The notes: generated by a model not told the origin, from the letters alone. Counted from the first letter of the stretch, positions 1 through 64,000 are shown. The stretch: DNA of 64,000 bases from Alphaproteobacteria bacterium (GCA_963665325.3 CAXXWS020000003.1:512001-576000); one strand, 5' to 3'. Numbers and translations are program-made.

Positions 1-166
1 CCCAGACGAGGTCCCAGAAGGCGTCCGGCTCCTCGACCGACCAGCGGTGCAGCGCGGCGTAGCCGTTGGCGCCCGCGCCCTTCTCTTCATTGGCGCGGGC
101 CATGAAGGCCGCAAGATTGCTCGCCGCCTTGCGCTCCGCGGACGGTTCCCACAGCAGGTTCGACAT
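1..166 (-). CDS. acetoacetate--CoA ligase, N-terminal part (continues beyond window)
   Basis: Read manually from ATG at 166: MSNLLWEPSAERKAASNLAAFMAR...GYAALHRWSVEEPDAFWDLVW, the typical acetoacetyl-CoA synthetase N-terminus (LW.P, Y..LH.WSV..P..FW). Confidence 0.75.
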   Translation of the reverse strand, partial: MSNLLWEPSAERKAASNLAAFMARANEEKGAGANGYAALHRWSVEEPDAFWDLVW

Positions 167-330
167 GCCTCGCGCGCCTCGGTGACGGGACAGGGGGCCG
201 GAGCAAACGATAGCCGCTCGCGCCGGAGGGCGAAACCTCGCCGGGCTGGCCCTCTCCCATCCTCTCCCGCAAGCGGACTACCGGATTCACACATCTGCCT
301 GCGGTGGCTGCGCGTTGCATGTCCCCCAAA

Positions 331-463
331 TCGTCACCCCGGACTTGATCCGGGGTCCATCCCTGACTGTTAGCGCCCGCCGCAGCCGTTCGAGGCAGGA
401 TTTAGCCGCTTGCGGCCGCCGAAAGAGCCGGAGCTGGACCCCGGATCAAGTCCGGGGTGACGA
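331..463. repeat. REP-like pair of 29-bp perfect inverted repeats, each itself palindromic
   Basis: TCGTCACCCCGGACTTGATCCGGGGTCCA (331-359) and its exact reverse complement TGGACCCCGGATCAAGTCCGGGGTGACGA (435-463), intergenic. Confidence 0.85.
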
Positions 464-585
464 TCTTGGAGCAGACCGCGGCCGTTCGCCGTCGGAAGGG
501 CAGCGTAAAACCCGACAAATCCGATTTCGTCACACGCGCCTTCGCGGGGGTGACGGTTGCGCGGCCGGGCGGCCGGGCTTCGCCG

Positions 586-1215
586 CTACTGGCTGGCCCA
601 GACGATGCGGGCGATCCAGTCCAGATCGGAGCGGGCCATGCTGCGGTCCTCGTGCGCGGGGTTGAAGGAGCGCAGCTCCACCCGGCGCGCGGTCAGCCGC
701 GCGAGCCATTTCGCCAGCACCTCGCCCTCGCGGGTGCGCGCCACCACGCGGTCGCCCCGGCGCAGGCTCGCCGCCGGCGACACCACCACGATGTCCCCGT
801 CGCGGTAGACCGGCTCGATGCTGTCGCCCGCGATCTCCAGCGCATAGGCGTTCGGGTCGCCCAGGCCCGGGAAGGCCACCTCGTCCCAGCCCGCGCCCAC
901 CGGGTAGCCGGCATCGTCGAAAAAGCCGTTGCCGCCCGCCTGGGCATGGCCGATCACCGGGATGGTGTGCGCCGGCGCCCCCTCGCGGCGAAGCTGATCG
1001 GCAAAGAGGCCCGACACGCCGGAGCCGGTCGCCGCCATCGCCTTGGAGATGCTCTCCGTGCTGGGCCAGCGCGGGCGTCCGCCCCTGGTGGTGCGCTTGC
1101 TGCGGTTGAAGGTGGTCGGGTCCAGTCCCGAGCGCCTGGCGAGGCCGGATGCGGACAGACCGTTACGATCCGCCAGGGCGTCGAGGGCGGCCCAGACGTC
1201 GGAATGAGTCAGCAT
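586..1215 (-). CDS. HTH transcriptional repressor with C-terminal S24 peptidase domain (CI/LexA-like)
   Basis: N-terminal HTH (LSASGLARRSGLDPTTFNRSKR), Ala-Gly candidate cleavage site (HAQAGG), S24 Ser motif GDSIEP and Lys (VLAKWL). Alternative start at 1224. Confidence 0.9.
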   Translation of the reverse strand: MLTHSDVWAALDALADRNGLSASGLARRSGLDPTTFNRSKRTTRGGRPRWPSTESISKAMAATGSGVSGLFADQLRREGAPAHTIPVIGHAQAGGNGFFDDAGYPVGAGWDEVAFPGLGDPNAYALEIAGDSIEPVYRDGDIVVVSPAASLRRGDRVVARTREGEVLAKWLARLTARRVELRSFNPAHEDRSMARSDLDWIARIVWASQ

Positions 1216-1240
1216 GATGCTCATTTACGCATAATTCCGC

Positions 1241-1269
1241 TTGACATGCACTAGGAATATGACCATATC
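1241..1269 (+). promoter_or_regulatory. putative sigma70 promoter for the cluster
   Basis: TTGACA (1241-1246), 17-nt spacer, CATATC (1264-1269). Overlaps the imperfect palindrome AGGAATAT-GACC-ATATCCT, a possible repressor operator. Confidence 0.55.
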
Positions 1270-1279
1270 CTCGTGCGTA

Positions 1280-1294
1280 GAACAAATCTCGAAC
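1280..1294 (+). promoter_or_regulatory. alphaproteobacterial LexA (SOS) box GAAC-N7-GAAC
   Basis: GAAC AAATCTC GAAC between the putative -10 element and the RBS of the 1309 ORF; exact match to the GTTC-N7-GTTC/GAAC-N7-GAAC consensus. Confidence 0.7.
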
Positions 1295-1308
1295 ATGAAG
1301 AGGGATTC

Positions 1309-1662
1309 ATGCCTGTTTCCAGTCATTCACCTAATTCTCCCGCCGGCGAGGCGCCGTTCCGCAGTGCCGAGGAAGCCTGGTTCTGGTTCATGTCATGGCG
1401 TCTCATGGTCGAGGACGGCGGCACGCCCGGCTATGACGGCCGGGGCCGGCCGTGCATGCCGCTCGACATGTTGGCCTGCCTGCGCCGGCTCGTAAAGCCC
1501 GGCGGGCTCACCCGGCTCCAATTGAAGGTGCTGGCCAGGTTCGGCCGCCGTCTCGAAGCCCCCGGACACGGGCCGCTCGCCCGGCTCTGGGAGGACGCCA
1601 TGGCGCGGCTCGACGAGCTGTTGCGCGACAAGGGCATCGTCAGCAGGAGGCACGCAGCATGA
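1309..1662 (+). CDS. hypothetical protein, first gene of the phage-like operon (possible regulator)
   Basis: RBS GAGGG before ATG 1309; motif PFRSAEEAWFWF; stop overlaps the next start (ATGA). Confidence 0.7.
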   Translation: MPVSSHSPNSPAGEAPFRSAEEAWFWFMSWRLMVEDGGTPGYDGRGRPCMPLDMLACLRRLVKPGGLTRLQLKVLARFGRRLEAPGHGPLARLWEDAMARLDELLRDKGIVSRRHAA

Positions 1663-2180
1663 CCGCCGCGCCGAACGCGGCGAATGGTGACGATGGCGCG
1701 CGCAACGCGGCGAACAGCAACGACGCCGCGCGCAACGCGGCGAACGGTAACGCCGCCGCGCCGAACGCGGCGAACAGTGACGCCGCCGCGCACAACGCGG
1801 CGAACAACAACGATAACGGCGGACGGGCGCTCGCCGTGTTCTCCGGCAGGGCGGACCTCTGCTGGCTCAGGCTGCTCCGGCCCGGCTTCCGTCATTGCTT
1901 CGTTGCGCTGGAGGAAGCCGGGCGGTGGATCACGGTCGATCCGCTGGCCGGCTACACCGATGTCGCCGTGCAGCCCGTACCGGCGGCCTTCGACCTCGCC
2001 GGCTTCTACCGCGAGCAGGGCTTCACGGTGGTGGAAACGCGCCGCCGCCGGCGCATCCGGCCCGCGCCGCTGCTGCCCGCCACCTGCGTCGAGGTGGCCA
2101 AGCGGGTGCTCGGAATCGCCTCCTGGCGCGTGATGACGCCGGGCCAGCTTCACGATTTCCTGCTCCGAAAGAGGAAATAA
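1659..2180 (+). CDS. hypothetical protein with N-terminal 10-aa repeats and a possible permuted papain-like (His...Cys) domain
   Basis: RBS GGAGG and ATGA coupling; motifs PGFRHCF, TCVEVAKRVLG and TPGQL resemble permuted NlpC/P60-type folds (inference). Confidence 0.65.
   Translation: MTAAPNAANGDDGARNAANSNDAARNAANGNAAAPNAANSDAAAHNAANNNDNGGRALAVFSGRADLCWLRLLRPGFRHCFVALEEAGRWITVDPLAGYTDVAVQPVPAAFDLAGFYREQGFTVVETRRRRRIRPAPLLPATCVEVAKRVLGIASWRVMTPGQLHDFLLRKRK
1662..1811. repeat. 5 x 30-bp imperfect tandem repeat (xAAxNAANxx), most units containing the hairpin CGCCGCG-N5-CGCGGCG
   Basis: Units start at 1662, 1692, 1722, 1752 and 1782. The core is the reverse complement of TTCGCCGCGTTnnGCGCGGCG; the second unit has a mismatch in the left arm. 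Confidence 0.9.
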
Positions 2181-2227
2181 ATCTCCTAATATCTCGACAA
2201 ACGAGAAACATGGCGTAAGATGCACTT

Positions 2228-2242
2228 GAACATGGAGAGAAC
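2228..2242 (+). promoter_or_regulatory. second LexA (SOS) box GAAC-N7-GAAC, overlapping the portal RBS
   Basis: GAAC ATGGAGA GAAC, ending 4 nt before the portal ATG at 2247. Confidence 0.7.
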
Positions 2243-2246
2243 AAGC

Positions 2247-3848
2247 ATGAGCCTGGAAACACCCGACCCGGAAGCGCTGCTCGAAGGCTACCGCCGCGCG
2301 GAGGCCCGGCGGCGGCCCTGGGAGGCGCTGTGGCGCGATTGCGCCACCCATGCACTGCCGGGCGGAACGGCGGTCGCGGCACGGACCTACGACGCGACGG
2401 CCGCCGACGCCGCCGAACAGCTTGCCGCCAGCCTGCTCGCGGAACTGACGCCGCCCTTCGAGCGCTGGGTCGGTTTCGAGCCGGGGGGCGAGGCGGGCCC
2501 GGACGCGGTCGATGCGCTGGAGGAAGCCGCGGCCGCCGTGCAGGGCCATCTCGACCGCTCCGCCTTCGCGGTCGAGATGCACCAGGCGCTGCTCGACCTC
2601 GTGGTGTTCGGCACGGGCTGCCTGCTGTTCGAGGAGAGCGCGCTCGGCCGGGCCTCGGCCTTCCGCTTCACCGCGGTGCCGCTCGCGGAGACGGTGCTGG
2701 AGGAGGGGGCGGAAGGCCGGCTCGTCCGGGTCTGGCGGCGGCGGGAGCTTGGCCCGGCCGCGCTGAGGGAACGCTTTCCCCGCGTGCCCGTCCTGAATGG
2801 AGAGGGGCCGTTCGGCGTGGTCGAGCGCGTCGCGCCGGAGGCAGGAGGCGGCGCCGACGCCGCCAGTTCGATGAATCGCCGCGTTATGCGCGGCGGCGCC
2901 GACGCCGCCAGTTCGATGAATCGCCGCGTTATGCGCGGCGGCGCCGACGCCGCCAGTTCGATGAATCGCCGCGTTATGCGCGGCGGCGCCGACGCCGCCA
3001 GTTCGATGAATCGCCGCGTTATGCGCGGCGGCTACCGCTACCTCGCCGTGCTGGAAGGCGGCGGCGGGCGGGCGGCGCAGGTGCTGGCCGAGGGCCGGTT
3101 CGCCGTCTCGCCCTTCGTGTGCTTCCGCTGGCTAAAGGCGCCGGGGGAGATCTATGGACGCTCGCCGGTGATGAAGGCGCTGCCCGACATCAAGACCGCC
3201 GACAAGGTGGTGGAACTCATCCTGAAGAACGCCTCGATCGCCGCGACCGGCATCTGGCAGGCGGACGATGACGGCGTGCTCGACCCGACGGCGGTGGAGC
3301 TGGTGCCGGGCGCGGTGATGCCCAAGGCGGTCGGCTCGGCGGGCCTCACGCCGCTCGCCGCGCCGGGGCGCTTCGACGTTTCGCAGCTCGTGCTGGAGGA
3401 TTTGCGCAAGCGTATCCGCCACGCGCTGCTCGCCGACCGGCTGGCCGAGCCCGCGAGCCCGGCCATGACCGCGACCGAGGTGCTGGAGCGCGCGGCGGAA
3501 ACGGCAAGGCTGCTGGGCGCGACATACGGGCGGCTGGAGGCCGAACTGCTGACGCCGCTGATCGAGCGCGCGCTGGCGATCCTCGCCCGGCGCGGCGAGG
3601 TGCCGGCCTTCGCGCTGGACGGGCGCGACGCGGGACTTCGCCTTCGCTCGCCGCTGGCCCAGGCGGCCGGGCGGCGCGAGGCGGGGGCAGCGCTCACCTG
3701 GCTCGGCGCGGTGGCGGGGCTCGGGCCGCAGGCGCTGGCGGCGGTCGATACCGCGCGGGCCGCGCGCTGGCTCGGCGCCCGCCTCGGTGTGCCGCCCGCC
3801 CTGCTGGAGCCGCCGGACCTGCTGCCGGAAACGCCTCTCCTGGAGTAG
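2247..3848 (+). CDS. portal / head-to-tail connector protein (T7 gp8-like), carrying a 60-aa repeat insertion
   Basis: Motifs LAASLLAELTPP...W, LLDLVVFGTG, FRWLKAPGEIYGRSP, MTATEVLER and LRSPLAQ, typical of podoviral head-tail connectors; RBS GGAGAG. Confidence 0.92.
   Translation: MSLETPDPEALLEGYRRAEARRRPWEALWRDCATHALPGGTAVAARTYDATAADAAEQLAASLLAELTPPFERWVGFEPGGEAGPDAVDALEEAAAAVQGHLDRSAFAVEMHQALLDLVVFGTGCLLFEESALGRASAFRFTAVPLAETVLEEGAEGRLVRVWRRRELGPAALRERFPRVPVLNGEGPFGVVERVAPEAGGGADAASSMNRRVMRGGADAASSMNRRVMRGGADAASSMNRRVMRGGADAASSMNRRVMRGGYRYLAVLEGGGGRAAQVLAEGRFAVSPFVCFRWLKAPGEIYGRSPVMKALPDIKTADKVVELILKNASIAATGIWQADDDGVLDPTAVELVPGAVMPKAVGSAGLTPLAAPGRFDVSQLVLEDLRKRIRHALLADRLAEPASPAMTATEVLERAAETARLLGATYGRLEAELLTPLIERALAILARRGEVPAFALDGRDAGLRLRSPLAQAAGRREAGAALTWLGAVAGLGPQALAAVDTARAARWLGARLGVPPALLEPPDLLPETPLLE
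2847..3032. repeat. 4 x 45-bp perfect tandem repeat in frame within the portal gene (GGADAASSMNRRVMR)
   Basis: GGCGGCGCCGACGCCGCCAGTTCGATGAATCGCCGCGTTATGCGC x4, followed by GGCGGC. Confidence 0.95.
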
Positions 3849-3882
3849 CCGGCGAACTATACGACTGGCGGCGTCGGCGCCG

Positions 3883-4128
3883 CTATTCGGCCGGGGCGGC
3901 GGGCTGTTCGTTGCGCCGCACGATATAGCCTTCGAGGAAGTCCATCTTGCCTTCGATCCGGCTCAGGCGGTCGCGGATCTCCCGAAGTTCCGCCTCGATG
4001 CGGTCCATGCGGGCGCTGAGGCTGTTTTCCACGCCGTCGATGCGGGCGCCGAGACTGCGCTGGCCCTGAAGTATCAGGCCGGCGAGCGCGATGCCGACGG
4101 CAAGGGTCGCGATGAGTTCCGGAGTCAA
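3883..4128 (-). CDS. small membrane-anchored coiled-coil protein on the opposite strand
   Basis: RBS GGAGGAG before TTG 4128; MTPELIATLAVGIALAGLIL (TM helix) followed by heptad-like RIDGVE..RMDRIEAELREIRDRLSRIEG. Confidence 0.7.
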   Translation of the reverse strand: MTPELIATLAVGIALAGLILQGQRSLGARIDGVENSLSARMDRIEAELREIRDRLSRIEGKMDFLEGYIVRRNEQPAAPAE

Positions 4129-4249
4129 GGGGCTCCTCCCCAACCGGCCGGGCAGGCCCGGCAACACTTTCGCCCGAGCGGGCGGCTCCTCCGGGGGCCG
4201 CCCGTTTTCTTTCAACCCTTTCTTCCGACGAAACTGGAGACAGACACAA

Positions 4250-4924
4250 GTGGAAACGGAGACCGAAACCGAAATGGAGGCACCGGCCCGGCCGGACGGC
4301 CTTCCGGACGAATTCTGGGACGCGGAGGCCGGCAGCGTCCGGCTCGACGAGCTGGTCGGCGCCTACGGGACGCTGGCTTCTGCGGAGCGCGCACCCGCAA
4401 GCCCGGAGGACTATGCGCTCGAACTGGACGGGCTGCTCGGCGGCCCGGACGCCGAGGCCAACCGGCGGATGCACGAAGCCGGCTTCACCAACGCGCAGGC
4501 GCAGCTTGTCTACGACATGGCGTCCTCGCTGCTGCTGCCGCTGGCGGGCGAGGTCGCGGGCGAGCTGGAGCGGGGCGAGCGCCAAGCCCGGCTGGCGGAC
4601 CGCTATGGCGGCGAGGACGGATGGCGGCGCGCGAAGGGCCAGATGGAGGCCTGGGCGGCCGCCAACCTGCCCGCCGGCGTGGCCGGGGCGCTTACCGGCT
4701 CGGTCGAGGGCGCGGCCGCGCTCGAACGGCTGATGGATGCGGGCGAGCCCGGCCTCGGCGGTCATGGCGGCGAAAGGCCGGGCGGCGCGGTGACGCTCGA
4801 CGGCCTGCGCCGGCTCCAGGGCGATCCCCGTTACTGGCGCGACCGCGACCCCGCCCTCGTCCGGCAGGTCATGGAGGGCTACCGGCGCCTCTACCCCGAC
4901 GCCGGCGAGGACGCCGGAATCTGA
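4250..4924 (+). CDS. capsid assembly scaffolding protein (T7 gp9-like)
   Basis: RPDGLPDEFWD...LVGAYGTL N-terminus and DPRYWRDRDP C-terminus; lies between portal and capsid. Start is GTG 4250 or ATG 4274. Confidence 0.8.
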   Translation: METETETEMEAPARPDGLPDEFWDAEAGSVRLDELVGAYGTLASAERAPASPEDYALELDGLLGGPDAEANRRMHEAGFTNAQAQLVYDMASSLLLPLAGEVAGELERGERQARLADRYGGEDGWRRAKGQMEAWAAANLPAGVAGALTGSVEGAAALERLMDAGEPGLGGHGGERPGGAVTLDGLRRLQGDPRYWRDRDPALVRQVMEGYRRLYPDAGEDAGI

Positions 4925-5002
4925 CAATTCGCCGCGTTCTGCGCGGCGACGGCGAGGACGCCGGAATCTGACAATTCGCCGCGTTCTGCGCGGCGACGGC
5001 GA
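4903..5002. repeat. 2 x 47-bp tandem copies of the double-hairpin repeat; supplies the scaffold stop codon
   Basis: CGGCGAGGACGCCGGAATCTGACAATTCGCCGCGTTCTGCGCGGCGA at 4903 and 4950. Confidence 0.9.
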
Positions 5003-5068
5003 CGACGGGTCCTGATGCGGACCCGGCACACACGCAAACCCTGAAACCGCAACAGGAGGACAGGCAAC

Positions 5069-5887
5069 ATGCCCGTCGATCTTTCCCCTTCCTTCATCAA
5101 GGCGTTCGAGGGCGAAGTCCACAGCGCCTACCAGCGCCAGGGCTCGAAGCTCCGCGACACGGTGCGCACCCGGCGCGGCGTCATGGGCTCCAGCGTCACC
5201 TTCCGCAAGGTCGGGCGCGGCGCCGCATCCACCAAGGCCCGGCACGGCCAGATCCCGGTGATGAATGTCGATCACGCCGCCATCGAATGCCAGCTCAGGG
5301 ACTATTACGCCGGTGAATGGGTTGACCGGCTCGACGACCTGAAGATCGGCGGCGGCGAGCGCGACACGGTCGCCAAGGCAGGCGCCTATGCGCTCGGCCG
5401 CAAGACCGACCGGCTCGTCGCCGCGGCGCTCGACGGCTCGACGAACTTCGCCGGCGCCGACACGGACGGGCTGACGAAGGCAAAGGTGCTCACCGCCTTC
5501 GAGATGCTCGGCCAGGCCGACGTGCCGGACGACGGCGAGCGCACGTCCGTCATCGGCTGGAAGCAGTGGTCGGACCTCATGAAGATCGAGGAGTTCGCCA
5601 ATGCCGATTATGTGGGGGCGGAAGACCTGCCCTGGCGCGGCACCCAGGCGAAGCGCTGGCTCGGCACGCTCTGGCTGCCGCATTCGGGGCTGACGCTCGA
5701 TGGCTCGGTCCGGCTCTGCCACTGGTACCACAAGAGCGCGGTCGGCCACGCCGCCGGCGCGGAAGTCACCACCGACATCACCTGGCACGGCGACCGCGCC
5801 GCCTGGTTCGTCGCCAACTGGATGAGCCAGGGCGCCGTGTCGATCGACGCCGAGGGCGTCGTGACCATGCGCTGCCTCGAAGACTGA
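5069..5887 (+). CDS. major capsid protein (podoviral HK97-fold type)
   Basis: RBS AGGAGG; FIKAFEGEVHSAYQRQGSKLR, AYALGRKTD, VPDDGER, WLGTLW and MSQGAVSID motifs; follows the scaffold gene. Confidence 0.9.
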   Translation: MPVDLSPSFIKAFEGEVHSAYQRQGSKLRDTVRTRRGVMGSSVTFRKVGRGAASTKARHGQIPVMNVDHAAIECQLRDYYAGEWVDRLDDLKIGGGERDTVAKAGAYALGRKTDRLVAAALDGSTNFAGADTDGLTKAKVLTAFEMLGQADVPDDGERTSVIGWKQWSDLMKIEEFANADYVGAEDLPWRGTQAKRWLGTLWLPHSGLTLDGSVRLCHWYHKSAVGHAAGAEVTTDITWHGDRAAWFVANWMSQGAVSIDAEGVVTMRCLED

Positions 5888-5916
5888 CCGCAACGACAGG
5901 GAGACAACGCCAGGCA

Positions 5917-6276
5917 ATGGCTTTCAAATCCGCAAACCTCTCCGTGCTGGCCTATGCCAACGGATTCACCTTCTGGCACTACAAGTCCGCCGGAGACACG
6001 AACGGCGACATGACCGGCGCCGGCTATTTCGACGCCGCCGCGGACCTGCTGCGCCCGGGCGACATGCTGGCGCTCAACAGCGCGGACGACGACGCGGCGC
6101 TGGTCCGCGTGTCGTCCAACCGCAACGGCCGGGTCGCGGTTGGCTTCACCACCGACTGGGAGACCCAGGCGGCGGTCGCCGATGCCGACGGCGGCTCCAC
6201 CATCGATGCCGAGGCGCGCGCGGCGGTCAACGCCATCATCCGCGCGCTCGAACGGGTGGGTGTGCTCGCCGCCTGA
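5917..6276 (+). CDS. capsid decoration / head-fibre-like protein
   Basis: MAFKSANLSVLAYANGFTFWHY...GYF N-domain plus C-terminal AVADADGGSTIDAEARAAVNAIIRALERVGVLAA, resembling head-fibre/DUF2793-type termini. Confidence 0.65.
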   Translation: MAFKSANLSVLAYANGFTFWHYKSAGDTNGDMTGAGYFDAAADLLRPGDMLALNSADDDAALVRVSSNRNGRVAVGFTTDWETQAAVADADGGSTIDAEARAAVNAIIRALERVGVLAA

Positions 6277-6315
6277 CGCCAGCCGGGGGTTCGCCCCCGG
6301 TCCCCGACCTTCCCC

Positions 6316-6346
6316 GCCCCCTCTCCCTCGCGGAGAGGGGGCTTTT
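6316..6346 (+). terminator. intrinsic terminator after the capsid genes
   Basis: GCCCCCTCTCC-CTCGC-GGAGAGGGGGC-TTTT: 11-bp stem with a short U tract, preceded by another hairpin at ~6283-6299. Confidence 0.6.
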
Positions 6347-6367
6347 GCCTGAAAGGAGGCTGCCTTC

Positions 6368-6928
6368 ATGGCATTGACCGCCATCCAGATCGCGAGCCAG
6401 GCGCTCGTCCGGCTGGGCGCGCTGCCGATTTCCGATTTCGCGGAGCCAGTGCTCGAGGCGCGCACCGCCGCCGCGCTCTACCCGACGCTCCGCGACACGC
6501 TGATCGCCGGCCATGCCTGGCGCTTCGCCACGGCGGAGGCCGAGCTCGATCCGGCGGACGAGGCGCCGTTGCCCGGTTTCGCGCATGTCTTCCGGCTGCC
6601 GGCCGATTTCCTGAACGTGCTGGCCGTGGAGGGCGGGCGCGAGACCGGCTGGCGCATTGCCGGCGGAAAGCTGCACGCCCATCCGGCGGCGGTGCGGCTC
6701 GCCTATCTCTTCCGCGCCGACGAGGCCGAGTTCCCGCCCTGGTTCGCGGACGCGCTTGCCGCCGCCCTTGCCGCCGCCTTCTGCCTGCCGGTGACGGAGA
6801 ATGCGTCGCGCGCCGAGGCGCTGGCGCGTCTTGCCGAAACGGCGCTCCGCCGCGCCCGGCGCATCGACGCGCTGCACGACCCGGCGCCCGCGCCCGCGCA
6901 CTTCCCGCTGATCGAGGTGCGGGCATGA
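6368..6928 (+). CDS. tail tubular protein A / adaptor (T7 gp11-like)
   Basis: IQIASQALVRLGALPISDF, HAWRFAT, FRLPADFL, FPPWFADALAAALA; RBS AAGGAGG. Confidence 0.85.
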   Translation: MALTAIQIASQALVRLGALPISDFAEPVLEARTAAALYPTLRDTLIAGHAWRFATAEAELDPADEAPLPGFAHVFRLPADFLNVLAVEGGRETGWRIAGGKLHAHPAAVRLAYLFRADEAEFPPWFADALAAALAAAFCLPVTENASRAEALARLAETALRRARRIDALHDPAPAPAHFPLIEVRA

Positions 6929-8802
6929 CGCGGATCAACACGCTCAAGACCTCGTTCGGCGCGGGCGAGCTCGCGCCGCGCCTCGCGGGGCGTCCGGACC
7001 TCGCCGCCTATCGCGACGGCGCGCGCCGGCTCCGCAATGTTGCGGTCCATGCGACGGGCGGTCTGTCGCGGCGGCCGGGGCTCGCCTTCGTCGAGGCCGC
7101 GCCCGGACCCGGCCGGCTCGCCGCCTTCGAGTTCAACACGGAGGAGAGCTACCTGCTGCTGTTCACCGACCGGGCGCTGCGCATCTACAGAAACGGCAAC
7201 CGGACCGCTCTCATTGCCGCACCCTGGCGGGAAGCGGACCTGGCGCAGATCAACTGGACGCAGACGGCGGACACGCTGCTGGTCGTCCATCCCGACTACC
7301 CGCCGCAGACCGTGACGCGCCGGGCGGGGGAGGACTGGCGGATCGCGCCCTGGGAATGGGCCGGGCGCGCCGGCAGGTCGGGGCAGCCCTACCACCGCTA
7401 CGCTCCGCCTTCGGTCACGCTCGCGCCGTCCGGGGCCTCGGGACGCATCCGCTTGACGGCGTCGGCGGATGTCTTCGCGGCCGAGGATACGGGCCAGGTC
7501 TTCCGGATCGGCGCAGACGAGGTTCGGATCGTGCAGGTCGTGTCGGCCACGGAGGTGGAAGCGGATGCGGTCGGCACGCTTTCGGGCGGAACGGCAGCGA
7601 CAGCGGACTGGCGCGAGCCCGCCTTCTCGCCCCGGCGCGGCTGGCCGGTCTCGGTCGTGTTCCACCAGAACCGGCTGGTCATCGGCGGCGCGCGCTCCCT
7701 GCCGGACCGGATCTGGCTCTCGCGCACAGGGGCCTTCTTCGACTTCGACACCGGCACGGGGCTCGACGACGAGGCCATCGCCTTCCCGCTGCTCGCGGAC
7801 CAGGCGAATGCGGTGCGCGCGGTCGTCTCCGGGCGGCATCTGCAGGTTTTCACCTCAGGCGCGGAATGGGCCGTCTACGGCGACCCGCTGACCCCCGCCT
7901 CGATCCAGCTTCGCCGGCAGACGCGCATCGGCTCGCCGGCCGACCGCGCCGTCCGCCCGGTCGATGTCGAGGGGGCGGTGCTTTTCCTTGCCCGCAACGG
8001 GCGGGAGCTGCGCGAGTTCCTGTTTGCCGATGCCGAGCTCGCCTACCGGGCGCAGGACCTGGCGTTGCTCGCGAGCCATCTGTTCGCAGCACCGGCGGAG
8101 CTGGCCTGGGACGGCGCATCCCGGCGCCTGCTGGTCGTCATGGGCGACGGTTCGATCGCCGCGCTTACCGCCTGGCGGGCGGAGGGCATCCATGCCTGGA
8201 CACGGTTCGAGACCGACGGGGCGTTCCGGTCGGCCGCGGTTGCGGGCGGCGCGGCCTGGGCGCTGGTCGAGCGCGAGGGCCGGTTCTCGGTAGAGCGTTT
8301 CGACGAGGTGCTCGGCGTGGACGCGGCGGTCTCCGGGACGGCGCCGAACCCCACCCGCGCCTGGGGCGGCCTCGCCCATCTGGAAGGGCGGACGGTCGCG
8401 GCCGTCGCGGACGGACGGGCGCTCCCGGGGCTCCGGGTCTCGGGCGGACGCATCCTGCTCGACGCTCCGGCGGGCCATGTGCAGGCCGGCCTCGCCTTTG
8501 CGCACAGGGTCGAACCGCTCGTTCCCGGCGTCCAGCTTGCGCGCGGCGCGATGCAGGGCGTGGCGCACCGGGCCGTGCGGGTGGTGCTGCGCCTCGAGAG
8601 CACCGAGGCGCTTCGGTGCGACACGGGCTTCGGATTTCGCCGGGCCGCGCTCGGCGACGACCCTTTCACGGGCGACATCTCCCTCGGCGCGGGCGGCTGG
8701 CGGCGCGACGGCGCGGCGCCGCTCTGGCGAATCGAGGACGAGAGCCCGCTTCCCTTCCACCTCCTTTCCGCTTCAACCGAACTCAAGGTGACCGACATAT
8801 GA
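6925..8802 (+). CDS. tail tubular protein B / nozzle (T7 gp12-like)
   Basis: SFGAGELAPRL.GR.D, GGLSRRPG, WTQTADTL, GWPVSVVFHQNRLV, IWLSRTG, AWTRF; translationally coupled to the previous gene. Confidence 0.9.
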   Translation: MTRINTLKTSFGAGELAPRLAGRPDLAAYRDGARRLRNVAVHATGGLSRRPGLAFVEAAPGPGRLAAFEFNTEESYLLLFTDRALRIYRNGNRTALIAAPWREADLAQINWTQTADTLLVVHPDYPPQTVTRRAGEDWRIAPWEWAGRAGRSGQPYHRYAPPSVTLAPSGASGRIRLTASADVFAAEDTGQVFRIGADEVRIVQVVSATEVEADAVGTLSGGTAATADWREPAFSPRRGWPVSVVFHQNRLVIGGARSLPDRIWLSRTGAFFDFDTGTGLDDEAIAFPLLADQANAVRAVVSGRHLQVFTSGAEWAVYGDPLTPASIQLRRQTRIGSPADRAVRPVDVEGAVLFLARNGRELREFLFADAELAYRAQDLALLASHLFAAPAELAWDGASRRLLVVMGDGSIAALTAWRAEGIHAWTRFETDGAFRSAAVAGGAAWALVEREGRFSVERFDEVLGVDAAVSGTAPNPTRAWGGLAHLEGRTVAAVADGRALPGLRVSGGRILLDAPAGHVQAGLAFAHRVEPLVPGVQLARGAMQGVAHRAVRVVLRLESTEALRCDTGFGFRRAALGDDPFTGDISLGAGGWRRDGAAPLWRIEDESPLPFHLLSASTELKVTDI

Positions 8803-9215
8803 GCGCACTTCTTCCCGTAGCCCTGGCGGCGGGCAATGCCCTGCTCGCCGAAGCCTCCGCCGCCGAGACGGCCTCCCGGCGCCGCGCCGCCGCGAATGCC
8901 CAGGCGGCCGACCTCCGCGCCCGCACGGACGAACGGGAACGCCTGCGCCGCCGCCGGCTGAAGCAGGCGCTCGCCCGGGCCCGGGCGCGGTTCGGCGCGG
9001 CCGGCACCGGCTCCGCCGGCGGGTCCGCCGCCGCCCTGCTCGGAGGGCTTGCGGCCGAAAGCGAGCGGGAGGGCCGCCATGCCGGGAATGCGGCCTCCCG
9101 CCGGCTCGCCGCGCTCGGGGCCGACCGGGCCCATGCGGGCCGGCTCGACCGGCTGGGCCTCCTGCGCCGCGCGGGCGGGCTGCTCGCGCCGCGTCCCGCG
9201 GGGCGGCGCGGCTGA
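8799..9215 (+). CDS. putative internal virion (ejection) protein, gp14-like
   Basis: ATGA overlap with tail tubular B; Ala/Arg-rich helical protein with ARARFGAAGTGSAGGS; lies where internal core proteins usually sit. Confidence 0.55.
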   Translation: MSALLPVALAAGNALLAEASAAETASRRRAAANAQAADLRARTDERERLRRRRLKQALARARARFGAAGTGSAGGSAAALLGGLAAESEREGRHAGNAASRRLAALGADRAHAGRLDRLGLLRRAGGLLAPRPAGRRG

Positions 9216-9227
9216 CGGGCGGCGGCC

Positions 9228-9407
9228 TTGGATGCGCTCTCACTCCGGGTCTTCGCCGAATACGGGCCGCTCGCCCTCGGCTGGGGGCTCGCGGCCTGGC
9301 TGCTGCACCGCGATGCCCGCGGCCGCCAGCAAGTGCTCGATGTCATCGTCGCCAACACGCGCGCGCTCGCCGTGCTGGCCGAGAAGATCGACGCGCTCAG
9401 GCGGTAG
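9228..9407 (+). CDS. small TM + coiled-coil protein (holin-like), 59 aa, below the ORF-track cutoff
   Basis: TTG start; MDALSLRVFAEYGPLALGWGLAAWLLHRD...NTRALAVLAEKIDALRR. Confidence 0.55.
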   Translation: MDALSLRVFAEYGPLALGWGLAAWLLHRDARGRQQVLDVIVANTRALAVLAEKIDALRR

Positions 9408-9417
9408 CGGGGGCCGC

Positions 9418-9461
9418 CCTTCGATACGCGCCCGCTTGCGCGGTCGCTACTCAGGGTGAGG
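9418..9461. repeat. REP-like element (CTTCGATACGC...GCTACTCAGG.TGAGG)
   Basis: Near-identical to 13833-13876 and to the reverse complement at ~49580-49623. Confidence 0.75.
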
Positions 9462-9566
9462 GAAAAGCCGGGAGTGGCGGTCCGGGCCCTCCCTCTTCGC
9501 GAGTAGCGGCGCTCCCCGGCTACCGGCCGCTGCTTACGATCCGCTATCCAATCCAACGGAGGTTCG

Positions 9567-9676
9567 ATGAACCCCACCTTCCCTGCTTTTCTCGATGCCT
9601 GGAACCGCAGCCAGAATCTGGCGACGCCCGCGCTTCACCGGAACATCGCCGAATGGTTCGGCCGCCGGATCGCTAG
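9567..9676 (+). pseudogene. N-terminal fragment of the large terminase gene, cut off by IS1634
   Basis: RBS GGAGG, ATG 9567, MNPTFPAFLDAWNRSQNLATPALHRNIAEWFGRRIA. Joins in frame to 11751 onward (R-G-T-R-R-MLLLAFRGSGKST) once the IS and one CTAG copy are removed. Confidence 0.85.
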
Positions 9677-11746
9677 CCCAAGTTTAACAGAGCATTTTGA
9701 AGATCATTGATTATCAATGCCTTACGGAGCAATAATTTCGCGTCTGGCACTACATTTCGGTTATTTCGCCCGGTTCGGGATCAGACGATCATTTTCCTGA
9801 TGCCTCCAGGGGCGGGGTCGATGCCGAGCGCGCGATAGATTTCTTGCTGTTCGGGCTCGGCCCGTGTGGCCTTGCGGACATGCAAGGTGCGTCCGTCCTT
9901 GCGCCTGAAGGTCGCGGTGACCCGCTGCTGGCCTTCGAGGATGGCTCGCAGGCTGGCCCAGCTGGCGTGTTCGCCGTGCTCGGCGAGGCGCCGGCGGATG
10001 GTCTGCACCATCTGGTAGGCGATCACGGTGATGAACAGGTGGCCGTCGGAGCGCCTCTGGGTCTGGTGGAAGATGGGGCGCAGGCCGAGTTCCGACTTGA
10101 GCGATCGGAACACCGCCTCCACATCGGTGAGCGAGGTATAGGTCCGCCACAGCGCCTCCTCGTCCCAGTCCTCGACGTTGGTGCGCAGGCAGTAAACGCC
10201 GGGATGGGTGGCCATGGTGCCGGCGAGCGGGCGGCGCTCCCATGTGACGGCCCGGGCCTTCTCGCCGCTTTCGTCGGCGATGACGTCGATGTCGTAGTGG
10301 GCCGCGGCGCCGCGGCTCTTCTCCCTGATCCGGCCGATCCGCTGCCAGACATGGTCGAGCCGCTTGCGGGTGCGCGGCCGCTTGAGGCCGTCGTGGAGCT
10401 TCTGCATCTCGCCCTCGAAGCGCGCGGCGAAGCGGTTTGCGATGCCCTGTTCCTTCTTCGCCCGCGCCTCGGAGTAGCAGTAGAGCCGCGCCTCTCCAGC
10501 TTCGGCGTCGACCGCCTTGTGGACATGGACCGTCTGGCGCGACCGGGTCTCGATGGCCAGCGCCAGCTCGGGATCGAAGCGGCGGGTGCGTTCCCGGCTG
10601 ACCGCGAGATAGCGGTAGCCGTTCGCGCGCAGCCAGGCGATGTTGGCCTCGGTGGCGATCCCCGCATCCATCACCACCAGCGCGTCCGCCGGCGCGCCCA
10701 GGGCGCCGAGCATCGACGCCAGGGTCCTGTCTTCGTTGACCGCGCCCGAGAACACCTCGGAGCGGCGCACGAAGCCCGAGCCGTCGAGCACCAGCCCCAG
10801 GGTCAAGAGCGGGCAATCCGAGCGCTTCTCCTTGGAATGGCCGCGTTCGGCCTTGGCCTGGGCCGCCGCCGCGCCCTCGAAGAAGGTGTTGGTCAGGTCG
10901 TACAGCGTCACCGTGTGGCGCAGGCCGAACAGATCCGTCGCCCGATCGAACAGATGCGCCTCGATCGCCGCGCGCTGCGCCATCAGGGCGTCGGAGGCGC
11001 GGTACAGGCGCATCATGCTCATGCGCTCGAAGTCCACCCCCAGCAACTCGCCGAGCGCCGAACGCTCGCACAGCCAGCGCCAGGAGGCGCGCTCCGAGCC
11101 CGGCGCCGCCATGCGCGCGATCACGGTGGCCATGGCGAGCGCGCGCTGCGTGCCGTTGAAGCCCAGGCGCTCCAGCAAAGCCTCCAGGCCGAGCCGCTCC
11201 ATGGCCCACAGCCCGACATGCTCGACGCCGACCGAACGCGGGCGGATCAGCTCCAGGGAGCCGACATCCACCGTCTGCAGGTCAGGGCGCCCGGTCCCGC
11301 CGGACGGCGCGCTGTTGAGCAATTGCGCGGCGATGCGCTGGGCGTGCCGCTCGACCTCCTCCGGACAGGACAGCGAAACCAGCTCGGCCTGGCGGTCGAG
11401 CTGCTGCTGGATCCGGCTGCACAGCACCGCCCAGTGCCGCCGCTCGACAGGGAAGTCGCTCCCCAGGTTGAGCAGGGTGCGCTGGCGGATCTTCCCGCCG
11501 TCGCGCTCCGAGCGAACAAGGCGATGGGAATAATAGACCTCGCCGCGCTCGCCGGTTCCGGTCCTGGTGCGGCGAATGAACATGGCGCACAGCATAGGAG
11601 CGGGCGCAAGGTCTCGAAATCCCCAAGTGAAAATATTATGGCACTACATTGCGCCCCCGGAAACCTCAATCCAGCAATATCAATGGCTTGATGACACCGC
11701 GCCGGCCAACCTCGACAAAATCGGCCACCAAAACGTTAAACTTGGG
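9677..11746 (-). mobile_element. IS1634-family insertion sequence, complete
   Basis: Terminal inverted repeats CCCAAGTTTAAC (9677-9688) and GTTAAACTTGGG (11735-11746), flanked by a CTAG direct repeat (9673-9676, 11747-11750). Confidence 0.92.
9781..11583 (-). CDS. IS1634-family DDE transposase
   Basis: MFIRRT..., LYDLTNTFFEG, GHSKEKRSDCPL, VVMDAGIAT, VEAVFRSLKSELGLRPIFH. Confidence 0.92.
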   Translation of the reverse strand: MFIRRTRTGTGERGEVYYSHRLVRSERDGGKIRQRTLLNLGSDFPVERRHWAVLCSRIQQQLDRQAELVSLSCPEEVERHAQRIAAQLLNSAPSGGTGRPDLQTVDVGSLELIRPRSVGVEHVGLWAMERLGLEALLERLGFNGTQRALAMATVIARMAAPGSERASWRWLCERSALGELLGVDFERMSMMRLYRASDALMAQRAAIEAHLFDRATDLFGLRHTVTLYDLTNTFFEGAAAAQAKAERGHSKEKRSDCPLLTLGLVLDGSGFVRRSEVFSGAVNEDRTLASMLGALGAPADALVVMDAGIATEANIAWLRANGYRYLAVSRERTRRFDPELALAIETRSRQTVHVHKAVDAEAGEARLYCYSEARAKKEQGIANRFAARFEGEMQKLHDGLKRPRTRKRLDHVWQRIGRIREKSRGAAAHYDIDVIADESGEKARAVTWERRPLAGTMATHPGVYCLRTNVEDWDEEALWRTYTSLTDVEAVFRSLKSELGLRPIFHQTQRRSDGHLFITVIAYQMVQTIRRRLAEHGEHASWASLRAILEGQQRVTATFRRKDGRTLHVRKATRAEPEQQEIYRALGIDPAPGGIRKMIV

Positions 11747-11763
11747 CTAGGGGTACGCGGCGC

Positions 11764-13107
11764 ATGCTGCTGCTGGCCTTCCGGGGCTCCGGCAAATCGA
11801 CCCTGCTCGGCCTGCTTGCGGCCTGGATGCTCAGGCGCGACCCGGACCGGCGCATCCTGGTGCTGGCGGCGGAGGCGGCGCTGGCGTCCAAGACGGTGCG
11901 CACGGTGCGCCGCATCCTGGAGCGCCATCCGCTGACGGAAGCGCTCCGGCCCGACCGGCCCGAGGAATGGGCGGCCGACCGGCTGACCGTGCCGCGCCGG
12001 CTCGTCTCGCGCGACCCCTCGCTGCTGGCGCGCGGCATCGGTGCCAATATCACCGGAAGCCATGCCGATATTGCGATCTGCGACGATGTCGAGGTGCCCA
12101 ACACCTGCGGCACGCCGGCGAAGCGGGCCGACCTGCGCGCCCGGCTCTCGGAGATCGACTATGTGCTGAGCCCCGGCGGCTTCCAGATCTACAGCGGCAC
12201 GCCGCACAGCTACTACTCCATCTATGCCGGGGACCCGCGGCCGGAGGAAGGCGACAAACGGCCGTTCCTGCACGACTTCCGACGGAAGGAGAAGAAACTC
12301 ACGAAGAATGCGTGGCCGGAACGCTTTCCGGCGAAAACGATCCGTGCGATCCGCAAGCGCGCGGGCCCGGCGCGCTTTGCGAGCCAGATGCTGCTCGAGC
12401 CCGTGCAGTCGGAGGACGGACGGCTGAACGCCGAATGGCTGCGCCGCTACGAGGAGGCGATCGACTACAGCGAGGTGAACGGCAAGCCCGTGCTGCGACT
12501 GGCCGGCCGGCGGCTGGTCTCCGCCTCGGCCTGGCTGGACCCCTCCTTCGGCAGGCGGGACAAGGGCGACGCCTGCGTTCTCGCCGCGGTGTTCACCGAC
12601 GAGGACGGCCGGCGCCTGCTGCACCGGGTGGCCTATCTCTATTACGACCCGAAGAACGACCGCGACGGCGCGGCGAAGCAGTTGTGCCGGCAGGCGGCCG
12701 CCCATGCGCGCAAGCTGCTGCTGCCGGTCGTCCATGTGGAGTCCAACGGCATGGGGGCATGGATCCCGAAAATCCTGGAACGGGAACTGGCGCGCGAGGG
12801 GCACGGCGCCACGGTCATCGGCATCCCCAACAGCCGGCCGAAGCATGAGCGCATCCTGGAGGCATTCGATGCGCCGCTCGCCGCCAATGCGCTGTGGGCC
12901 CATGCCAGCGTGTTCAAGTCCTCCTTCCTGCGCGAACTGAGGGAATGGCGGCCGGAGAACCGGAACGGCCCTGACGACGGGCTGGACGCAGCCGCCTGCG
13001 CGTTGCTGGCGGAGCCGGACCGCATCCGCCGGCTCGGCCGCGCGCCGCGCCTGGAATGGCGGGAGCACGCAAGCCCCGGCCGGGCCCGCACCGATTTCCG
13101 CATCTGA
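11764..13107 (+). CDS. terminase large subunit (T7 gp19-like), C-terminal 447 aa after the IS
   Basis: Walker A AFRGSGKST, Walker B IAICDDVE, GTP coupling motif, nuclease motifs WLDPSFG / VESNG / DDGLDA. Confidence 0.9.
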   Translation: MLLLAFRGSGKSTLLGLLAAWMLRRDPDRRILVLAAEAALASKTVRTVRRILERHPLTEALRPDRPEEWAADRLTVPRRLVSRDPSLLARGIGANITGSHADIAICDDVEVPNTCGTPAKRADLRARLSEIDYVLSPGGFQIYSGTPHSYYSIYAGDPRPEEGDKRPFLHDFRRKEKKLTKNAWPERFPAKTIRAIRKRAGPARFASQMLLEPVQSEDGRLNAEWLRRYEEAIDYSEVNGKPVLRLAGRRLVSASAWLDPSFGRRDKGDACVLAAVFTDEDGRRLLHRVAYLYYDPKNDRDGAAKQLCRQAAAHARKLLLPVVHVESNGMGAWIPKILERELAREGHGATVIGIPNSRPKHERILEAFDAPLAANALWAHASVFKSSFLRELREWRPENRNGPDDGLDAAACALLAEPDRIRRLGRAPRLEWREHASPGRARTDFRI

Positions 13108-13123
13108 CGAAGGAGGAAACCCC

Positions 13124-13672
13124 ATGATTCCCGCACTTCTCGCCCGGATCGGGCTGCCGCTGATCGCGCGCCTCGCCGGCGCCGGCCTGGAGGCGCTCGA
13201 CAACCCGGCGGCCGACGCCGCCGCAAAGGCGCTCCGCGAGGTGGACGGCGTGCTTCGCAGCGGCGGCGTCGCCCCGGAGGCGCTCGAGGCCGCGAACCGG
13301 CGCATCGAGGTGAAGGCGCGCTCGCGTGAGGCGCAGACCGCCTGGCGCGAGGTCAACGCCACCATGCGCGCCGAGACCCGTGCCGAGGATGCCTATGTGC
13401 GCCGCTGGCGGCCGACCTTCGGCTATGCGGTGACGGCCGCCTGGGCGCTGCAGATGGCCGCCATCGCCTGGGCGGTGGTCGCCCACCCGCCGGACGCGCC
13501 GGCGATCCTGGCGGCCGCAGCCTCGCTCAGCGCCATGTGGGGCGTGGCGCTGGCGGTGCTGGGCGTGGCCGTGCATGAACGCTCGCGCGACAAGGCGCTC
13601 GCCGCCGGCCAGCCTGCTTCCGGTCTCGCGAGCCTGGCCGCCGCCCTGCTGGACCGCCGGAAGGCGGAGTAA
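13124..13672 (+). CDS. 3-TM holin (GTA_holin_3TM-like)
   Basis: DAYVRRWRPTFGY followed by hydrophobic helices and LGVAVHERS.DK; RBS AGGAGG. Confidence 0.8.
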   Translation: MIPALLARIGLPLIARLAGAGLEALDNPAADAAAKALREVDGVLRSGGVAPEALEAANRRIEVKARSREAQTAWREVNATMRAETRAEDAYVRRWRPTFGYAVTAAWALQMAAIAWAVVAHPPDAPAILAAAASLSAMWGVALAVLGVAVHERSRDKALAAGQPASGLASLAAALLDRRKAE

Positions 13673-13893
13673 TACCAGCGGCGGTTGCTCGGAACCGATA
13701 GCGAGGGCGCCCCTGCCGTCGGCCCGGTGCTCTTCCACCTCATCCCGAGTAGCGGTGTCAGCCGTTTTCCCCTCATCCCGAGTAGCGGCGCCAGCCGCGT
13801 ATCGAGGGAGGCGTTTCCACCGGCGGGACGGTCCTTCGATACGCACCCGCTGGCGCGGGCGCTACTCAGGATGAGGAGAGGGCCGGGACGCCG
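13669..13893. repeat. ~225-bp composite REP/MITE-like element; inverted copy at 49563-49746
   Basis: GTAATACCAGCGGCGGTTG...GAGGAGAGGGCCGGGACGCCG is near-identical to the reverse complement of 49563-49746. This copy has an extra internal CCTCATCCCGAGTAGCGG duplication. Confidence 0.85.
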
Positions 13894-13903
13894 GCGCCCC
13901 TGC

Positions 13904-14698
13904 TCAGTAGGGGCTGCCGGAGATGTTGCTGTCGGCCATCTTGCCCTTGAGGGCCGCGACCGCGGCCATGGCGCTCATGGCCATCAGGCGGCTGTCATTG
14001 GCGATGGTCGCGAGCTGGAAGCCCTTTTCGAACATCCGCGCGGCGTATTCGGGCGAGCCGCAATGCAGGCCGGCCGGCACGCCGTGCTTCTTCGCGCCTG
14101 CGAGGATGGTGTCGATGGCTGCGACCACCTCCGGCACCTCGGTGTCGAGCTGCGGCGCATGGCCGAGCGAGAGCGAGAGGTCCGACGGGCCGACATAGAT
14201 GCCGTCGAGGCCCGGCGTGGACAGGATGGCGTCCAGATTGTCGATTGCCTGCTGCGTCTCGATCATCGCGATCGCCAGCACCGTGTCGTTGGCATGCTCG
14301 CCGTAGTCCGCGCCGGCATACATGACCGCGCGGATCGGCCCGAAGCTGCGCGAGCCCTTGGGCGCGTAGTTGCAGCAGGCGACCAGCAGCTCGCATTCCG
14401 AGCGGGTGTTGATCATCGGGCAGATGATGCCGTAGCTGCCGGCGTCGAGCAGCTTCTGGATGATGCCCGGCTCCAGCCACGGCACGCGCGCCATGGGCGT
14501 CGCGTCGGAAAGCGAGATCGCCTGCAGCATGGGCACGGCGGCGGTGTAATCGACCATGCCGTGCTGAAGGTCGATGGTGACGCTGTCCCAGCCGCAGCTG
14601 GCCATGACCTCGGCCGAGTAGCCGTTCGGGATCGCGAGCCAGCCATTGACGACCGCGCCGCCGGCTTTCCAGGTTTCGAGGACGTTGTTCTTGCGCAT
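13904..14698 (-). CDS. HpcH/HpaI aldolase family protein
   Basis: DSVTIDLQHG, ARVP, LDAGSYGIICPMI, MIET, YVGPSDLSLSLG. Confidence 0.9.
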   Translation of the reverse strand: MRKNNVLETWKAGGAVVNGWLAIPNGYSAEVMASCGWDSVTIDLQHGMVDYTAAVPMLQAISLSDATPMARVPWLEPGIIQKLLDAGSYGIICPMINTRSECELLVACCNYAPKGSRSFGPIRAVMYAGADYGEHANDTVLAIAMIETQQAIDNLDAILSTPGLDGIYVGPSDLSLSLGHAPQLDTEVPEVVAAIDTILAGAKKHGVPAGLHCGSPEYAARMFEKGFQLATIANDSRLMAMSAMAAVAALKGKMADSNISGSPY

Positions 14699-14712
14699 GT
14701 TTCTTGCGTTCC

Positions 14713-15693
14713 TTAGCCGAGGACTTCCTTGTTGATCACATGGGCGGGGACGGGCTTGCCGTCGAAGACGTCGATGACGTTCTGGCAGGTGACCATAGCC
14801 ATGCGGTCCATCGATTCCTGCGTCACGCCCGCCGAATGGGGCGAGAGCAGCACATTGTCCATGGTGAAGAGCGGGTTGCCGGGGAGCGGCGGCTCCGGGT
14901 CGAACACGTCGATGCCGGCCGCCAGGATGGTCCGGTTCTGCAGCGCCTCGATCAGCGCGGCCTCGTTCACGATGCCGCCGCGCGCGGTGGTGACGACGAT
15001 CGCGGTGGGCTTCATCCGCGCGAGCTGCGCCGCGCCGATCATGCCGTAGGTTTCCTCGTTGCGCGGGCAGTGCACGGTGACGAAATCCGCCTCCGCCAAT
15101 GCCGCGTCGAGATCGTCCACCGGCTCCGCGTCCGCCGCGCGCACCGCCGCTGCATCCGCATAGGGGTCATAGACCTGCACATCCATCTCGAAGCCGACCG
15201 CGCGCTTCACCGTGCGCGAGCCGATGCGACCGAAGCCCACGACCAGAAGCCGCTTTTCGTAGAGATCGAGGGCCGAATACTCGTTCCGGACCCCGAAATT
15301 CCCGGCCGCCACGCCCGCATGGTATTGGCGCGCCATCTTGGCGAGGTCGAGCATCATGAACATGGCGTGCTCGGCCACGGTCACCGAATTGGCGGTGCCG
15401 GCGACCATCAACGGCACGCCGCGCTCGGTCAGCGCCGGCACGTCCACAGAGTCGAAGCCGACGCCGAAGCGCGAGCAGACTTCGAGATTGGGCGTGGCCG
15501 CGATCAGCTCGCGGGTATAGCGCGTGCCGAACAGCGTGATCCCGTGGATATCGCCCAGATGCGCGACCAGATCCAGATCCGGTCCCTCATGGACGATCTC
15601 GACCTCGATGTCGTCGCGCGCCGCAAACAGGTCGAGTCCCGCTTTCGGCATGCCCTGCACGCAGAGCACCTTGCGCATGTTCGTTGCGTTCAT
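14713..15693 (-). CDS. D-2-hydroxyacid dehydrogenase (SerA-like, NAD-binding)
   Basis: RFGVGFD, VAEHA, VVGFGRIG, TARGGIVNE, DVFDPEP, LSPHSAG. Confidence 0.9.
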   Translation of the reverse strand: MNATNMRKVLCVQGMPKAGLDLFAARDDIEVEIVHEGPDLDLVAHLGDIHGITLFGTRYTRELIAATPNLEVCSRFGVGFDSVDVPALTERGVPLMVAGTANSVTVAEHAMFMMLDLAKMARQYHAGVAAGNFGVRNEYSALDLYEKRLLVVGFGRIGSRTVKRAVGFEMDVQVYDPYADAAAVRAADAEPVDDLDAALAEADFVTVHCPRNEETYGMIGAAQLARMKPTAIVVTTARGGIVNEAALIEALQNRTILAAGIDVFDPEPPLPGNPLFTMDNVLLSPHSAGVTQESMDRMAMVTCQNVIDVFDGKPVPAHVINKEVLG

Positions 15694-15720
15694 GGGGAAA
15701 CGCCCCCTCCCGTTCCCTCG

Positions 15721-15773
15721 CGGCGGCGTATAACGCCGCCACCCGAATAATTCGCCGCGTTCCGCGCGGCGGC
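15721..15773. repeat. single intergenic copy of the double-hairpin repeat
   Basis: GGCGGCG-TATAA-CGCCGCC ACCCGAATAAT TCGCCGCG-TTCCG-CGCGGCG; same architecture as the portal unit. Confidence 0.75.
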
Positions 15774-15860
15774 TGCCCCTGCCATAATCCAGCCGGCCGC
15801 GAAATGCAAAGGCGCGCGGGCCGCACTTGGGGGGAGACGGTCTATGACGGAGCCGGCAGC

Positions 15861-16922
15861 GTGAAATTCGGCTGGCTGACGCTTTCGGCCTCGCCGGCGC
15901 CGGAAGCCGACCGGGAGCGTATCGCCGACCAGATCGCGCTCGTGGAGGCCGCGGAGGCGGCGGGCTTCTCCGATGTCTGGCTGACCGAGCATTATTTCAC
16001 CGGCGAGAGCGTCTATTGCGACGCGCTTACCTTCGCCGCCGCGCTTGCCATGCGCACGACGCGCTTGCGCATCGGCTTCGCCGTGGTGCAGGCGCCGTTC
16101 CACCATCCGGTGCGGCTTGCCACACAGCTCTCCCTGCTCGACAACCTCTCCGGCGGGCGCATCGACATCGGCATCGGCAAGGGCACGGTCTACAACGAAT
16201 ACGAGTTCATCGGCTACGGCCTGCGCAGCGGCGATTCCCGCGCGCGCATGGCCGAGACCGTCTCCATCCTCGAGCGGGTGTGGACCGAGGCGCCGTTCCG
16301 CCACAAGGGCGCGTTCCACGAGTTCGAGATGCCGGAGCTTCGCCCGCGGCCGGTGCAGCAGCCGGGGCCGCCGCTCTGGCGCTCGGCGATCTCGCCCGCG
16401 TCGTTCCGGGAATGCGGCGAGGCCGGGCTGCCGCTGCTGACCACGCGCCTGCCGCTGGAGGGAATCCCGGCGCGCTGGAAACTCTACGGCGAGGGGCTGG
16501 AGGCCGGCGGCCATGCGCCTGCAAAGCGCGCCCGCCTGCTGGGCGACGCGGCGGTCTGGCGCAATGTCTATGTGGCGGGTTCGGACGCCGAGGCCGAAGA
16601 CCGGCTGTACGAACATCTGGTGGCGACCCGCGCCCATATCATGCATCTGCGCGCGGCGCTCAACCCGCCGGATTTCGAGATCGACCCGGCCATGCTCAAC
16701 GCGATGAGCGACCCCTCGGTCTCCGACGGCGAGGCCGTCGCTCAGGCGATGGATACCGGCTCGATCTGGGGCTCGCCCGCCCGGGTGCGCGAGCAGGTGG
16801 CGGCCCTCGGCGATGCCGGCGTCGGCCATCTGCTGTGCCAGACCGCGTTTGGCGCCATGGAGCGCGAGGAGGCGCTCGCCAACATGCGCGCCTTCTCCGA
16901 GGCGGTGATCTCCCGGCCTTGA
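15861..16922 (+). CDS. luciferase-like (LLM) flavin-dependent monooxygenase
   Basis: MKFGW.., AEAAGFSDVWLTEHYF, HPVRLA..LDNLSGGR, PRPVQQPGPPLW. Confidence 0.9.
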   Translation: MKFGWLTLSASPAPEADRERIADQIALVEAAEAAGFSDVWLTEHYFTGESVYCDALTFAAALAMRTTRLRIGFAVVQAPFHHPVRLATQLSLLDNLSGGRIDIGIGKGTVYNEYEFIGYGLRSGDSRARMAETVSILERVWTEAPFRHKGAFHEFEMPELRPRPVQQPGPPLWRSAISPASFRECGEAGLPLLTTRLPLEGIPARWKLYGEGLEAGGHAPAKRARLLGDAAVWRNVYVAGSDAEAEDRLYEHLVATRAHIMHLRAALNPPDFEIDPAMLNAMSDPSVSDGEAVAQAMDTGSIWGSPARVREQVAALGDAGVGHLLCQTAFGAMEREEALANMRAFSEAVISRP

Positions 16923-16937
16923 GTCTGGCGCGAAGGC

Positions 16938-18179
16938 CTACTCGGCTGCGGCTGCGGGGGCTTTCAGGTCGGTCGAATATTTGATCGAGACCGGGGCTTC
17001 GGCCTCGAAGGGGCTCTTGAGGTCGAGCTCCTTCGCGATCTCGCGGATCGCCGGGAAGACCTCCGTGCCGATCATGCGGATGCAGGTCATCGAGTCCTCC
17101 TGGCTGACGGTCCCGTCATTGCCCCAGAGCGCCAGGATGCCGGGCCGCGTCTCCTCCAGGATGCGCCGCAGCTTCGGCACCACCGTGTCCGGCGTGCCGG
17201 CAATGATGCGCAGATCCTCCATCTGCTGCTCGAAGCTCGTCTGGCCGCGCGGATTGGCCCGGCGCCCGGCGGCGAACTCCACGAAAGCGCGGCGGTTGCG
17301 CGGCGAGGAATAGCCGGACGGCGTTGACCAGACGGGGTGTGCCAGGCCCGTGAACTCGCCCTGCATCCAGCGGAACTGGCGCGCGTTCTCGATCGCCTTC
17401 TCCTCATTGTCCGAGACATGCACCTGGATCAGGTAGCCCCGGTTGTCCGGGCCGGCCTCGTAGCCGGCTTCCAGCGCCACTTCGTCATAGACGTCCCAGA
17501 TCTTCTTGGTGTCGGCGATGGAGGTGTTGAGCGCGATGTAGGGGTAGCGCTGCTGCGCCGCCCACACGATGGTCTCGCGGCTGATCACGCCCGGCACCCA
17601 GACGCGCGGATAGGGCTTCTGCAGCGGCACCGCCCAGGGGTTCACCACCCGGTTCTGGTAGTGCTTGCCCTCGAAGCGGAACGGACCGGTTTCGGTCCAT
17701 GCGCGGACGACGAGGTCGTGCGCCTCCTCGAAGCGCTCGCGGTTGTAGGCGGGGTTGACGCCGGCGGCGAGCTGCTCCTGGCCGCCGCCGCGCACGAAGC
17801 CGGAGACGAGGCGGCCCTTCGAGATCATGTCGATCATCGCCAGCTCTTCCGCCAGCCGGACCGGGTTCTCCGACAGCGGCAGCGGGTTGCCGAGCATGAC
17901 GATCTTCACCTTCTCGGTCATGCCCGCCAGGATCGCCGCGAAGATATTGGCCTTGGCCTGCATGCAGAACGGCGCATTGTGGTGCTCGTTCAGCATGATG
18001 CCATCCACGCCGACTTCCTCGGCGTAGAGATATTGCTCCAGGAACTCGTTGTAGAGCCGGCTGCCGTCCACCGGGTCGAAATAGCGGTTGGAGAACATCA
18101 GCGCCGTCGCGCCGAACTCCAGGCCCTTGTCCGCCGGGTAGGTGGCCATGGGCTGCTCGGTGAAATACATGAGGTGCAT
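16938..18179 (-). CDS. luciferase-like (LLM) flavin-dependent monooxygenase
   Basis: DGIMLNEHH, NPVRLAEELAMIDMISKGRLVSGFVRG, PLQKPYPRVW. Confidence 0.9.
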   Translation of the reverse strand: MHLMYFTEQPMATYPADKGLEFGATALMFSNRYFDPVDGSRLYNEFLEQYLYAEEVGVDGIMLNEHHNAPFCMQAKANIFAAILAGMTEKVKIVMLGNPLPLSENPVRLAEELAMIDMISKGRLVSGFVRGGGQEQLAAGVNPAYNRERFEEAHDLVVRAWTETGPFRFEGKHYQNRVVNPWAVPLQKPYPRVWVPGVISRETIVWAAQQRYPYIALNTSIADTKKIWDVYDEVALEAGYEAGPDNRGYLIQVHVSDNEEKAIENARQFRWMQGEFTGLAHPVWSTPSGYSSPRNRRAFVEFAAGRRANPRGQTSFEQQMEDLRIIAGTPDTVVPKLRRILEETRPGILALWGNDGTVSQEDSMTCIRMIGTEVFPAIREIAKELDLKSPFEAEAPVSIKYSTDLKAPAAAAE

Positions 18180-18185
18180 CGGTCG

Positions 18186-18974
18186 TTACTCCCCGATGAA
18201 GTCCTGAACGAGCCGCGCCAGCGCGTCCGGGCGCTCCAGCGCGACGGCATGGCCGCAATCCGCGACGGTTTCGAGCCGGGCGTTCGGCAGGGCGGCGGCA
18301 TACTGTTCCGCGCAGTCCGCAGGCACCACCTCGTCATCCGCACCGTGCACGACCAGCGCCGGCGCGGTGACGCTGCCCAGCAGCGGCGCGAGCGTCTGGC
18401 TGTACATGTAGGGCTTCCAGGCGATGCGGAAGCACATCTCGCGGCAGATGTCCCAAGCCTCCAGCTGGTCGGTCGTGGGCTCGCGCCCATAGACGGCGTC
18501 GAAGGCGGCGGGATCCTTGAAGAACGCCTCGGCGTAGTCGATATAGCCGATCAGCGCCTGGTCGAGGATGAAGCCCTCGCGCGGCTGGAGGCCCATGGCG
18601 CCGACCAGCACCAGCCGGTCCACGTCCGCGGGCGCCATGCTCGCCATCTCGGCCGCCACCCAGCCGCCGAAGCCGAGCCCGACCAGGCTCGCGCGCCCGA
18701 TTCCGAGCCCGGCGAGCAGGCCGCGATAGAGCACGGCCAGGTCGCGCACGCTGCGCATCCACTCCGCCCGCTCGCTGCCGAGGCCGAAACCGGGGTGGAC
18801 CGGCATCAGCACGTCATGTGCGCCCGAAAGCGCCTGGGCGAAGTCCGCGCGGTCGGGGCAGCCGATATCGTGGTGCAGGATCACGACCGGGCTGCCCGTG
18901 CCGCACCGGCAATAGCGCACCGGCACCCCCGCCACGCTCGTTTCCCGCCAATTGTCACCGCAACCCCCGGCCAT
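18186..18974 (-). CDS. alpha/beta hydrolase-fold protein with Gly at the nucleophile position
   Basis: VILHH, HPGFG, LVGLGFGGW, HGADDEVVP, CGH motifs. Confidence 0.85.
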   Translation of the reverse strand: MAGGCGDNWRETSVAGVPVRYCRCGTGSPVVILHHDIGCPDRADFAQALSGAHDVLMPVHPGFGLGSERAEWMRSVRDLAVLYRGLLAGLGIGRASLVGLGFGGWVAAEMASMAPADVDRLVLVGAMGLQPREGFILDQALIGYIDYAEAFFKDPAAFDAVYGREPTTDQLEAWDICREMCFRIAWKPYMYSQTLAPLLGSVTAPALVVHGADDEVVPADCAEQYAAALPNARLETVADCGHAVALERPDALARLVQDFIGE

Positions 18975-19047
18975 CCGGCTTCCCCCTCTCTCGCGACTTG
19001 AGTGCAAAGCTAACACGCCCGGCAGGGCCAGCAAGCGGCAATAGCGG

Positions 19048-20118
19048 CTACATTCCGGCGGACTGCAATCGTTCCAGCGCGATGCCCAACACGCGGTCGT
19101 CGAAAATCCTGCGCTTGCGCTGTCCCCACTCGGGCCCGGCCGGCCATGCGGCAATGGCGTCCGCGATTGCAGGAACCTCCGGGGCGCAGCCTTCCCGATG
19201 CAGGAGCCAATCGACCGTGGCCAGCAATTCCATGCCGAAGGGTGACTGAAAACCGTCTATCAACTCGTCGGTCTTCTCGACAACCGCCCCGTAGCCGTTT
19301 GTCTCAGATGTTCGGAGAAATGCTTCGACTCGGTCGGAACGGTCGTAACGGCACCGCACGACATCGAAGGGCTTGGCGTCCGGGATACGGACGTCGGAAT
19401 GGAGATAGCTGCCGTCCAGCCCGTCAAGCAGATGCGTCAGCCGGTGCGAATAAGGACCGTAGCGCCCGGCTTCGAATCGCAATTCCATGCAGTCGTGCAG
19501 CTCCATGACGGCTGCGGACCGCTCGGCGAACCAGGCAAGCTTCTGCATTTCAAGCAGGCTGCATTCGAAGCCCAGCACCTCGTACCGGCGCAACAGGCCG
19601 GCCATAGTAGCTCGCGCCGGAGTGAGCGTTTCGACACCGGCGCGCTTGCTCACATTGCGGTATTCGTCCGTCGGCTCGAAGACAATGACCCGGACGCCCT
19701 CAAGTTCGCCAAGATGCTCGTCGATGCGCGGCCGCACGTCATTCCAGTCAAGCCCGCCATTGCCGGCTCCGAGAGGCGGCAGGGCGATGGAACGGACACC
19801 CTCCTCCCGCACCAGCGTGGCCAATTCCGCAAGGCCGCTCTCGATCCACTCCATGCGCGACTTGCCGCGCCAGTGGTCCTTGGTCGCGAAGTTCACGATC
19901 AACCGGGGGCCGACCAACTCGTTTGTGCGATGAACGAACAGGCCGCCGGGCCGGAGTTCGCCGGCCTTGCACGCTGCCCGGTACGAGCGGTAGTTCTCCG
20001 GGAACGCCTCGCGAAACATCAGCGCGACGCCCTTGCCCATCACACCGACACAGTTGACGGTGTTGACCAGCGCCTCGGCTTCGGCGTCGAGGAGATTCCC
20101 CGTCCCGCTTTCGATCAC
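19048..20118 (-). CDS. darG: macrodomain protein, DarG-like (ADP-ribosyl hydrolase antitoxin)
   Basis: GNLLDAEAEALVNTVNCVGVMGKGVAL, NFATKDHWR, SIALPPLGAGNGGLDW; C-domain LLEMQKLAWF, YGPY, GFQSPFGMELLATVDW. Confidence 0.85.
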   Translation of the reverse strand: MIESGTGNLLDAEAEALVNTVNCVGVMGKGVALMFREAFPENYRSYRAACKAGELRPGGLFVHRTNELVGPRLIVNFATKDHWRGKSRMEWIESGLAELATLVREEGVRSIALPPLGAGNGGLDWNDVRPRIDEHLGELEGVRVIVFEPTDEYRNVSKRAGVETLTPARATMAGLLRRYEVLGFECSLLEMQKLAWFAERSAAVMELHDCMELRFEAGRYGPYSHRLTHLLDGLDGSYLHSDVRIPDAKPFDVVRCRYDRSDRVEAFLRTSETNGYGAVVEKTDELIDGFQSPFGMELLATVDWLLHREGCAPEVPAIADAIAAWPAGPEWGQRKRRIFDDRVLGIALERLQSAGM

Positions 20119-20152
20119 AGGAAGCCTTGAGAAAGCTGTTCCATGTTATATC

Positions 20153-20953
20153 TCACTCCTCTCCCAAGTTTTGCGGGTGTTTGATCTCCAATCCAAGTAT
20201 TATCGCCAATTGATCCAACGCATATATATCGGTCAAGAACCACTCCTGTCCAGCACCGCGCTCATTCGGTCTCTTGTTCCTGAAGTGGCCGAACTTAATC
20301 AAGGTTTCATGGAATTGTTCCTCGATGGTCCCCCACTTATCTTTAGAATTTTCAAAATCATCTCGACCATAAATTCTTAGCAGAACTGGTATTTCAGGAA
20401 GTCCCGTTACATTTTGCTCCGCAGCTCTCTTTTTTGCATCTACATTGCTTTTGCCAACCTTCAACAAGGTCCGATTACTTTCTCGATCATCATCAGATAC
20501 TCGGACCGGATATTTTTGATAGTGAGGAAGAGTATATACGTATATCCCGGGAATCGTCAGCTCTTCCGCCTTCGCAGTTTCATCTTCCTGTTGAGCTTGC
20601 TCTTGCTCAATCTTTGTTTGATTCCTTGCAATTTCATGACATTTATTCCATAAAGATTCCAAATAGTATTTCGCTTCATGATTTAGTGTTTTCTCATGCA
20701 TGTCCAAAAATCCCCTAATTCTACCGCGAACAATTAAGGCAATTGATGGGCTTCCCGGAATTTTCTCCTCTTCAATTGCACTCAATGTCCTCAATATATC
20801 ATAGACTGTTCCTACACTAATGCCTAGTTGATCTGCTAATTGTGCTGCTCTAATCGTTTGGTCATTCTTTCTCAATTTCCAAAGTTTCTCGACGAAGTGA
20901 GCCTGTGTGTTCAAGCACTCTTCAATGTTTCGTCTGATGGCCTCATTAAGCAT
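20153..20953 (-). CDS. HTH + T5orf172/GIY-YIG-like nuclease domain protein (AT-rich)
   Basis: AQLADQLGISVGTV (HTH); GIYVY...LLKVGKS....R....TGLPE.P...EEQFH...QEWF. Markedly AT-rich compared with the flanks. Confidence 0.75.
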   Translation of the reverse strand: MLNEAIRRNIEECLNTQAHFVEKLWKLRKNDQTIRAAQLADQLGISVGTVYDILRTLSAIEEEKIPGSPSIALIVRGRIRGFLDMHEKTLNHEAKYYLESLWNKCHEIARNQTKIEQEQAQQEDETAKAEELTIPGIYVYTLPHYQKYPVRVSDDDRESNRTLLKVGKSNVDAKKRAAEQNVTGLPEIPVLLRIYGRDDFENSKDKWGTIEEQFHETLIKFGHFRNKRPNERGAGQEWFLTDIYALDQLAIILGLEIKHPQNLGEE

Positions 20954-21014
20954 CGCGAACGATTCCTTACCAGTCTTGCGGCACTTCAACGGCGAATAAC
21001 GTACACCCCCGCAC

Positions 21015-22751
21015 TCATGCAATCCTGTCGCCCTGTTCGATCTTGGGGGTGGCAGTTCGGTTGTCCATGCCGGGGAGCATCTGGGCGGGGTCTCGGGTGA
21101 CGACGACATCGACGACGCTCGGGCGGTCGCGTTCGGCGATGGCCTCGGCGAAGGCGGCGTCGAGGTCGGCCGGGTCCTCGACGCGCACGCCGTGGCAGCC
21201 GAGCGCGCGCGCCGCCTCGGCATAGTTCGTTTCGGAAAGGTCGGAGGACTGGTAGCGCGCGCCGTACATGGCGTGCTGGAGCGCCTTCACATAGCCCGAC
21301 GCGGCATTGTTGACGACCGCGACCGTGACGCCGAGGCCGAGGCGGCGTGCGGTCTCGATCTCGCCGAGGGTCATGTTGAAGCCGCCGTCGCCGGAGAGCG
21401 CGACCACCGGCCGGTCGCCGGCGGCGAGCGCCGCGCCCATGCCGCCCGGCAGGCCGTAGCCGATGGAGGCGAAGCCGCGGTCGGCGATATAGGTGCGGCC
21501 CGCCTGCCGCGTGTCATAGAGCAGTCCCGTCCAGTGGCCGGCGAAGCCGCCGTCGGCGACCAGAATGCCGTCGTCGGGGAGCGCGGTGCGGATGGCGTGG
21601 ACCAGCCGGGCCATGTTGACCGGGCTTTCCGCGCTCTCATAGCGCGCGCGGGCTTCCTCGCGCCAGGCGGCATGGCGGCGGGCGGCCTCGCCGGTCCAGG
21701 CGCTGCGGTCGATGCGCGCGTCGCAGGCCGCCGCCAGATCGTCGAGACCGGCCGCGGCATCCCCCCATAGGCCGACATGCGTGCGCGCCGCGCGCCCGAT
21801 CTCGCCCGCCTCGATTTCCAGGTGGATGAGCGGGATATGCGCGGGCGGCAGCGTGTAGCGCTTCGTTGCGATCTCGCCGAGCTTGCAGCCGACCGCGACG
21901 ATGGCGTCGGCCTCGTCGATCAGGCCGTTGGCGATGCGGTCATAGCGCCCGAACAGGCCCATGGAGAGCGGGTGCGTGCAGGCGAGCGCGCCCTTGCCGG
22001 ACATGGTGTGTGCGACCGGCACGCCGTGCGTCTCGGCGAAATGCCGGAGCGCCTCCCAGGCCTCGGAGAGGTGGATGCCGCCGCCGGCGAGCAGCAAGGG
22101 CCGCTCGGCACGGTCGAGGATTGCCGCCGCTCGCTCCACCGCGGCCGCGTCGGGGCGGCAGCGAAGCGAGGGGATGCGCTTGCACGCCTCGTCCACATGG
22201 AGCGCTTCCTCGCGGAAATCGAACTCGCCATGCGCGATGTCTTCCGGCACGTCGAGGATAACCGGGCCCGGCCGGCCGCTCGTCGCCACCGCAAAGGCGC
22301 GCCGCACATGCTCCGGGATGCGCTCGCCCACCTCGACCCGGATCACCTCCTTCACCGCCGGTGCCAGCATCTCGATCTGGCGGGTCTCCTGGGTCATGTT
22401 CTTCCAGGCATGCGTCCGGTTGGCGTCGCCCACGACCGCGATCATCGGCACGCCGGCATTCAGCGATTCCACAAGCCCGGTCAGCAGGTTGGTCGCGCCG
22501 GGGCCGAGCGTCGCATCGACCACGCCCGGCCGCCCGGTCACGCGCGCCCAGGCGTCGGCGGCGAAGGCTCCGCAGCGCTCGTCGTTGATGAGCGTGTGGG
22601 TCATGCCGAGTTCGCGCACGCCGTCATAGAAGGGCAAAAGCTGGAAGCCCGCCATGCCCCAGATCGGCGCGCCTCCGTATGCGTTCAGCATCTCGGCGAC
22701 GGCACGGCCTCCGTTCATTCGCCGCGTCGGGTCGTTGCGCCGGTCGGTCAT
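21015..22751 (-). CDS. thiamine pyrophosphate-binding enzyme (acetolactate synthase-like)
   Basis: DERCGAFAAD, TLGPGATN, GRPGPV, SIGYGLPG, GDGGFNM...NN TPP motif. Confidence 0.9.
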   Translation of the reverse strand: MTDRRNDPTRRMNGGRAVAEMLNAYGGAPIWGMAGFQLLPFYDGVRELGMTHTLINDERCGAFAADAWARVTGRPGVVDATLGPGATNLLTGLVESLNAGVPMIAVVGDANRTHAWKNMTQETRQIEMLAPAVKEVIRVEVGERIPEHVRRAFAVATSGRPGPVILDVPEDIAHGEFDFREEALHVDEACKRIPSLRCRPDAAAVERAAAILDRAERPLLLAGGGIHLSEAWEALRHFAETHGVPVAHTMSGKGALACTHPLSMGLFGRYDRIANGLIDEADAIVAVGCKLGEIATKRYTLPPAHIPLIHLEIEAGEIGRAARTHVGLWGDAAAGLDDLAAACDARIDRSAWTGEAARRHAAWREEARARYESAESPVNMARLVHAIRTALPDDGILVADGGFAGHWTGLLYDTRQAGRTYIADRGFASIGYGLPGGMGAALAAGDRPVVALSGDGGFNMTLGEIETARRLGLGVTVAVVNNAASGYVKALQHAMYGARYQSSDLSETNYAEAARALGCHGVRVEDPADLDAAFAEAIAERDRPSVVDVVVTRDPAQMLPGMDNRTATPKIEQGDRIA

Positions 22752-23518
22752 GCGAAAAGCTCCGCGAATTCGGGAAGGGTCATGCCGGGCGCAGCACCCG
22801 CGGCGCGGGCCAGGCTGTTGGCGGCGGAAATCCGCCCGGTGTTCCAGAGCGAGCGGGCGTCGCCGATGCGCGCGGTCTCGCCCGCCACGGCCGCGGCCGG
22901 CACGCCCATATCCGCGCAGGGCTCCAGCCGGCCGATGCCGGCCTCGTCGCAGCCCATGCCGGCATCGTGGCAGACGACGGCCCGCACGACATGGTGGATG
23001 ACATAGCCTGGATTGCCGGGTAGCAGCGCGCCGTGGCTTCCGGAGACGACAACCATGTCGCCGTCCGAGGCTTGCAGCAGCGACAGCGAGTCGAGGCCGA
23101 CCACCCCCGGAGCAAGCTCCATTCTCGCCTCCTCCTGCGGCGGCAGGCTGCCCGAAGGCTCCGGGGCCTCCGCAAGCAGAGCGCCCGCTTCCGCCGCGCC
23201 CATGCCGATGCGGCAGCCGGCGCGGGAGGCGGCGTCGTTGACGGCGGAAAGCACGCCTCGCCGGGCCATGTCGGCGCCGTCGCCGATGCGCGCGCTCATA
23301 TAGTCGATGGCGGCCGCCGCCATGCCGATCGTGTCCAGCAGGGCCAGCGCCCCGACACCCGCCCGGTCCAGCCCGAAGCCCGCGTCGTTCAGCATCACGG
23401 CCCGCAGCCCCGCCTTTGCCGCCACGCCGGCGCAGTAGGCTCCGCCATGGCTGCCGGCCAGCACCACGCGGCCGCGATGGGCGGGTTCGACATGCGTGAT
23501 CGAGTCGATGACGATCAT
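22748..23518 (-). CDS. conserved hypothetical protein with an internal domain duplication
   Basis: Two copies of DS...VV.GSHG...[NH]DAG.G.D.AG...ARIGD...G..SA.N..A. Confidence 0.75.
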   Translation of the reverse strand: MIVIDSITHVEPAHRGRVVLAGSHGGAYCAGVAAKAGLRAVMLNDAGFGLDRAGVGALALLDTIGMAAAAIDYMSARIGDGADMARRGVLSAVNDAASRAGCRIGMGAAEAGALLAEAPEPSGSLPPQEEARMELAPGVVGLDSLSLLQASDGDMVVVSGSHGALLPGNPGYVIHHVVRAVVCHDAGMGCDEAGIGRLEPCADMGVPAAAVAGETARIGDARSLWNTGRISAANSLARAAGAAPGMTLPEFAELFA

Positions 23519-23541
23519 GGGGTCCCTCGCAGGCTGGCGGT

Positions 23542-24966
23542 TCAGGCGGTGAAGACGGGCTTGTCGCCGGGGGCGGGGGTGCCGGAGAAGGCGCCGGTGC
23601 GCATCACGGCCATGCGGCCGCCGTAAGACTCGACCAGCGCATCCTGGCTTGCCCGCGCGCGGCGGTGGACCTCGTCCGGGTCGCAGACCTCGCGCATGGC
23701 CGCCGTCAAGCGGGCGACCGTCTCCGGTTCGCTTGCAGCGAGGTTCCGGCGCTCCTCCGGGTCGGCCTCCAGGTCGAACAGTTCCGGCTCGAAGCCGGTG
23801 TAGCGGATGAGCTTCCACCGGCCCTGCCGCAGCATGAAGCAGCCAGACGCGGCGCCGGCCGCGTGGTACTCGCTGAACACGGCGCGTTCCGGCTCGTCGC
23901 CGAGCGTCCAGAGCGATCTGCCGGGGAGCGCGGGGTCGGGATCGAGGCCCGCGCATTCGAGGATCGCCGGATGGCAGTCCAGCAGCGAAGCCGGCGTGTT
24001 GCTGACCCGGCCGGCCGGCACGCCCGGTCCGGCGGCGATCAGCGGCACGCGGACCGCCTCCTCATACATGTTGGACTTGCCCCAGAGCCCGCGCACGCCG
24101 AGATTCTCGCCGTGGTCGCTGGTGTAGATCACGCGCGTGCTGCCGGCGAGCCCGGCATTCTCCAGCGCAGCGAGCACGCGGCCGATATTGTCGTCTAGGA
24201 AGGTGCACAGCCCGTAATAGGAGGCGATGGCGACCCGGCGCGCCTCATCATTGAAGAAACTGTCATAGGGCTGTGCCTCGGCATAGGCCTCGATCCAGGG
24301 ATGGCGCGGGCGGCGGCGATAGTCCTTCGGCAGCGGCATGTCGGCCGGGTCGTAGAGGGCGAAGAAGGGCTCCGGCGCGATCAGCGGGAAATGCGGGCAG
24401 ACGAAGGAGACGAACAGCGTCCAGGGGCCTTCCGCAGCCGGGGCTTCGTGCGCCAGCCAGCGCACCGCCTCGTCGGCAATCGCGCGGTCGTAGCGCGTAT
24501 AGCCGCTCTCGCCGGGGCCGATCTCGCGCGAAAACTTGGCCCCGCCGAAGCGGACCGGCATCGGGTCCTTGATGGCGCCATATACGTCGCCCTTGCCGTC
24601 CACCACGTGCATCGGGCGGATCTGGGTGTCGAAGCCGGTCGGGTCGGCCTCGTCGCGGTAATGCAGCTTGCCGATGGAGAGCACCGGGCGGCCCGCCGCC
24701 TGAAGCGCGTGGCCCCAGCCCGGCACGCTGCCGTCATAGGGGTGGCCGTTATCCCAGGCGCCGATCTCGTGGACATGGCGCCCGGTTGCGAAGGCGGCGC
24801 GGGCCGGCACGCAGATCGGCGAAGGGGTGTAGGCGCTGGAAAAGAGCGTGCCGCGCGCCGCCAGCGCGTCCAGGTGCGGCGTCTGCACGAAAGGGTGGCC
24901 GGAAACGCCCATGGCATTGGCGGAATGCTCGTCGGACATGATGAAGAGCAGGTTCTGAGGCTGCAT
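23542..24966 (-). CDS. sulfatase (choline-sulfatase-like)
   Basis: NLLFIMSDEH, CVPARAAFATG (CxPxR), GKLH, YTSDHG, MYEEAVRVPL. Confidence 0.92.
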   Translation of the reverse strand: MQPQNLLFIMSDEHSANAMGVSGHPFVQTPHLDALAARGTLFSSAYTPSPICVPARAAFATGRHVHEIGAWDNGHPYDGSVPGWGHALQAAGRPVLSIGKLHYRDEADPTGFDTQIRPMHVVDGKGDVYGAIKDPMPVRFGGAKFSREIGPGESGYTRYDRAIADEAVRWLAHEAPAAEGPWTLFVSFVCPHFPLIAPEPFFALYDPADMPLPKDYRRRPRHPWIEAYAEAQPYDSFFNDEARRVAIASYYGLCTFLDDNIGRVLAALENAGLAGSTRVIYTSDHGENLGVRGLWGKSNMYEEAVRVPLIAAGPGVPAGRVSNTPASLLDCHPAILECAGLDPDPALPGRSLWTLGDEPERAVFSEYHAAGAASGCFMLRQGRWKLIRYTGFEPELFDLEADPEERRNLAASEPETVARLTAAMREVCDPDEVHRRARASQDALVESYGGRMAVMRTGAFSGTPAPGDKPVFTA

Positions 24967-25109
24967 GGTGCGGCGTCTCTCCGCCCGGAGCGGGCGCGCG
25001 CGATTGAAGCCGATTGCCCCGCACTTTCCAAGACGGGCCTGCGCGCGGCCTGTCTTACTCTCCGGCGAAAGGATAGTCTGGCGCGGACCGGGGCGGGCAG
25101 GGGCAGCTA

Positions 25110-25892
25110 ATGGCCATATTCGGCAAGATCATGGGCGGTGTGCTTGGTTTTGCGCTCGGCGGGCCGCTGGGCGCGCTGCTCGGCGCGGCCGCCGGCCACG
25201 GCCTGATCGACCGGAACCGCAACCGCGCGGTCGAAGGCGGCAATGGGGCGCTGGAGGCCGACGCCGGGGTGGTGTTCGCGCTCGGCGTGATCGCGCTTTC
25301 CGCCAAGGTCGCGAAGGCGGACGGCACGGTCACGCGGGACGAAATCCGCACATTCCAGCGTATCTTCCCGTTCGACCCCGGCGAACGCGACCGGATTTCC
25401 GAGCTCTACAACGAGGCCCGGCGCAGCGCGGACGGCTACGAGGCCTATGCCGAGCAGGTGCGCGGCGCACTCGCCGGGAAGCCCGAACTGCTGGCCGAGG
25501 TGGTGGATGCGCTCTACGCCATCGCCGCGGCGGACGGCGAGCTGCATCCGGCGGAAGACGGCATGATCGCGCGCATCGGGGCGATCTTCGGGCTTAGCGA
25601 ATACGAGATGGCCTCGCTCCGGGCCCGCCATGCCCCCGGCTCGGGGGCCGGGGAAGGCGCCGCAGGCGACGGGGGCAGGGGCGCGGCGGATGCCTATGCC
25701 GTGCTCGGCGTGGAGCCCGGCGCCACGGACGACGAGCTGCGCACCGCACACCGCAAGCTCGTGCGCACCTACCATCCCGACCGTCTGGTCTCGAAGGGCC
25801 TGCCGGAGGAATTCATGACGCTCGCCAACGACCGCCTCGCCGCCATCAACGCCGCTTACGAGACGGTGCGGAAGGAGCGCCGGGCAAGTTGA
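25110..25892 (+). CDS. djlA: DjlA-like co-chaperone (TM + TerB + J domain)
   Basis: GPLGALLG..GH, AKVAKADG.VT, C-terminal J domain with HPD. Confidence 0.85.
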   Translation: MAIFGKIMGGVLGFALGGPLGALLGAAAGHGLIDRNRNRAVEGGNGALEADAGVVFALGVIALSAKVAKADGTVTRDEIRTFQRIFPFDPGERDRISELYNEARRSADGYEAYAEQVRGALAGKPELLAEVVDALYAIAAADGELHPAEDGMIARIGAIFGLSEYEMASLRARHAPGSGAGEGAAGDGGRGAADAYAVLGVEPGATDDELRTAHRKLVRTYHPDRLVSKGLPEEFMTLANDRLAAINAAYETVRKERRAS

Positions 25893-25928
25893 CCCCGCAA
25901 GGCGGCTTTCGATGAGGTGTTGGAAGCG

Positions 25929-27176
25929 ATGAGCGACACAAGCGCCGCGCCTTCGCCGTCCGGACCGCTGCAGGGGCTGCGGGTCATCGAACTCGGCTCC
26001 ACCGTGGCGGCCCCCTTCTGCGCCCGGCTGCTGGCCGATTTCGGCGCCGATGTCATCAAGGTGGAGCAAGCCGAGGGCGATGCGGTGCGCTCCATGGGCC
26101 GCCGGCAGGACGGGCGCTCCCTCTACGCGGCCTCGATCCTGCGGGGCAAGCGGCTGGTGTCCATCGACCTCAGGAACGAAACCGGGCGGGAGCTTGTCCG
26201 GCGCCTTTGCGAGGGCGCCGACATCCTGGTCGAGAACTTTCGCGCCGGGACGCTGGAGCGCTGGGGACTGGGATACGAGGCGCTGAGCGCCGGCAATCCG
26301 GGGCTCGTCATGGTCCGGATCAGCGGCTTCGGCCAGAGCGGCCCCGCCAGCGGCCGGGGCGGCTACGGGGTCGTGTGCGAGGCGATGAGCGGGTTGCGCG
26401 ACCTGACCGGCGAGCCCGGCGCGCCGCCGCCGCGCATGAACACGTCGCTCACCGACTATATCGCCGGGCTCTACGCCGCCTTCGGCGCCATGATGGCCTT
26501 GCAGGAGCGCGCGCGCACCGGGCGCGGACAGGTGGTGGACTCGGCCCTCTACGAGGGCGCCTTCACCTTCATGGAGCCGCATGTGCCGGCTTACGACAAG
26601 CTCGGCGCCGTCGCCGCCAGAAGCGGCAGCCGCCTGGCCGGCAATACGCCGAACTCGCTCTACGAGACGAGCGACGGCCGCCATATCGTCATCGCTGCGG
26701 CCGCTGACGCCGTCTGGCGGCGGATGGCCGACGCCATGGGCCGCCCGGAGCTTGCGGCGGACCCGCGCTTCGCCACTGCCCGCGCCCGCACCGGCAATGC
26801 CGAAGAGTGCGAAGCGCTGGTGGCCGGCTGGGTGCGCGTGCACGGCCTCGACGATGCCGTCGCGGTGCTCGAGGCCCACAATGTGCCGGCCGCACCGATC
26901 TACAATGTGGCCGATATCTTCGCCGATCCGCACTACCGGGCGCGGGACATGCTGGTGGAGGCCCCCGATCCCGAATGGGGCGCGGTGACCGTCACCGGCG
27001 TGGTGCCGAAGCTCTCGGCCACCCCCGGCAGCATTCGCTGGGCGGGCCGGGAGGTCGGCGCCGATACGGCCTCCGTGCTGCGCGACGAGCTCGGGCTGGA
27101 CGAAGAGGAACTGGACCGCCTGGCGGCCGGCGGCGCGGTGGCCGGCGCGGGTTTGGCGAAACGGGACGACGGGTGA
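25929..27176 (+). CDS. CaiB/BaiF family III CoA transferase
   Basis: GPLQGLRVIEL, LADFGADVIKVE, ENFRAG, GFGQSGP. Confidence 0.92.
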   Translation: MSDTSAAPSPSGPLQGLRVIELGSTVAAPFCARLLADFGADVIKVEQAEGDAVRSMGRRQDGRSLYAASILRGKRLVSIDLRNETGRELVRRLCEGADILVENFRAGTLERWGLGYEALSAGNPGLVMVRISGFGQSGPASGRGGYGVVCEAMSGLRDLTGEPGAPPPRMNTSLTDYIAGLYAAFGAMMALQERARTGRGQVVDSALYEGAFTFMEPHVPAYDKLGAVAARSGSRLAGNTPNSLYETSDGRHIVIAAAADAVWRRMADAMGRPELAADPRFATARARTGNAEECEALVAGWVRVHGLDDAVAVLEAHNVPAAPIYNVADIFADPHYRARDMLVEAPDPEWGAVTVTGVVPKLSATPGSIRWAGREVGADTASVLRDELGLDEEELDRLAAGGAVAGAGLAKRDDG

Positions 27177-27183
27177 GCCGCGA

Positions 27184-27972
27184 CTACTCTCCCGTAAATT
27201 TCGGCGGCCGCTTCTCGACCCACGCGGCATAGCCTTCCGCGCTGTCGCGCGTGCTGTCCAGCGGGTCCCTGAGAGCCCGCGAGAGCACCGTCGCCGAAGC
27301 CAGATCGACCTCGGCGCTCTGTCGGATCAGGCGCTTGGCCGCGCGCACGCCGAGCGGACTGCCGCTGGCGATCTCGCGCGCGATCTCCATGGTCTCGTCC
27401 ACGAGCCGGTCATGGGGAACGACCATTTCGACGAAACCCAGCGCGAACGCCTCCTCGGCGGAGAAGCGCCGTCCCGTCAGCACGATGAGGTTCGCGCGGC
27501 CGCGCCCGACCAGTTTGGGCAGGCGAACCAGTCCGCCGGCACCGGGGAAGGCCCCTGCATTGCGCACTTCGGTCAGTGCGAAGGAGGCGCGATCGGATGC
27601 GATCCTGATATCGCACCCCAGCGCGATCTCGAACCCGCCGGCGAATGCCGGTCCGTTGACCATGGCGATGACCGGGGCGGGAAGCGTCTCCATCAGCTCC
27701 ACGACCCGCAATACCGTCTCGCGCTGAAGCCGGATGCGTTCCGGTTCGAGCCCCGCGCGCTCCTTGAGGTCCGCTCCGGCGCCGAACGCCGTGCCCTCCC
27801 CCGTCAGGACCAGGACCCGAAAGTCCGCGGAGGCGTGAAGCTCGCGGAAACAGGCCTCGATTTCCCCGGCCATCTCGAAGTTAAGCGCATTGCGCCGCTC
27901 GGGCCGGTTGAAGGTGAGCGTGAGGATGTGTTCCCCGCTCCGCTCCAGCTTCAGGTATTTCCAGGTCTGCAT
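27184..27972 (-). CDS. enoyl-CoA hydratase/isomerase
   Basis: NRPERRNAL, FGAGADL, AGGFEIALGCDIR, LTE; RBS GGAGA before ATG 27972. Confidence 0.9.
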   Translation of the reverse strand: MQTWKYLKLERSGEHILTLTFNRPERRNALNFEMAGEIEACFRELHASADFRVLVLTGEGTAFGAGADLKERAGLEPERIRLQRETVLRVVELMETLPAPVIAMVNGPAFAGGFEIALGCDIRIASDRASFALTEVRNAGAFPGAGGLVRLPKLVGRGRANLIVLTGRRFSAEEAFALGFVEMVVPHDRLVDETMEIAREIASGSPLGVRAAKRLIRQSAEVDLASATVLSRALRDPLDSTRDSAEGYAAWVEKRPPKFTGE

Positions 27973-28005
27973 CGCTTTCTCCAACCTCGCATCGCCGGGG
28001 CCCGC

Positions 28006-28836
28006 TCAGCCTGCCGGCAGCGCCTTCAGGATAAGGGTTCCGAAGCCGACCATCTGCGGGCTCGTGCCGCGATAGGTGCGGACCGCCGCAAGAACGGCAT
28101 CGGTCCCGGCAGGCGTCAGGGGCGGGGGGTCCGCCGGCGCCTCCAGCGCGGCCAGCACGGAGGGAGCCGCAGCGGCAATCCGGTCGGCGATCTCCTCGCA
28201 GGCGTTCAGCACGGCAGGATCGCGCAGCAGCGGCCCGAGCGAAGCGGCGAGGTGGGCAAGGAAGCCCGGCCAGCGGGCGAGGATGCGATAGAGGCCGGGC
28301 ACGAACGCCTCGCCGGCAAGGTCGGTCTCGAAGACCGCGAGCAGCCGCTGCGTCTCCGGCGTCATGGCCGCCGCCGGCGCCATGCCGGGCATGGCCGGCA
28401 GGGGCGGCGGCAGGGAGGCGGGTTCCAGCGCGACCATGGGTTCCGCGCCGGCCTCGCCCTGCCCGAGCAGCCGCGCGAGGCAGGCGGCGACGACGAGGTT
28501 GACCGGGCTCACCCGCGCGAAGCTCATGCAGACCGTGCGGATCGCCGCCAGGCCGGCATCGTCCACCCCGAGGCCGGCGAGCGCTCGGCCGGAAAGCGGC
28601 GGCAGCGCCGGCAGCCGGGAGACATCGACGCGCTGCCAGGCCAGGTGCTGCAGGGCGCCGGAGACGAGCGCCGGACGCAGCGCCTCCCAGGCCCAGGGCA
28701 GCAGGCCCGGATAGACGGCGAGGTGGCGGAACAGCGACGAGACGTAGGGGACCGCGTAAGTCCGGCGGATTTCCTCGAAGACGCGCGCGATGTCGCCCGC
28801 CGCTTCCGCTTCGCCGACCTCCCGGAATACCGTCAT
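28006..28836 (-). CDS. DehI-like (group I haloacid dehalogenase fold) protein
   Basis: E..A.GDIARVFEEIRRT..VPYVSSLFRHLA.YP..L..AW, with an internal repeat VPGLYRILARWPGFL. Confidence 0.55.
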   Translation of the reverse strand: MTVFREVGEAEAAGDIARVFEEIRRTYAVPYVSSLFRHLAVYPGLLPWAWEALRPALVSGALQHLAWQRVDVSRLPALPPLSGRALAGLGVDDAGLAAIRTVCMSFARVSPVNLVVAACLARLLGQGEAGAEPMVALEPASLPPPLPAMPGMAPAAAMTPETQRLLAVFETDLAGEAFVPGLYRILARWPGFLAHLAASLGPLLRDPAVLNACEEIADRIAAAAPSVLAALEAPADPPPLTPAGTDAVLAAVRTYRGTSPQMVGFGTLILKALPAG

Positions 28837-28885
28837 GGCCGGCGGCGCCCGTTCGTATCGGCCGCCGGCGACCGCGGTCCGGAAA

Positions 28886-30274
28886 TCAGGTCGCGGCTAC
28901 GGCCGGAGGCCGGGCGGCGAGCGAACTCGACGTCGCATAGTCCAGGTCCCTCGGATACCCTTCCACAGACCGCTGCAGCGCAACCTCCAGGCGGTGCAGG
29001 GTCTCGTCGATCTCCGCCTCGGTGATGATCAGCGCCGGGCAGACGCGGATGAAATTCTTGACCGCGATCGTGACCACGCCTTCGAGCAGGGCGTTGTAGC
29101 GGATGCGCTCCGCCATCGCCGGGTCCGGGCGCTTGCTTTCCGGCGTCTCGACGATGTCCAGCAGATAGTAGAGCCCGGTGCCGCGCACCTCGCCGACGAT
29201 GTCGAATTTGCGCGCGAGCGCTTCCAGCCCGGCGCGGAGCCTCGCGCCTTTGGAGACCGCCTGTTCCGCCAGATTGTCGCGCAGCACGATCTGGAGCTGT
29301 TTCAGCCCGACGGCGGCCGGCAGCGGGTCGCCGGAATAGGTGCCGCCCCATGGCAGGCCCGCCTTGCCGCGCGCCTCCTCGGCGATCTCTTGCGTCGTCA
29401 CGGTGCCGGCAATGCCCATGCCGGCAGTCATGCCTTTCCCGAAGGACACGATGTCCGGCATTACGTCATATTGCTCGAAGGCCCAGATGCTGCCCGTCTT
29501 GGCGGGCGCCAGCTGCGCCTCGTCCAGCATCAGCAGCGCCCCCCAGCGGTCGGCCATCTCGCGCAGGCGCGGCAGCCATTCGGGCGGCGGCACCACCATG
29601 CCGCCGGCCACCGGGATGGTCTCGGCCATGATGAGCGCGAGGTTGCGGCTGGTGATGTGCTCCATCAGCTCCTCGCTGTGGTCGAGGCAGGCGACATTGC
29701 AGCCGGGATATTCGAGGTTGATCGGGCAGCGGTAGCAGAGCGGGGCGTAGATCGCGTTGCGGTGGGACGGCATCATCAGCGGGCCCAGATGCGCCTTGCG
29801 CCCGCCGCCGACGCTGGTGACGGCCTCGGCCGCCAGGCTGCCGCCGTGCAGGCCGCGGATGACCGACACGATGTCGTAGCGCCCGGTGACGCCGAGCGCC
29901 ATGCGCATGGCGATCTCGTTGGCCTCCGAGCCGGTGACGGCGAAATTCACCACGTTCAGGTCGCCCGGAAGCGTGCCCGCGATCAGCTCCGCGAACTCGA
30001 TCAGCCAGGGGTTGGAATACCAGGAGGAGGTGTGGACCAGCTTGTCCGCCTGCTCCCGGATCGCCTCGGTCAGCTCCGGGTGGCTGTGGCCCAGCACCAT
30101 GCACATCATGCCGGCCGTGAGGTCGAAATACTCCTTGCCGTCCACGTCTTTCAGCACAATGCCGCTGCCGCTCTCGAAGATCACCCGGGGCTCGTAGCGC
30201 CAGCCGTAGATATAGGCCTCGTCGCGGGCCATCAGCTCGTGGTGCATGTTCGAGAACTGGAAGTATTTCTCCAT
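28886..30274 (-). CDS. class III PLP-dependent aminotransferase
   Basis: DVDGKEYFDL, LGHSHP, TGSEANE, LDEAQ, PDIVSFGKG, GGTYSGDP. Confidence 0.92.
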   Translation of the reverse strand: MEKYFQFSNMHHELMARDEAYIYGWRYEPRVIFESGSGIVLKDVDGKEYFDLTAGMMCMVLGHSHPELTEAIREQADKLVHTSSWYSNPWLIEFAELIAGTLPGDLNVVNFAVTGSEANEIAMRMALGVTGRYDIVSVIRGLHGGSLAAEAVTSVGGGRKAHLGPLMMPSHRNAIYAPLCYRCPINLEYPGCNVACLDHSEELMEHITSRNLALIMAETIPVAGGMVVPPPEWLPRLREMADRWGALLMLDEAQLAPAKTGSIWAFEQYDVMPDIVSFGKGMTAGMGIAGTVTTQEIAEEARGKAGLPWGGTYSGDPLPAAVGLKQLQIVLRDNLAEQAVSKGARLRAGLEALARKFDIVGEVRGTGLYYLLDIVETPESKRPDPAMAERIRYNALLEGVVTIAVKNFIRVCPALIITEAEIDETLHRLEVALQRSVEGYPRDLDYATSSSLAARPPAVAAT

Positions 30275-30369
30275 GGTCCGGCCTCCTCCCGCCTGCCGCG
30301 CCCGGCCATCATGGCACAGCCGGCAGCAACTTGCGCGGCCGCCGGGCGGCTCTTATGTTCCGCGCCGCC

Positions 30370-30460
30370 GGGGAGGTGGCCGAGCGGTTGAAGGCGCACG
30401 CCTGGAACGCGTGTATACGGTAACCCCGTATCGTGGGTTCGAATCCCACCCTCTCCGCCA
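30370..30460 (+). tRNA. tRNA-Ser (GGA)
   Basis: Acceptor GGGGAGG/CCTCTCC, anticodon arm CACGC-CTGGAAC-GCGTG, long variable arm, T arm GTGGG-TTCGAAT-CCCAC, encoded CCA. Confidence 0.95.
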
Positions 30461-30819
30461 AATTTTGGGTTCCGAGAAGTTCCAAAAAGTTCGATTTATC
30501 CAATAAAAGCATAGAATTGCTGTGCCACTTTGTCTTGCTGAGTGCTACTGCGCGTCAACCGGATGCTGGAGCGGGCGGAGGACCTGGCCAACCGCCCGAC
30601 GATGCACGGATGGCAAGGGCCGAAATTCCGGGCGAGCCGCGTCACCGCACAACCGAAAGTTTACCCTTTTTGCCCGTGCGTCCGTGCGCCCTTGCACCCT
30701 CGCATTTTGTCATGCACGGTCATGGCGGTGGCTTGCGGCAACCCGGCAACCACCGGCAGAACATGGGGAATACGCCACCAGAAGCGCATAAGAACCGAAG
30801 ACTCTTGGAGGGAAATACA

Positions 30820-31983
30820 ATGGCAGACAAGCGGATCAAGACCCCGGCTGCGCCCGGGGATGCCAAGAACACGTCATCCGTTGGCGAAACGGTCGGCTCG
30901 AAGACGGCAATGAGCCGGCGCAACTATCTGAAGACCACGGCGATGGGCGTCGCAGGCGCCGGTGCGGCGGCGCTCGCCATGCCCGCGATCGCCAGGGCAG
31001 AGAACAAGACGTGGAAACTTAAGCTGCAGAGCAACTGGACGGGTATCGGCATCGAGTCGCAGGACCGCGCCGTGGGTCGGTTCGTCGATCGCGTCAACAA
31101 ATTGTCCGGCGGCCGCATTGAGGTGACGAACTTCGATGCCGAAGTGCTGCTCGGCATCGGCGAAACCTTCAACGGTATTGGCACCGGCGTGGCTGACCTG
31201 GCCGTCACGGCCTCGATCTACCACCGCGGCACCGTGCCGGTCGGTGAGTATCTCTGGTCCGTGCCGTTCTTTCCGGTCACGAACGTTGAGTTCTATGAGA
31301 CCATGTACCAGTTCATGGGGCTCAAGGAGCTCTGGCGCGAGGCTTATGCGCCGCACAACGTGATGCACCTGTCCTACACTTGCTCCGACGAATGGGGCGC
31401 CATGATGTCGACGCGGCCGGTCGAGAGTTACGCCGACTTCGAGGGCATGAAGGTGCGCGCGTTCGGCATCTGGGCCGAATGGCTCGTTAAGAACGGCGCG
31501 TCCATCGTCGTGTTACCGGGCGGTGAGATCTACACTGCCATCCAGACCAAGATCCTCGACGCCGCCGCGTTCGGCGCGCCGGATGCCTGGGCCGGTATGA
31601 AGATGCACGAGGTCTGCAAGTACTACATCAATCCCTCGGTGGCACCGTACGACATCACCGAGATCATCATGAACTTGAAGACCTACAACGAGATGCCGGC
31701 GGACTTGCAGGAAGTGCTGCTGTCAGCTGCCCGCGTCTATAACCTCGATATCACCGCCCTCACCATCCCGACGGATGCCAACGGCCGCAAGGAACTGGCG
31801 GACGGCGGCGTGGAGACGATCCTCATGCCGGACGAGGAATTGAGGGAAGCAGCGGACTGGTGCTGGAACAAGTTCACCAGCAAACGGGGTACGATGCCCC
31901 ACATCGACAAGATGATCGACATCTACACCGCGGCTCGGGAACTGTACAAGAACTACTACGGTCCGAAGCAGCTTCCTGTCTAG
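30820..31983 (+). CDS. dctP: TRAP transporter substrate-binding protein DctP (Tat signal)
   Basis: SRRNYLK Tat motif, WKLKLQS, GMKVRAFG, PGGEIYTAIQ. Confidence 0.88.
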   Translation: MADKRIKTPAAPGDAKNTSSVGETVGSKTAMSRRNYLKTTAMGVAGAGAAALAMPAIARAENKTWKLKLQSNWTGIGIESQDRAVGRFVDRVNKLSGGRIEVTNFDAEVLLGIGETFNGIGTGVADLAVTASIYHRGTVPVGEYLWSVPFFPVTNVEFYETMYQFMGLKELWREAYAPHNVMHLSYTCSDEWGAMMSTRPVESYADFEGMKVRAFGIWAEWLVKNGASIVVLPGGEIYTAIQTKILDAAAFGAPDAWAGMKMHEVCKYYINPSVAPYDITEIIMNLKTYNEMPADLQEVLLSAARVYNLDITALTIPTDANGRKELADGGVETILMPDEELREAADWCWNKFTSKRGTMPHIDKMIDIYTAARELYKNYYGPKQLPV

Positions 31984-32069
31984 GGCCTGCCTGGCGGTTC
32001 CAGCGTGAAGCGCCCCGCGACTTGCGGCGGGCAGGGCAGGATGCGTCAGCCGTGATGCGTCGTACCCGA

Positions 32070-32122
32070 GGCCCCCAAGGTCGGTGCATCCTTGATCCTT
32101 GCGTGCACCGACCTTGGGGGCC
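32070..32122. repeat. 19-bp perfect inverted repeat (intercistronic hairpin)
   Basis: GGCCCCCAAGGTCGGTGCA ... TGCACCGACCTTGGGGGCC between dctP and dctQ. Confidence 0.8.
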
Positions 32123-32257
32123 GGCCGGGGCGGGGGTAGTTCATGGCAGCGCGCCTCGGGCGCTGCCAAAGAGGGGTAAGTCGCGCTGACGGTATCATTA
32201 TGGCTGCCAGTAGCGCGTTTGACTCGCTGGCGCGACCGGTCTCGATAGGAACGGACG

Positions 32258-32791
32258 GTGAAAGCAATCCAGTACTATCTGCATTTTACGGACTGGCTTA
32301 ACGCGAGGTTTGCCTGGATCGTCGCGTTCATGATCGTCCCGATGCTCTGCATCATGGTCTGGGAAATCGTGATGCGGTACTTCTTCAATGCGCCGTCGCT
32401 TTGGGCTTATGAAATATCGCTTTTCCTGTACGGCGGCTACATTGTGCTTGGCGGAGCCTACACGCACATGACCGGCGGCCATGTCAATGTGGACATCTTC
32501 TGGGGTCAGCTCTCGCCTCGGGGGCGTGCGATGCTCGATATCGTCACCAGCGGTTTCACGTTCCTCTTTTTGGGCGTGCTGTTTTGGGTATCGCTGGAGA
32601 TCACCATCAATTCCTGGCGGCTTGGAGAGACCACGATGACACATTGGAAACCCATCTATTATCCGTTGCGCACAACGCTGCCGGTGGGATGCTTGCTGTT
32701 CCTGATGCAGGTTCTCGCCAAGCTGATCCGCGACGTGATGATCGTCATCAAGGGCGAAGATATCTTTCCGGTACGCGTGCAGGTTCCCTAA
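32258..32791 (+). CDS. dctQ: TRAP small permease DctQ
   Basis: EIVMRYFFNAPSLWAYE, GHVNVD, four TM helices. Confidence 0.9.
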   Translation: MKAIQYYLHFTDWLNARFAWIVAFMIVPMLCIMVWEIVMRYFFNAPSLWAYEISLFLYGGYIVLGGAYTHMTGGHVNVDIFWGQLSPRGRAMLDIVTSGFTFLFLGVLFWVSLEITINSWRLGETTMTHWKPIYYPLRTTLPVGCLLFLMQVLAKLIRDVMIVIKGEDIFPVRVQVP

Positions 32792-32868
32792 CCCCCGCCG
32801 CCTCGCTCCGTATGTCCACTGACGTGTCGACCATTGTGTCTCGACGACAGCCCCGCAGGAGTTAGCTC

Positions 32869-34188
32869 ATGTTTGGCCTTGGCCCGGAGTGGCTAACAGT
32901 GATCCTGTTTGGCAGTCTCGTTGTGCTTCTGCTTTCGGGGCTGCCGCTGGTGTTCGCGATTGGCGGCGTCGCAACTTTCTTCATCATCTTCTTGTGGGGC
33001 CCGCACGCGCTGCCGATCCTCGCAAATCGAACATACATGGCCATGGACCTGTTCCTGCTCGTGGCCGTGCCCATGTTCATATTCATGGGTGCCTTGCTGC
33101 AGCGATGTGGCATCGCCGAAGAAATGTACGAATTGATGTACCACTGGATGGGCGGGCTCCGCGGTGGGCTTGCGGCCGGGACAGTACTCATCTGCACGCT
33201 GTTTGCAGCGATGGTCGGCATCAGCGGTGCCGCCACCACGTCGATGGGCCTGATTGCACTGCCCTCGATGCTCAGGCGCGGCTACAAGAAAGACATAGCG
33301 CTCGGTTGCATATCGGCAGGCGGTTCACTTGGAATCCTCATTCCGCCGAGCGTGCTGATGATCATCCTCGCTCTGACCTCGAGACAGTCGGTCGGCCAGA
33401 TGTTCATTGCCGGCATTGTGCCCGGGTTGCTGCTCAGCTCATTGTTTGTCGGGTATATCCTGATCCGCTGTTACATCCAGAAGGATATGGGACCGAGCGT
33501 GCCGCCGGATGACCGACTTCCGGCGGCTGAGCGTTTGAGGCTACTGAGGGCGTTGTTGCTTCCCGTCAGCCTGGTTTTTGCGGTGATGGGGTCCATGTTC
33601 TTCGGCTTCGCCACGCCCAGCGAGGCTTCGGCAATCGGCGCCCTCGGCGCGATTGTCAGCGCAGTGATCAAGCGGTCGTTCAATTGGAAGAACTTCACCT
33701 CGGCGCTATTCATCACGCTACGATTGAGCGCGATGGTAATCTGGATTGTATTCGCCGCCTCGGCGTTCACAGCGCTCTACGCCGTAACCGGTGCCTCTGC
33801 GCTCGTAGGTGGCTTGATCACGGGTATCGGCGATCCATGGATGGTGATCATTACCATGCAGATCATCCTGCTCGTGTTGGGAATGTTCTTCGATCCGGCG
33901 GGCATCGTTTTGCTGACCGCTCCCCTCTTTTTCCCGATTGTCACCTCGCTTGGCTTCGATCCACTTTGGTTTGCGATATTGTTCGTAATCAATATGGAGT
34001 TGGCCTTTCTGACGCCGCCCTTCGGATTCAATCTGTTCTACATGAAGGCGGTTGTGCCGCCAGGTGTGAACATGATGGATATCTACAAATCGACGACGCC
34101 GTTTGTCTTTCTCATGATACTGGGTCTCATTCTTTGCATGATCTTCCCCGAGATCATTACTTGGCTGCCGGGCCTGATGAGGGGCTAA
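32869..34188 (+). CDS. dctM: TRAP large permease DctM
   Basis: AVPMFIFMG, GGSLGILIPPS, ATPSEA, LTPPFGFNLF. Confidence 0.92.
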   Translation: MFGLGPEWLTVILFGSLVVLLLSGLPLVFAIGGVATFFIIFLWGPHALPILANRTYMAMDLFLLVAVPMFIFMGALLQRCGIAEEMYELMYHWMGGLRGGLAAGTVLICTLFAAMVGISGAATTSMGLIALPSMLRRGYKKDIALGCISAGGSLGILIPPSVLMIILALTSRQSVGQMFIAGIVPGLLLSSLFVGYILIRCYIQKDMGPSVPPDDRLPAAERLRLLRALLLPVSLVFAVMGSMFFGFATPSEASAIGALGAIVSAVIKRSFNWKNFTSALFITLRLSAMVIWIVFAASAFTALYAVTGASALVGGLITGIGDPWMVIITMQIILLVLGMFFDPAGIVLLTAPLFFPIVTSLGFDPLWFAILFVINMELAFLTPPFGFNLFYMKAVVPPGVNMMDIYKSTTPFVFLMILGLILCMIFPEIITWLPGLMRG

Positions 34189-34475
34189 CACATCTAAACC
34201 GTGCCGTGCATGACCTCGAGAGTGCCAGCCGCGGGAAGGCATGGCTCCAGACCGGCGACTGGAGTGTTGCCGCCGACAGTCGCGGCCGGGGGAAACTCTT
34301 GGCGTCGTGGCCGGGCTGCAAACCGGCTCCGTATCAACCCGACAATCATCCATTACGACCCGGACACAGGTCGTCTCCTGTGGAGATTCAGGCCTGTAAA
34401 GGGCAAGGAGTGGCTTGACTGGAACGAAGGCTGGTTCCAGTCCGCATGGCCGCAAACAGCGGTCGACAAGTGCCC

Positions 34476-34598
34476 GGCCATGGACCTCGGCGGCGTTGCG
34501 GTGGACGAGCGTCAAACGGGTGCGGCGCTGGAGGAGTTGCGCAGGCAGGCTCCGGACGCCGCGCTCAAGGGGCTGGCGCCTCATTAACGGGGATGCTG
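34476..34598. repeat. ~120-bp direct repeat, second copy at 48878-49000; part of a degenerate, possibly transposase-derived sequence
   Basis: GGCCATGGACCTCGGCGGCGTTGCGGT...GGCGCCTCATT.ACGGGGATG in both places. Adjacent short ORF 34565-34825 (-) has an N..RNPMCPDFG motif. Confidence 0.75.
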
Positions 34599-34867
34599 CC
34601 CGTACTCCCCGTTGCGCCAGAGCACTCCATAGGCCGCCTCTCGTCCGGATCGACCCTGTAGCGCCCGGCATGGGCCTTGCGGCGTGGCGCCGGCCCGAAA
34701 TCTGGGCACATCGGGTTGCGGCGGACATTGGCGTTGAACTCGACCCCCGGCCCGATCTCCTGGAACGGGATCGGACCGAAGGCCCGAAGGTCGACTTCGA
34801 CCGCGGGCCGGGATCTTCCCACCATCGTTTCTCTTCCCCCTGCGGTTGTCCATGTTCGACGGCCGCC

Positions 34868-37800
34868 TCACCACCGCGCCGTCAGCCTGAACCCGCTGCC
34901 GTGCTCGGGCGGCGCGTCGTCGTTGGCGCTCTCGCGCCTTGTCGCCTCGAGCGAGAGTTCCAGCGAGCCCGTCCCCCGGCCGGCGTTGACCATCCGCCAG
35001 CCGAGGCTGTAGTCGCGGCCCGCCTGCGAGAGACCGAGCGCGATCTCCGGCGTGGCCGTAAACCGGTCGCCGAACATCGCGAAGCCGTAACCGAACCGCG
35101 CCTCCAGGCGGCGCTGCTCGAACCCGTCGCCATTCTCATTGGCCGCGAGCCCCTCCAGGGTCTCGCGCGTGAGCAGCGCGTCCTTGCCGCTCGACGCGCC
35201 GGCGCCGAAAGTCTGGCTGAGGCTGAGCGACGGGCCCCGGCCCGAGGAGCGCGGCGTCCAGGCGAGCGTGCCGGCGATGCCGCGGTCCCGGAGCCCCGCC
35301 GCCTCGTGGGTCAGCAAGCCCCGGCCCGACAGCGAGGCCGTGAGGCCGTGCTCCGGCAGGGCGAGGTCGATCCCGCCGGCGAGGTCGACGCCGTAGCCGG
35401 TCTCCGCGTCGCCGCCGTCATGGCGCAGCCCGAGTGCCAGGCGCGGCGTCGCGGTGGCGCCCCCGGCCGTCCCGCCCGCGCCGAGCGCCAGCGGCCAGGA
35501 GCCCTCCAGCCCGAGGGTGAGCCGCGACATGTCGGCCGTCGCCGCGGCGAGGTTGCCCTCCGAGGAGGACAGCCGGGCCGAGGTCGTTTGCACCCAGCGC
35601 GCGCCCGCGACCGCATCCAGCCGCGGGCCGTCGCGGCCCACCAGCGTCGCCCGCAGCCCGCCGGCCGCGAGCTTCATCGAGAGGTCGGTCTTCATCGCCG
35701 CCTGCTCTTCGGGCTTCACGGTGAGCTCGCCCGCGCCGTAGCCGGCCGCGCCCCAGACCGAGAGCCGCTCCGAGGCGGCATAGCCCGCCCATGGCGTCAC
35801 CGCCGTCACGTCCGCCTCGATGTCGCCGGAGCTCTCGCCCCGGTAGCCGCCCGTTCCCGTGCTGCGCGAGACCACCAGCCCCGTCGTCCAGCGGTCCCGG
35901 GCATGGTCGAAGCCGAGCAGGCCGGTGGTTACGTCGCCGTCCAGGCTGAGCGTGCCGTCGCGGCCCGCGAAGCGCGACTGCGCGATCCGGCCCCAGAGCG
36001 CGGCGAACCCGCTATCCTTCGTCCGGCCGGCCAGCAAGAAGGAGGAGCTCATCAGGACCTGCTGCGCCGTCATCGACCGCGACCGGGCCTGTGTGCTCTC
36101 CTCCTCCGCGTCCTCGCCGTTCAGCCAGTCCGTCAGCGACTTCAGCCGTGCGGTCTCCCCGGCATCCGCCGCTCCACCGGGCGTGGACCCGGCCGCCGCC
36201 GTCCCATCGGCCCCGACGGCGGATGCCGCACCTGGCTCCGTGGCGGCCGCCGTCACATCGATGGCCTCGCCGGCCAGCACGACCGACATGCCGGCGGAGC
36301 GCGACGCGCGCAGCCGCTCGTCCACCGCGGCCAGAACCTGGTCCGCCACCGTGCGCCCGAAGCGCGCGATCCAGGCCTTCGGGATATGACCCGTGTTGTG
36401 GATCGTGCCGGTCGCCGTCGCGTCCTCCAGATATGCGCGCCCCGTGGGGTTGGAGAGGGTGAGCATCATGGTCTCGCTGCCCTCGTCCTCCGCGTCGGCA
36501 TGCACCGGCACCGACACCGTCTTCTCCGTCTCACCCGCCTCGAAGGTGAGCCTCCCACTCGTCTCGGTGTAGTCCCCGGGCGCCACCGCCGTGCCGTCCG
36601 AGGTCGCGTAGTCCACCGTGACCGTGCCCGAAGCCTCCCGGCTCAGGGTCACCACGAACTCGAGCGGCGCATCCGTCCCGTCTGTCCCCTCGTCAACCTC
36701 CGCGTCCGTCACCGACAGCGCCGACGGACCCGGAATGTTTACCGGGAGCACGCTCGAGAGCTTCCTGCCGTCCGGCGTGCAGAGCGCGTCCGTACCGCTG
36801 CAGTCACCGGTCGTCGTCGGCAGGCTCACCGTCACCGCTTCGTTGCCCAAAGGCTTGACCACCACCCGCCACAGGTCGCGACGCCCGTCCACGCGGCGTA
36901 CCCGGCGCACCTTCCCTCCCGTCGCCGCCAGCGTCCTCGCGATCCTTCTCCCCGAGCCCCCGGGCGGCAGTGCCTCGCTGAACAGGAGCCGGAGCTGGAA
37001 ATTGCTCGACCCGTCATGCTCCGCCGGCACCGACTGGAACGTGGCCGTGAGCGGTGTCGACAGCGCCCGCCGCCCCTGCGGTGGACCCGGCACGAGCGCA
37101 ACCGGCGCCGTCGAGAGCACCCGTCCGTCGCGCGTGCACAACGCACCGGTCTCCGAGCACGCCCGGTTGACCGGCACCAGGATCGTCACCGCCCCGTTGC
37201 CCGATGGCGCGACGGTCAGCTCCCACAGGTCGCTACGCCCGTCCACCTTCGCGGCCCCCGTCACCGTCCCGCCGCTCACCAACAGCGCGTGGTCGCGCAT
37301 GTCATCTGCGCCGATCGTCACCTCCTCGCTGAACGAAACCCGGAGTGGGAACGAAGTCGACCCGTCGTGCGACGACGGCGGCGGGTCCGCAAATAAGGCC
37401 GTCAGCGGCTCGGCCGCGGTCGCCATCGACAGCCCGCGCCAATCCCGGGAGATGATGAGCCGGTAGAACTGCTGATGTGTGAATCTGTTCAGCTTGACCA
37501 CGACGGTGACCGTTCCGTTGCGCACATTCAGCTGATCGGTGGCGGAAAACTCGGGCAGGCCGGGTGAGTTGCGATGCAACGTCAAATCGGTATCGGGGTC
37601 GACCGCTGCCGCGCTCACCGTGACATGCGTGGTTTCCTCGGACACCTCCGCGAAGTAGGTGCGGGCTTGGGGCCAGGGTTTGCTGAATGAGGTCAGCGTC
37701 CCGGAAACCGGCGTCACCGTGAGGTTCCGGATGACGCTGTCGACGGGATTCACCCGGTTGCGCTCGACGGTGTAGGTGTAGGTCCGGGTGGTCACGCCGT

Positions 37801-39304
37801 CGGGCGCGGTCACCGTCGCCGTCACCCGGGCGGTGCCGTCGGCGACGCGGAACGTCGCCGTTGCGCCGCCGTCATAGCGGTCCGCGGTGCTCTCGACTGT
37901 GCTGCCGCCAAAGGTCACCGTCGCGCCCGGCGTGTAGGGCGCCGCCACCAGCACCAGCCGCTCGGTGGGCTCGGGCGCCTCCGCCTCGTAGGCGTCGGTG
38001 TCCGGGGAGAACGCCGGCGATCCGCGCAGGTAGCCGCCGGCCGGGTAGGTGAGCCACAGCGCCCGCAGCCGCGCATCGTCTGCGGTGCTCACCCAGCGGC
38101 CCATCTCGCGGGCGAATTGCTTGCCGCTCGTGCTGCAAATCGAGTGGCTCTCGCTGCAGTCCCGGGCCGCCCGCACGCGGATGCGAAGCGGCCCCGCCGA
38201 GGAAGGCGTGACAGTCATCCGGTACTTCCGCGCGCTACCGTCGCGCGCGGAAAAGTTGCTCATTGTCCCGTTTTCGACCGCGACCGCCGCCGAAACGTTG
38301 GCGAGCGGCGAGTCGATGGCCTCGGGGAACCCGAGATCCACCGTGAACGGCGTGCTCCCGTCGTGCGAGTCCGGCAAGCCGGAGAACCAGCCCTTGAGCC
38401 GGTCCCGCCGGGTCACGACCAGGGTGTAGGTCTTCGTGGTCACGTTGTCCCCGGCAGTCACCTTCACCCGGTAGGTGTTCGAGCCGATCAAAAGCCGGGA
38501 ATCGAGCGCGTCCGTGCGGCCATTCCGATCGTAGTAGGCATTGCCGCTGGCGCCGAGATACTCCACCGTCGCCTGGTCGTGGGACGTCGTCGCCGCCAGC
38601 TCCACATAGTCCACGCCGTGCGCCACCGTAGCCGTATATTCCTCCGTGTCCGACGTGAAGGATGGCGTGAAGGCGATGGCGGAACCGTCGGAGGCATCCT
38701 TCAGCGTCAGCGCGCTCAGGGAGGCGGAAACATCGACCAGCTTCACGGCGACCGTCGAACCCATCCCGGGCTCCGGCCAGGGCCGCCCGCTATCGTTGTC
38801 CGCAACCTCCCACCCAAACCGAACTGCGGTGAAATTGTCTCCCACCGACGTCCCAATAGCAGCCTCGGAAAGGCTGAAAACCTTGCTTCCGATATGCAGC
38901 CGCCAATTCTGCGACCGAGAGGGGAGCTGGAATAGAGAGCCGGGGGAGATGGTGAGTCGAACAGAGTTGTCGTCCCGGATGCCTGCATCGTATCGCAGAA
39001 CCTCGACGCCATAGGTCGTCCCGTCGAACTCGAAACTCTTGCCATCCGTATCGGTGAGGCTGCCATAGGGGCACCAGGATGGGTTCAGAAAAGCACTCGC
39101 CCACGCCTCCGAGCAGTAGCCCTCCGGGCCGTCCTCCGCGTCTGGTTCAGCAATGTTCAGGGTGGCCGACCAGAGTTCCGTCTCTGCCTGCACGGGGTTC
39201 GCGGTGCCGAACAGTGCGGCGAAGGCGAGCAGCAATGCGATCGCTACCCGGCGTTCGCCGGCATTGCGGCGGTACGAACGCACTTTCGCTCCTTCAAGAT
39301 GCAT
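34868..39304 (-). CDS. large autotransporter-like surface protein (cadherin-like, Ig-like HDG repeats, Calx-beta, C-terminal beta-barrel)
   Basis: Signal peptide; LSALTL...FTSDTEEYTATV cadherin-like units; three P..HDGS..F Ig-like repeats; Calx-beta VDYATSDGTA..DY; WIARFGRTVA linker; GLRHDGGDAETG; ends ...RLTARW. Confidence 0.85.
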   Translation of the reverse strand: MHLEGAKVRSYRRNAGERRVAIALLLAFAALFGTANPVQAETELWSATLNIAEPDAEDGPEGYCSEAWASAFLNPSWCPYGSLTDTDGKSFEFDGTTYGVEVLRYDAGIRDDNSVRLTISPGSLFQLPSRSQNWRLHIGSKVFSLSEAAIGTSVGDNFTAVRFGWEVADNDSGRPWPEPGMGSTVAVKLVDVSASLSALTLKDASDGSAIAFTPSFTSDTEEYTATVAHGVDYVELAATTSHDQATVEYLGASGNAYYDRNGRTDALDSRLLIGSNTYRVKVTAGDNVTTKTYTLVVTRRDRLKGWFSGLPDSHDGSTPFTVDLGFPEAIDSPLANVSAAVAVENGTMSNFSARDGSARKYRMTVTPSSAGPLRIRVRAARDCSESHSICSTSGKQFAREMGRWVSTADDARLRALWLTYPAGGYLRGSPAFSPDTDAYEAEAPEPTERLVLVAAPYTPGATVTFGGSTVESTADRYDGGATATFRVADGTARVTATVTAPDGVTTRTYTYTVERNRVNPVDSVIRNLTVTPVSGTLTSFSKPWPQARTYFAEVSEETTHVTVSAAAVDPDTDLTLHRNSPGLPEFSATDQLNVRNGTVTVVVKLNRFTHQQFYRLIISRDWRGLSMATAAEPLTALFADPPPSSHDGSTSFPLRVSFSEEVTIGADDMRDHALLVSGGTVTGAAKVDGRSDLWELTVAPSGNGAVTILVPVNRACSETGALCTRDGRVLSTAPVALVPGPPQGRRALSTPLTATFQSVPAEHDGSSNFQLRLLFSEALPPGGSGRRIARTLAATGGKVRRVRRVDGRRDLWRVVVKPLGNEAVTVSLPTTTGDCSGTDALCTPDGRKLSSVLPVNIPGPSALSVTDAEVDEGTDGTDAPLEFVVTLSREASGTVTVDYATSDGTAVAPGDYTETSGRLTFEAGETEKTVSVPVHADAEDEGSETMMLTLSNPTGRAYLEDATATGTIHNTGHIPKAWIARFGRTVADQVLAAVDERLRASRSAGMSVVLAGEAIDVTAAATEPGAASAVGADGTAAAGSTPGGAADAGETARLKSLTDWLNGEDAEEESTQARSRSMTAQQVLMSSSFLLAGRTKDSGFAALWGRIAQSRFAGRDGTLSLDGDVTTGLLGFDHARDRWTTGLVVSRSTGTGGYRGESSGDIEADVTAVTPWAGYAASERLSVWGAAGYGAGELTVKPEEQAAMKTDLSMKLAAGGLRATLVGRDGPRLDAVAGARWVQTTSARLSSSEGNLAAATADMSRLTLGLEGSWPLALGAGGTAGGATATPRLALGLRHDGGDAETGYGVDLAGGIDLALPEHGLTASLSGRGLLTHEAAGLRDRGIAGTLAWTPRSSGRGPSLSLSQTFGAGASSGKDALLTRETLEGLAANENGDGFEQRRLEARFGYGFAMFGDRFTATPEIALGLSQAGRDYSLGWRMVNAGRGTGSLELSLEATRRESANDDAPPEHGSGFRLTARW

Positions 39305-39811
39305 CCGGTAAGAACCCCCTTCGCGAACCGGCGGGCTTGAGCGAAGCTGTGCGATCGCGTGTGGGCACCAAGGGGCAAGACAAGTGCCGCCGAGGAGCCC
39401 TCTCCCCCCAAAGGATGATGGCTTTATTTGTCTATTTGTTCAATTACAAATTATATTTTGAATACTATGTCAACGACAGAGGAAGAATGTACCGGCGTTG
39501 GAGTGGGCTCCTGGGGCGTAAGCGCTTTGGGCGCCCCACCTTCCAGCAGAGCCTCTGATTTGAGATTCACCGCTTTCACGAAAGCGGGAGGTGAGTTGTA
39601 AGCGATGCAATGACGTCCAGGGTCGGAAGAAAGCTTGGCATTGCCCAAAATTGGCGGTCAACAAGAATGCTGAAATTCACCGCAACAAGAGCAAGAGAAT
39701 GTAACGGGACAGCAATGCCCCGTAATGCCGGCGGGCGCCATGACCGCGATAGTTCTTGGTGCCACCTTTGCTGCGAAAATTCGTTTCGCGCTCGAGTGAT
39801 GGAGAAATTCA

Positions 39812-41929
39812 ATGGCCGAAAAGACAGTCTTCAGCGCCTGTCCGCACGATTGCCCCGACACCTGCGCGATGCTGACTACGGTCGTCGACGGCGAAGTCGT
39901 CAACGTGCGCGGCAACCCGGACCACCCGTTCACGCGGGGCGGTCTGTGCGTCAAAGTCAACGACTATGAGAACCGGGTCTACAGCGAAAACCGTGTGCTC
40001 ACCCCGCTGCGCCGGACCGGCGCCAAGGGCGACGGGAAATTCGAGCCGATAAGCTGGAGCGCGGCGCTGGAGGAAATTTCCGGCCGCTGGAAGGGAATCA
40101 TCGACCGCGACGGGCCGGCCGCAATTCTGCCCTACAGCTATCTCGGCACCGAGGGCATCCTGAACGGGCTGAACGCCGGCGACGCCTTTTTCAACAGGCT
40201 GGGCGCGACGGTGGCCGAGCGCACCTTTTGCGATTCCGCCGCCATCACCGCCTTCTTCATGACCTGCGGCCCGACCCCGGCGGTCGACCCGGAGAGCTTC
40301 GTCCACTCCCGCTACATCGTCCTGTGGGCGATCAACACGATCAGCACCAACCTGCACCACTGGCCGTTCATCGCCGAGGCCCAGCGCCGCGGCGCCAAGG
40401 TGGTGGTCATCGATCCGGTCGCGACCAGGACGGCCAAGCGGGCCGACTGGCACCTCGCCATCAAGCCCGGCACCGACGCCGCCCTGGCGCTCGGCATGAT
40501 CAACGTCATCATCGCCGAGGACCTGGTCGACCATGACTATGTCGCGAATTACACCGTCGGCTACGAGGATCTGAAGTCCCGCGCAGCCAACTTCACGCCG
40601 AGCCGTGTGGCGGCGATCACCGGGCTCTCCACTGACGACATCAGGAAGCTGGCCCGCGAATTCGCCGTCACGCAGCCGTCGGTCATCCGCATGGGCGTCG
40701 CGATCGAGCGCAACGCCTCGGGCGGCAACGCCGTGCGCGCCATGGCCTGCCTGCCCGGCCTGGTCGGCTCGTGGCGCCATTGCGGCGGCGGCATCCTGCA
40801 CATGCCGATCTGGGCCTTCCCGCTGAAATGGGACGATCTCAGCCGCCCCGACTGGATTCCCGAAGGCACGCCGGTTATCAACCAGTGGCGCATCGGCCCG
40901 GCGCTGACCGGCGAACTGGAGCAGAAGATCAGCTCGCTGTTCGTCTACAACTCGAATCCCGCCGTGGTCGCGCCCGAGCAGGAGAAGGTGTTGCGCGGCC
41001 TGGCGCGCGACGACCTGTTCACGGTGGTCAGCGAGCATTTCATCACCGATACCGCGCGCTACGCCGATATCGTCCTGCCGGCAACGACCCAGCTCGAACA
41101 GTTCGATCTCATGTTCTCCTGGGGCCACCTGTATCTCACGCTGAACGAGCCGGCGATCGAACCGCGCGGCGAGGCGGTGCCGAACACCGAATTGTTCCGG
41201 CGCCTCGCCGGCGCCATGGGCTTCGACGACCTCTACTGGCAGCGCAGCGACGAGGAAATGGCCCTGGATGCGCTCGACTGGGAGAACCCGGTGCTCGACG
41301 GCATCGATCTCGCCAGCCTGCGCAAGACCGGATATGCGCGCCTCAAGGTCGGCTCGCCGGACGATTTCGTGCCCCATCGCGACGGCAATTTCCCGACGCC
41401 GTCCGGCAAGGTCGAGTTCAAATCCTCCATAGCCGCGGGCGGCAACATGGTGCTGCCCCTGTTCCGCCAAGGCTACCTTGCCGAACAGTCCGGCGAACCG
41501 CTCGATCCACTGCCGGATTTCATCCCGCAGAAGGAGTCCCCCGATACCAATCCCGCGCTCGCGGCCCGCTACCCGCTCAACATGATCTCGCCCAAGAGCC
41601 ACGCCTTCCTGAACTCGTCCTACGGCAACCTGCGCACCCAGCTGCATCACGCCGGCGAGCAGATTATCGTCATTCATCCGGCGGACGCCGAAGAACGCGG
41701 CATCGCCGGCGGCAGCGAAGTCCGGGTGTTCAACGACCGCGGCGATTTCCATGCGGTGGCCGAGATCAGCGAAGATGCCCGGCCCGGCGTCGTCGTCGCA
41801 CCCATGGGCTACTGGGTGAAGGGCAGCCGCAACGGCTGCACGGTGAACGCGATCACTCCGCCGGCCTTCGCCGACTACGGCAACGCGCCTACCTTCTCGG
41901 ATACGCTGGTCGAGGTCGCGGCGGCGTAA
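39812..41929 (+). CDS. molybdopterin-dependent oxidoreductase (DMSO reductase superfamily)
   Basis: CPHDCPDTC...GGLC 4Fe-4S motif, PGTDAALALG, TDTARYADIVLPA, IHPADAEERGI. Confidence 0.92.
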   Translation: MAEKTVFSACPHDCPDTCAMLTTVVDGEVVNVRGNPDHPFTRGGLCVKVNDYENRVYSENRVLTPLRRTGAKGDGKFEPISWSAALEEISGRWKGIIDRDGPAAILPYSYLGTEGILNGLNAGDAFFNRLGATVAERTFCDSAAITAFFMTCGPTPAVDPESFVHSRYIVLWAINTISTNLHHWPFIAEAQRRGAKVVVIDPVATRTAKRADWHLAIKPGTDAALALGMINVIIAEDLVDHDYVANYTVGYEDLKSRAANFTPSRVAAITGLSTDDIRKLAREFAVTQPSVIRMGVAIERNASGGNAVRAMACLPGLVGSWRHCGGGILHMPIWAFPLKWDDLSRPDWIPEGTPVINQWRIGPALTGELEQKISSLFVYNSNPAVVAPEQEKVLRGLARDDLFTVVSEHFITDTARYADIVLPATTQLEQFDLMFSWGHLYLTLNEPAIEPRGEAVPNTELFRRLAGAMGFDDLYWQRSDEEMALDALDWENPVLDGIDLASLRKTGYARLKVGSPDDFVPHRDGNFPTPSGKVEFKSSIAAGGNMVLPLFRQGYLAEQSGEPLDPLPDFIPQKESPDTNPALAARYPLNMISPKSHAFLNSSYGNLRTQLHHAGEQIIVIHPADAEERGIAGGSEVRVFNDRGDFHAVAEISEDARPGVVVAPMGYWVKGSRNGCTVNAITPPAFADYGNAPTFSDTLVEVAAA

Positions 41930-42051
41930 CCCTGATTCCTCCCCTTCCGACACCCGGGTTACCCGCGGCCCGTAGCGCCGTTGCGCGGCGCTGGCTCGGC
42001 GGGCTCTCGAAATCGGGCAGCAACAGCGTCGCGGTGGCCGCGCGTCGCTCC
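41827..42051. repeat. ~225-bp direct repeat (3' end of the molybdoenzyme gene plus downstream), second copy at 44475-44699
   Basis: GTGAACGCGATCAC...GAGGTCGCGGCGGCGT.ACCCTGATTCCTCCCC...GGTGGCCGCGCGTC at a constant 2648-bp offset, with scattered mismatches. Confidence 0.9.
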
Positions 42052-42149
42052 TCCCCCGACATATCGTTCTTTTTTGGTCCGGGACCGACTGCTCTCCCTT
42101 CTGCGCTTAAGCGCAAGTCCGAGCCGCGCTCGATCCCAGCAGCGCTGAT

Positions 42150-42713
42150 GTGTCCGGAACGGCCGAGCCGGGAGCCGCGCAGGAGTGCGGCGCGATGTTG
42201 AACGAGATCGCGGACTCATCGATCCTCGCTATCGAAGAGTCGAAGCGAAATGTCGATGCGGCCGCCCTGCACCGGGCGGTCGAAATGCTGGACGGCGCCA
42301 GATCCATCCATGTCGTCGGATACCGCCCGGCTTCCTGGGTCGCCGCCTGCCTGTTCGACGGCCTGACCCAGCTCGGTCGCCGCTGCCGCCGGATCGGCTC
42401 GCCTGCAATTTCGGCACTGCGGACCGTCTCGGCCCTGGGCGCTGAAGACCTGCTGTTGGCCATCTGTTTTTCGGACGATGACGATTCGGCTGTTCGGGTC
42501 GCGGCGGCGGCACAGGCGCGAAAGGTCCCGGTACTCGCTTTCGCGCACAGGATCGATCACCCCCTTGCCGGCGCTTCCAGCCTCTTCATGGCGATGCCCG
42601 CCTCTCTCGAAAGCAAGTTCGAACCTTGGGCCGCCCGCATGATGTTCGCCCAGGCCCTGATTCTGGCACTGGAGAAGCGGCGGGCGAGGCAACAGCGGGG
42701 TGGGAGCGGATGA
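42150..42713 (+). CDS. SIS-domain protein (RpiR-family C-terminal domain, no HTH; possibly truncated)
   Basis: AVEMLDGARSIHVVG.R, DLLLAICFS, AQARKVPVLA, HPLA. Confidence 0.65.
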   Translation: MSGTAEPGAAQECGAMLNEIADSSILAIEESKRNVDAAALHRAVEMLDGARSIHVVGYRPASWVAACLFDGLTQLGRRCRRIGSPAISALRTVSALGAEDLLLAICFSDDDDSAVRVAAAAQARKVPVLAFAHRIDHPLAGASSLFMAMPASLESKFEPWAARMMFAQALILALEKRRARQQRGGSG

Positions 42714-42860
42714 GTCTCGCTCAACTTCAACAGCACGGACAAAAAAGTATTTGATAACACAGAGGGTTCTCCGAGACGGGCGACAGCGACAGCAATTACG
42801 TCCAAGATCAACGTGTTTGGTGCGGCAATGCGTCAATCCTCAAAAGCAAGCCTCGTTGGT

Positions 42861-42995
42861 TTACTTGGCCTTTCTTTCCCCGAGAACAGGCGCCCTCTTG
42901 CCTTTGTTGAAGTCTGCGGTCGCCAGCACCTTTTCTTTGATTTTCTTGGGTTTCTTGGTCTCGCGGTTTCCGCGTCTCTTATCGCCTTTGGACAT
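42861..42995 (-). CDS. small basic protein (44 aa)
   Basis: RBS GAGAGGA; MSKGDKRRGNRETKKPKKIKEKVLATADFNKGKRAPVLGERKAK. Not in the ORF track. Confidence 0.6.
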   Translation of the reverse strand: MSKGDKRRGNRETKKPKKIKEKVLATADFNKGKRAPVLGERKAK

Positions 42996-43117
42996 CCGAT
43001 TTCCTCTCTAGTGAACCAGTTCGCTCGTTCGGCAATCGGGCAACAGGATTCTGCCGCCCACTTCGATTGGTTATCTGAAATTCGCCGGCAAGGGCTGGCT
43101 GCCGACGACATTGGCGC

Positions 43118-44131
43118 TCATCCGATCAGTATTTCTCCACCCAGACCGCTCTCAGTGCGGTCAGGAGTTTCGCTTCCTGTTGCCAGGCCATTGTCAGCAA
43201 TTGTCAAAATCATTGCCTCGTAAGTCATGTCGAGGTTAAGCAGACAGCAGCGATAGAAATAACCTCTGCGTAGGCCAGGCATCAGGTTCGCTTCAATGAA
43301 ATTCGGCACGTTTGCGTGGCTCATCTTGATGTCGATGCGTCCCAACGACTTGCCGCCCAGGGCCCGGAATGCTGCCTTGGCGAGGGTGCCAAGCTGCAGG
43401 CGCGTCGCCGCGTCTGTCACTGGCGCGACGGTTTCGGAGTCCTGCTTCTTGACATCATAGTCGAGAATACGGTCCCCGTTCCTGTTCGGCGCGGCGATGA
43501 TTTCTACGGGCATGGCGCGCAGTTTGCCGTTGCAGGCGTCCTCGAGTATGCCGACACTGTATTCCCGGCCAGACAGATAGGTCTCGACCAACGCCTGGGA
43601 CATCTGGTTCTCATGGATATCCAGCACCTTGCGCCGGAAGTCATCAAAGTCGTGGACAACAGACTTGGCATCAACGCCGCGGCTGTCTCCGCCGGTTACG
43701 GGCTTTACAAAGAGTGGAAAGGGAAGAGGGATGGTGGCGGCGGTCGGGTGTTCGCCCGGTGCAGTGAGGAAAAACTCTGCCGTCGTGACATTGGCCGCGC
43801 TAACTAAATTCTTCGCGCGGGCCTTGTCGTGTTCGTTGTCCAGTGCCGATCTGCCCGATGCGATATAGGCGATTCCGTGCAGGTCGAGAAAATCGTTCAG
43901 CCAGAGGTCTTCGCCATCAAAAGTGAAGTATTTCACCCCCGAGAATACGAGGTCGGGCCGCCGAATCGCCATCCGCTCGAGATCGCGACGTGTCCGGATT
44001 TGGGTGATGGTGACGAGTTGATAACGGTCGGAAAGGATCTTGTGAACCAGCGCTTCGTCGATCTCGATCCCGACATTCTTTCGATGCGCTGCTATGCCGG
44101 CGGGGTGGGGTACGATGACGATTTCGATCAT
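43118..44131 (-). CDS. D-alanine--D-alanine ligase-like ATP-grasp protein
   Basis: DKARAK, FPLFVKP..GGDSRGV, ETYLSGREYSVG, GRIDI, FIEANLMPGL. Confidence 0.8.
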   Translation of the reverse strand: MIEIVIVPHPAGIAAHRKNVGIEIDEALVHKILSDRYQLVTITQIRTRRDLERMAIRRPDLVFSGVKYFTFDGEDLWLNDFLDLHGIAYIASGRSALDNEHDKARAKNLVSAANVTTAEFFLTAPGEHPTAATIPLPFPLFVKPVTGGDSRGVDAKSVVHDFDDFRRKVLDIHENQMSQALVETYLSGREYSVGILEDACNGKLRAMPVEIIAAPNRNGDRILDYDVKKQDSETVAPVTDAATRLQLGTLAKAAFRALGGKSLGRIDIKMSHANVPNFIEANLMPGLRRGYFYRCCLLNLDMTYEAMILTIADNGLATGSETPDRTESGLGGEILIG

Positions 44132-44474
44132 CTCGTCGCGTTTGCTTGCGAACGCACGCCTTTCGTCGAGAGCAAGAGGCAAGCCACCCAGGCGGTGTGG
44201 CGTGTGCTCGGTCCGTGAATAGGTACCGTTCAGCGTATCCGTTACGTCCACAACCGAATTGCTCAATGCCGCTCCTTCAAGCACCCATGGGCACGGCAGC
44301 CCAGGAACCGCAAGGCGTTCCGAGGCCAGCTTGGGCTGCTCAGTTCGTTTCGATGTGTCGATTTGGTAGCGTTGAATTTGAATTCAACTCTAACCAGAAT
44401 TCCACAGATAACATAATCGGCCAACGATAGATACAACTATCGTCGACGACAGAGATCGTGGGCATTCTGCCCGC

Positions 44475-44699
44475 CCGCAGCGGGTGCAGGGTGAACGCGA
44501 TCACCCCGCTGGCCTTCGCCGACTACGGCAACGCGCCTACCTTCTCGGATACGCTGGTCGAGGTCGCGGCGGCGTGACCCTGATTCCTCCCCTTCCGACA
44601 CCCGGGCTACCCGCGGCCCTTAGCGCCGTTGCGCGGCGCTGGCTCGGGGGGCTCTCGAAGTCGGGCAGCAACAGCGTCGCGGTGGCCGCGCGTCTCTCC
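44475..44699. repeat. second copy of the ~225-bp direct repeat
   Basis: See 41827-42051. Confidence 0.9.
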
Positions 44700-44907
44700 G
44701 GGATCGGCGGGCGCTGATCGCCAACGACCCCCATCTCGATCGAACTGTTTCATGACCAAGAGTGGAAGACCCTGAACGCAAAATTGGTTGGGCATGGTTC
44801 TCATGGTACCGATAGTTCGGTACTCGCCACGGAACAGGTCTTGTCACCCTCTCTCCCAATGACCTATAGCCTAGACGGTATTGTGTATGCTGCAGCTTCT
44901 TGGGCTG

Positions 44908-45110
44908 TCAGGGCCTGTGGGCGGATTTGAATGAGATGAAGGCAGCGGCGAGCGCAACGAAAGAGCCGAAATCTGTGGCGGTTTTTTCGCAGCGCAAGGC
45001 GATGCGTTCGATCGCGGCGAAGTTCGGCTGCACGACCGGGACGCCGGCGCCGGGCAGGGAATGCCCAGCGACGCTCGCGGGCAGGTCAGGGCGCTGGAAC
45101 GGGGTCCGGT
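44908..45110. mobile_element. abutting IS remnants: IS5-family transposase C-terminus (-) and degenerate IS3-family orfA (+)
   Basis: Minus strand 45006-44908 reads RIALRCEKTATDFGSFVALAAAFISFKSAHRP*; plus strand has SIAAKFGCT and QVRALER fragments. Confidence 0.55.
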
Positions 45111-45152
45111 GAAGCAGGGCGCAGATACCGGGATAGCTGACGGGCGGACCGG

Positions 45153-46316
45153 ATGGGTGCTGTCTTGAACAGGCAGGACCTGTTCGAGCGCATTGTGCTG
45201 TCTCTCAGCGATGTTGCGCTCGGCGATGTCCCGTGGCTGGCGTCCGCCGGACTGATCGAGGAGTTCTTGGAGGCGAGCGGCAGTTTCCTGATCTTCGGCG
45301 ACGGGGCCGCGCTCGACGATGTCTGCATCTTCTTTGCGCAGTTCTGCATGGGCGGGGAACGCAGGGACGACCTGGAGCGCATGTATTTCGAGACCTACCA
45401 CGCCGTGGACGAACGTCTGCCGCGCGTTCGGCTGCTTGCCGACAGCGAGCTGGTCACGACTCGCTCGCTGTTCACCGAGGATGAGCTGAAGACCTCGGCA
45501 GTTTACAACGAGGCCATGCCGCTCGCCCGTACCCGGGACAGCCTCCATGTGCGCCTTGACGGGCCGAAAGGCTCGCGCATCGTGTGGGCGGTGGGCGATC
45601 CGGTCGAGGGGGACGGCTGGTCGGGCGAGCAGGTGGAGTCGATCCGGTTGCTGCTGCCGTATATCCGCCACTTCGTGCGGGTCCAGCAGACGCTGGCCGA
45701 TGCCGGGGCGCTCGAGTCGTCGCTCACCGGGCTGCTCGACAATGTCCGCGTTGGGGTCCTGCAGCTCGACCGGCGCGGCCGGGTGATGGCGGTGAACGAT
45801 CGCGCCCGGGACATCCTGCGCCGGGCTGATGGGCTGACCGACCGGGACGGCCTGCTGCAGGCGGCGCTGCCGGCAGAGGATACGAGGCTGCAACGTCTGC
45901 TGGCGGGGGCCCTGCCCATCCCCGGCCGCGTCCGGGCGGGCGGTTCGATGATGGTGAGCCGTCCACATGCCCTGCAGCAGCTGATCGTGCATGTGAACCC
46001 GGTGAACGAAGCCCGGCCGAACTCGTATCGAGCCAGCGTCGGCGCGCTGGTGCTGGTCATCGAACCGGCGAGCCGCAACGGTACCGACGAGGCCCGGATA
46101 AGCGCCATGCTCGAACTCACGCCGGTGGAGAGCGAGATTGCTGCAATGCTGGCGCGAGGGCGGACGATTCGCGAGATCGCGGCGGCAACAGGGCGCAGCC
46201 AGAAGGCTATCCGCTGGCACCTCGGTCATATCTTCGCCAAGCATGGCATCTCCCGGCAAGTCGAGCTGGTGCAGCTGGTGACGGCGCTTTGCAACATTCC
46301 GGAGTCCGGGCCGTGA
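45153..46316 (+). CDS. LuxR-type HTH transcriptional regulator with PAS-like domain
   Basis: LDNVRVGVLQLDRRGRV..VN (PAS) and LTPVESEIA..LARG....EIA......IRWHL.HIFAKHGISRQ.ELV. Confidence 0.85.
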   Translation: MGAVLNRQDLFERIVLSLSDVALGDVPWLASAGLIEEFLEASGSFLIFGDGAALDDVCIFFAQFCMGGERRDDLERMYFETYHAVDERLPRVRLLADSELVTTRSLFTEDELKTSAVYNEAMPLARTRDSLHVRLDGPKGSRIVWAVGDPVEGDGWSGEQVESIRLLLPYIRHFVRVQQTLADAGALESSLTGLLDNVRVGVLQLDRRGRVMAVNDRARDILRRADGLTDRDGLLQAALPAEDTRLQRLLAGALPIPGRVRAGGSMMVSRPHALQQLIVHVNPVNEARPNSYRASVGALVLVIEPASRNGTDEARISAMLELTPVESEIAAMLARGRTIREIAAATGRSQKAIRWHLGHIFAKHGISRQVELVQLVTALCNIPESGP

Positions 46317-46447
46317 CACGGTTGCGAGGCGGGCGGTGGCGGGCCTCGAACCGAAACGCCTATGCGTGACCGTAAAGTGCCGGGACCCGGCGCTTAACGA
46401 CACTGAAAATCCCGGCCAACTGCGGGCGTGGCAGCCGACCGGCATGA

Positions 46448-46709
46448 TTTTTTTCGGCGTTAACACCTGTCCCGATCAAGGCGGAAACTTCTGGCGGCGT
46501 CCTCGATTGTGGGTTCCGCATCGCCGTTGTACATCGTCGATTGTCGAAGGGGTTTGCAGTCCGCGAAGAAGGATGGTCGAGGTCAGGAAGCCATGACCGT
46601 GGATATCCGTATTGCCACGCCGGATGACATCCGCGTGCTTGAGACCCTGATCGAACGCTCGTCGCGTGTGCTTCTGGTCCCGTTCCTCTCCGCCGCACAG
46701 CTCGCGGCG
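46448..46709. repeat. ~260-bp direct repeat (leader and 5' part of a GNAT gene), second copy at 52509-52770
   Basis: TTTTTTCGGCGTTAACACCTGTCCCGATC...GCACAGCTCGCGGCG at a 6061-bp offset. Confidence 0.9.
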
Positions 46710-46712
46710 TGA
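46593..46712 (+). pseudogene. truncated GNAT acetyltransferase copy
   Basis: MTVDIRIATPDDIRVLETLIERSSRVLL... ends where the IS3 end begins. Confidence 0.75.
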
Positions 46713-46778
46713 ACCGCCCCGGGTTTCCCGGAGGCTCCGTCTTGTGAGAAGGAGGAGCCATTATGGGAAGGCATTCCG
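46710..46778 (+). mobile_element. IS3-family left-end remnant
   Basis: TGAACCGCCCCGGGTTTCCCGGAGGC terminal sequence, then RBS AGGAGG and ATG GGA AGG; no transposase body follows. Confidence 0.6.
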
Positions 46779-47034
46779 GCGTGATTCTCCCCCTGGAGGA
46801 CGCCAAAGCCATGGCGTCGACGCCGTGGACGCTCCGGGCTCCGGTTTGTCGCTGCTGCTGTCCGGATGACGGGTACGACTTGGACCGGCTGCCGCGCGAC
46901 GGATCGGTGCCTGGCGACCTGCCGAGACCTGGGAGCGCTGCGATGGCCCCTGACGCTCTGCGCATGCTCGCACGCCCCGTGCAGCGCGTCGCCCGGCGCA
47001 CTATTATTCTGGCCCCTACCGGAGCGGATCCCCC

Positions 47035-48333
47035 ATGAACCGAAGAGAATTTCTCGCCTGCTCCGCCGCAACGGTCTTGCTTCCAGGGACGGCCTGGGCG
47101 AAGCCGGCCCTCCGGCTGAAGGCCGGTCCCGTCACTGCCCGGCTCTTGCCGGAAGGCGAAGCCTCGACCCGCATGCTCGGCTTCAACGGATCGAGTCCGG
47201 GGCCGGAACTCCGTTTCCGACAGGGCGACCGCGCTTCCGTCTCCTTCGAAAACGGATCCGGCCGGCGCTCCGCCATCCACTGGCACGGCATCCATCTCGA
47301 CAACGCGATGGACGGCGTGCCCGACCTGACCCAGGCGGCGGTCGAGCCGGGTGCGACCTTCGACTACGCGTTCGAGGCCCCCCACGCAGGGACCTACTGG
47401 TACCACGCCCACCACCGCTCCTGGGAACAGGTCGCCAGGGGCCTCTACGGCCCCCTGATCGTCGAGGAACGGAACCCGCCCGCTGTCGACCGCGACATTA
47501 CCGTCGTCCTCGACGACTGGCGCCTGGAACGCAGCGGCGCGCTGCACGAGAGCTTCGGCGACCGGCACGACTTCTCCCATGCCGGCCGGATGGGCAATTT
47601 CGCCCGGGCCCTGTTCTCGCGGAGCACGGTCCGGCGCGGCGACCGCATCCGCCTGCGTCTCATCAATGCGGCCACCGCCAGAATGTTCCCGGTCACGATA
47701 GCCGGGGGCGTCGGCAGGGTCGTGGCCCATGACGGCATGCCGCTCGCCGAGCCGGAGCCTCTCGAAGATCTGCTGCTCGCCCCGGCGCAGCGGACCGACA
47801 TCATTCTGGATGTGGCGGAGCCCGTCTCGTTCGCCCTCAAGACCCGTCAGGGCCCCTTCGCACTCGGAACCATCGCCGTGGAGGGTTCGAACCCCGCACC
47901 CGCCCGCGCGCCGATCCAGCCTCTGCCGGCCCCCGACATCCCGGCGCCCGACCGGGACGGTGCGACCCGCCTCACCCTCGTCATGCAGGGCGGGGCCATG
48001 GGCGGGCGCCACGGCGGCAGCGACTTCTGGGCCTTCAATGACCGCTCGGGCATGCCCGAGGCACCCTGGCGGCGCTTCGCGCGCGGTGAAACGGTGCGGA
48101 TCGCCATGCGCAACGACACCGCGTTTGCGCACGGCATCCACCTGCACGGCCATCATTTCCATGAGATCCTCGACGACGGCTCGCTCGGCCCCTACCGGGA
48201 CACGACCCTGGTCGACCGGCAGGCGAGCCGCGACATCCTTTGCGTGTTCGACAATCCCGGCAAATGGCTCCTGCACTGCCACACGCTCGGCCATCAGGCA
48301 TCGGGGATGAAGACATGGGTGGAGGTCGCATGA
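47035..48333 (+). CDS. multicopper oxidase (Tat-exported)
   Basis: MNRREFL, IHWHG, YWYHAH, HGIHLHGH, HCHTLGH...GM copper motifs. Confidence 0.93.
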   Translation: MNRREFLACSAATVLLPGTAWAKPALRLKAGPVTARLLPEGEASTRMLGFNGSSPGPELRFRQGDRASVSFENGSGRRSAIHWHGIHLDNAMDGVPDLTQAAVEPGATFDYAFEAPHAGTYWYHAHHRSWEQVARGLYGPLIVEERNPPAVDRDITVVLDDWRLERSGALHESFGDRHDFSHAGRMGNFARALFSRSTVRRGDRIRLRLINAATARMFPVTIAGGVGRVVAHDGMPLAEPEPLEDLLLAPAQRTDIILDVAEPVSFALKTRQGPFALGTIAVEGSNPAPARAPIQPLPAPDIPAPDRDGATRLTLVMQGGAMGGRHGGSDFWAFNDRSGMPEAPWRRFARGETVRIAMRNDTAFAHGIHLHGHHFHEILDDGSLGPYRDTTLVDRQASRDILCVFDNPGKWLLHCHTLGHQASGMKTWVEVA

Positions 48334-48764
48334 AGGCCGTTCTGCCGGCTCTCGTCCTGCTCTGGCCCACCCTGGCCCTTGCCGGCCACGAGCTAGACGA
48401 CCGCGACCTCGCCAACGGGCAGGTCCTCTACAAGCAGCACTGCGCCTCCTGCCACGGCGCGCAGCTGGAGGGGCAGCCCGACTGGCGCCGGCCGGGCAAG
48501 GACGGGATCCTGCCGGCTCCGCCCCACGATGCGACCGGCCATACCTGGCATCACGACAACCGGCTGCTGTTCGACTACACGAAGCTCGGCGGCACGGCGC
48601 TGATGGAGGCGCGCGGCATAGCCGGGTTCAGGAGCGGCATGCCGGGCCTCGGCGACGTCATGAGCGACGACGATATCTGGGACGTTCTCGCCTACATCCG
48701 CTCCACATGGCCAGAGCGCATCCGGACTATCCAGGCCGCCAGAAACCCGGAGCACGGGCGATGA
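48330..48764 (+). CDS. c-type cytochrome
   Basis: Signal peptide, CASCHG, PAPPHD.TGHTWHH, SGMP. Confidence 0.9.
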   Translation: MKAVLPALVLLWPTLALAGHELDDRDLANGQVLYKQHCASCHGAQLEGQPDWRRPGKDGILPAPPHDATGHTWHHDNRLLFDYTKLGGTALMEARGIAGFRSGMPGLGDVMSDDDIWDVLAYIRSTWPERIRTIQAARNPEHGR

Positions 48765-48877
48765 CCGGTCCCCGTTCCCCCGGCCCCGCCTTCGCCGACG
48801 AACGCGGACGTCCGGTCGAAGGCGCGGTCTCGCGGCTAATGACTGCAGGAAGGCAAGGCGCGCGCTCACAAGGGCGA

Positions 48878-49000
48878 GGCCATGGACCTCGGCGGCGTTG
48901 CGGTAGACGAGCGTCAAACGGGTGCGGCGCTAGAGGCGTTGCGCAGGCAGGCTCCGGACGCCGCCCTCAAGGGGCTGGCGCCTCATTGACGGGGATGTTG
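48878..49000. repeat. second copy of the ~120-bp direct repeat
   Basis: See 34476-34598. Confidence 0.75.
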
Positions 49001-49117
49001 GCCGGCGCGCATCGGCGACAGCATCGACAACGATCTTGTCGCTACGCCATAAGCCGCTTTCATTTCTACGGATTATACGTATATTGAGGTGAGGCCCTGT
49101 TACTTGGGGAGGCTACC

Positions 49118-49375
49118 ATGCCCACCGTTAGCGCCCTTGAGTTCCAGCGCAAGTTCGGCCGGTTTCAGCACGAAGCGCAGAGCGAGCCGGTGGAGATAAC
49201 CCGGCATGGGCGTCGCGAGTTCGTGCTCATGTCTGCGGAACAATATGACTGGCTTCGGGCTTGTGCGCAGCGCAGCCATCGCACGGACGACGCTGCCGAT
49301 GTTGTGATCGACGCCGTGGAGCGCGCTGAGATGGATGCGGAGCACAAGCCGCTCGACGACCTGCTGACGCGATGA
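49118..49375 (+). CDS. Phd/YefM-family antitoxin
   Basis: VSALEFQRKFGRF....EPVEITRHGR..VLMSAEQYD; RBS GGAGG. Confidence 0.85.
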   Translation: MPTVSALEFQRKFGRFQHEAQSEPVEITRHGRREFVLMSAEQYDWLRACAQRSHRTDDAADVVIDAVERAEMDAEHKPLDDLLTR

Positions 49376-49382
49376 CGAGACG

Positions 49383-49465
49383 GTGGCGGTTCCCGATCCG
49401 AAGCCGGGCCTGGTCGTCAGCTACGACTACCTCTGGACACATGAGGCCACCGCCGGCCTCCTCAG
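49383..49465 (+). pseudogene. truncated cognate toxin (PemK/MazF-like N-terminus)
   Basis: MAVPDPKPGLVVSYDYLWTHE, after which the sequence runs into a repeat element. Confidence 0.55.
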
Positions 49466-49469
49466 TTCT

Positions 49470-49746
49470 TATACCAGCGGTGCCGGGGTGAGACTCATGG
49501 GTGGGCGCCGCCGCGCCGAACGCGGCAACCATTTCGGATGGCGGCGTTGGCGCCGCCCCGCTCGGCGTCCCGGCCCTCTCCTCATCCTGAGTAGCGCCCG
49601 CGCCAGCGGGCGCGTATCGAAGGACCGTCCCCCGGTGGAAACGCCTCCCTCGATACGCGGCTGACGCCGCTACTCGGGGGAAGAGGACCGGGCCGACGGC
49701 AGGGGCGCCCTCGCTATCGGTTCCGATCAACCGCCGCCGGTATTAC
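49470..49746. repeat. composite REP/MITE-like element (double-hairpin unit 49506-49557 plus inverted copy of 13669-13893)
   Basis: Ends ATACCAGCGG ... CCGCCGGTAT (imperfect inverted repeat); internal units match the other repeat families. Confidence 0.7.
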
Positions 49747-50111
49747 GTCGTCAGCTCTCCCCGGCACACATGGCGCGCCTCGCCCGTGATGTACACTCTC
49801 CAGTGCTTCTTCACCCGGCGCTGACGTCAGACAGGCGCTGCCTCTTGCCCTCCTCAGCGATGGGCTTCTTCGAACGGGACCGATCGTTCCGATCGGTCAT
49901 CGGCTCGCCATGTCCGCGTGCGTCCGGGACGCCAAACCCCGCCGGACCCCGGCTTAGCGGCTGATCGACATGCCGCAGCCGACATGAAAAGTGCCAGAAT
50001 GGCACGGCCGGCGAAGCTCTATATCGTGCCGCATTTTTCTTGGCGATTACATACTTAACACCACCATTCGGAAGCCCCATATCTGTCTCATAGGAGGCAG
50101 ACACGAGCATC

Positions 50112-51066
50112 TTGAACGATCCGATCTTCCATGACGAGCTCGCGGCCTATGCCTATGTCGAGAGCATCCTATGGCCGCATGGGCCGGTCTGCCCCAAGTG
50201 CGGTTGCATCGACAGCGCCTATGAGTTGAAGGGCAAGCGGGCCCGGATCGGCCTGCGGCGCTGCAAAGAGTGCAAGAAGGAATTCACCGTCAAGGTCGGC
50301 ACCGTTTTCGAGTCCAGCCATGTCTCCATGTGCTACTGGCTTCAGGCAGCCTATCTGTTGAGCGCCAGCAAGAAAGGCTTCAGTGCCCACCAGCTTCACC
50401 GCGTTCTTGGTGTCACCTACAAGACTGCGTGGTTCATGTTCCATCGGCTCCGCGAGGCCATGCGCACCGGCGATCTGGCTCCCTTCGGCGCTGGTGGCGG
50501 CACGGTCGAGGTCGACGAGACATTCATCGGCAACGACCGCACCATCAAGCCGAAAGGCGAGAAGAAGGGCCGTGGCTACGCGCACAAGCACAAGGTGCTG
50601 TCGCTAGTAGACCGCACCACAGGCCGTGCCCGGTCTATGGTGGTGGACGACCTCAAGGCCAAGACGCTGGTTCCGATCCTGAAAGAGAACATCGCTGCCG
50701 AGGCGACGGTCTATACGGACGAGGCAGGCCAGTATCGCCATTTGGCTCGCGACTTCGCCGAACACGATTTCGTCCGCCACGCTTCCGGAGAATACGGTCG
50801 CGGTACCGTCCACACGAACACCATCAAACAAAGGCTATTTCAGCATCTTCAAGCGGGGCATGAAGGGCGTCTATCAGCACTGCGCCAAAAAGCACCTACA
50901 TCGGTATGCGGATGAATTCGAGTTCCGCTATAATCATCGCGTGGCCAATGGATGCGGGGATTCTCAACGAGCCGCCCATATGATATCGTCCATCCAAGGA
51001 AAATGGCTCACCTACCGGGACTCATCATGGCCGAGCAACGCGAACTCACTGGAGACCCTCTGCTAG
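50112..51066 (+). pseudogene. IS1595-family transposase, frameshifted near 50825
   Basis: WPHGPVCPKCG, CKEC..FTV, EVDETFIG, VYTDE, HTNTI, then a shift to the frame reading GYFSIFKRGMKGVYQHC..HL.RY..EF.FRYN. Confidence 0.85.
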
Positions 51067-51725
51067 CGGGCTTCTATAATGTCCGCGATGCTGCGCGCCT
51101 CCTTGGGATAGACAGCACAGCCCGCCTGCGGGGTTGGCTGACCGGCTGGCCGAACGCTCGGGCAGGGCCAATAGTACAGCGTCAGTTCGTCGATACCTCA
51201 ACAGTCAGTTTTCTAGACCTTATGGAATTGAGGTTTATCGACTATTTTCGTGCACAAAAGGTCCCATTGCAAACGCTTAGACGGGCCGCTGATAAAGCTA
51301 GGTTGCATTGGGAAACCACCCATCCATTTGCATTGTCTAAGTCCAAGTATATAACCGATAGACGAAAAATATTTGCCCAATCGGCAGAGGAGCAAAAAGA
51401 TACAATTACATGGGATTTGGCCACAAACCAATTGGAAATGTGGGAAGCGCTGGAAAGCGCCATTGCCCGCGGAGTGGAGTTTAGCCCTTCCACGGACCTC
51501 GCCGAACGATGGCGACCGAAAGGAAGTGAATTCCCCGATGTTATAGTAGATCCCCATTACGCGTTCGGACACCCTGTTATTGGGTCTCGCGCTGTACCAA
51601 CAAGTGCGATATTTTCCTTATACAAAGCCGAATGCGGTAAGTCTGACCAAATTGCCAAGTGGTTTAATGTCACCGTAGAACACGTTAATCAAGCCGTTCA
51701 ATTTGAGATTGAGTTGTCGGCTTGA
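51027..51725 (+). CDS. HTH + DUF433-domain antitoxin-like protein (VapB45-like)
   Basis: YNVRDAARLLG...LRGW, VSFLDLMELRFI..FR, HPFA, VDPHYAFGHPVI. Confidence 0.75.
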   Translation: MAEQRELTGDPLLAGFYNVRDAARLLGIDSTARLRGWLTGWPNARAGPIVQRQFVDTSTVSFLDLMELRFIDYFRAQKVPLQTLRRAADKARLHWETTHPFALSKSKYITDRRKIFAQSAEEQKDTITWDLATNQLEMWEALESAIARGVEFSPSTDLAERWRPKGSEFPDVIVDPHYAFGHPVIGSRAVPTSAIFSLYKAECGKSDQIAKWFNVTVEHVNQAVQFEIELSA

Positions 51726-52192
51726 AGATTAGAACGGATGAACATATTTCTCCCGTTATTGTTTCGATTATTCGAGACGTGGCTGCCACTACCGGATGGG
51801 AAATATCATCCGTTTATGATAGCCAAGACAGAGCGGTGGATGACACTTACTGGATCACTAAGTTTGCTAACGAGGGCGGTGAGGCAATTCTAACCGCTGA
51901 TCGGGATTTTGTTTCACGACCTCCGCAAATTGTAGCAGTCTTTGACACTGGGATGAAGGTAATTCAGTTGCCTCCGAGATGGGCAAATTCCAGAAGATCA
52001 TTCCAAGCCTCTCACTTGCTTCTCTGGTGGGCGCGCATTGAACTCACCTTACGCCAAATGAAGCAGCGGGAGTGCTACAAGCTGCCATGGAACCTGAACG
52101 AAACAGGAAATCTGAAGAAGGTGACAATCGACTATGCCTCCGCCCAAAAAAAACTCCGTAAAAGCAAACGTCGATCAAGTCCAAGAATTTAA
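51722..52192 (+). CDS. PIN-like domain toxin (VapC45/DUF5615-like)
   Basis: MKIRTDEHIS, DDTYWI, ILTADRDF acidic motifs; overlaps the antitoxin stop. Confidence 0.75.
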   Translation: MKIRTDEHISPVIVSIIRDVAATTGWEISSVYDSQDRAVDDTYWITKFANEGGEAILTADRDFVSRPPQIVAVFDTGMKVIQLPPRWANSRRSFQASHLLLWWARIELTLRQMKQRECYKLPWNLNETGNLKKVTIDYASAQKKLRKSKRRSSPRI

Positions 52193-52313
52193 GGAGGCCG
52201 CCCGGGAGGCCGGCGCTGACATGGACAAGGACGAGTTCGGCCACGTGCTCGGCGGGCTGGCGAAGCCGGATGAGCCGAAGAAGCCGGATCAGGCACGGGA
52301 CGACGAAGCATGA
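52134..52313 (+). CDS. small hypothetical protein (59 aa)
   Basis: MPPPKK...QVQEFKEAAREAGADMDKDEF...; ATGA coupling to the next ORF. Confidence 0.5.
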   Translation: MPPPKKNSVKANVDQVQEFKEAAREAGADMDKDEFGHVLGGLAKPDEPKKPDQARDDEA

Positions 52314-52486
52314 GGGTTTGCTTGTGTGGATGCGGCGAAGCCGTTGCCCCCGGCAGGAACTTTCTCCCTGGGCACGACCAACGGCTTCGGTGCGCCCTTG
52401 AGAAGGCAGTCGGAGGACCGGAAAAGCTCAAGGAAATTGTTGAACGACACTTAGCCACCCTGTCAAAGTCGGAGAATGGCGTTTAG
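52310..52486 (+). CDS. small CxCGCG...FxPGHD putative zinc-binding protein (58 aa)
   Basis: MRVCLCGCGEAVAPGRNFLPGHDQRLR... Confidence 0.55.
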   Translation: MRVCLCGCGEAVAPGRNFLPGHDQRLRCALEKAVGGPEKLKEIVERHLATLSKSENGV

Positions 52487-52653
52487 TGGCGCGAAGTATA
52501 TAATCCCTATTTTTTCGGCGTTAACACCTGTCCCGATCGAGGCGGAAACTTCTGGCGGCGTCCTCGATTGTGGGCTCCGCATCGCCGTTGTACATCGTCG
52601 ATTGTCGAAGGGGTTTGCAGTCCGCGAAGAAGGATGGTCGAGGCCGGGAAGTC

Positions 52654-53198
52654 ATGACCGTGGATATCCGTATTGCCACGCCGGATGACATCGGCGCGCT
52701 CGAAACTCTGATCGAACGCTCGTCGCGTGCGCTTCTGGTCCCGTTCCTCTCCCCCGCACAGCTCGCGGCGAGTCTCGAGGTGATGACGCTCGACAGGGAA
52801 CTGATCGCCGATGGAACCTATTTTGTCGCGGAGGAAGGCGGGATCGCGGCGGGTTGCGGGGGATGGACCCGCCGGCGGGGCTTCGTAACGGCCCGACACG
52901 GGCGGGACGGGGACAGCGAATTGCTTGCCCCGGGCGCGAACCTGCCCGCGTGAGAGCCATGTACACCGATCCGGATCATGCACGCCGCGGCATCGGGCGC
53001 CTCGTCCTGGAGACCTGCGAGAACGCGGCGCGGGAGGCCGGATTTACCGAAGGGGAACTCCTGGCGACACTGGCAGGCGAGCCGCTCTATCTGGCCGCCG
53101 GATGGCGGGAAGCCGAGCGGACCGTCGTTCCGACGCCTGCGGGAATCGATGTGCCTGCCGTGCGGATGGTCAAGCAGTTTCTGCCGTGCGCGGAGTGA
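52654..53198 (+). pseudogene. GNAT N-acetyltransferase, frameshifted near 52930
   Basis: First frame MTVDIRIAT...GCGGWT..., second frame ARVRAMYTDPDHARRGIGR...ATLAGEPLY; a single-base shift would join them. Confidence 0.8.
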
Positions 53199-53392
53199 AT
53201 ACAGACCGTATTCGATCCGGCAACCCGGGAGCGGCGAGGCCACGTTCCATCGGTGGCGCAAGGAATATGCCGGGCCTCCGAATCGCGGCACGACGCAGGA
53301 ACCGCAAGAGGCAGGACCCTGGCCTTGGCCCGCTTGACAATGTTCCCTGTATGTGCTTTTCCGCGCCATCGCAACAAGGAGGCCGGGTGGAC

Positions 53393-53812
53393 ATGCCGGG
53401 TGCGCTTTCTCTCGACCTGCGCAAGCGGGTGATCGACGCGGTGGAGGCGGGGATGAGCCAGCGGGAAGCGGCGCGGCGGTTCGCCGTGAGCGTGAACACG
53501 ATCACCAACTGGATCGCCCTCAAGCGCGAACGCGGCGACCTGAACCCCAGGCCCCTCGAGCGCATCCGCCCGCTGTCCGCCGATCCCGCGCGGGGCTTCG
53601 TCCTCGGCCTTGTGAAACGGGACCCCCACCTTTCCATCCAGGAGCTGCGCGAAGCGCTGGCGGCGGAGGGCGTCTCGGTGAGCTGGAGCGCGGTGCAGAG
53701 CTTCCTCAAGCGCCACGGCGTCGAGCGGAAGCCGGGCCCCCGGCCCCCCGGCCTGCGGCGCCGGCTGGCGAAACGCCGGGCCCGTCGGGCCGTCCCAAAC
53801 CCCCGCGGATAG
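53393..53812 (+). CDS. IS630 transposase-related HTH protein (no DDE domain)
   Basis: SLDLRKRVIDAVEAGMSQREAARRFAVS, PHLSIQEL, VSWSAV..FLKRHG; RBS AAGGAGG. Confidence 0.75.
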   Translation: MPGALSLDLRKRVIDAVEAGMSQREAARRFAVSVNTITNWIALKRERGDLNPRPLERIRPLSADPARGFVLGLVKRDPHLSIQELREALAAEGVSVSWSAVQSFLKRHGVERKPGPRPPGLRRRLAKRRARRAVPNPRG

Positions 53813-54028
53813 ATTGTCCCGGACGGCCGCAATCGATTGCAGGCGCTCGACGCACCCCTCCCGTCCGCCCGAAACCGGTTTTCACACTTCCAGCCCCTTC
53901 GAAAACGGCGCCCCGCCGCCCTGCGCTCAGGTCATGTCCCCGCTCTCCCGTTCCGGCAAGCCCCGGATATGGGGCGGGCATGCAGGAATTCAACCGCTAG
54001 AAAGGAAACAAATCCGCTGCCGGGCGGC

Positions 54029-54121
54029 GCGAAGGCGGGGAGACGGGCCCCCGCCTTCGCGGGGGCGACGATAAGGGGGGCGGGGGCGACGATTTAGGGC
54101 GCGGGAGCGACGAAAAGGGGG
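54029..54121. repeat. REP-like hairpin plus three 21-bp tandem GCGGG[G/A]GCGACGA units
   Basis: GCGAAGGCGGGG/CCCCGCCTTCGC stem; units at 54059, 54080 and 54101. Confidence 0.6.
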
Positions 54122-54197
54122 TGGGCCGGCGTCTCGACCCGCGCGCGCCGCTGTTGTAGCTATGCGGACTTCACGCGACGGGAAGGGCCGACAAGAC

Positions 54198-54797
54198 ATG
54201 ACCGGCGATCCTCCGAGCCGTCCGGACCGGGCCGAGGCCGAGCGGGCGGTGCGCACCCTGCTGCAATGGGCGGGCGACGACCCCGACCGCGAGGGCCTGC
54301 TCGGCACGCCCGACCGCGTGCTCAGGGCCTATGGCGAGTTCTTCGCCGGCTATCGCGAAGACCCGGTGAAGGTGCTGGAGCGCACTTTCGAGGAGACCGC
54401 CGACTACGACGAGATGATCGTGGTGCGCGATATCCGCCTGGAAAGCCATTGCGAGCACCACATGGTGCCGATCATCGGCAAGGCCCATGTCGGCTACCTG
54501 CCGGCCGGGCGCGTGATCGGCATCTCCAAGCTCGCCCGCGTGGTGGACATCTTCTCCAAGCGCCTGCAGATCCAGGAGAAGCTGACCGCGGAGGTGGCCG
54601 ACACCATAGACCGCGTGCTGCAGCCGCGCGGCGTGGCGGTCGTCATCGAGGCGACGCATATGTGCATGGCGATGCGCGGCATCCACAAGACCGCGTCCTC
54701 CACCGTGACCAGCCGGATGCTGGGCGGCTTCCGCACCGACCCGACCACAAGGCGCGAGTTCCTGACCATGATCGGGCGCGGTGGCGATTCCGTCTGA
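54198..54797 (+). CDS. folE: GTP cyclohydrolase I
   Basis: [41 protein letters not shown]. Confidence 0.95.
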
Positions 54798-54841
54798 GCC
54801 GCGTTATCCTGCCGCCTGCACAACTGCCGGAGGGGAAAGCG

Positions 54842-55366
54842 ATGACCTACACGCTTGAGCAATTCGCCGCCGAATGCCGCGAGGCGCTGGCTGCCGACAG
54901 CGGCCGGGCCGGCAAGGAGGGTGTGCTCGCCTGCGTGAAGAAGGCGTTGGAGAGCCCGGAATTCCTCGAGACCCATCTGGGGCCGGACGCGACCGCCGAG
55001 CGCGAGATCATCTACGAGGATCCGGACTACGACTTCTGTATCTGCGCCCATGTCTATCAGGGCGCGCGGACCGGCGGTCCGCACGACCATGGGCCCACCT
55101 GGGCGATCTACGGCCAGGCGGTCGGCGAGACCGAGATGACCGACTGGCGCATCGTCGCGCCGCCCGCCGACGGCAAGCCGGGCAAGGTCGAGCTCTCCCG
55201 CGTCTACACGATGAAACCGGGCGACGCGCATCTCTACGATGTGGGCGACGTCCATGCGCCGCGCCGCATGTCGTCCACCCGGCTGATCCGCATCGAGGGC
55301 TGCGACACCATGAAGGTTCAGCGCACGCCGCTGATGGCGGTGGAAGACGCGGACGCCGCGCAATGA
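54842..55366 (+). CDS. cupin-fold (cysteine dioxygenase-like) protein
   Basis: PHDHGPTWAIYG...E, GDVH. Confidence 0.7.
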   Translation: MTYTLEQFAAECREALAADSGRAGKEGVLACVKKALESPEFLETHLGPDATAEREIIYEDPDYDFCICAHVYQGARTGGPHDHGPTWAIYGQAVGETEMTDWRIVAPPADGKPGKVELSRVYTMKPGDAHLYDVGDVHAPRRMSSTRLIRIEGCDTMKVQRTPLMAVEDADAAQ

Positions 55367-56250
55367 GCGTGAGCATCCGCCGGCTGACAGCCGGGTTTGC
55401 CGGCGAGGTCTCGGGCGTCGATACGACCCGGCCGCTGCCTCAGGGCATGGCGGAGGAACTCGATGCCGGCATGGCGGAACACGGCGTGCTGGTGTTTCCC
55501 GGCCAGGCGCTGACCGACGAGCAGCAGGCGGCGTTCAGCCAGAATTTCGGCCGGCTGGAAATGCCGTCCGCCGTGTCCAACATCACCAAGGAGCATGAGC
55601 GGCGCCTCGGCCCCGCCATGGCGGATGTGTCCAACCTGACGAAGGAGCACCGCCCCTTCGACCGCGAGGACCGGCGCCGCATGTTCAATCTGGGCAACCG
55701 CCTCTGGCACTCGGACTCGTCCTTCCGTGCCGTGCCGGCCAAATACTCGCTGCTCTCCGGGCGCATTTTGCCGTCGGGCGGCGGCAATACCGAGTTCGCC
55801 GATATGGCGGGGGCTTACGACGCGCTCGACGGGGCGATGAAGGCGCGGATCGAGGATTTGGTCTGCGAGCATTCGCTGCTCTATTCGCGCGGCCGGCTCG
55901 GCTTCGAGGACCTGACCGAGGACGAGAAAGCCAATTTCCGCCCCGTGCGCCAGGCGCTGGTGCGCGTCCACCCGGTGAGCGGGCGCAAGTCGCTCTACCT
56001 CTCCGCCCATGCCGGCAGGATCGTCGGCTGGCCGGGCCCCGAAGGCCGCCTGCTCCTCGAAGATCTTACCGAGCACGCGACGCAGAGGCAGTTCGTCTAT
56101 GCGCATGAATGGCGGGTCCACGATCTTGTGATCTGGGATAACCAGCGCACCATGCACCGTGCGCGGCCCTTCGACGATGTGAACGAGGTCCGCGACGTGC
56201 GCCGCACCACCGTCGCCGGCGAGGAAATGACAGCCGCCCAGGCGGCCTGA
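55363..56250 (+). CDS. TauD/TfdA family 2-oxoglutarate dioxygenase (TfdA-like)
   Basis: GNRLWHSDSSF, GGNTEFAD, HPVSGRKSLY, WDNQRTMHR. Confidence 0.92.
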   Translation: MSVSIRRLTAGFAGEVSGVDTTRPLPQGMAEELDAGMAEHGVLVFPGQALTDEQQAAFSQNFGRLEMPSAVSNITKEHERRLGPAMADVSNLTKEHRPFDREDRRRMFNLGNRLWHSDSSFRAVPAKYSLLSGRILPSGGGNTEFADMAGAYDALDGAMKARIEDLVCEHSLLYSRGRLGFEDLTEDEKANFRPVRQALVRVHPVSGRKSLYLSAHAGRIVGWPGPEGRLLLEDLTEHATQRQFVYAHEWRVHDLVIWDNQRTMHRARPFDDVNEVRDVRRTTVAGEEMTAAQAA

Positions 56251-56255
56251 GGGCA

Positions 56256-57692
56256 GTGCCCGACAGCGGGAGTCCAAGGCCCAACCCGGCAGAGCGGCTG
56301 GCGGAATTTGCGGCGGGGCTGCGCGCGGAGGATGTGCCTCACGCCGTGCGGGAGCGCGCCCGGCATTTGATTCTGGATGCGCTTGGGGTGGCGGCGGCGT
56401 CCAGCCGGCAGGAATTCGCGCGCGTCATGCTCGGCGGATTCCGTGCGGCCGGCGGCGAAGGCGGGTCCGGCGTGGTGGCGATGGGGACGCGGCTCTCCCT
56501 GCGCGACGCGGCGGCGCTCAATGCCGCGCTCATCCACGGCCTCGACTTCGACGACACCCATCCGGGCGCTGTGGTGCATTGCACGGCCGTGTCGCTGCCC
56601 GCGGCGCTGGCGCTCGGGGAAGAGCGCGATGCGCCCGGCGCGGAAATCCTCACGGCCTACATCGCGGCGATGGAATGCGCCGCGAGGATCGGCCTTGCCG
56701 CCGACTACGGTTTCCACCGGCGCGGCTTCCATGCCACCGGGATCGCCGGGCATTTTTCCTCCGCGCTCGCTGCCGGGCGGCTCATGGGCCTGGATGCGGC
56801 GGCGCTCGCTTCGGCGCAGGGCGTGTGCGTCTCGACGGCGGCGTCGAGCCGGGAGTTCTGGTCGGACGGCGCCTGGAACAAGCGCCTCCATCCCGGCTGG
56901 GCGGCCGAGGCCGGCATCACCGCGGCCGGCCTTGCCGGCGCCGGTTTCAAGGGCTGCGAGCGGCCCTATGACGGGCGCTTCGGCCTCTTCCGGATGCTGA
57001 TGGGCGACGAGGCCGACACCGTCGATTTTTCATTGCTGACGGCGGGCCTAGACGAGCGCTGGGAGTTGCTCGAATCGGCCGTCAAACCCTTCCCCACCTG
57101 CCACTACACCCACGCGATTATCGACAGCGCGATTGCGCTCCGCCGGAACCATGGGCTCAAGCCCGATGACATCGCCCGCATTACGGTGCTGGTGCATGAG
57201 GACCTGATCGCGGCGCTCATGGAGCCTGAGGCGCTGAAACGAAGCCCGCCGGAAGACTATGCCGCGCGCTTCAGCGCCCCTTGGGCGGCGGCCTGCGGGC
57301 TGGCGCTCGGAAGGCTCGGCCTTGCCGAACTGGAGCCTGAAGCGCTCGGCGACCCGCACGTGCTGGCGCTGGCCGCCCGCGTCGAATGCCGTCCCGACCC
57401 GGATTCGCTGTTCCCGCGTTATTTCTCCGCCGGCGTCGAGGTCGAGACCCGGTCGGGCGAACGCCACAGGCATCACGAACCGGTCAATCGCGGCGCGGGA
57501 GACCGGGCGCTCACCAATGCCGAAATCGTGGAGAAATTCCACGCCAACGCCGCCCCGGCGCTGGGCGAGGCCCGGGCCGAAGCCATGGCCGCCCACGTGC
57601 TGGACATGGAGCGCCTCCCGGGAAGGGAGCTGATGCGGGGACTGATACCGGCGGCGTCGGGTTGCGACCCATTAGGGATACCACCCTGGTGA
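56256..57692 (+). CDS. MmgE/PrpD family protein
   Basis: HGLDFDDTH, KRLHPG, KPFPTCHYTH. Confidence 0.9.
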   Translation: MPDSGSPRPNPAERLAEFAAGLRAEDVPHAVRERARHLILDALGVAAASSRQEFARVMLGGFRAAGGEGGSGVVAMGTRLSLRDAAALNAALIHGLDFDDTHPGAVVHCTAVSLPAALALGEERDAPGAEILTAYIAAMECAARIGLAADYGFHRRGFHATGIAGHFSSALAAGRLMGLDAAALASAQGVCVSTAASSREFWSDGAWNKRLHPGWAAEAGITAAGLAGAGFKGCERPYDGRFGLFRMLMGDEADTVDFSLLTAGLDERWELLESAVKPFPTCHYTHAIIDSAIALRRNHGLKPDDIARITVLVHEDLIAALMEPEALKRSPPEDYAARFSAPWAAACGLALGRLGLAELEPEALGDPHVLALAARVECRPDPDSLFPRYFSAGVEVETRSGERHRHHEPVNRGAGDRALTNAEIVEKFHANAAPALGEARAEAMAAHVLDMERLPGRELMRGLIPAASGCDPLGIPPW

Positions 57693-57900
57693 CGCACCGT
57701 CCGGGACTGTTCAACAACAGGACCCTAGCCAATGCGGTTCCGCCATGTTTCAATCCTGTAATGCGAAGCCGCAACCCAACCCGCAAAAGGAGTTGGCGCC
57801 GCCAAACCGGAAGCCGCGCATGTACCGCTGGCGATCGCTGCCACATAGCCTGCAACCCCTTGAACAGACAAGCAACAGGCGACCAGGGAGGAACTACGCC

Positions 57901-59088
57901 ATGACGCTTTCTCGACGCGATTTTCTGCGCATTTCTGCAGACTACGGGACCAAGGCGGCCGTCTTTGCCGCCGTTGCCGGAACGACGTCCGCCACGCTCA
58001 TCAGCCAGTTCGCGGCCAAGGACGCGCAGGCTGCCAAGAAGGCCAAATACACGATCCGCCACGGTGTCAGCGTGGTAAATCCTAAAAACGAAGAATTCCT
58101 GCAGACTCGCGTCTATGACCTCGCCAAATGGATCGAAGAAGGATCGGACGGCGAAATCGCCGTGCAGATCCTCGACAGCGGGCAGGCCTGCGCGGAAAAC
58201 CAGTGCGTCGAGCGGGTCGGGGCCGGTGTGCTCGATATGGGCAACTCCTCAGCGCAGAATGCCGCCGCCGTCATCTATCACGCGCAGGCGCTCGACTGGC
58301 CGTTCCTGTGGCGGGATCCGCAATCGCTTCTCAACCTGTTACACGATCCCGCCATGAACCCGGTTTACCGCGATGTCTGGCGGAACAAGTACGGCGTCGA
58401 GTTCCTCTATTGCACCAACGAGTTGCGCGACATCTTCATGGGGTTGAAATACAGCGACCTGCCGGAGGTCCGTCATCCGGACGGCTTGAAGGGCCGCAAG
58501 CTCCGGATCACCAACTCCACCATGATCCAGAATTTCGCCGATTCGCTCGGTATGAACCCGGTGCCGCTCGCCTGGACCGAGACGCTGGAAGGCATGAAGT
58601 CCGGCGTCGTCGATGGCATGGAGACCTGGGGCGGCGCGGCCGCGAGCTTCGGCATGACCAAGGTCACGGCTCAGGTACTCGAGCTGGACTTCTGCCCCGG
58701 AACGGGCTCGGTTTTCATGAATTCGCGGTCGATGGAGCGCATGCCCGAGCGCCTGCAGGACGTGGTTCGCGAAGCCAGCCGCAGGGCGAGCGAAGAGTCG
58801 TATCACAACCTGCAAGTCGCCCTGAACACCGTCACCGGCGCCGGGCCGAACCCGACGCCGGAGAGCAACTATGTGCAGCTGAAGGACACGATGCGCCATG
58901 TCCGCCTGACCGAGGACGAGATGGACGTGTTCCGCGAGCGCGGCTCGGTCGAGCACAACGGGCAGATCTACAGTGAAATCCGCAAGGAACTGGACGCCCT
59001 GGCGGGCCTTGACGTCTTCGGCGCCATTGCCGAATACGAAAGTAAGGTCCGCGGCAAACCGCTGAATCCCCAGAAGTGGTGGGCGTAG
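57901..59088 (+). CDS. dctP: TRAP transporter substrate-binding protein DctP (Tat signal)
   Basis: MTLSRRDFL, LKGRKLRI, PVPLAWTE...GVVDG.E. Confidence 0.88.
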   Translation: MTLSRRDFLRISADYGTKAAVFAAVAGTTSATLISQFAAKDAQAAKKAKYTIRHGVSVVNPKNEEFLQTRVYDLAKWIEEGSDGEIAVQILDSGQACAENQCVERVGAGVLDMGNSSAQNAAAVIYHAQALDWPFLWRDPQSLLNLLHDPAMNPVYRDVWRNKYGVEFLYCTNELRDIFMGLKYSDLPEVRHPDGLKGRKLRITNSTMIQNFADSLGMNPVPLAWTETLEGMKSGVVDGMETWGGAAASFGMTKVTAQVLELDFCPGTGSVFMNSRSMERMPERLQDVVREASRRASEESYHNLQVALNTVTGAGPNPTPESNYVQLKDTMRHVRLTEDEMDVFRERGSVEHNGQIYSEIRKELDALAGLDVFGAIAEYESKVRGKPLNPQKWWA

Positions 59089-59196
59089 TCGAGTGACCGG
59101 ACCCCGGACGCCGTCAGGGTGTCCGGGGCTTCTTCATTCCTTTCCGGACGGTAATCCCGGATCGCCTGACGGCGTCCGGGAAACCGAGTGTGTCTG

Positions 59197-59703
59197 ATGG
59201 GACAGCGGTTCGACGACCTGATTACATGGATCGAAAAGGCGGTGATGCTGCTCGCCTATGTGACGATCATCCTGGTGGTCGGGCTGGAGACGATCCGGCG
59301 GATGATCACGGGCGAGCAGGAAGCCTGGGGGCCGGAGATCGCCATGGGCGCGTTCGTCTGGCTCTCGTGGTTCGCCATGTCCAGCGGCGTGCGCACCGGC
59401 GCGCATCTCTCTTTCACCACTGCGCGGGACCGCATGCCCGACGGGATTCGCCGGAGTATGGAGGTATTCGACTGCCTGCTCTGGTTCGTGTTGGGCGCTG
59501 TTGTCATCGTCGCGTCGTGGGATGTCGTGATGCTGAATGAGCGCTTCAACATCAAGATCTTCGGGACCGACATCCCGATCGCCGCGATCTCCATCGCCGT
59601 GCCGCTCGGCTGGGGCTTCACCATGGTGCGGGTGCTGCAGCAACTGGTCCGGGTGTTGCAGGGCAAGACCGGCCCGCATATCTCGGCGGAGGAAATCCGA
59701 TGA
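59197..59703 (+). CDS. dctQ: TRAP small permease DctQ
   Basis: W..E....FVWL, H motif, four TM helices. Confidence 0.85.
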   Translation: MGQRFDDLITWIEKAVMLLAYVTIILVVGLETIRRMITGEQEAWGPEIAMGAFVWLSWFAMSSGVRTGAHLSFTTARDRMPDGIRRSMEVFDCLLWFVLGAVVIVASWDVVMLNERFNIKIFGTDIPIAAISIAVPLGWGFTMVRVLQQLVRVLQGKTGPHISAEEIR

Positions 59704-61043
59704 GCGAAGGCGACCTCCCGACCCTGGCGCTCCTCGTGGATTGGCTGCGCGAGGTGCTGAACGTCTGGAACATCACTGCCATCGCCGTCCTGCTGTTCTT
59801 TCTCGGAACCCCCGTCCTGCTGGTACTTGCCGCTTGGGTGGTGGCGTCCTCCTATTTCGTCGTGGAATTCCCGCTGACCAATGTCGGCATTGCGGCGAAC
59901 GACTCGATCAAGAACTTCATCTTCCTGGCCGTGCCGCTGTTCGTCATCACCGGTGACTTCCTGACGGAGGGCGGCATCAGCCGGAAGCTGATCGCGTTCT
60001 CGCGCTCCTGCGTCGGCTTCATGCACGGCGCCACGGCGGCGACGGCGATGTTCTCCTGCGGCCTGTTTGCGGCGATTTCCGGGTCCAACGCAGCGACGGC
60101 GGCGACCATGGGGCGGCTGCTCGGCCCGGAAATGGTCGAACGCGGCGTCAGTCCGGGCCTGTCGGGCGCTATCATTGCAGCGGGCGGCACCGTCGGCGTC
60201 ATCATCCCGCCGAGCGTGATCTTCCTCATCTACGGCGTCACGATGGAGGTGCCCAGCGTCGATCTGTTTATCGGCGGCATGATTCCGGGCCTGCTGATGG
60301 TCATAGCGCTGCTCGGCAGTGCGGTCGTACTGACCGGGAAGGTGGAGCGCGGGGTCGGCCTGCGTAATCTGAGCGCCCGCAAAATTGCCGGATCGGCGTT
60401 GACGGCCTGGGCGGGATTCGTCGCCATAGGGGTGATTTTCTTCGGTATTTACTGGGGCTATTTCAGCCCGACGGAGGCGGCCGGGGTCGTCGCCATCTAC
60501 TGCTTCATCGTCGGCTCCGTGCCGATCCTCGGCGGCCGGCTCCGCTTGCGCCAGATACCGGGCATCATGCTGAACAGCGCGCGGCTGGCCGGCCTTCTGG
60601 TGCCGCTGGTGGTGTTTTCCATCCAGTTTCAACAGGTCTCCAGCGTTATGGGCCTGCCGGTGGCGATTCAGGACTTTCTGGGCGACCTCGGCCAGAACTA
60701 CGGCACGACCGTGCTGATCGCTGTCATGATGCTGCTGATCCTGGCGGTGGGCGCGATCACGGAATCTGTTGCCGTGGTCCTCATTCTCGGCCCCATCCTG
60801 GCGCCGGTGGCGGAAAGTATCGGCATCGACCCGATCCATTGGGGCGTGGTTTTCGTCGTCGGCACCACGATCGGGTTCATCACGCCACCCTACGGCTTGA
60901 ACCTGTTTGTGGTCTCGGGCGTCCTGAGAATCAACTATGACCTGATCATCCGGCAGATCTTCAAATTGCTGATTCCGTTGATGATCGTGTGGATCATCGT
61001 GACGGCGACGCCCTGGTTGTCTCTGGCGCTGCTCGGCGGCTAG
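59700..61043 (+). CDS. dctM: TRAP large permease DctM
   Basis: LAVPLF, AISGS, IIPPS, SPTEA, ITPPYGLNLF. Confidence 0.92.
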   Translation: MSEGDLPTLALLVDWLREVLNVWNITAIAVLLFFLGTPVLLVLAAWVVASSYFVVEFPLTNVGIAANDSIKNFIFLAVPLFVITGDFLTEGGISRKLIAFSRSCVGFMHGATAATAMFSCGLFAAISGSNAATAATMGRLLGPEMVERGVSPGLSGAIIAAGGTVGVIIPPSVIFLIYGVTMEVPSVDLFIGGMIPGLLMVIALLGSAVVLTGKVERGVGLRNLSARKIAGSALTAWAGFVAIGVIFFGIYWGYFSPTEAAGVVAIYCFIVGSVPILGGRLRLRQIPGIMLNSARLAGLLVPLVVFSIQFQQVSSVMGLPVAIQDFLGDLGQNYGTTVLIAVMMLLILAVGAITESVAVVLILGPILAPVAESIGIDPIHWGVVFVVGTTIGFITPPYGLNLFVVSGVLRINYDLIIRQIFKLLIPLMIVWIIVTATPWLSLALLGG

Positions 61044-61052
61044 GAGGAACGA

Positions 61053-61421
61053 ATGAGCGAGCGCAATGAAGCGACCGAAAAGCTGTTCAAGGCCTTCATG
61101 AAAGGCTTCGCGAAGCACGACACCGCACTGGTTGCGCCGACGCTGGCCGATGATTTTGTCTGGAGCCAGCCGACAGGCGAGACCTTTGTCGGCAAGGAAG
61201 CCGCCTTGCAGGCCATGGCCGACCGTTGGTCCGCGCCCGGCGGCGGCCCGGTGTTCGGCAATAGCGGTTTCGAGGTGGTCGACGACACCGTCATCCAGAC
61301 CTACGAGGTGACGGCCGACGCACCGGACGGCGGTAAAAGGACCCTGCGCGGCATGGACATCTACAAGGTCCGCGGCGGTCTGCTGACACGAAAGGACGCC
61401 TTCTGGAAGCAGTTGGGGTAG
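61053..61421 (+). CDS. NTF2/SnoaL-like protein
   Basis: F..HD......LADD..W, G.D.Y.VRGG.L..KD.FWK. Confidence 0.8.
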   Translation: MSERNEATEKLFKAFMKGFAKHDTALVAPTLADDFVWSQPTGETFVGKEAALQAMADRWSAPGGGPVFGNSGFEVVDDTVIQTYEVTADAPDGGKRTLRGMDIYKVRGGLLTRKDAFWKQLG

Positions 61422-61553
61422 CGTTGCCGGCTGGATGAACCCGTCCAACTCGCCGGCTCCCCGGAGCGAGCCGCACGCGAGGGTACCCATGTGCTAGACA
61501 TGGAGAGGCTGGCGGGAAAGGGGCTGATGCAAGGGCTGGCTTAGGTAGAAGGA

Positions 61554-61898
61554 ATGATTGAAATGTCGGTTAGGTGGAACTACTGGACAGGGCACATCAG
61601 TCAAGTTGACGAGACTTTGCGCCGAGCACTGGGCGCATATGCACGACATAGTTCAGAGTTCAAAATCGGTCTCACGAGCGACCCCGAAGCAAGATGGAGG
61701 GCATACCGGGCGCAGGGTTGGCGCGAAATGATAGTTATCTACCAAACAACATCTGCAACCTATGTTGGCCGAGTAGAGGATCACCTGATTCAGCATGGAC
61801 AGAGAAGGCACATGGATAAATCATGGAACCAAAACAGAGGAGGGGGCGGCCTGCGACAGGGGTATCTAAACTACTATGTTTATGTGGTCTTATATTGA
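61554..61898 (+). CDS. hypothetical protein, GIY-YIG-like nuclease motif
   Basis: FKIGLTSDPEAR, VEDHLI, WNQNRGGG; lower GC than the flanks. Confidence 0.55.
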   Translation: MIEMSVRWNYWTGHISQVDETLRRALGAYARHSSEFKIGLTSDPEARWRAYRAQGWREMIVIYQTTSATYVGRVEDHLIQHGQRRHMDKSWNQNRGGGGLRQGYLNYYVYVVLY

Positions 61899-61919
61899 AA
61901 CCCCCACAAGGCGGACCCC

Positions 61920-62708
61920 ATGACCGGCGAGACGGCCCTTTACGAACGCGACGGTGCGATCGTCACAATCACGCTGAATCGGCCCGAGAAGCTCAATGCC
62001 TTCGACGATGCTGCGGTGGAAGCGCTGTCGGAGGCGCTGGCCCGTTTTGACACCGACCCCGACGCCAATGTGGCGGTCCTGCACGGGGCAGGGCGCGCCT
62101 TTTCCACCGGGGCGGACGTGCTGCGCCGGCAGCTGCGGCCGCGCGAGGAGCTGGAACGGTTCGGCGGCCCCCAGGGCCGCGGGGCTGATTCCGGGCGGCT
62201 GTTCGTCCATGCCGTCAACTGGAAGCCGGTGGTCGCCGCTGTGCATGGCTACGTCATGGGGCTCGCGGTCGGCATTGCGCTCGACTGCGACCTGCTGGTG
62301 GCCGAGGCGGGCACCCGCTTCCAGATCACCGAGACCTCGCGCGGGCTCGGCGGCTCGGTCTATTGGGGGCTGATGCGGCTGCGGGGCGCGGGCGCCTTCG
62401 GCGACGAGGTGGCGCTGACCGGCCGTTGGTTCACGGCAGAGGAGGCCGCGGCAGCCGGCGCCATCAACCGGCTGGCGCCTGCCGGGGGCCATCTCGAAGC
62501 CGCCCGCGAGCTTGCGGAGATGCTGAACGCCAACCCTCCCTTGAGCGTGCGTTCCACCGTGCGGGCGCGCCGGCGGGAGATTGCGCGGGTGCGCTCCGAA
62601 CTCTTCGCCGCGGCGCAGCCGGAACGGCTCTATCTCACCGAGGACTTCCACGAGGCGGCGCTCGCCTTCAAGGAAAAGCGCGCGCCCGGACCGTTCAGGG
62701 GCCGGTAG
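61920..62708 (+). CDS. enoyl-CoA hydratase/isomerase family protein
   Basis: TLNRPEKLNAF, FSTGAD, KPVVAAVHG, AFKEKR.P. Confidence 0.9.
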   Translation: MTGETALYERDGAIVTITLNRPEKLNAFDDAAVEALSEALARFDTDPDANVAVLHGAGRAFSTGADVLRRQLRPREELERFGGPQGRGADSGRLFVHAVNWKPVVAAVHGYVMGLAVGIALDCDLLVAEAGTRFQITETSRGLGGSVYWGLMRLRGAGAFGDEVALTGRWFTAEEAAAAGAINRLAPAGGHLEAARELAEMLNANPPLSVRSTVRARRREIARVRSELFAAAQPERLYLTEDFHEAALAFKEKRAPGPFRGR

Positions 62709-63555
62709 GCGGGGGTTCCAGACCCTCCAGGACCGGGCGGAAGCCGATCAGGATGTGCTTGAGCGCGGCCGGGCGGCTGTGGCGGGCAGCCGGGCGGCAG
62801 ACGCCGCAGCCGCTGTCGTCCCAGGAGCCGCCCTTGACCAGGAAACGCCCGGACCGGGCCTCGGTCGCGGTCCACTCGAAGACCTGGCCGGCGGCGTCCA
62901 GCAGGCCGAAATGCGAGGCGCTTTCGGGGAACTGCCCGACCGGCAGCGTGTCGAACGGCCCGCCGTCATGGCTGTTGAGGCGCTCGGACGCGAATTCGTC
63001 GCCCCAGGGGAAATGGCGGCCATCCGCGCCGCGCGCGGCCTTCTCCCATTCGAGCTCGGTCGGCAGCCGCCAGATCCGCCCGGTGCGCTCCGAGAGCCAT
63101 TCCGTGTAGGCCCGCGCATCTTCGTGCGTGACCAGCACGACGGGGTGCGCCTCCCGGCCCTCGGGCGGGCGGCCGCCGATCCAGGCGTGGCGGCGGGTGC
63201 GGGGATATGGGTGGATCAGGCCGTAGCCCTTCCAGGTTTCGGCATCGACATCGGGCGCCTTGTGCCCTGTCTCGGCGACGAAGGCCGTATATTGCGCATT
63301 GGTGACGGGCGTGCGGGCGATCCGGAAGCCCGGCAGGCTCAGCGTCCGGCGCTCGCGCTCGCCGTCATACCAGCCCTGCTTGCGGGTGACCGAATGGCCG
63401 TAAGCGGCTTCGTCCAGCCGGTAAGCGGCCTCGCGCTCTGCTGCACCCGAGCCGGCGATGAACGCCCCTGCCGGTACCGGGACCGTTTCCGGCAGGTCCG
63501 CGGCTGCCGTTCCGCAGGCCGCCAGAACCAGTGCTCCCGCTAGCGCAACTCGCAT
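62695..63555 (-). CDS. FGE-sulfatase (SUMF1/EgtB/PvdO) domain protein
   Basis: PVTNAQY, HPVVLV, RLPTELEWEKAARG, FPWG, GQVFEW, KGGSW, GFR. Confidence 0.9.
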   Translation of the reverse strand: MRVALAGALVLAACGTAAADLPETVPVPAGAFIAGSGAAEREAAYRLDEAAYGHSVTRKQGWYDGERERRTLSLPGFRIARTPVTNAQYTAFVAETGHKAPDVDAETWKGYGLIHPYPRTRRHAWIGGRPPEGREAHPVVLVTHEDARAYTEWLSERTGRIWRLPTELEWEKAARGADGRHFPWGDEFASERLNSHDGGPFDTLPVGQFPESASHFGLLDAAGQVFEWTATEARSGRFLVKGGSWDDSGCGVCRPAARHSRPAALKHILIGFRPVLEGLEPPPTGP

Positions 63556-63732
63556 CTCTTCGCCCCTTCGATGGACAGGCGAGCCTTCTTGAGCGCCGCG
63601 CGCAAGGCCCGCTCACGCAGTTGTGACCGGGACCGTCCATTCTTCCGGGCCGCCATATCGGTTAGCATCGAAGCAGGCGATTTCCGGATCGTCCTGAGCA
63701 TTATCGGGAAAACCAAAATCGGGAGAACTGCC

Positions 63733-64000
63733 ATGAAATCCTATAGGGCCCGCCTGCTTTCCACGGCGGTCATCGGTGTTGGCATGGCTGTCGGCGCCGT
63801 CGGCGCGGCAAGCCTCGCCGGCACGGCCTACGCCGCCTGCAAGCCCGCCGCTTGCGCGTGCAACCCCTGCAAGCCGGAATGTGTGTGCAACCCCTGCAAG
63901 CCCGCCTGCGGCGCATGCAATCCCTGCAAGCCCGCCTGCGGCGCGTGCAACCCGTGCAAGCCCGCTTGCGGCGCGTGCAATCCGTGCAAGCCCAAGAAGG
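63733..64000 (+). CDS. secreted cysteine-rich CNPC-repeat protein (partial, runs off the window)
   Basis: RBS GGGAGA; signal peptide ending ...AYA, then CKPAACACNPCKPECVCNPCKP(ACGACNPCKP)x3 KK. Confidence 0.8.
   Translation, partial: MKSYRARLLSTAVIGVGMAVGAVGAASLAGTAYAACKPAACACNPCKPECVCNPCKPACGACNPCKPACGACNPCKPACGACNPCKPKK

Follow-up and report, generated by a model that had tools for sequence, protein, structure and literature searches.

What are the virus genes in the chromosome of this alphaproteobacterium: a prophage, the remains of one, or a particle system that the host has made its own? The window analysed is a stretch of 64,000 nt, and the virus-derived cluster lies at 586-13672 of it. 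Control, head, short-tail, packaging and lysis genes were recognised with Pfam and PHROGs (Table 1), and the genes listed in an earlier, sequence-only reading were confirmed at their coordinates. Judged by its gene content, the cluster has no means of excision or replication, containing control, particle, packaging and lysis genes only. Relatives of it occupy one and the same place in the chromosome of many alphaproteobacteria, which makes it look like the product of an old domestication, possibly a gene transfer agent (GTA) of a new kind.

Searches of the cluster with Pfam, PHROGs and NCBIfam matched no integrase, replication, RNA polymerase or small-terminase family, in agreement with the sequence-only reading. 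No primase was found in it with Pfam and PHROGs, nor were large ejection or large core proteins recognised; as that reading had it, there is one small internal-virion-like protein only (phrog_418). The single-subunit RNA polymerase and the T7-type replication module, both traits of the Autographiviridae, are absent from the cluster. There is no att-like tRNA site at the cluster, the sole tRNA of the window being at 30370. The host-like composition and metabolic flanks described earlier were also seen: GC3 is 0.86-0.92 in the cluster genes and 0.81-0.92 in the flanking host genes, and the cluster lies between an acetoacetyl-CoA-synthetase-like ORF upstream and a 2-hydroxyacid dehydrogenase downstream.

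Table 1 Features of the virus-derived cluster and its flanks in the window
Feature	Position	Strand	Basis or remark
Acetoacetyl-CoA-synthetase-like ORF	upstream flank		named by eye from translation
LexA/CI-like autocleavable S24 repressor	586..1224	minus	PF00717 1.3e-20, phrog_4 1.2e-22
Control region	1225..1308	plus	TTGACA -35-like hexamer between inverted ATTCC/GGAAT repeats, then GAAC-N7-GAAC box (1280-1294)
g117, conserved four-helix protein	1309..1662	plus	34 orthologues aligned, model pLDDT 83.9
g173	1659..2180	plus	fold only; N-terminus is a low-complexity NAAN repeat
Portal (head-to-tail connector)	2220..3848	plus	PF12236 2e-115, phrog_332 1.1e-81
Scaffold-like protein	4277..4924	plus	position and conserved synteny only
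Major capsid protein	5069..5887	plus	PF19821 3.7e-78, phrog_3437 5.9e-61
g119, small conserved protein	5917..6276	plus	phrog_18004 2.8e-11 (function unknown)
Intrinsic-terminator-like hairpin	6316..6342	plus	11 pairs (9 G-C) and TTTT; lies behind g119, before tubular A
Tail tubular protein A (adaptor)	6368..6928	plus	phrog_394 7e-41
Tail tubular protein B (nozzle)	6925..8802	plus	phrog_376 1.1e-130
Small Ala/Arg-rich internal-virion-like protein	8799..9215	plus	phrog_418 'internal virion protein' 1.2e-6
g59, 59-aa membrane protein	9228..9407	plus	one hydrophobic segment
Large terminase, first ~37 codons, 5' of IS	9567..9676	plus	aligned with intact gene of genome G011
Insertion sequence (IS)	9677..11746	minus	2,070 bp, 12-bp terminal inverted repeats, CTAG target duplication
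604-aa DDE transposase of IS	9781-11595	minus	DDE_Tnp_1
Large terminase, remaining part	11747..13107	plus	phrog_38 3.3e-66
3-TM holin	13124..13672	plus	PF11351 GTA_holin_3TM 4.8e-11, 43.7 bits (cut-off 24.8)
264-aa ORF, no name	downstream flank	minus	followed by 2-hydroxyacid dehydrogenase

The portal, capsid, tubular A and B, internal-virion-like, terminase and holin genes of the earlier list all matched families, whereas the scaffold is named by its position and synteny; it has no Pfam or PHROG match and is 67-93 % identical inside the genus. The portal, single copy in the genome, has a variable insert at about residues 210-270. Most capsid matches across the class are 52-70 % identical. The name 'decoration protein' given earlier to the product of 5917-6276 was not supported, as its sole family match is of unknown function. 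An Atlas search of g119 gave chance-level leads only. In the census, 46 ORF calls have this gene behind that of the capsid, and phage Hodr has an ORF of similar size at the same position. A like hairpin with a T-rich tail was present behind it at 18 of 61 related loci. Tubular B matched Pfam Phage_nozzle weakly (6e-4, under the cut-off), and g59, without Pfam or PHROG match, was confined to the genus in tblastn.

Both parts of the large terminase belong to a single gene interrupted by an IS, which corrects the earlier reading. Its start has tblastn matches in all congeners, and when the IS and one copy of the target duplication are removed, the frame is open across the site for 488 codons. The genome contains 12 identical full copies of the IS, and the IS-free junction (9660-11751) occurs in contigs from three of four public runs (two studies). 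The insertion is polymorphic and very recent, and the terminase is knocked out in the assembly studied. Identities of related terminases to that of the window fall into two classes, 89-98 % and 65-76 %, which together with the highest dN/dS of the genes compared (0.41) could mean allele exchange or relaxed constraint.

The gene at 586-1224, previously left without a name, encodes an S24 repressor and is divergent from the particle genes. It possesses an N-terminal HTH, an AQAG cleavage site, a GDSIEP serine motif and a conserved lysine, and the AG site, serine and lysine are kept across 43 aligned orthologues. It is not LexA itself (TIGR00498, 27 bits compared to a cut-off of 111). The control region is conserved in 10 genomes of the genus, and the exact GAAC-N7-GAAC box stands between the repressor and the next gene at 17 of 43 loci of other taxa. 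An identical box lies upstream of the host lexA gene; exact boxes number only 119 in the 5.58-Mb genome, and the window has 3 matches compared to 1.36 expected. We predict that the promoter box is a host-type LexA/SOS box. The protein g117, which has no Pfam, PHROG or NCBIfam match, resembles weakly in its modelled fold the phage 21 Q protein (6jnx_P; Z 6.1, rmsd 3.6, 85 aligned), AlpA (7xyb_G; Z 5.2, rmsd 3.0, 78 aligned, 20 % identity, no common sequence family) and sigma region 4 domains. It may activate transcription of the operon or serve it as an antiterminator.

Lysis genes are present inside the cluster. In g173, His24 and Cys88 are invariant among 39 aligned orthologues, and the model (pLDDT 91.8) has them at the start of a strand and of a helix, respectively. 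The best fold matches were TseH (6v98; Z 7.1, rmsd 3.8, 107 aligned), YiiX (2if6; Z 6.5, rmsd 3.5, 95 aligned) and the cysteine peptidase 3kw0 (Z 5.5, rmsd 4.1, 103 aligned); like those of g117, they are in the middling range by the search tool's own scale. Foldseek gave no match at E<=0.001, and Pfam, PHROGs and NCBIfam gave no sequence-family match. The model suggests that g173 may be a permuted NlpC/P60-type (YiiX/TseH-like) cysteine hydrolase, possibly acting on the cell wall, and the earlier statement that the cluster has no endolysin is to be qualified by this candidate peptidoglycan hydrolase, recognised by fold only. The holin also matched phrog_1544 (6.6e-17) and phrog_3427, a holin family (1.8e-4), and its assignment to a GTA-associated family stood.

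The closest cultured relatives are the HTVC010P/Hodr-type pelagiphages and Methylophilales phage MEP301, RNA polymerase-less podoviruses with genomes of about 34 kb, and not T7 proper, as the label T7-type had implied. No close homologue in a complete phage was found: the best cultured phage capsid is that of Hodr (43.8 %), the portal reaches 30.9 %, and tubular B 32.1 % (MEP301) and 30.8 % (Hodr). In Hodr, a portal match and a capsid match are followed by a small ORF, by an ORF of 198 aa where tubular A would stand, and by a tubular B match. These phages are complete viruses whose extra genes amount to about 20 kb and in some cases include tRNA-targeting integrases, whereas the chromosomal family is without these and forms a tight separate group, the Hodr branch being 2.75 changes per site long. 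According to PMC8477408, the nearest TerL homologues of the HTVC010P/Hodr-type phages are from a Rhodospirillaceae genome (49-51 %). With the Autographiviridae the cluster has in common the portal and tubular A and B of T7 type, while the counterpart of gp14-16 is the one small internal-virion-like protein; membership was rejected because there is no own RNA polymerase and no T7-type replication module.

The cluster was found to be widespread when alphaproteobacterial genomes were searched for it. Its gene order is present, as a single copy in each, in 15 of the 16 congeners and all 10 genomes of the sister genus; the portal has the same distribution and was also present in one of 10 genomes of a third genus. 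The capsid was detected in 69 of 397 good-quality genomes sampled in the class (56 of 294 genera), always as one match per genome except in a single genome, and at least 590 related loci were counted in species-representative genomes. Capsid-bearing genomes include some of 0.9-1.4 Mb, and in the four examined of 0.9-1.1 Mb most of the particle genes are kept: wherever the contig allows, the portal, capsid, scaffold and tubular A are there, and the terminase at least in part. The element is dispensable and often hit: the cluster is deleted apart from remnants in one genome (G001), broken in another (G009) and frameshifted in a third (G025), and the capsid was not found in any of the 10 genomes of genus g3. 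The gene order deviates at a few loci (L115, L116 and L119, also L071-L073 and L084).

In several families the cluster lies between lysK on the left and DUF952-pyrD on the right, and host genes adjoin it at both ends in relatives; in Telmatospirillum lysK, repressor, cluster, DUF952 and pyrD all lie within about 15 kb. The lysK gene was upstream at 11 of the 22 loci having at least 3.5 kb of left flank, and pyrD downstream at 18 of 85 loci, the majority of which stop short of this flank. Four cluster-less genomes present matching empty sites, with lysK, repressor, DUF952 and pyrD in unchanged order, so that the repressor gene remains even there. Capsid distances correlated with those of the host flanks (Pearson 0.79 for lysK and 0.90 for pyrD) and were smaller (0.22-0.26 compared to 0.35), i.e. 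the capsid diverges more slowly. The capsid tree needs 17 changes for 18 taxon labels, which is the minimum; shuffled labels gave a mean of 22.8 and none of 200 shuffles was as low.

Within the genus, where the congeners' genes used contained no stops, dN/dS was 0.13 for the capsid and g59, 0.19 for the scaffold, 0.20 for the holin, 0.21 for the portal, about 0.25 for tubular A and B and 0.35 for g117, in addition to the value of the terminase given above. Mean dS was 0.25-0.63 when g173 (6 pairs only) is included and 0.25-0.50 for the other cluster genes, similar to the 0.23-0.32 of three neighbouring host genes. Synteny, flanks, selection and tree thus all agree with the earlier proposal of a domesticated, host-embedded element which is not an ordinary prophage, and we regard its domestication and vertical inheritance as very probable. 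An inducible temperate prophage was rejected on the lack of an integrase, att site and replication module and on the site, which is not variable. The five longest related IMG/VR records checked were all classed as proviruses. The 'proviruses' of at least 12 kb mapped contain only the cluster of 15-18 kb, with three exceptions: two records have another prophage in the portal, and one has, some 4 kb past the downstream end of the capsid gene, an integrase-like match.

The absence of a tail fibre from the cluster, as stated in the sequence-only reading, was confirmed, but it is a secondary loss in the genus and not a trait of the family, as most lineages with the cluster retain a fibre of 540-864 aa. 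The analogy drawn earlier with the scattered fibre genes of Rhodobacter capsulatus GTA (RcGTA) failed: in the genus, tblastn at 1e-3 found no fibre gene anywhere in the genome, and a search with an HMM built from 36 fibre N-termini gave no match at E<=10. Besides the genus studied, one lineage with the cluster, represented by the 1.1-Mb genome G136, has no detectable fibre. As the SleB-type lysin of relatives is gone as well as the fibre gene, delivery to other cells is doubtful in the genus. Sequences of the genus, with the fibre-less form, also occur in sponge metagenomes.

On balance we consider it probable that the cluster is an old, chromosomally fixed derivative of an HTVC010P/Hodr-type podovirus which makes DNA-damage-triggered particles of a GTA- or PBSX-like kind. 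DNA damage would inactivate the host LexA, the predicted binder of the GAAC-N7-GAAC box, and the S24 repressor would cleave itself, upon which the divergent promoter would fire. The g117 protein may then help RNA polymerase to start, or to read through the terminator after the capsid genes. Proheads would form from portal, scaffold and capsid, and the large terminase would load chromosomal DNA into them in headful fashion, no small terminase for specificity being recognisable; adaptor and nozzle would close the head. The holin, perhaps with the g173 hydrolase, would lyse the producer cell, and the released particles may act like a GTA or like the PBSX particles of Bacillus. DNA delivery is hard to account for, since neither a small terminase nor large ejection proteins were recognised. 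Based on the genomes of the relatives, the particle could hold the whole cluster of 13-15 kb if its capsid capacity is the same, and as the capacity possibly exceeds the cluster, size alone would then not assign it to the GTAs by the criterion of a particle smaller than its own genes.

PBSX-like defective phages of Bacillus are chromosomal, SOS-inducible via a repressor and non-propagating, and host DNA is said to be packaged in their particles and the producer cell to be lysed. The PBSX particle, from Firmicutes, differs in its long contractile tail and in having genes unrelated to those of the cluster, and we know of no conservation of it across orders at one site. In the AlpR/AlpA and PrtR/PrtN systems of Pseudomonas aeruginosa, an autocleavable S24 repressor stands beside a small positive regulator, and phage-derived lysis or pyocin genes are switched on after DNA damage; the effector here differs, being a head with a packaging motor. 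Such systems suggest an SOS-triggered killer particle or programmed-lysis device, either a PBSX-like head-bearing bacteriocin or an AlpR/AlpA circuit, whose benefit would be the killing of competitors or the release of cell contents and DNA, any packaged DNA being incidental and undelivered. The layout of the locus, where the repressor gene faces away from that of a small Q/AlpA-like protein and effector and lysis genes come next, is that of the pyocin and alp loci, the SOS box is present and no ejection proteins were recognised; moreover, a fibre-less cluster is kept in two lineages, in the genus under purifying selection. The purifying selection on the portal and the large terminase is, however, hard to explain if DNA packaging is irrelevant, and most lineages keep the fibre. 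The evidence here does not separate killing from transfer, and we hold the killing or lysis device to be rather unlikely.

A functionless defective prophage remnant drifting to loss is very unlikely. It would account for the IS in the terminase of the assembly studied, the damaged clusters, the absence from genus g3 and the provirus class of the IMG/VR records, but not for order, flanks and single copy conserved across families, dN/dS of 0.13-0.41, a capsid more conserved than lysK and pyrD, retention in genomes of 0.9-1.1 Mb or the IS-free allele in public runs. Least likely of all, and likewise very unlikely, is a mobile satellite, capsid-forming island or helper- or host-dependent phage spreading horizontally into a preferred site. 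Capsid-forming islands are small and encode their own capsid and terminase, as does the cluster, which has no replication genes, and the two divergence classes of terminase inside one genus and the other gene order at a few loci could be taken as signs of mobility. Against this, there is no integrase, primase or att-like tRNA site, the site from lysK to pyrD is one and the same in different families, the capsid tree follows taxonomy with minimum changes, dS is similar to that of the host genes nearby and the composition is fully host-like; the integrases near relatives belong to other prophages inserted in the portal gene. A satellite of cf-PICI type was rejected on the lack of an integrase or primase and the fixed site.

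Compared to the RcGTA-type agents (R. capsulatus, CcGTA of Caulobacter), the cluster is likewise a set of phage head, tail and terminase genes without integrase or replication genes, vertical in Alphaproteobacteria, under purifying selection and, as predicted, host regulation, and the holin family PF11351 is common to both. No structural genes are shared: RcGTA is HK97-type and siphovirus-like, whereas here a short tail with T7-type portal and tubular proteins is encoded. The control predicted here is of SOS type via the S24 repressor, in contrast to the CtrA/GafA/quorum-sensing type of RcGTA, and the lysis genes are inside the cluster, unlike those of the RcGTA type. GTA_TIM (PF13547) was not found in the host genome, while the Caulobacter control was positive, and membership of the RcGTA-like GTAs (Rhodogtaviriformidae) was rejected on this and on the capsid and portal families. 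Dd1 of Desulfovibrio, a GTA with a very short tail, would be an earlier example of such a short-tailed agent, in a different phylum; its genes have, as far as we know, never been assigned. Among GTAs, the available part of a 2024 review (PMC11841831) lists only the RcGTA-like, Bartonella type, Brachyspira, Desulfovibrio and Methanococcus agents, and states that known GTAs have no recognisable DNA-binding small terminase.

A more specific reading, possible but short of probable, is that the family is an ancient, independently evolved podovirus-built GTA, fixed between lysK and pyrD before several Rhodospirillales-type families split and switched by SOS. Without an ejectosome, it would deliver DNA to the periplasm only, with uptake via the machinery of the recipient as with RcGTA; the fibre-less form would be a second step, in which a DNA-filled particle is kept for a non-delivery use.

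Genetically defined GTAs of alphaproteobacteria are, to our knowledge, all RcGTA-like or of Bartonella type. If the preferred reading of a fixed, podovirus-derived particle system is true, the cluster would be a second, unrelated and short-tailed system and a further case of convergent virus domestication, which about one sixth of the sampled species of the class have in one copy and at one site of the chromosome, even in 0.9-Mb genomes. These loci are counted as proviruses by prophage finders and IMG/VR, and lysogeny counts are inflated thereby. Cultivable carriers are found in Elioraea and in Azospirillum and Magnetospirillum, the latter two being lineages with poor or partial RcGTA clusters, which raises the question of whether such lineages exchange DNA via another agent, and whether the exchange is tied to DNA damage.

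Family searches recovered the virion and packaging genes that the sequence-only reading had placed at window positions 586-13672, with four corrections, in a region of about 70% G+C in which reading frames are clearly marked by third-position G+C. Two open reading frames were discarded: 13685-14716 (+), considered as a gene following the holin, reads antisense across a real gene (13904-14698, -), and 1684-2133 (+) is a wrong frame overlying g173, one of the small cluster proteins. NCBIfam named none of the ten cluster proteins tried, except for a sub-threshold LexA match of the repressor. The portal is present in single copy in the genome, the flanking genes on both sides are metabolic, and the sole tRNA of the window lies 17 kb from the cluster; an Rfam scan of window positions 1-32000 returned tRNA only. 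REP- or MITE-type repeats, G+C-rich and inverted in symmetry, occur as similar units at 9408-9560, where relatives have a fibre gene, and at 13680-13900, after the holin. Elsewhere in the window, a 356-aa protein (19048-20118, -) with an N-terminus that is macro-domain-like by eye adjoins a gene (about 20153-20900, -) in a low-G+C patch (0.45 compared to about 0.70) whose C-terminus resembles, by eye, a domain of the GIY-YIG/T5orf172 type; judged from sequence, the pair at 19048-20900 may be horizontally acquired and possibly defence-related.

Features of the cluster, with window coordinates, strand and family evidence
Feature	Position	Strand	Evidence or remark
Repressor with S24 peptidase domain	586-1224	-	PF00717 1.3e-20; phrog_4 1.2e-22
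Control region, ~85 bp	1225-1308	+	
g117	1309-1662	+	without family
g173	1659-2180	+	without family
Portal	2220-3848	+	PF12236 2e-115
Scaffold-like protein	4277-4924	+	named from position alone
Capsid	5069-5887	+	PF19821 3.7e-78
g119	5917-6276	+	phrog_18004, function unassigned
Terminator-like hairpin	6316-6342	+	
Tail tubular protein A	6368-6928	+	phrog_394 7e-41
Tail tubular protein B	6925-8802	+	phrog_376 1.1e-130
Internal-virion-like protein	8799-9215	+	phrog_418 1.2e-6
g59	9228-9407	+	without family
Large terminase, interrupted 9677-11746	9567-13107	+	phrog_38 3.3e-66 (long part)
Holin, 3-TM	13124-13672	+	PF11351, 43.7 bits vs cut-off 24.8

The search for syntenic clusters in alphaproteobacterial genomes showed the family to be widespread, with its order kept. 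The portal was found in 15/16 genomes of the same genus, in 10/10 of the sister genus, in 1/10 of a third genus and in 5/24 other families sampled, and the distribution of the repressor is about the same. In three fragmented congeners, whose portal lies at contig ends, the capsid escaped detection. In 20-kb stretches from nine congeners the whole order is kept, i.e. repressor, g117, g173, portal, scaffold, capsid, g119, tubular A, tubular B, internal protein, g59, terminase and holin. In an even class-wide sample, the capsid is present in 69 of the 397 genomes of good quality and in 56 of the 294 genera, as a single match in all genomes but one and mostly at 52-70% identity; nine of the carriers are genomes of 0.9-1.4 Mb. 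A pattern scan of species-representative genomes gave at least 590 loci. The best 80 of these come from many Azospirillum species, Telmatospirillum, Skermanella, Niveispirillum, Oleisolibacter, Elioraea, Magnetospirillum, Roseospira, Tagaea and bins labelled Thalassospiraceae; they have the same order, the internal protein being followed by a fibre-like protein (540-864 aa) and the terminase often by a small membrane protein, a SleB-type hydrolase, a 3-TM holin and a peptidoglycan-binding protein.

Four small genomes examined (0.9-1.1 Mb) retain most of the gene set. In G251 the repressor is matched in part, alongside portal, scaffold, capsid, g119, both tubular proteins, a fibre N-terminus, a two-part terminase and a SleB match; neither g117 nor g173 was matched there. 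The G108 stretch stops at a contig end just beyond the capsid, leaving scaffold, SleB and repressor out of view. In G355 the terminase is seen for its first 154 residues only and the repressor was unmatched, and in G136 (1.1 Mb) the fibre was unmatched. At the loci of G108 and G251 (L211 and L212; 0.9 Mb, 37-41% G+C) the gene order is rearranged and the terminase match falls into two parts, residues 2-154 and 167-447, about 3.4 kb apart, which could reflect an inserted gene or a split terminase.

The closest homologues might have been expected inside complete prophages, had the cluster been an ordinary one. Among 50,697 phage records the best cultured match was Pelagibacter phage Hodr, an RNAP-less podovirus (capsid 43.8%, portal 30.9%, tubular B 30.8%), followed at about 30% by Methylophilales phage MEP301 and Vibrio and Yersinia podoviruses; one unannotated 5-kb fragment among the phage records reached 50-58%. 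The 34-kb Hodr genome has, in that order, a portal match, a capsid match, a small ORF, a 198-aa ORF in the place of tubular A and a tubular B match, with about 20 kb of other genes beside this particle block. IMG/VR holds at least 577 capsid relatives, and the 33 mapped records of at least 12 kb are the same cluster, those with both ends extending from the repressor as far as the SleB or holin genes. The five longest checked are classed by IMG/VR as proviruses. Integrases in the two longest (34 kb) were considered as signs of a complete phage, and this was rejected, as they belong to an unrelated lambda-like prophage with a P4-type integrase that is inserted in the portal gene; G438 was the one mapped of the two, and G439 is 85-89% identical to it over the aligning stretches. 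Another of the five, G441, shows a weaker match of integrase type (29.1 bits, cut-off 27.1), which in record coordinates lies about 4 kb downstream of the capsid.

The portal insertion in these two IMG/VR records, which come from Azospirillum-like genomes, was located at L209 (G438:C1:3169-5536). The congener G009 likewise has its portal split, by about 29 kb, with two integrase homologues beside the C-terminal fragment (L031/L032). The break points differ, at about residue 348 of the window's portal in G438-type records and about residue 170 in G009, and the coincidence may be due to chance or may mark the portal as a favoured landing site.

Vertical inheritance, purifying selection and conserved flanks, which the sequence-only reading had put forward as marks of a domesticated element, were all borne out. 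A class-I lysyl-tRNA synthetase gene (lysK) lies upstream of the repressor in 11/22 loci with enough left flank, and DUF952 and pyrD lie downstream of the cluster, pyrD being seen in 18/85 loci, most of which end short of that flank. The cluster thus occupies a place between the same host genes in different families, and four genomes without portal or capsid have the matching "empty" order lysK-repressor-DUF952-pyrD. Some Azospirillum loci have a host-like membrane protein (about 790 aa) between scaffold and capsid, and in loci of the A. lipoferum type the capsid comes after host genes, the atp operon among them, indicating that the cluster was split in place. Pairwise capsid protein distances track those of the host flanks (Pearson 0.79 for lysK and 0.90 for pyrD; Spearman 0.60 and 0.72, respectively) and are smaller than those of the flanking host genes (0.22-0.26 compared to 0.35). 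In a capsid tree of 92 rows rooted with phage Hodr, the 18 taxon labels required 17 changes, which is the minimum (shuffled mean 22.8; none of 200 shuffles as low). The groups labelled g1, g2 and g75, Elioraea and Magnetospirillum were monophyletic at 99-100, all 17 Azospirillum rows fell on one side of an unsupported branch, and Niveispirillum, a sixth group of two rows, was non-monophyletic and needed two changes. Within the genus, mean dS of the cluster genes was 0.25-0.50 (0.63 for g173, on only 6 pairs), similar to that of three neighbouring host genes (0.23-0.32), and dN/dS, obtained by the Nei-Gojobori method with our own script, was 0.13-0.41, the segments used being stop-free. Taken from sequence comparison, these observations favour vertical descent over repeated infection.

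In this genus the right flank of the window's locus is common to five congeners (G005, G016, G011, G008 and G013) and not to four others, and the left flank is common to none, and thus the locus has been rearranged within the genus. The interval between tubular B and the terminase spans 3.5-4.7 kb in relatives and contains the internal protein, the fibre and small ORFs; here it is shorter, and the internal protein is accompanied only by g59 and a repeat element. Neither tblastn with two fibres (1e-3) nor an HMM built from 36 fibre N-termini and run on the six-frame translation (E<=10) found a fibre gene in the complete genome. A SleB homologue was likewise not found, the tail marker of RcGTA, the Rhodobacter capsulatus gene transfer agent, is absent from the genome, and no small terminase or large ejection protein was recognised anywhere in the family by PHROGs or locus comparison.

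The large terminase is interrupted by a 2,070-bp insertion sequence (IS) that encodes a DDE transposase, has inverted ends of 12 bp and is flanked by a CTAG target duplication, and when the IS and one duplication copy are taken out the frame is open over 488 codons. The IS-free junction 9660->11751 was present in contigs of 3/4 public runs (2 studies), the contigs covering only parts of the window, and the 16 letters between these positions are identical to the intact terminase of congener G011, which shows the insertion to be recent and not fixed. Twelve identical copies of the IS occur in the genome, and active IS elements seem to be plentiful in this genus. Congener G005 has an insertion of about 1.8 kb between scaffold and capsid (L025, 9566-11350) with a long ORF on the minus strand, of 521 aa in its twin locus L045; this too is probably an IS. 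The terminases of the congeners fall into two classes by identity to the window's (11764-13107), 89-98% (G011, G005 and G012) and 65-76% (six others), and the capsids of the same nine are 90-96% identical to that of the window; on these sequence data, allele replacement or faster change of the motor gene is suggested.

The control region provides a possible route to induction. The repressor has an N-terminal HTH and carries AQAG where LexA has its cleavage site, together with a conserved lysine and a serine motif that reads GDSIEP in the window and GDSMEP in the majority of orthologues; these features are conserved among 43 orthologues. The protein is not the host LexA (27 bits, cut-off 111), the true lexA being on another contig (C3). 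Between a conserved TTGACA and the g117 start lies GAACAAATCTCGAAC, a GAAC-N7-GAAC direct repeat, which we take to be the alphaproteobacterial SOS box. The same pattern occurs just upstream of lexA in this genome, only 119 times in the 5.58 Mb, exactly or with one change in most congeners, and exactly in the same intergenic space in 17/43 loci of other taxa. A promoter scan did not call the conserved TTGACA at about 1250, and its -10 is poor. The g117 model is a four-helix protein (pLDDT 83.9). In fold comparison it came closest to the Q antiterminator of phage 21 (Z 6.1) and then to AlpA (Z 5.2), with numerous sigma region 4 domains at Z 4-5; each of these scores is under the level that the tool deems safe for helical proteins, and the Atlas look-alikes of g117 were unnamed clusters or chance-level leads (Phage_antitermQ 0.81, DUF6362 0.81). 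Downstream of g119 is a strong hairpin ending in a T tail, and similar hairpins stand at the same place in 18/61 related loci. We infer that SOS de-repression of the promoter would be followed by g117-assisted transcription through the late genes.

The cluster had been described as having no endolysin, and this now needs qualification. The three best fold matches of the g173 model (pLDDT 91.8) are permuted NlpC/P60 hydrolases (TseH Z 7.1, YiiX Z 6.5, 3kw0 Z 5.5), and His24, which starts a strand, and Cys88, which starts a helix, are invariant in 39 sequences. Together these make g173 a candidate cell-wall hydrolase, which on the model could act in lysis or at entry. Foldseek against PDB gave no match at E<=0.001 for g117 or g173, and Atlas look-alikes of g119 were unnamed clusters or chance-level leads (Mtd_N 0.80, DUF2793 0.78).

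Searches of the literature at main-text level turned up no description, for these bacteria, of a GTA or chromosomal cluster of podovirus type, and relevant loci may be listed in the supplementary tables that accompany George et al. 2022 and the HTVC010P paper. One paper notes that the closest TerL homologues of HTVC010P-type phages (also pelagiphages) are in a Rhodospirillaceae genome and leaves it there (PMC8477408), and a term search of the ΦGT1 podovirus paper met no mention of Azospirillum, Rhodospirillales or GTAs (PMC10386132). A 2012 Azospirillum comparison, in its section 2.8, gives a "phage-related lysozyme" as the sole phage-like core-genome gene, with identical context in four strains, and cites particle DNA of about 10 kb for A. 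lipoferum strains (PMC3899980).

There is a strong case for regarding the cluster as a domesticated podovirus-derived particle locus. Judging by gene content and control elements, SOS induction would lead to the assembly of DNA-filled short-tailed particles, and particle production and lysis would proceed in the manner of a GTA or of PBSX; DNA transfer by the fibre-less form of this genus is doubtful. Several copies of the family are damaged, by the polymorphic IS in the window, by a truncated tubular B as well as the split portal in G009, by frameshifts in G025 and by a deletion in G001, where the repressor, g117 and g173 fragments and the first 44 portal codons remain as a deletion scar. The element is thus dispensable in the short term, though conserved in the long term.
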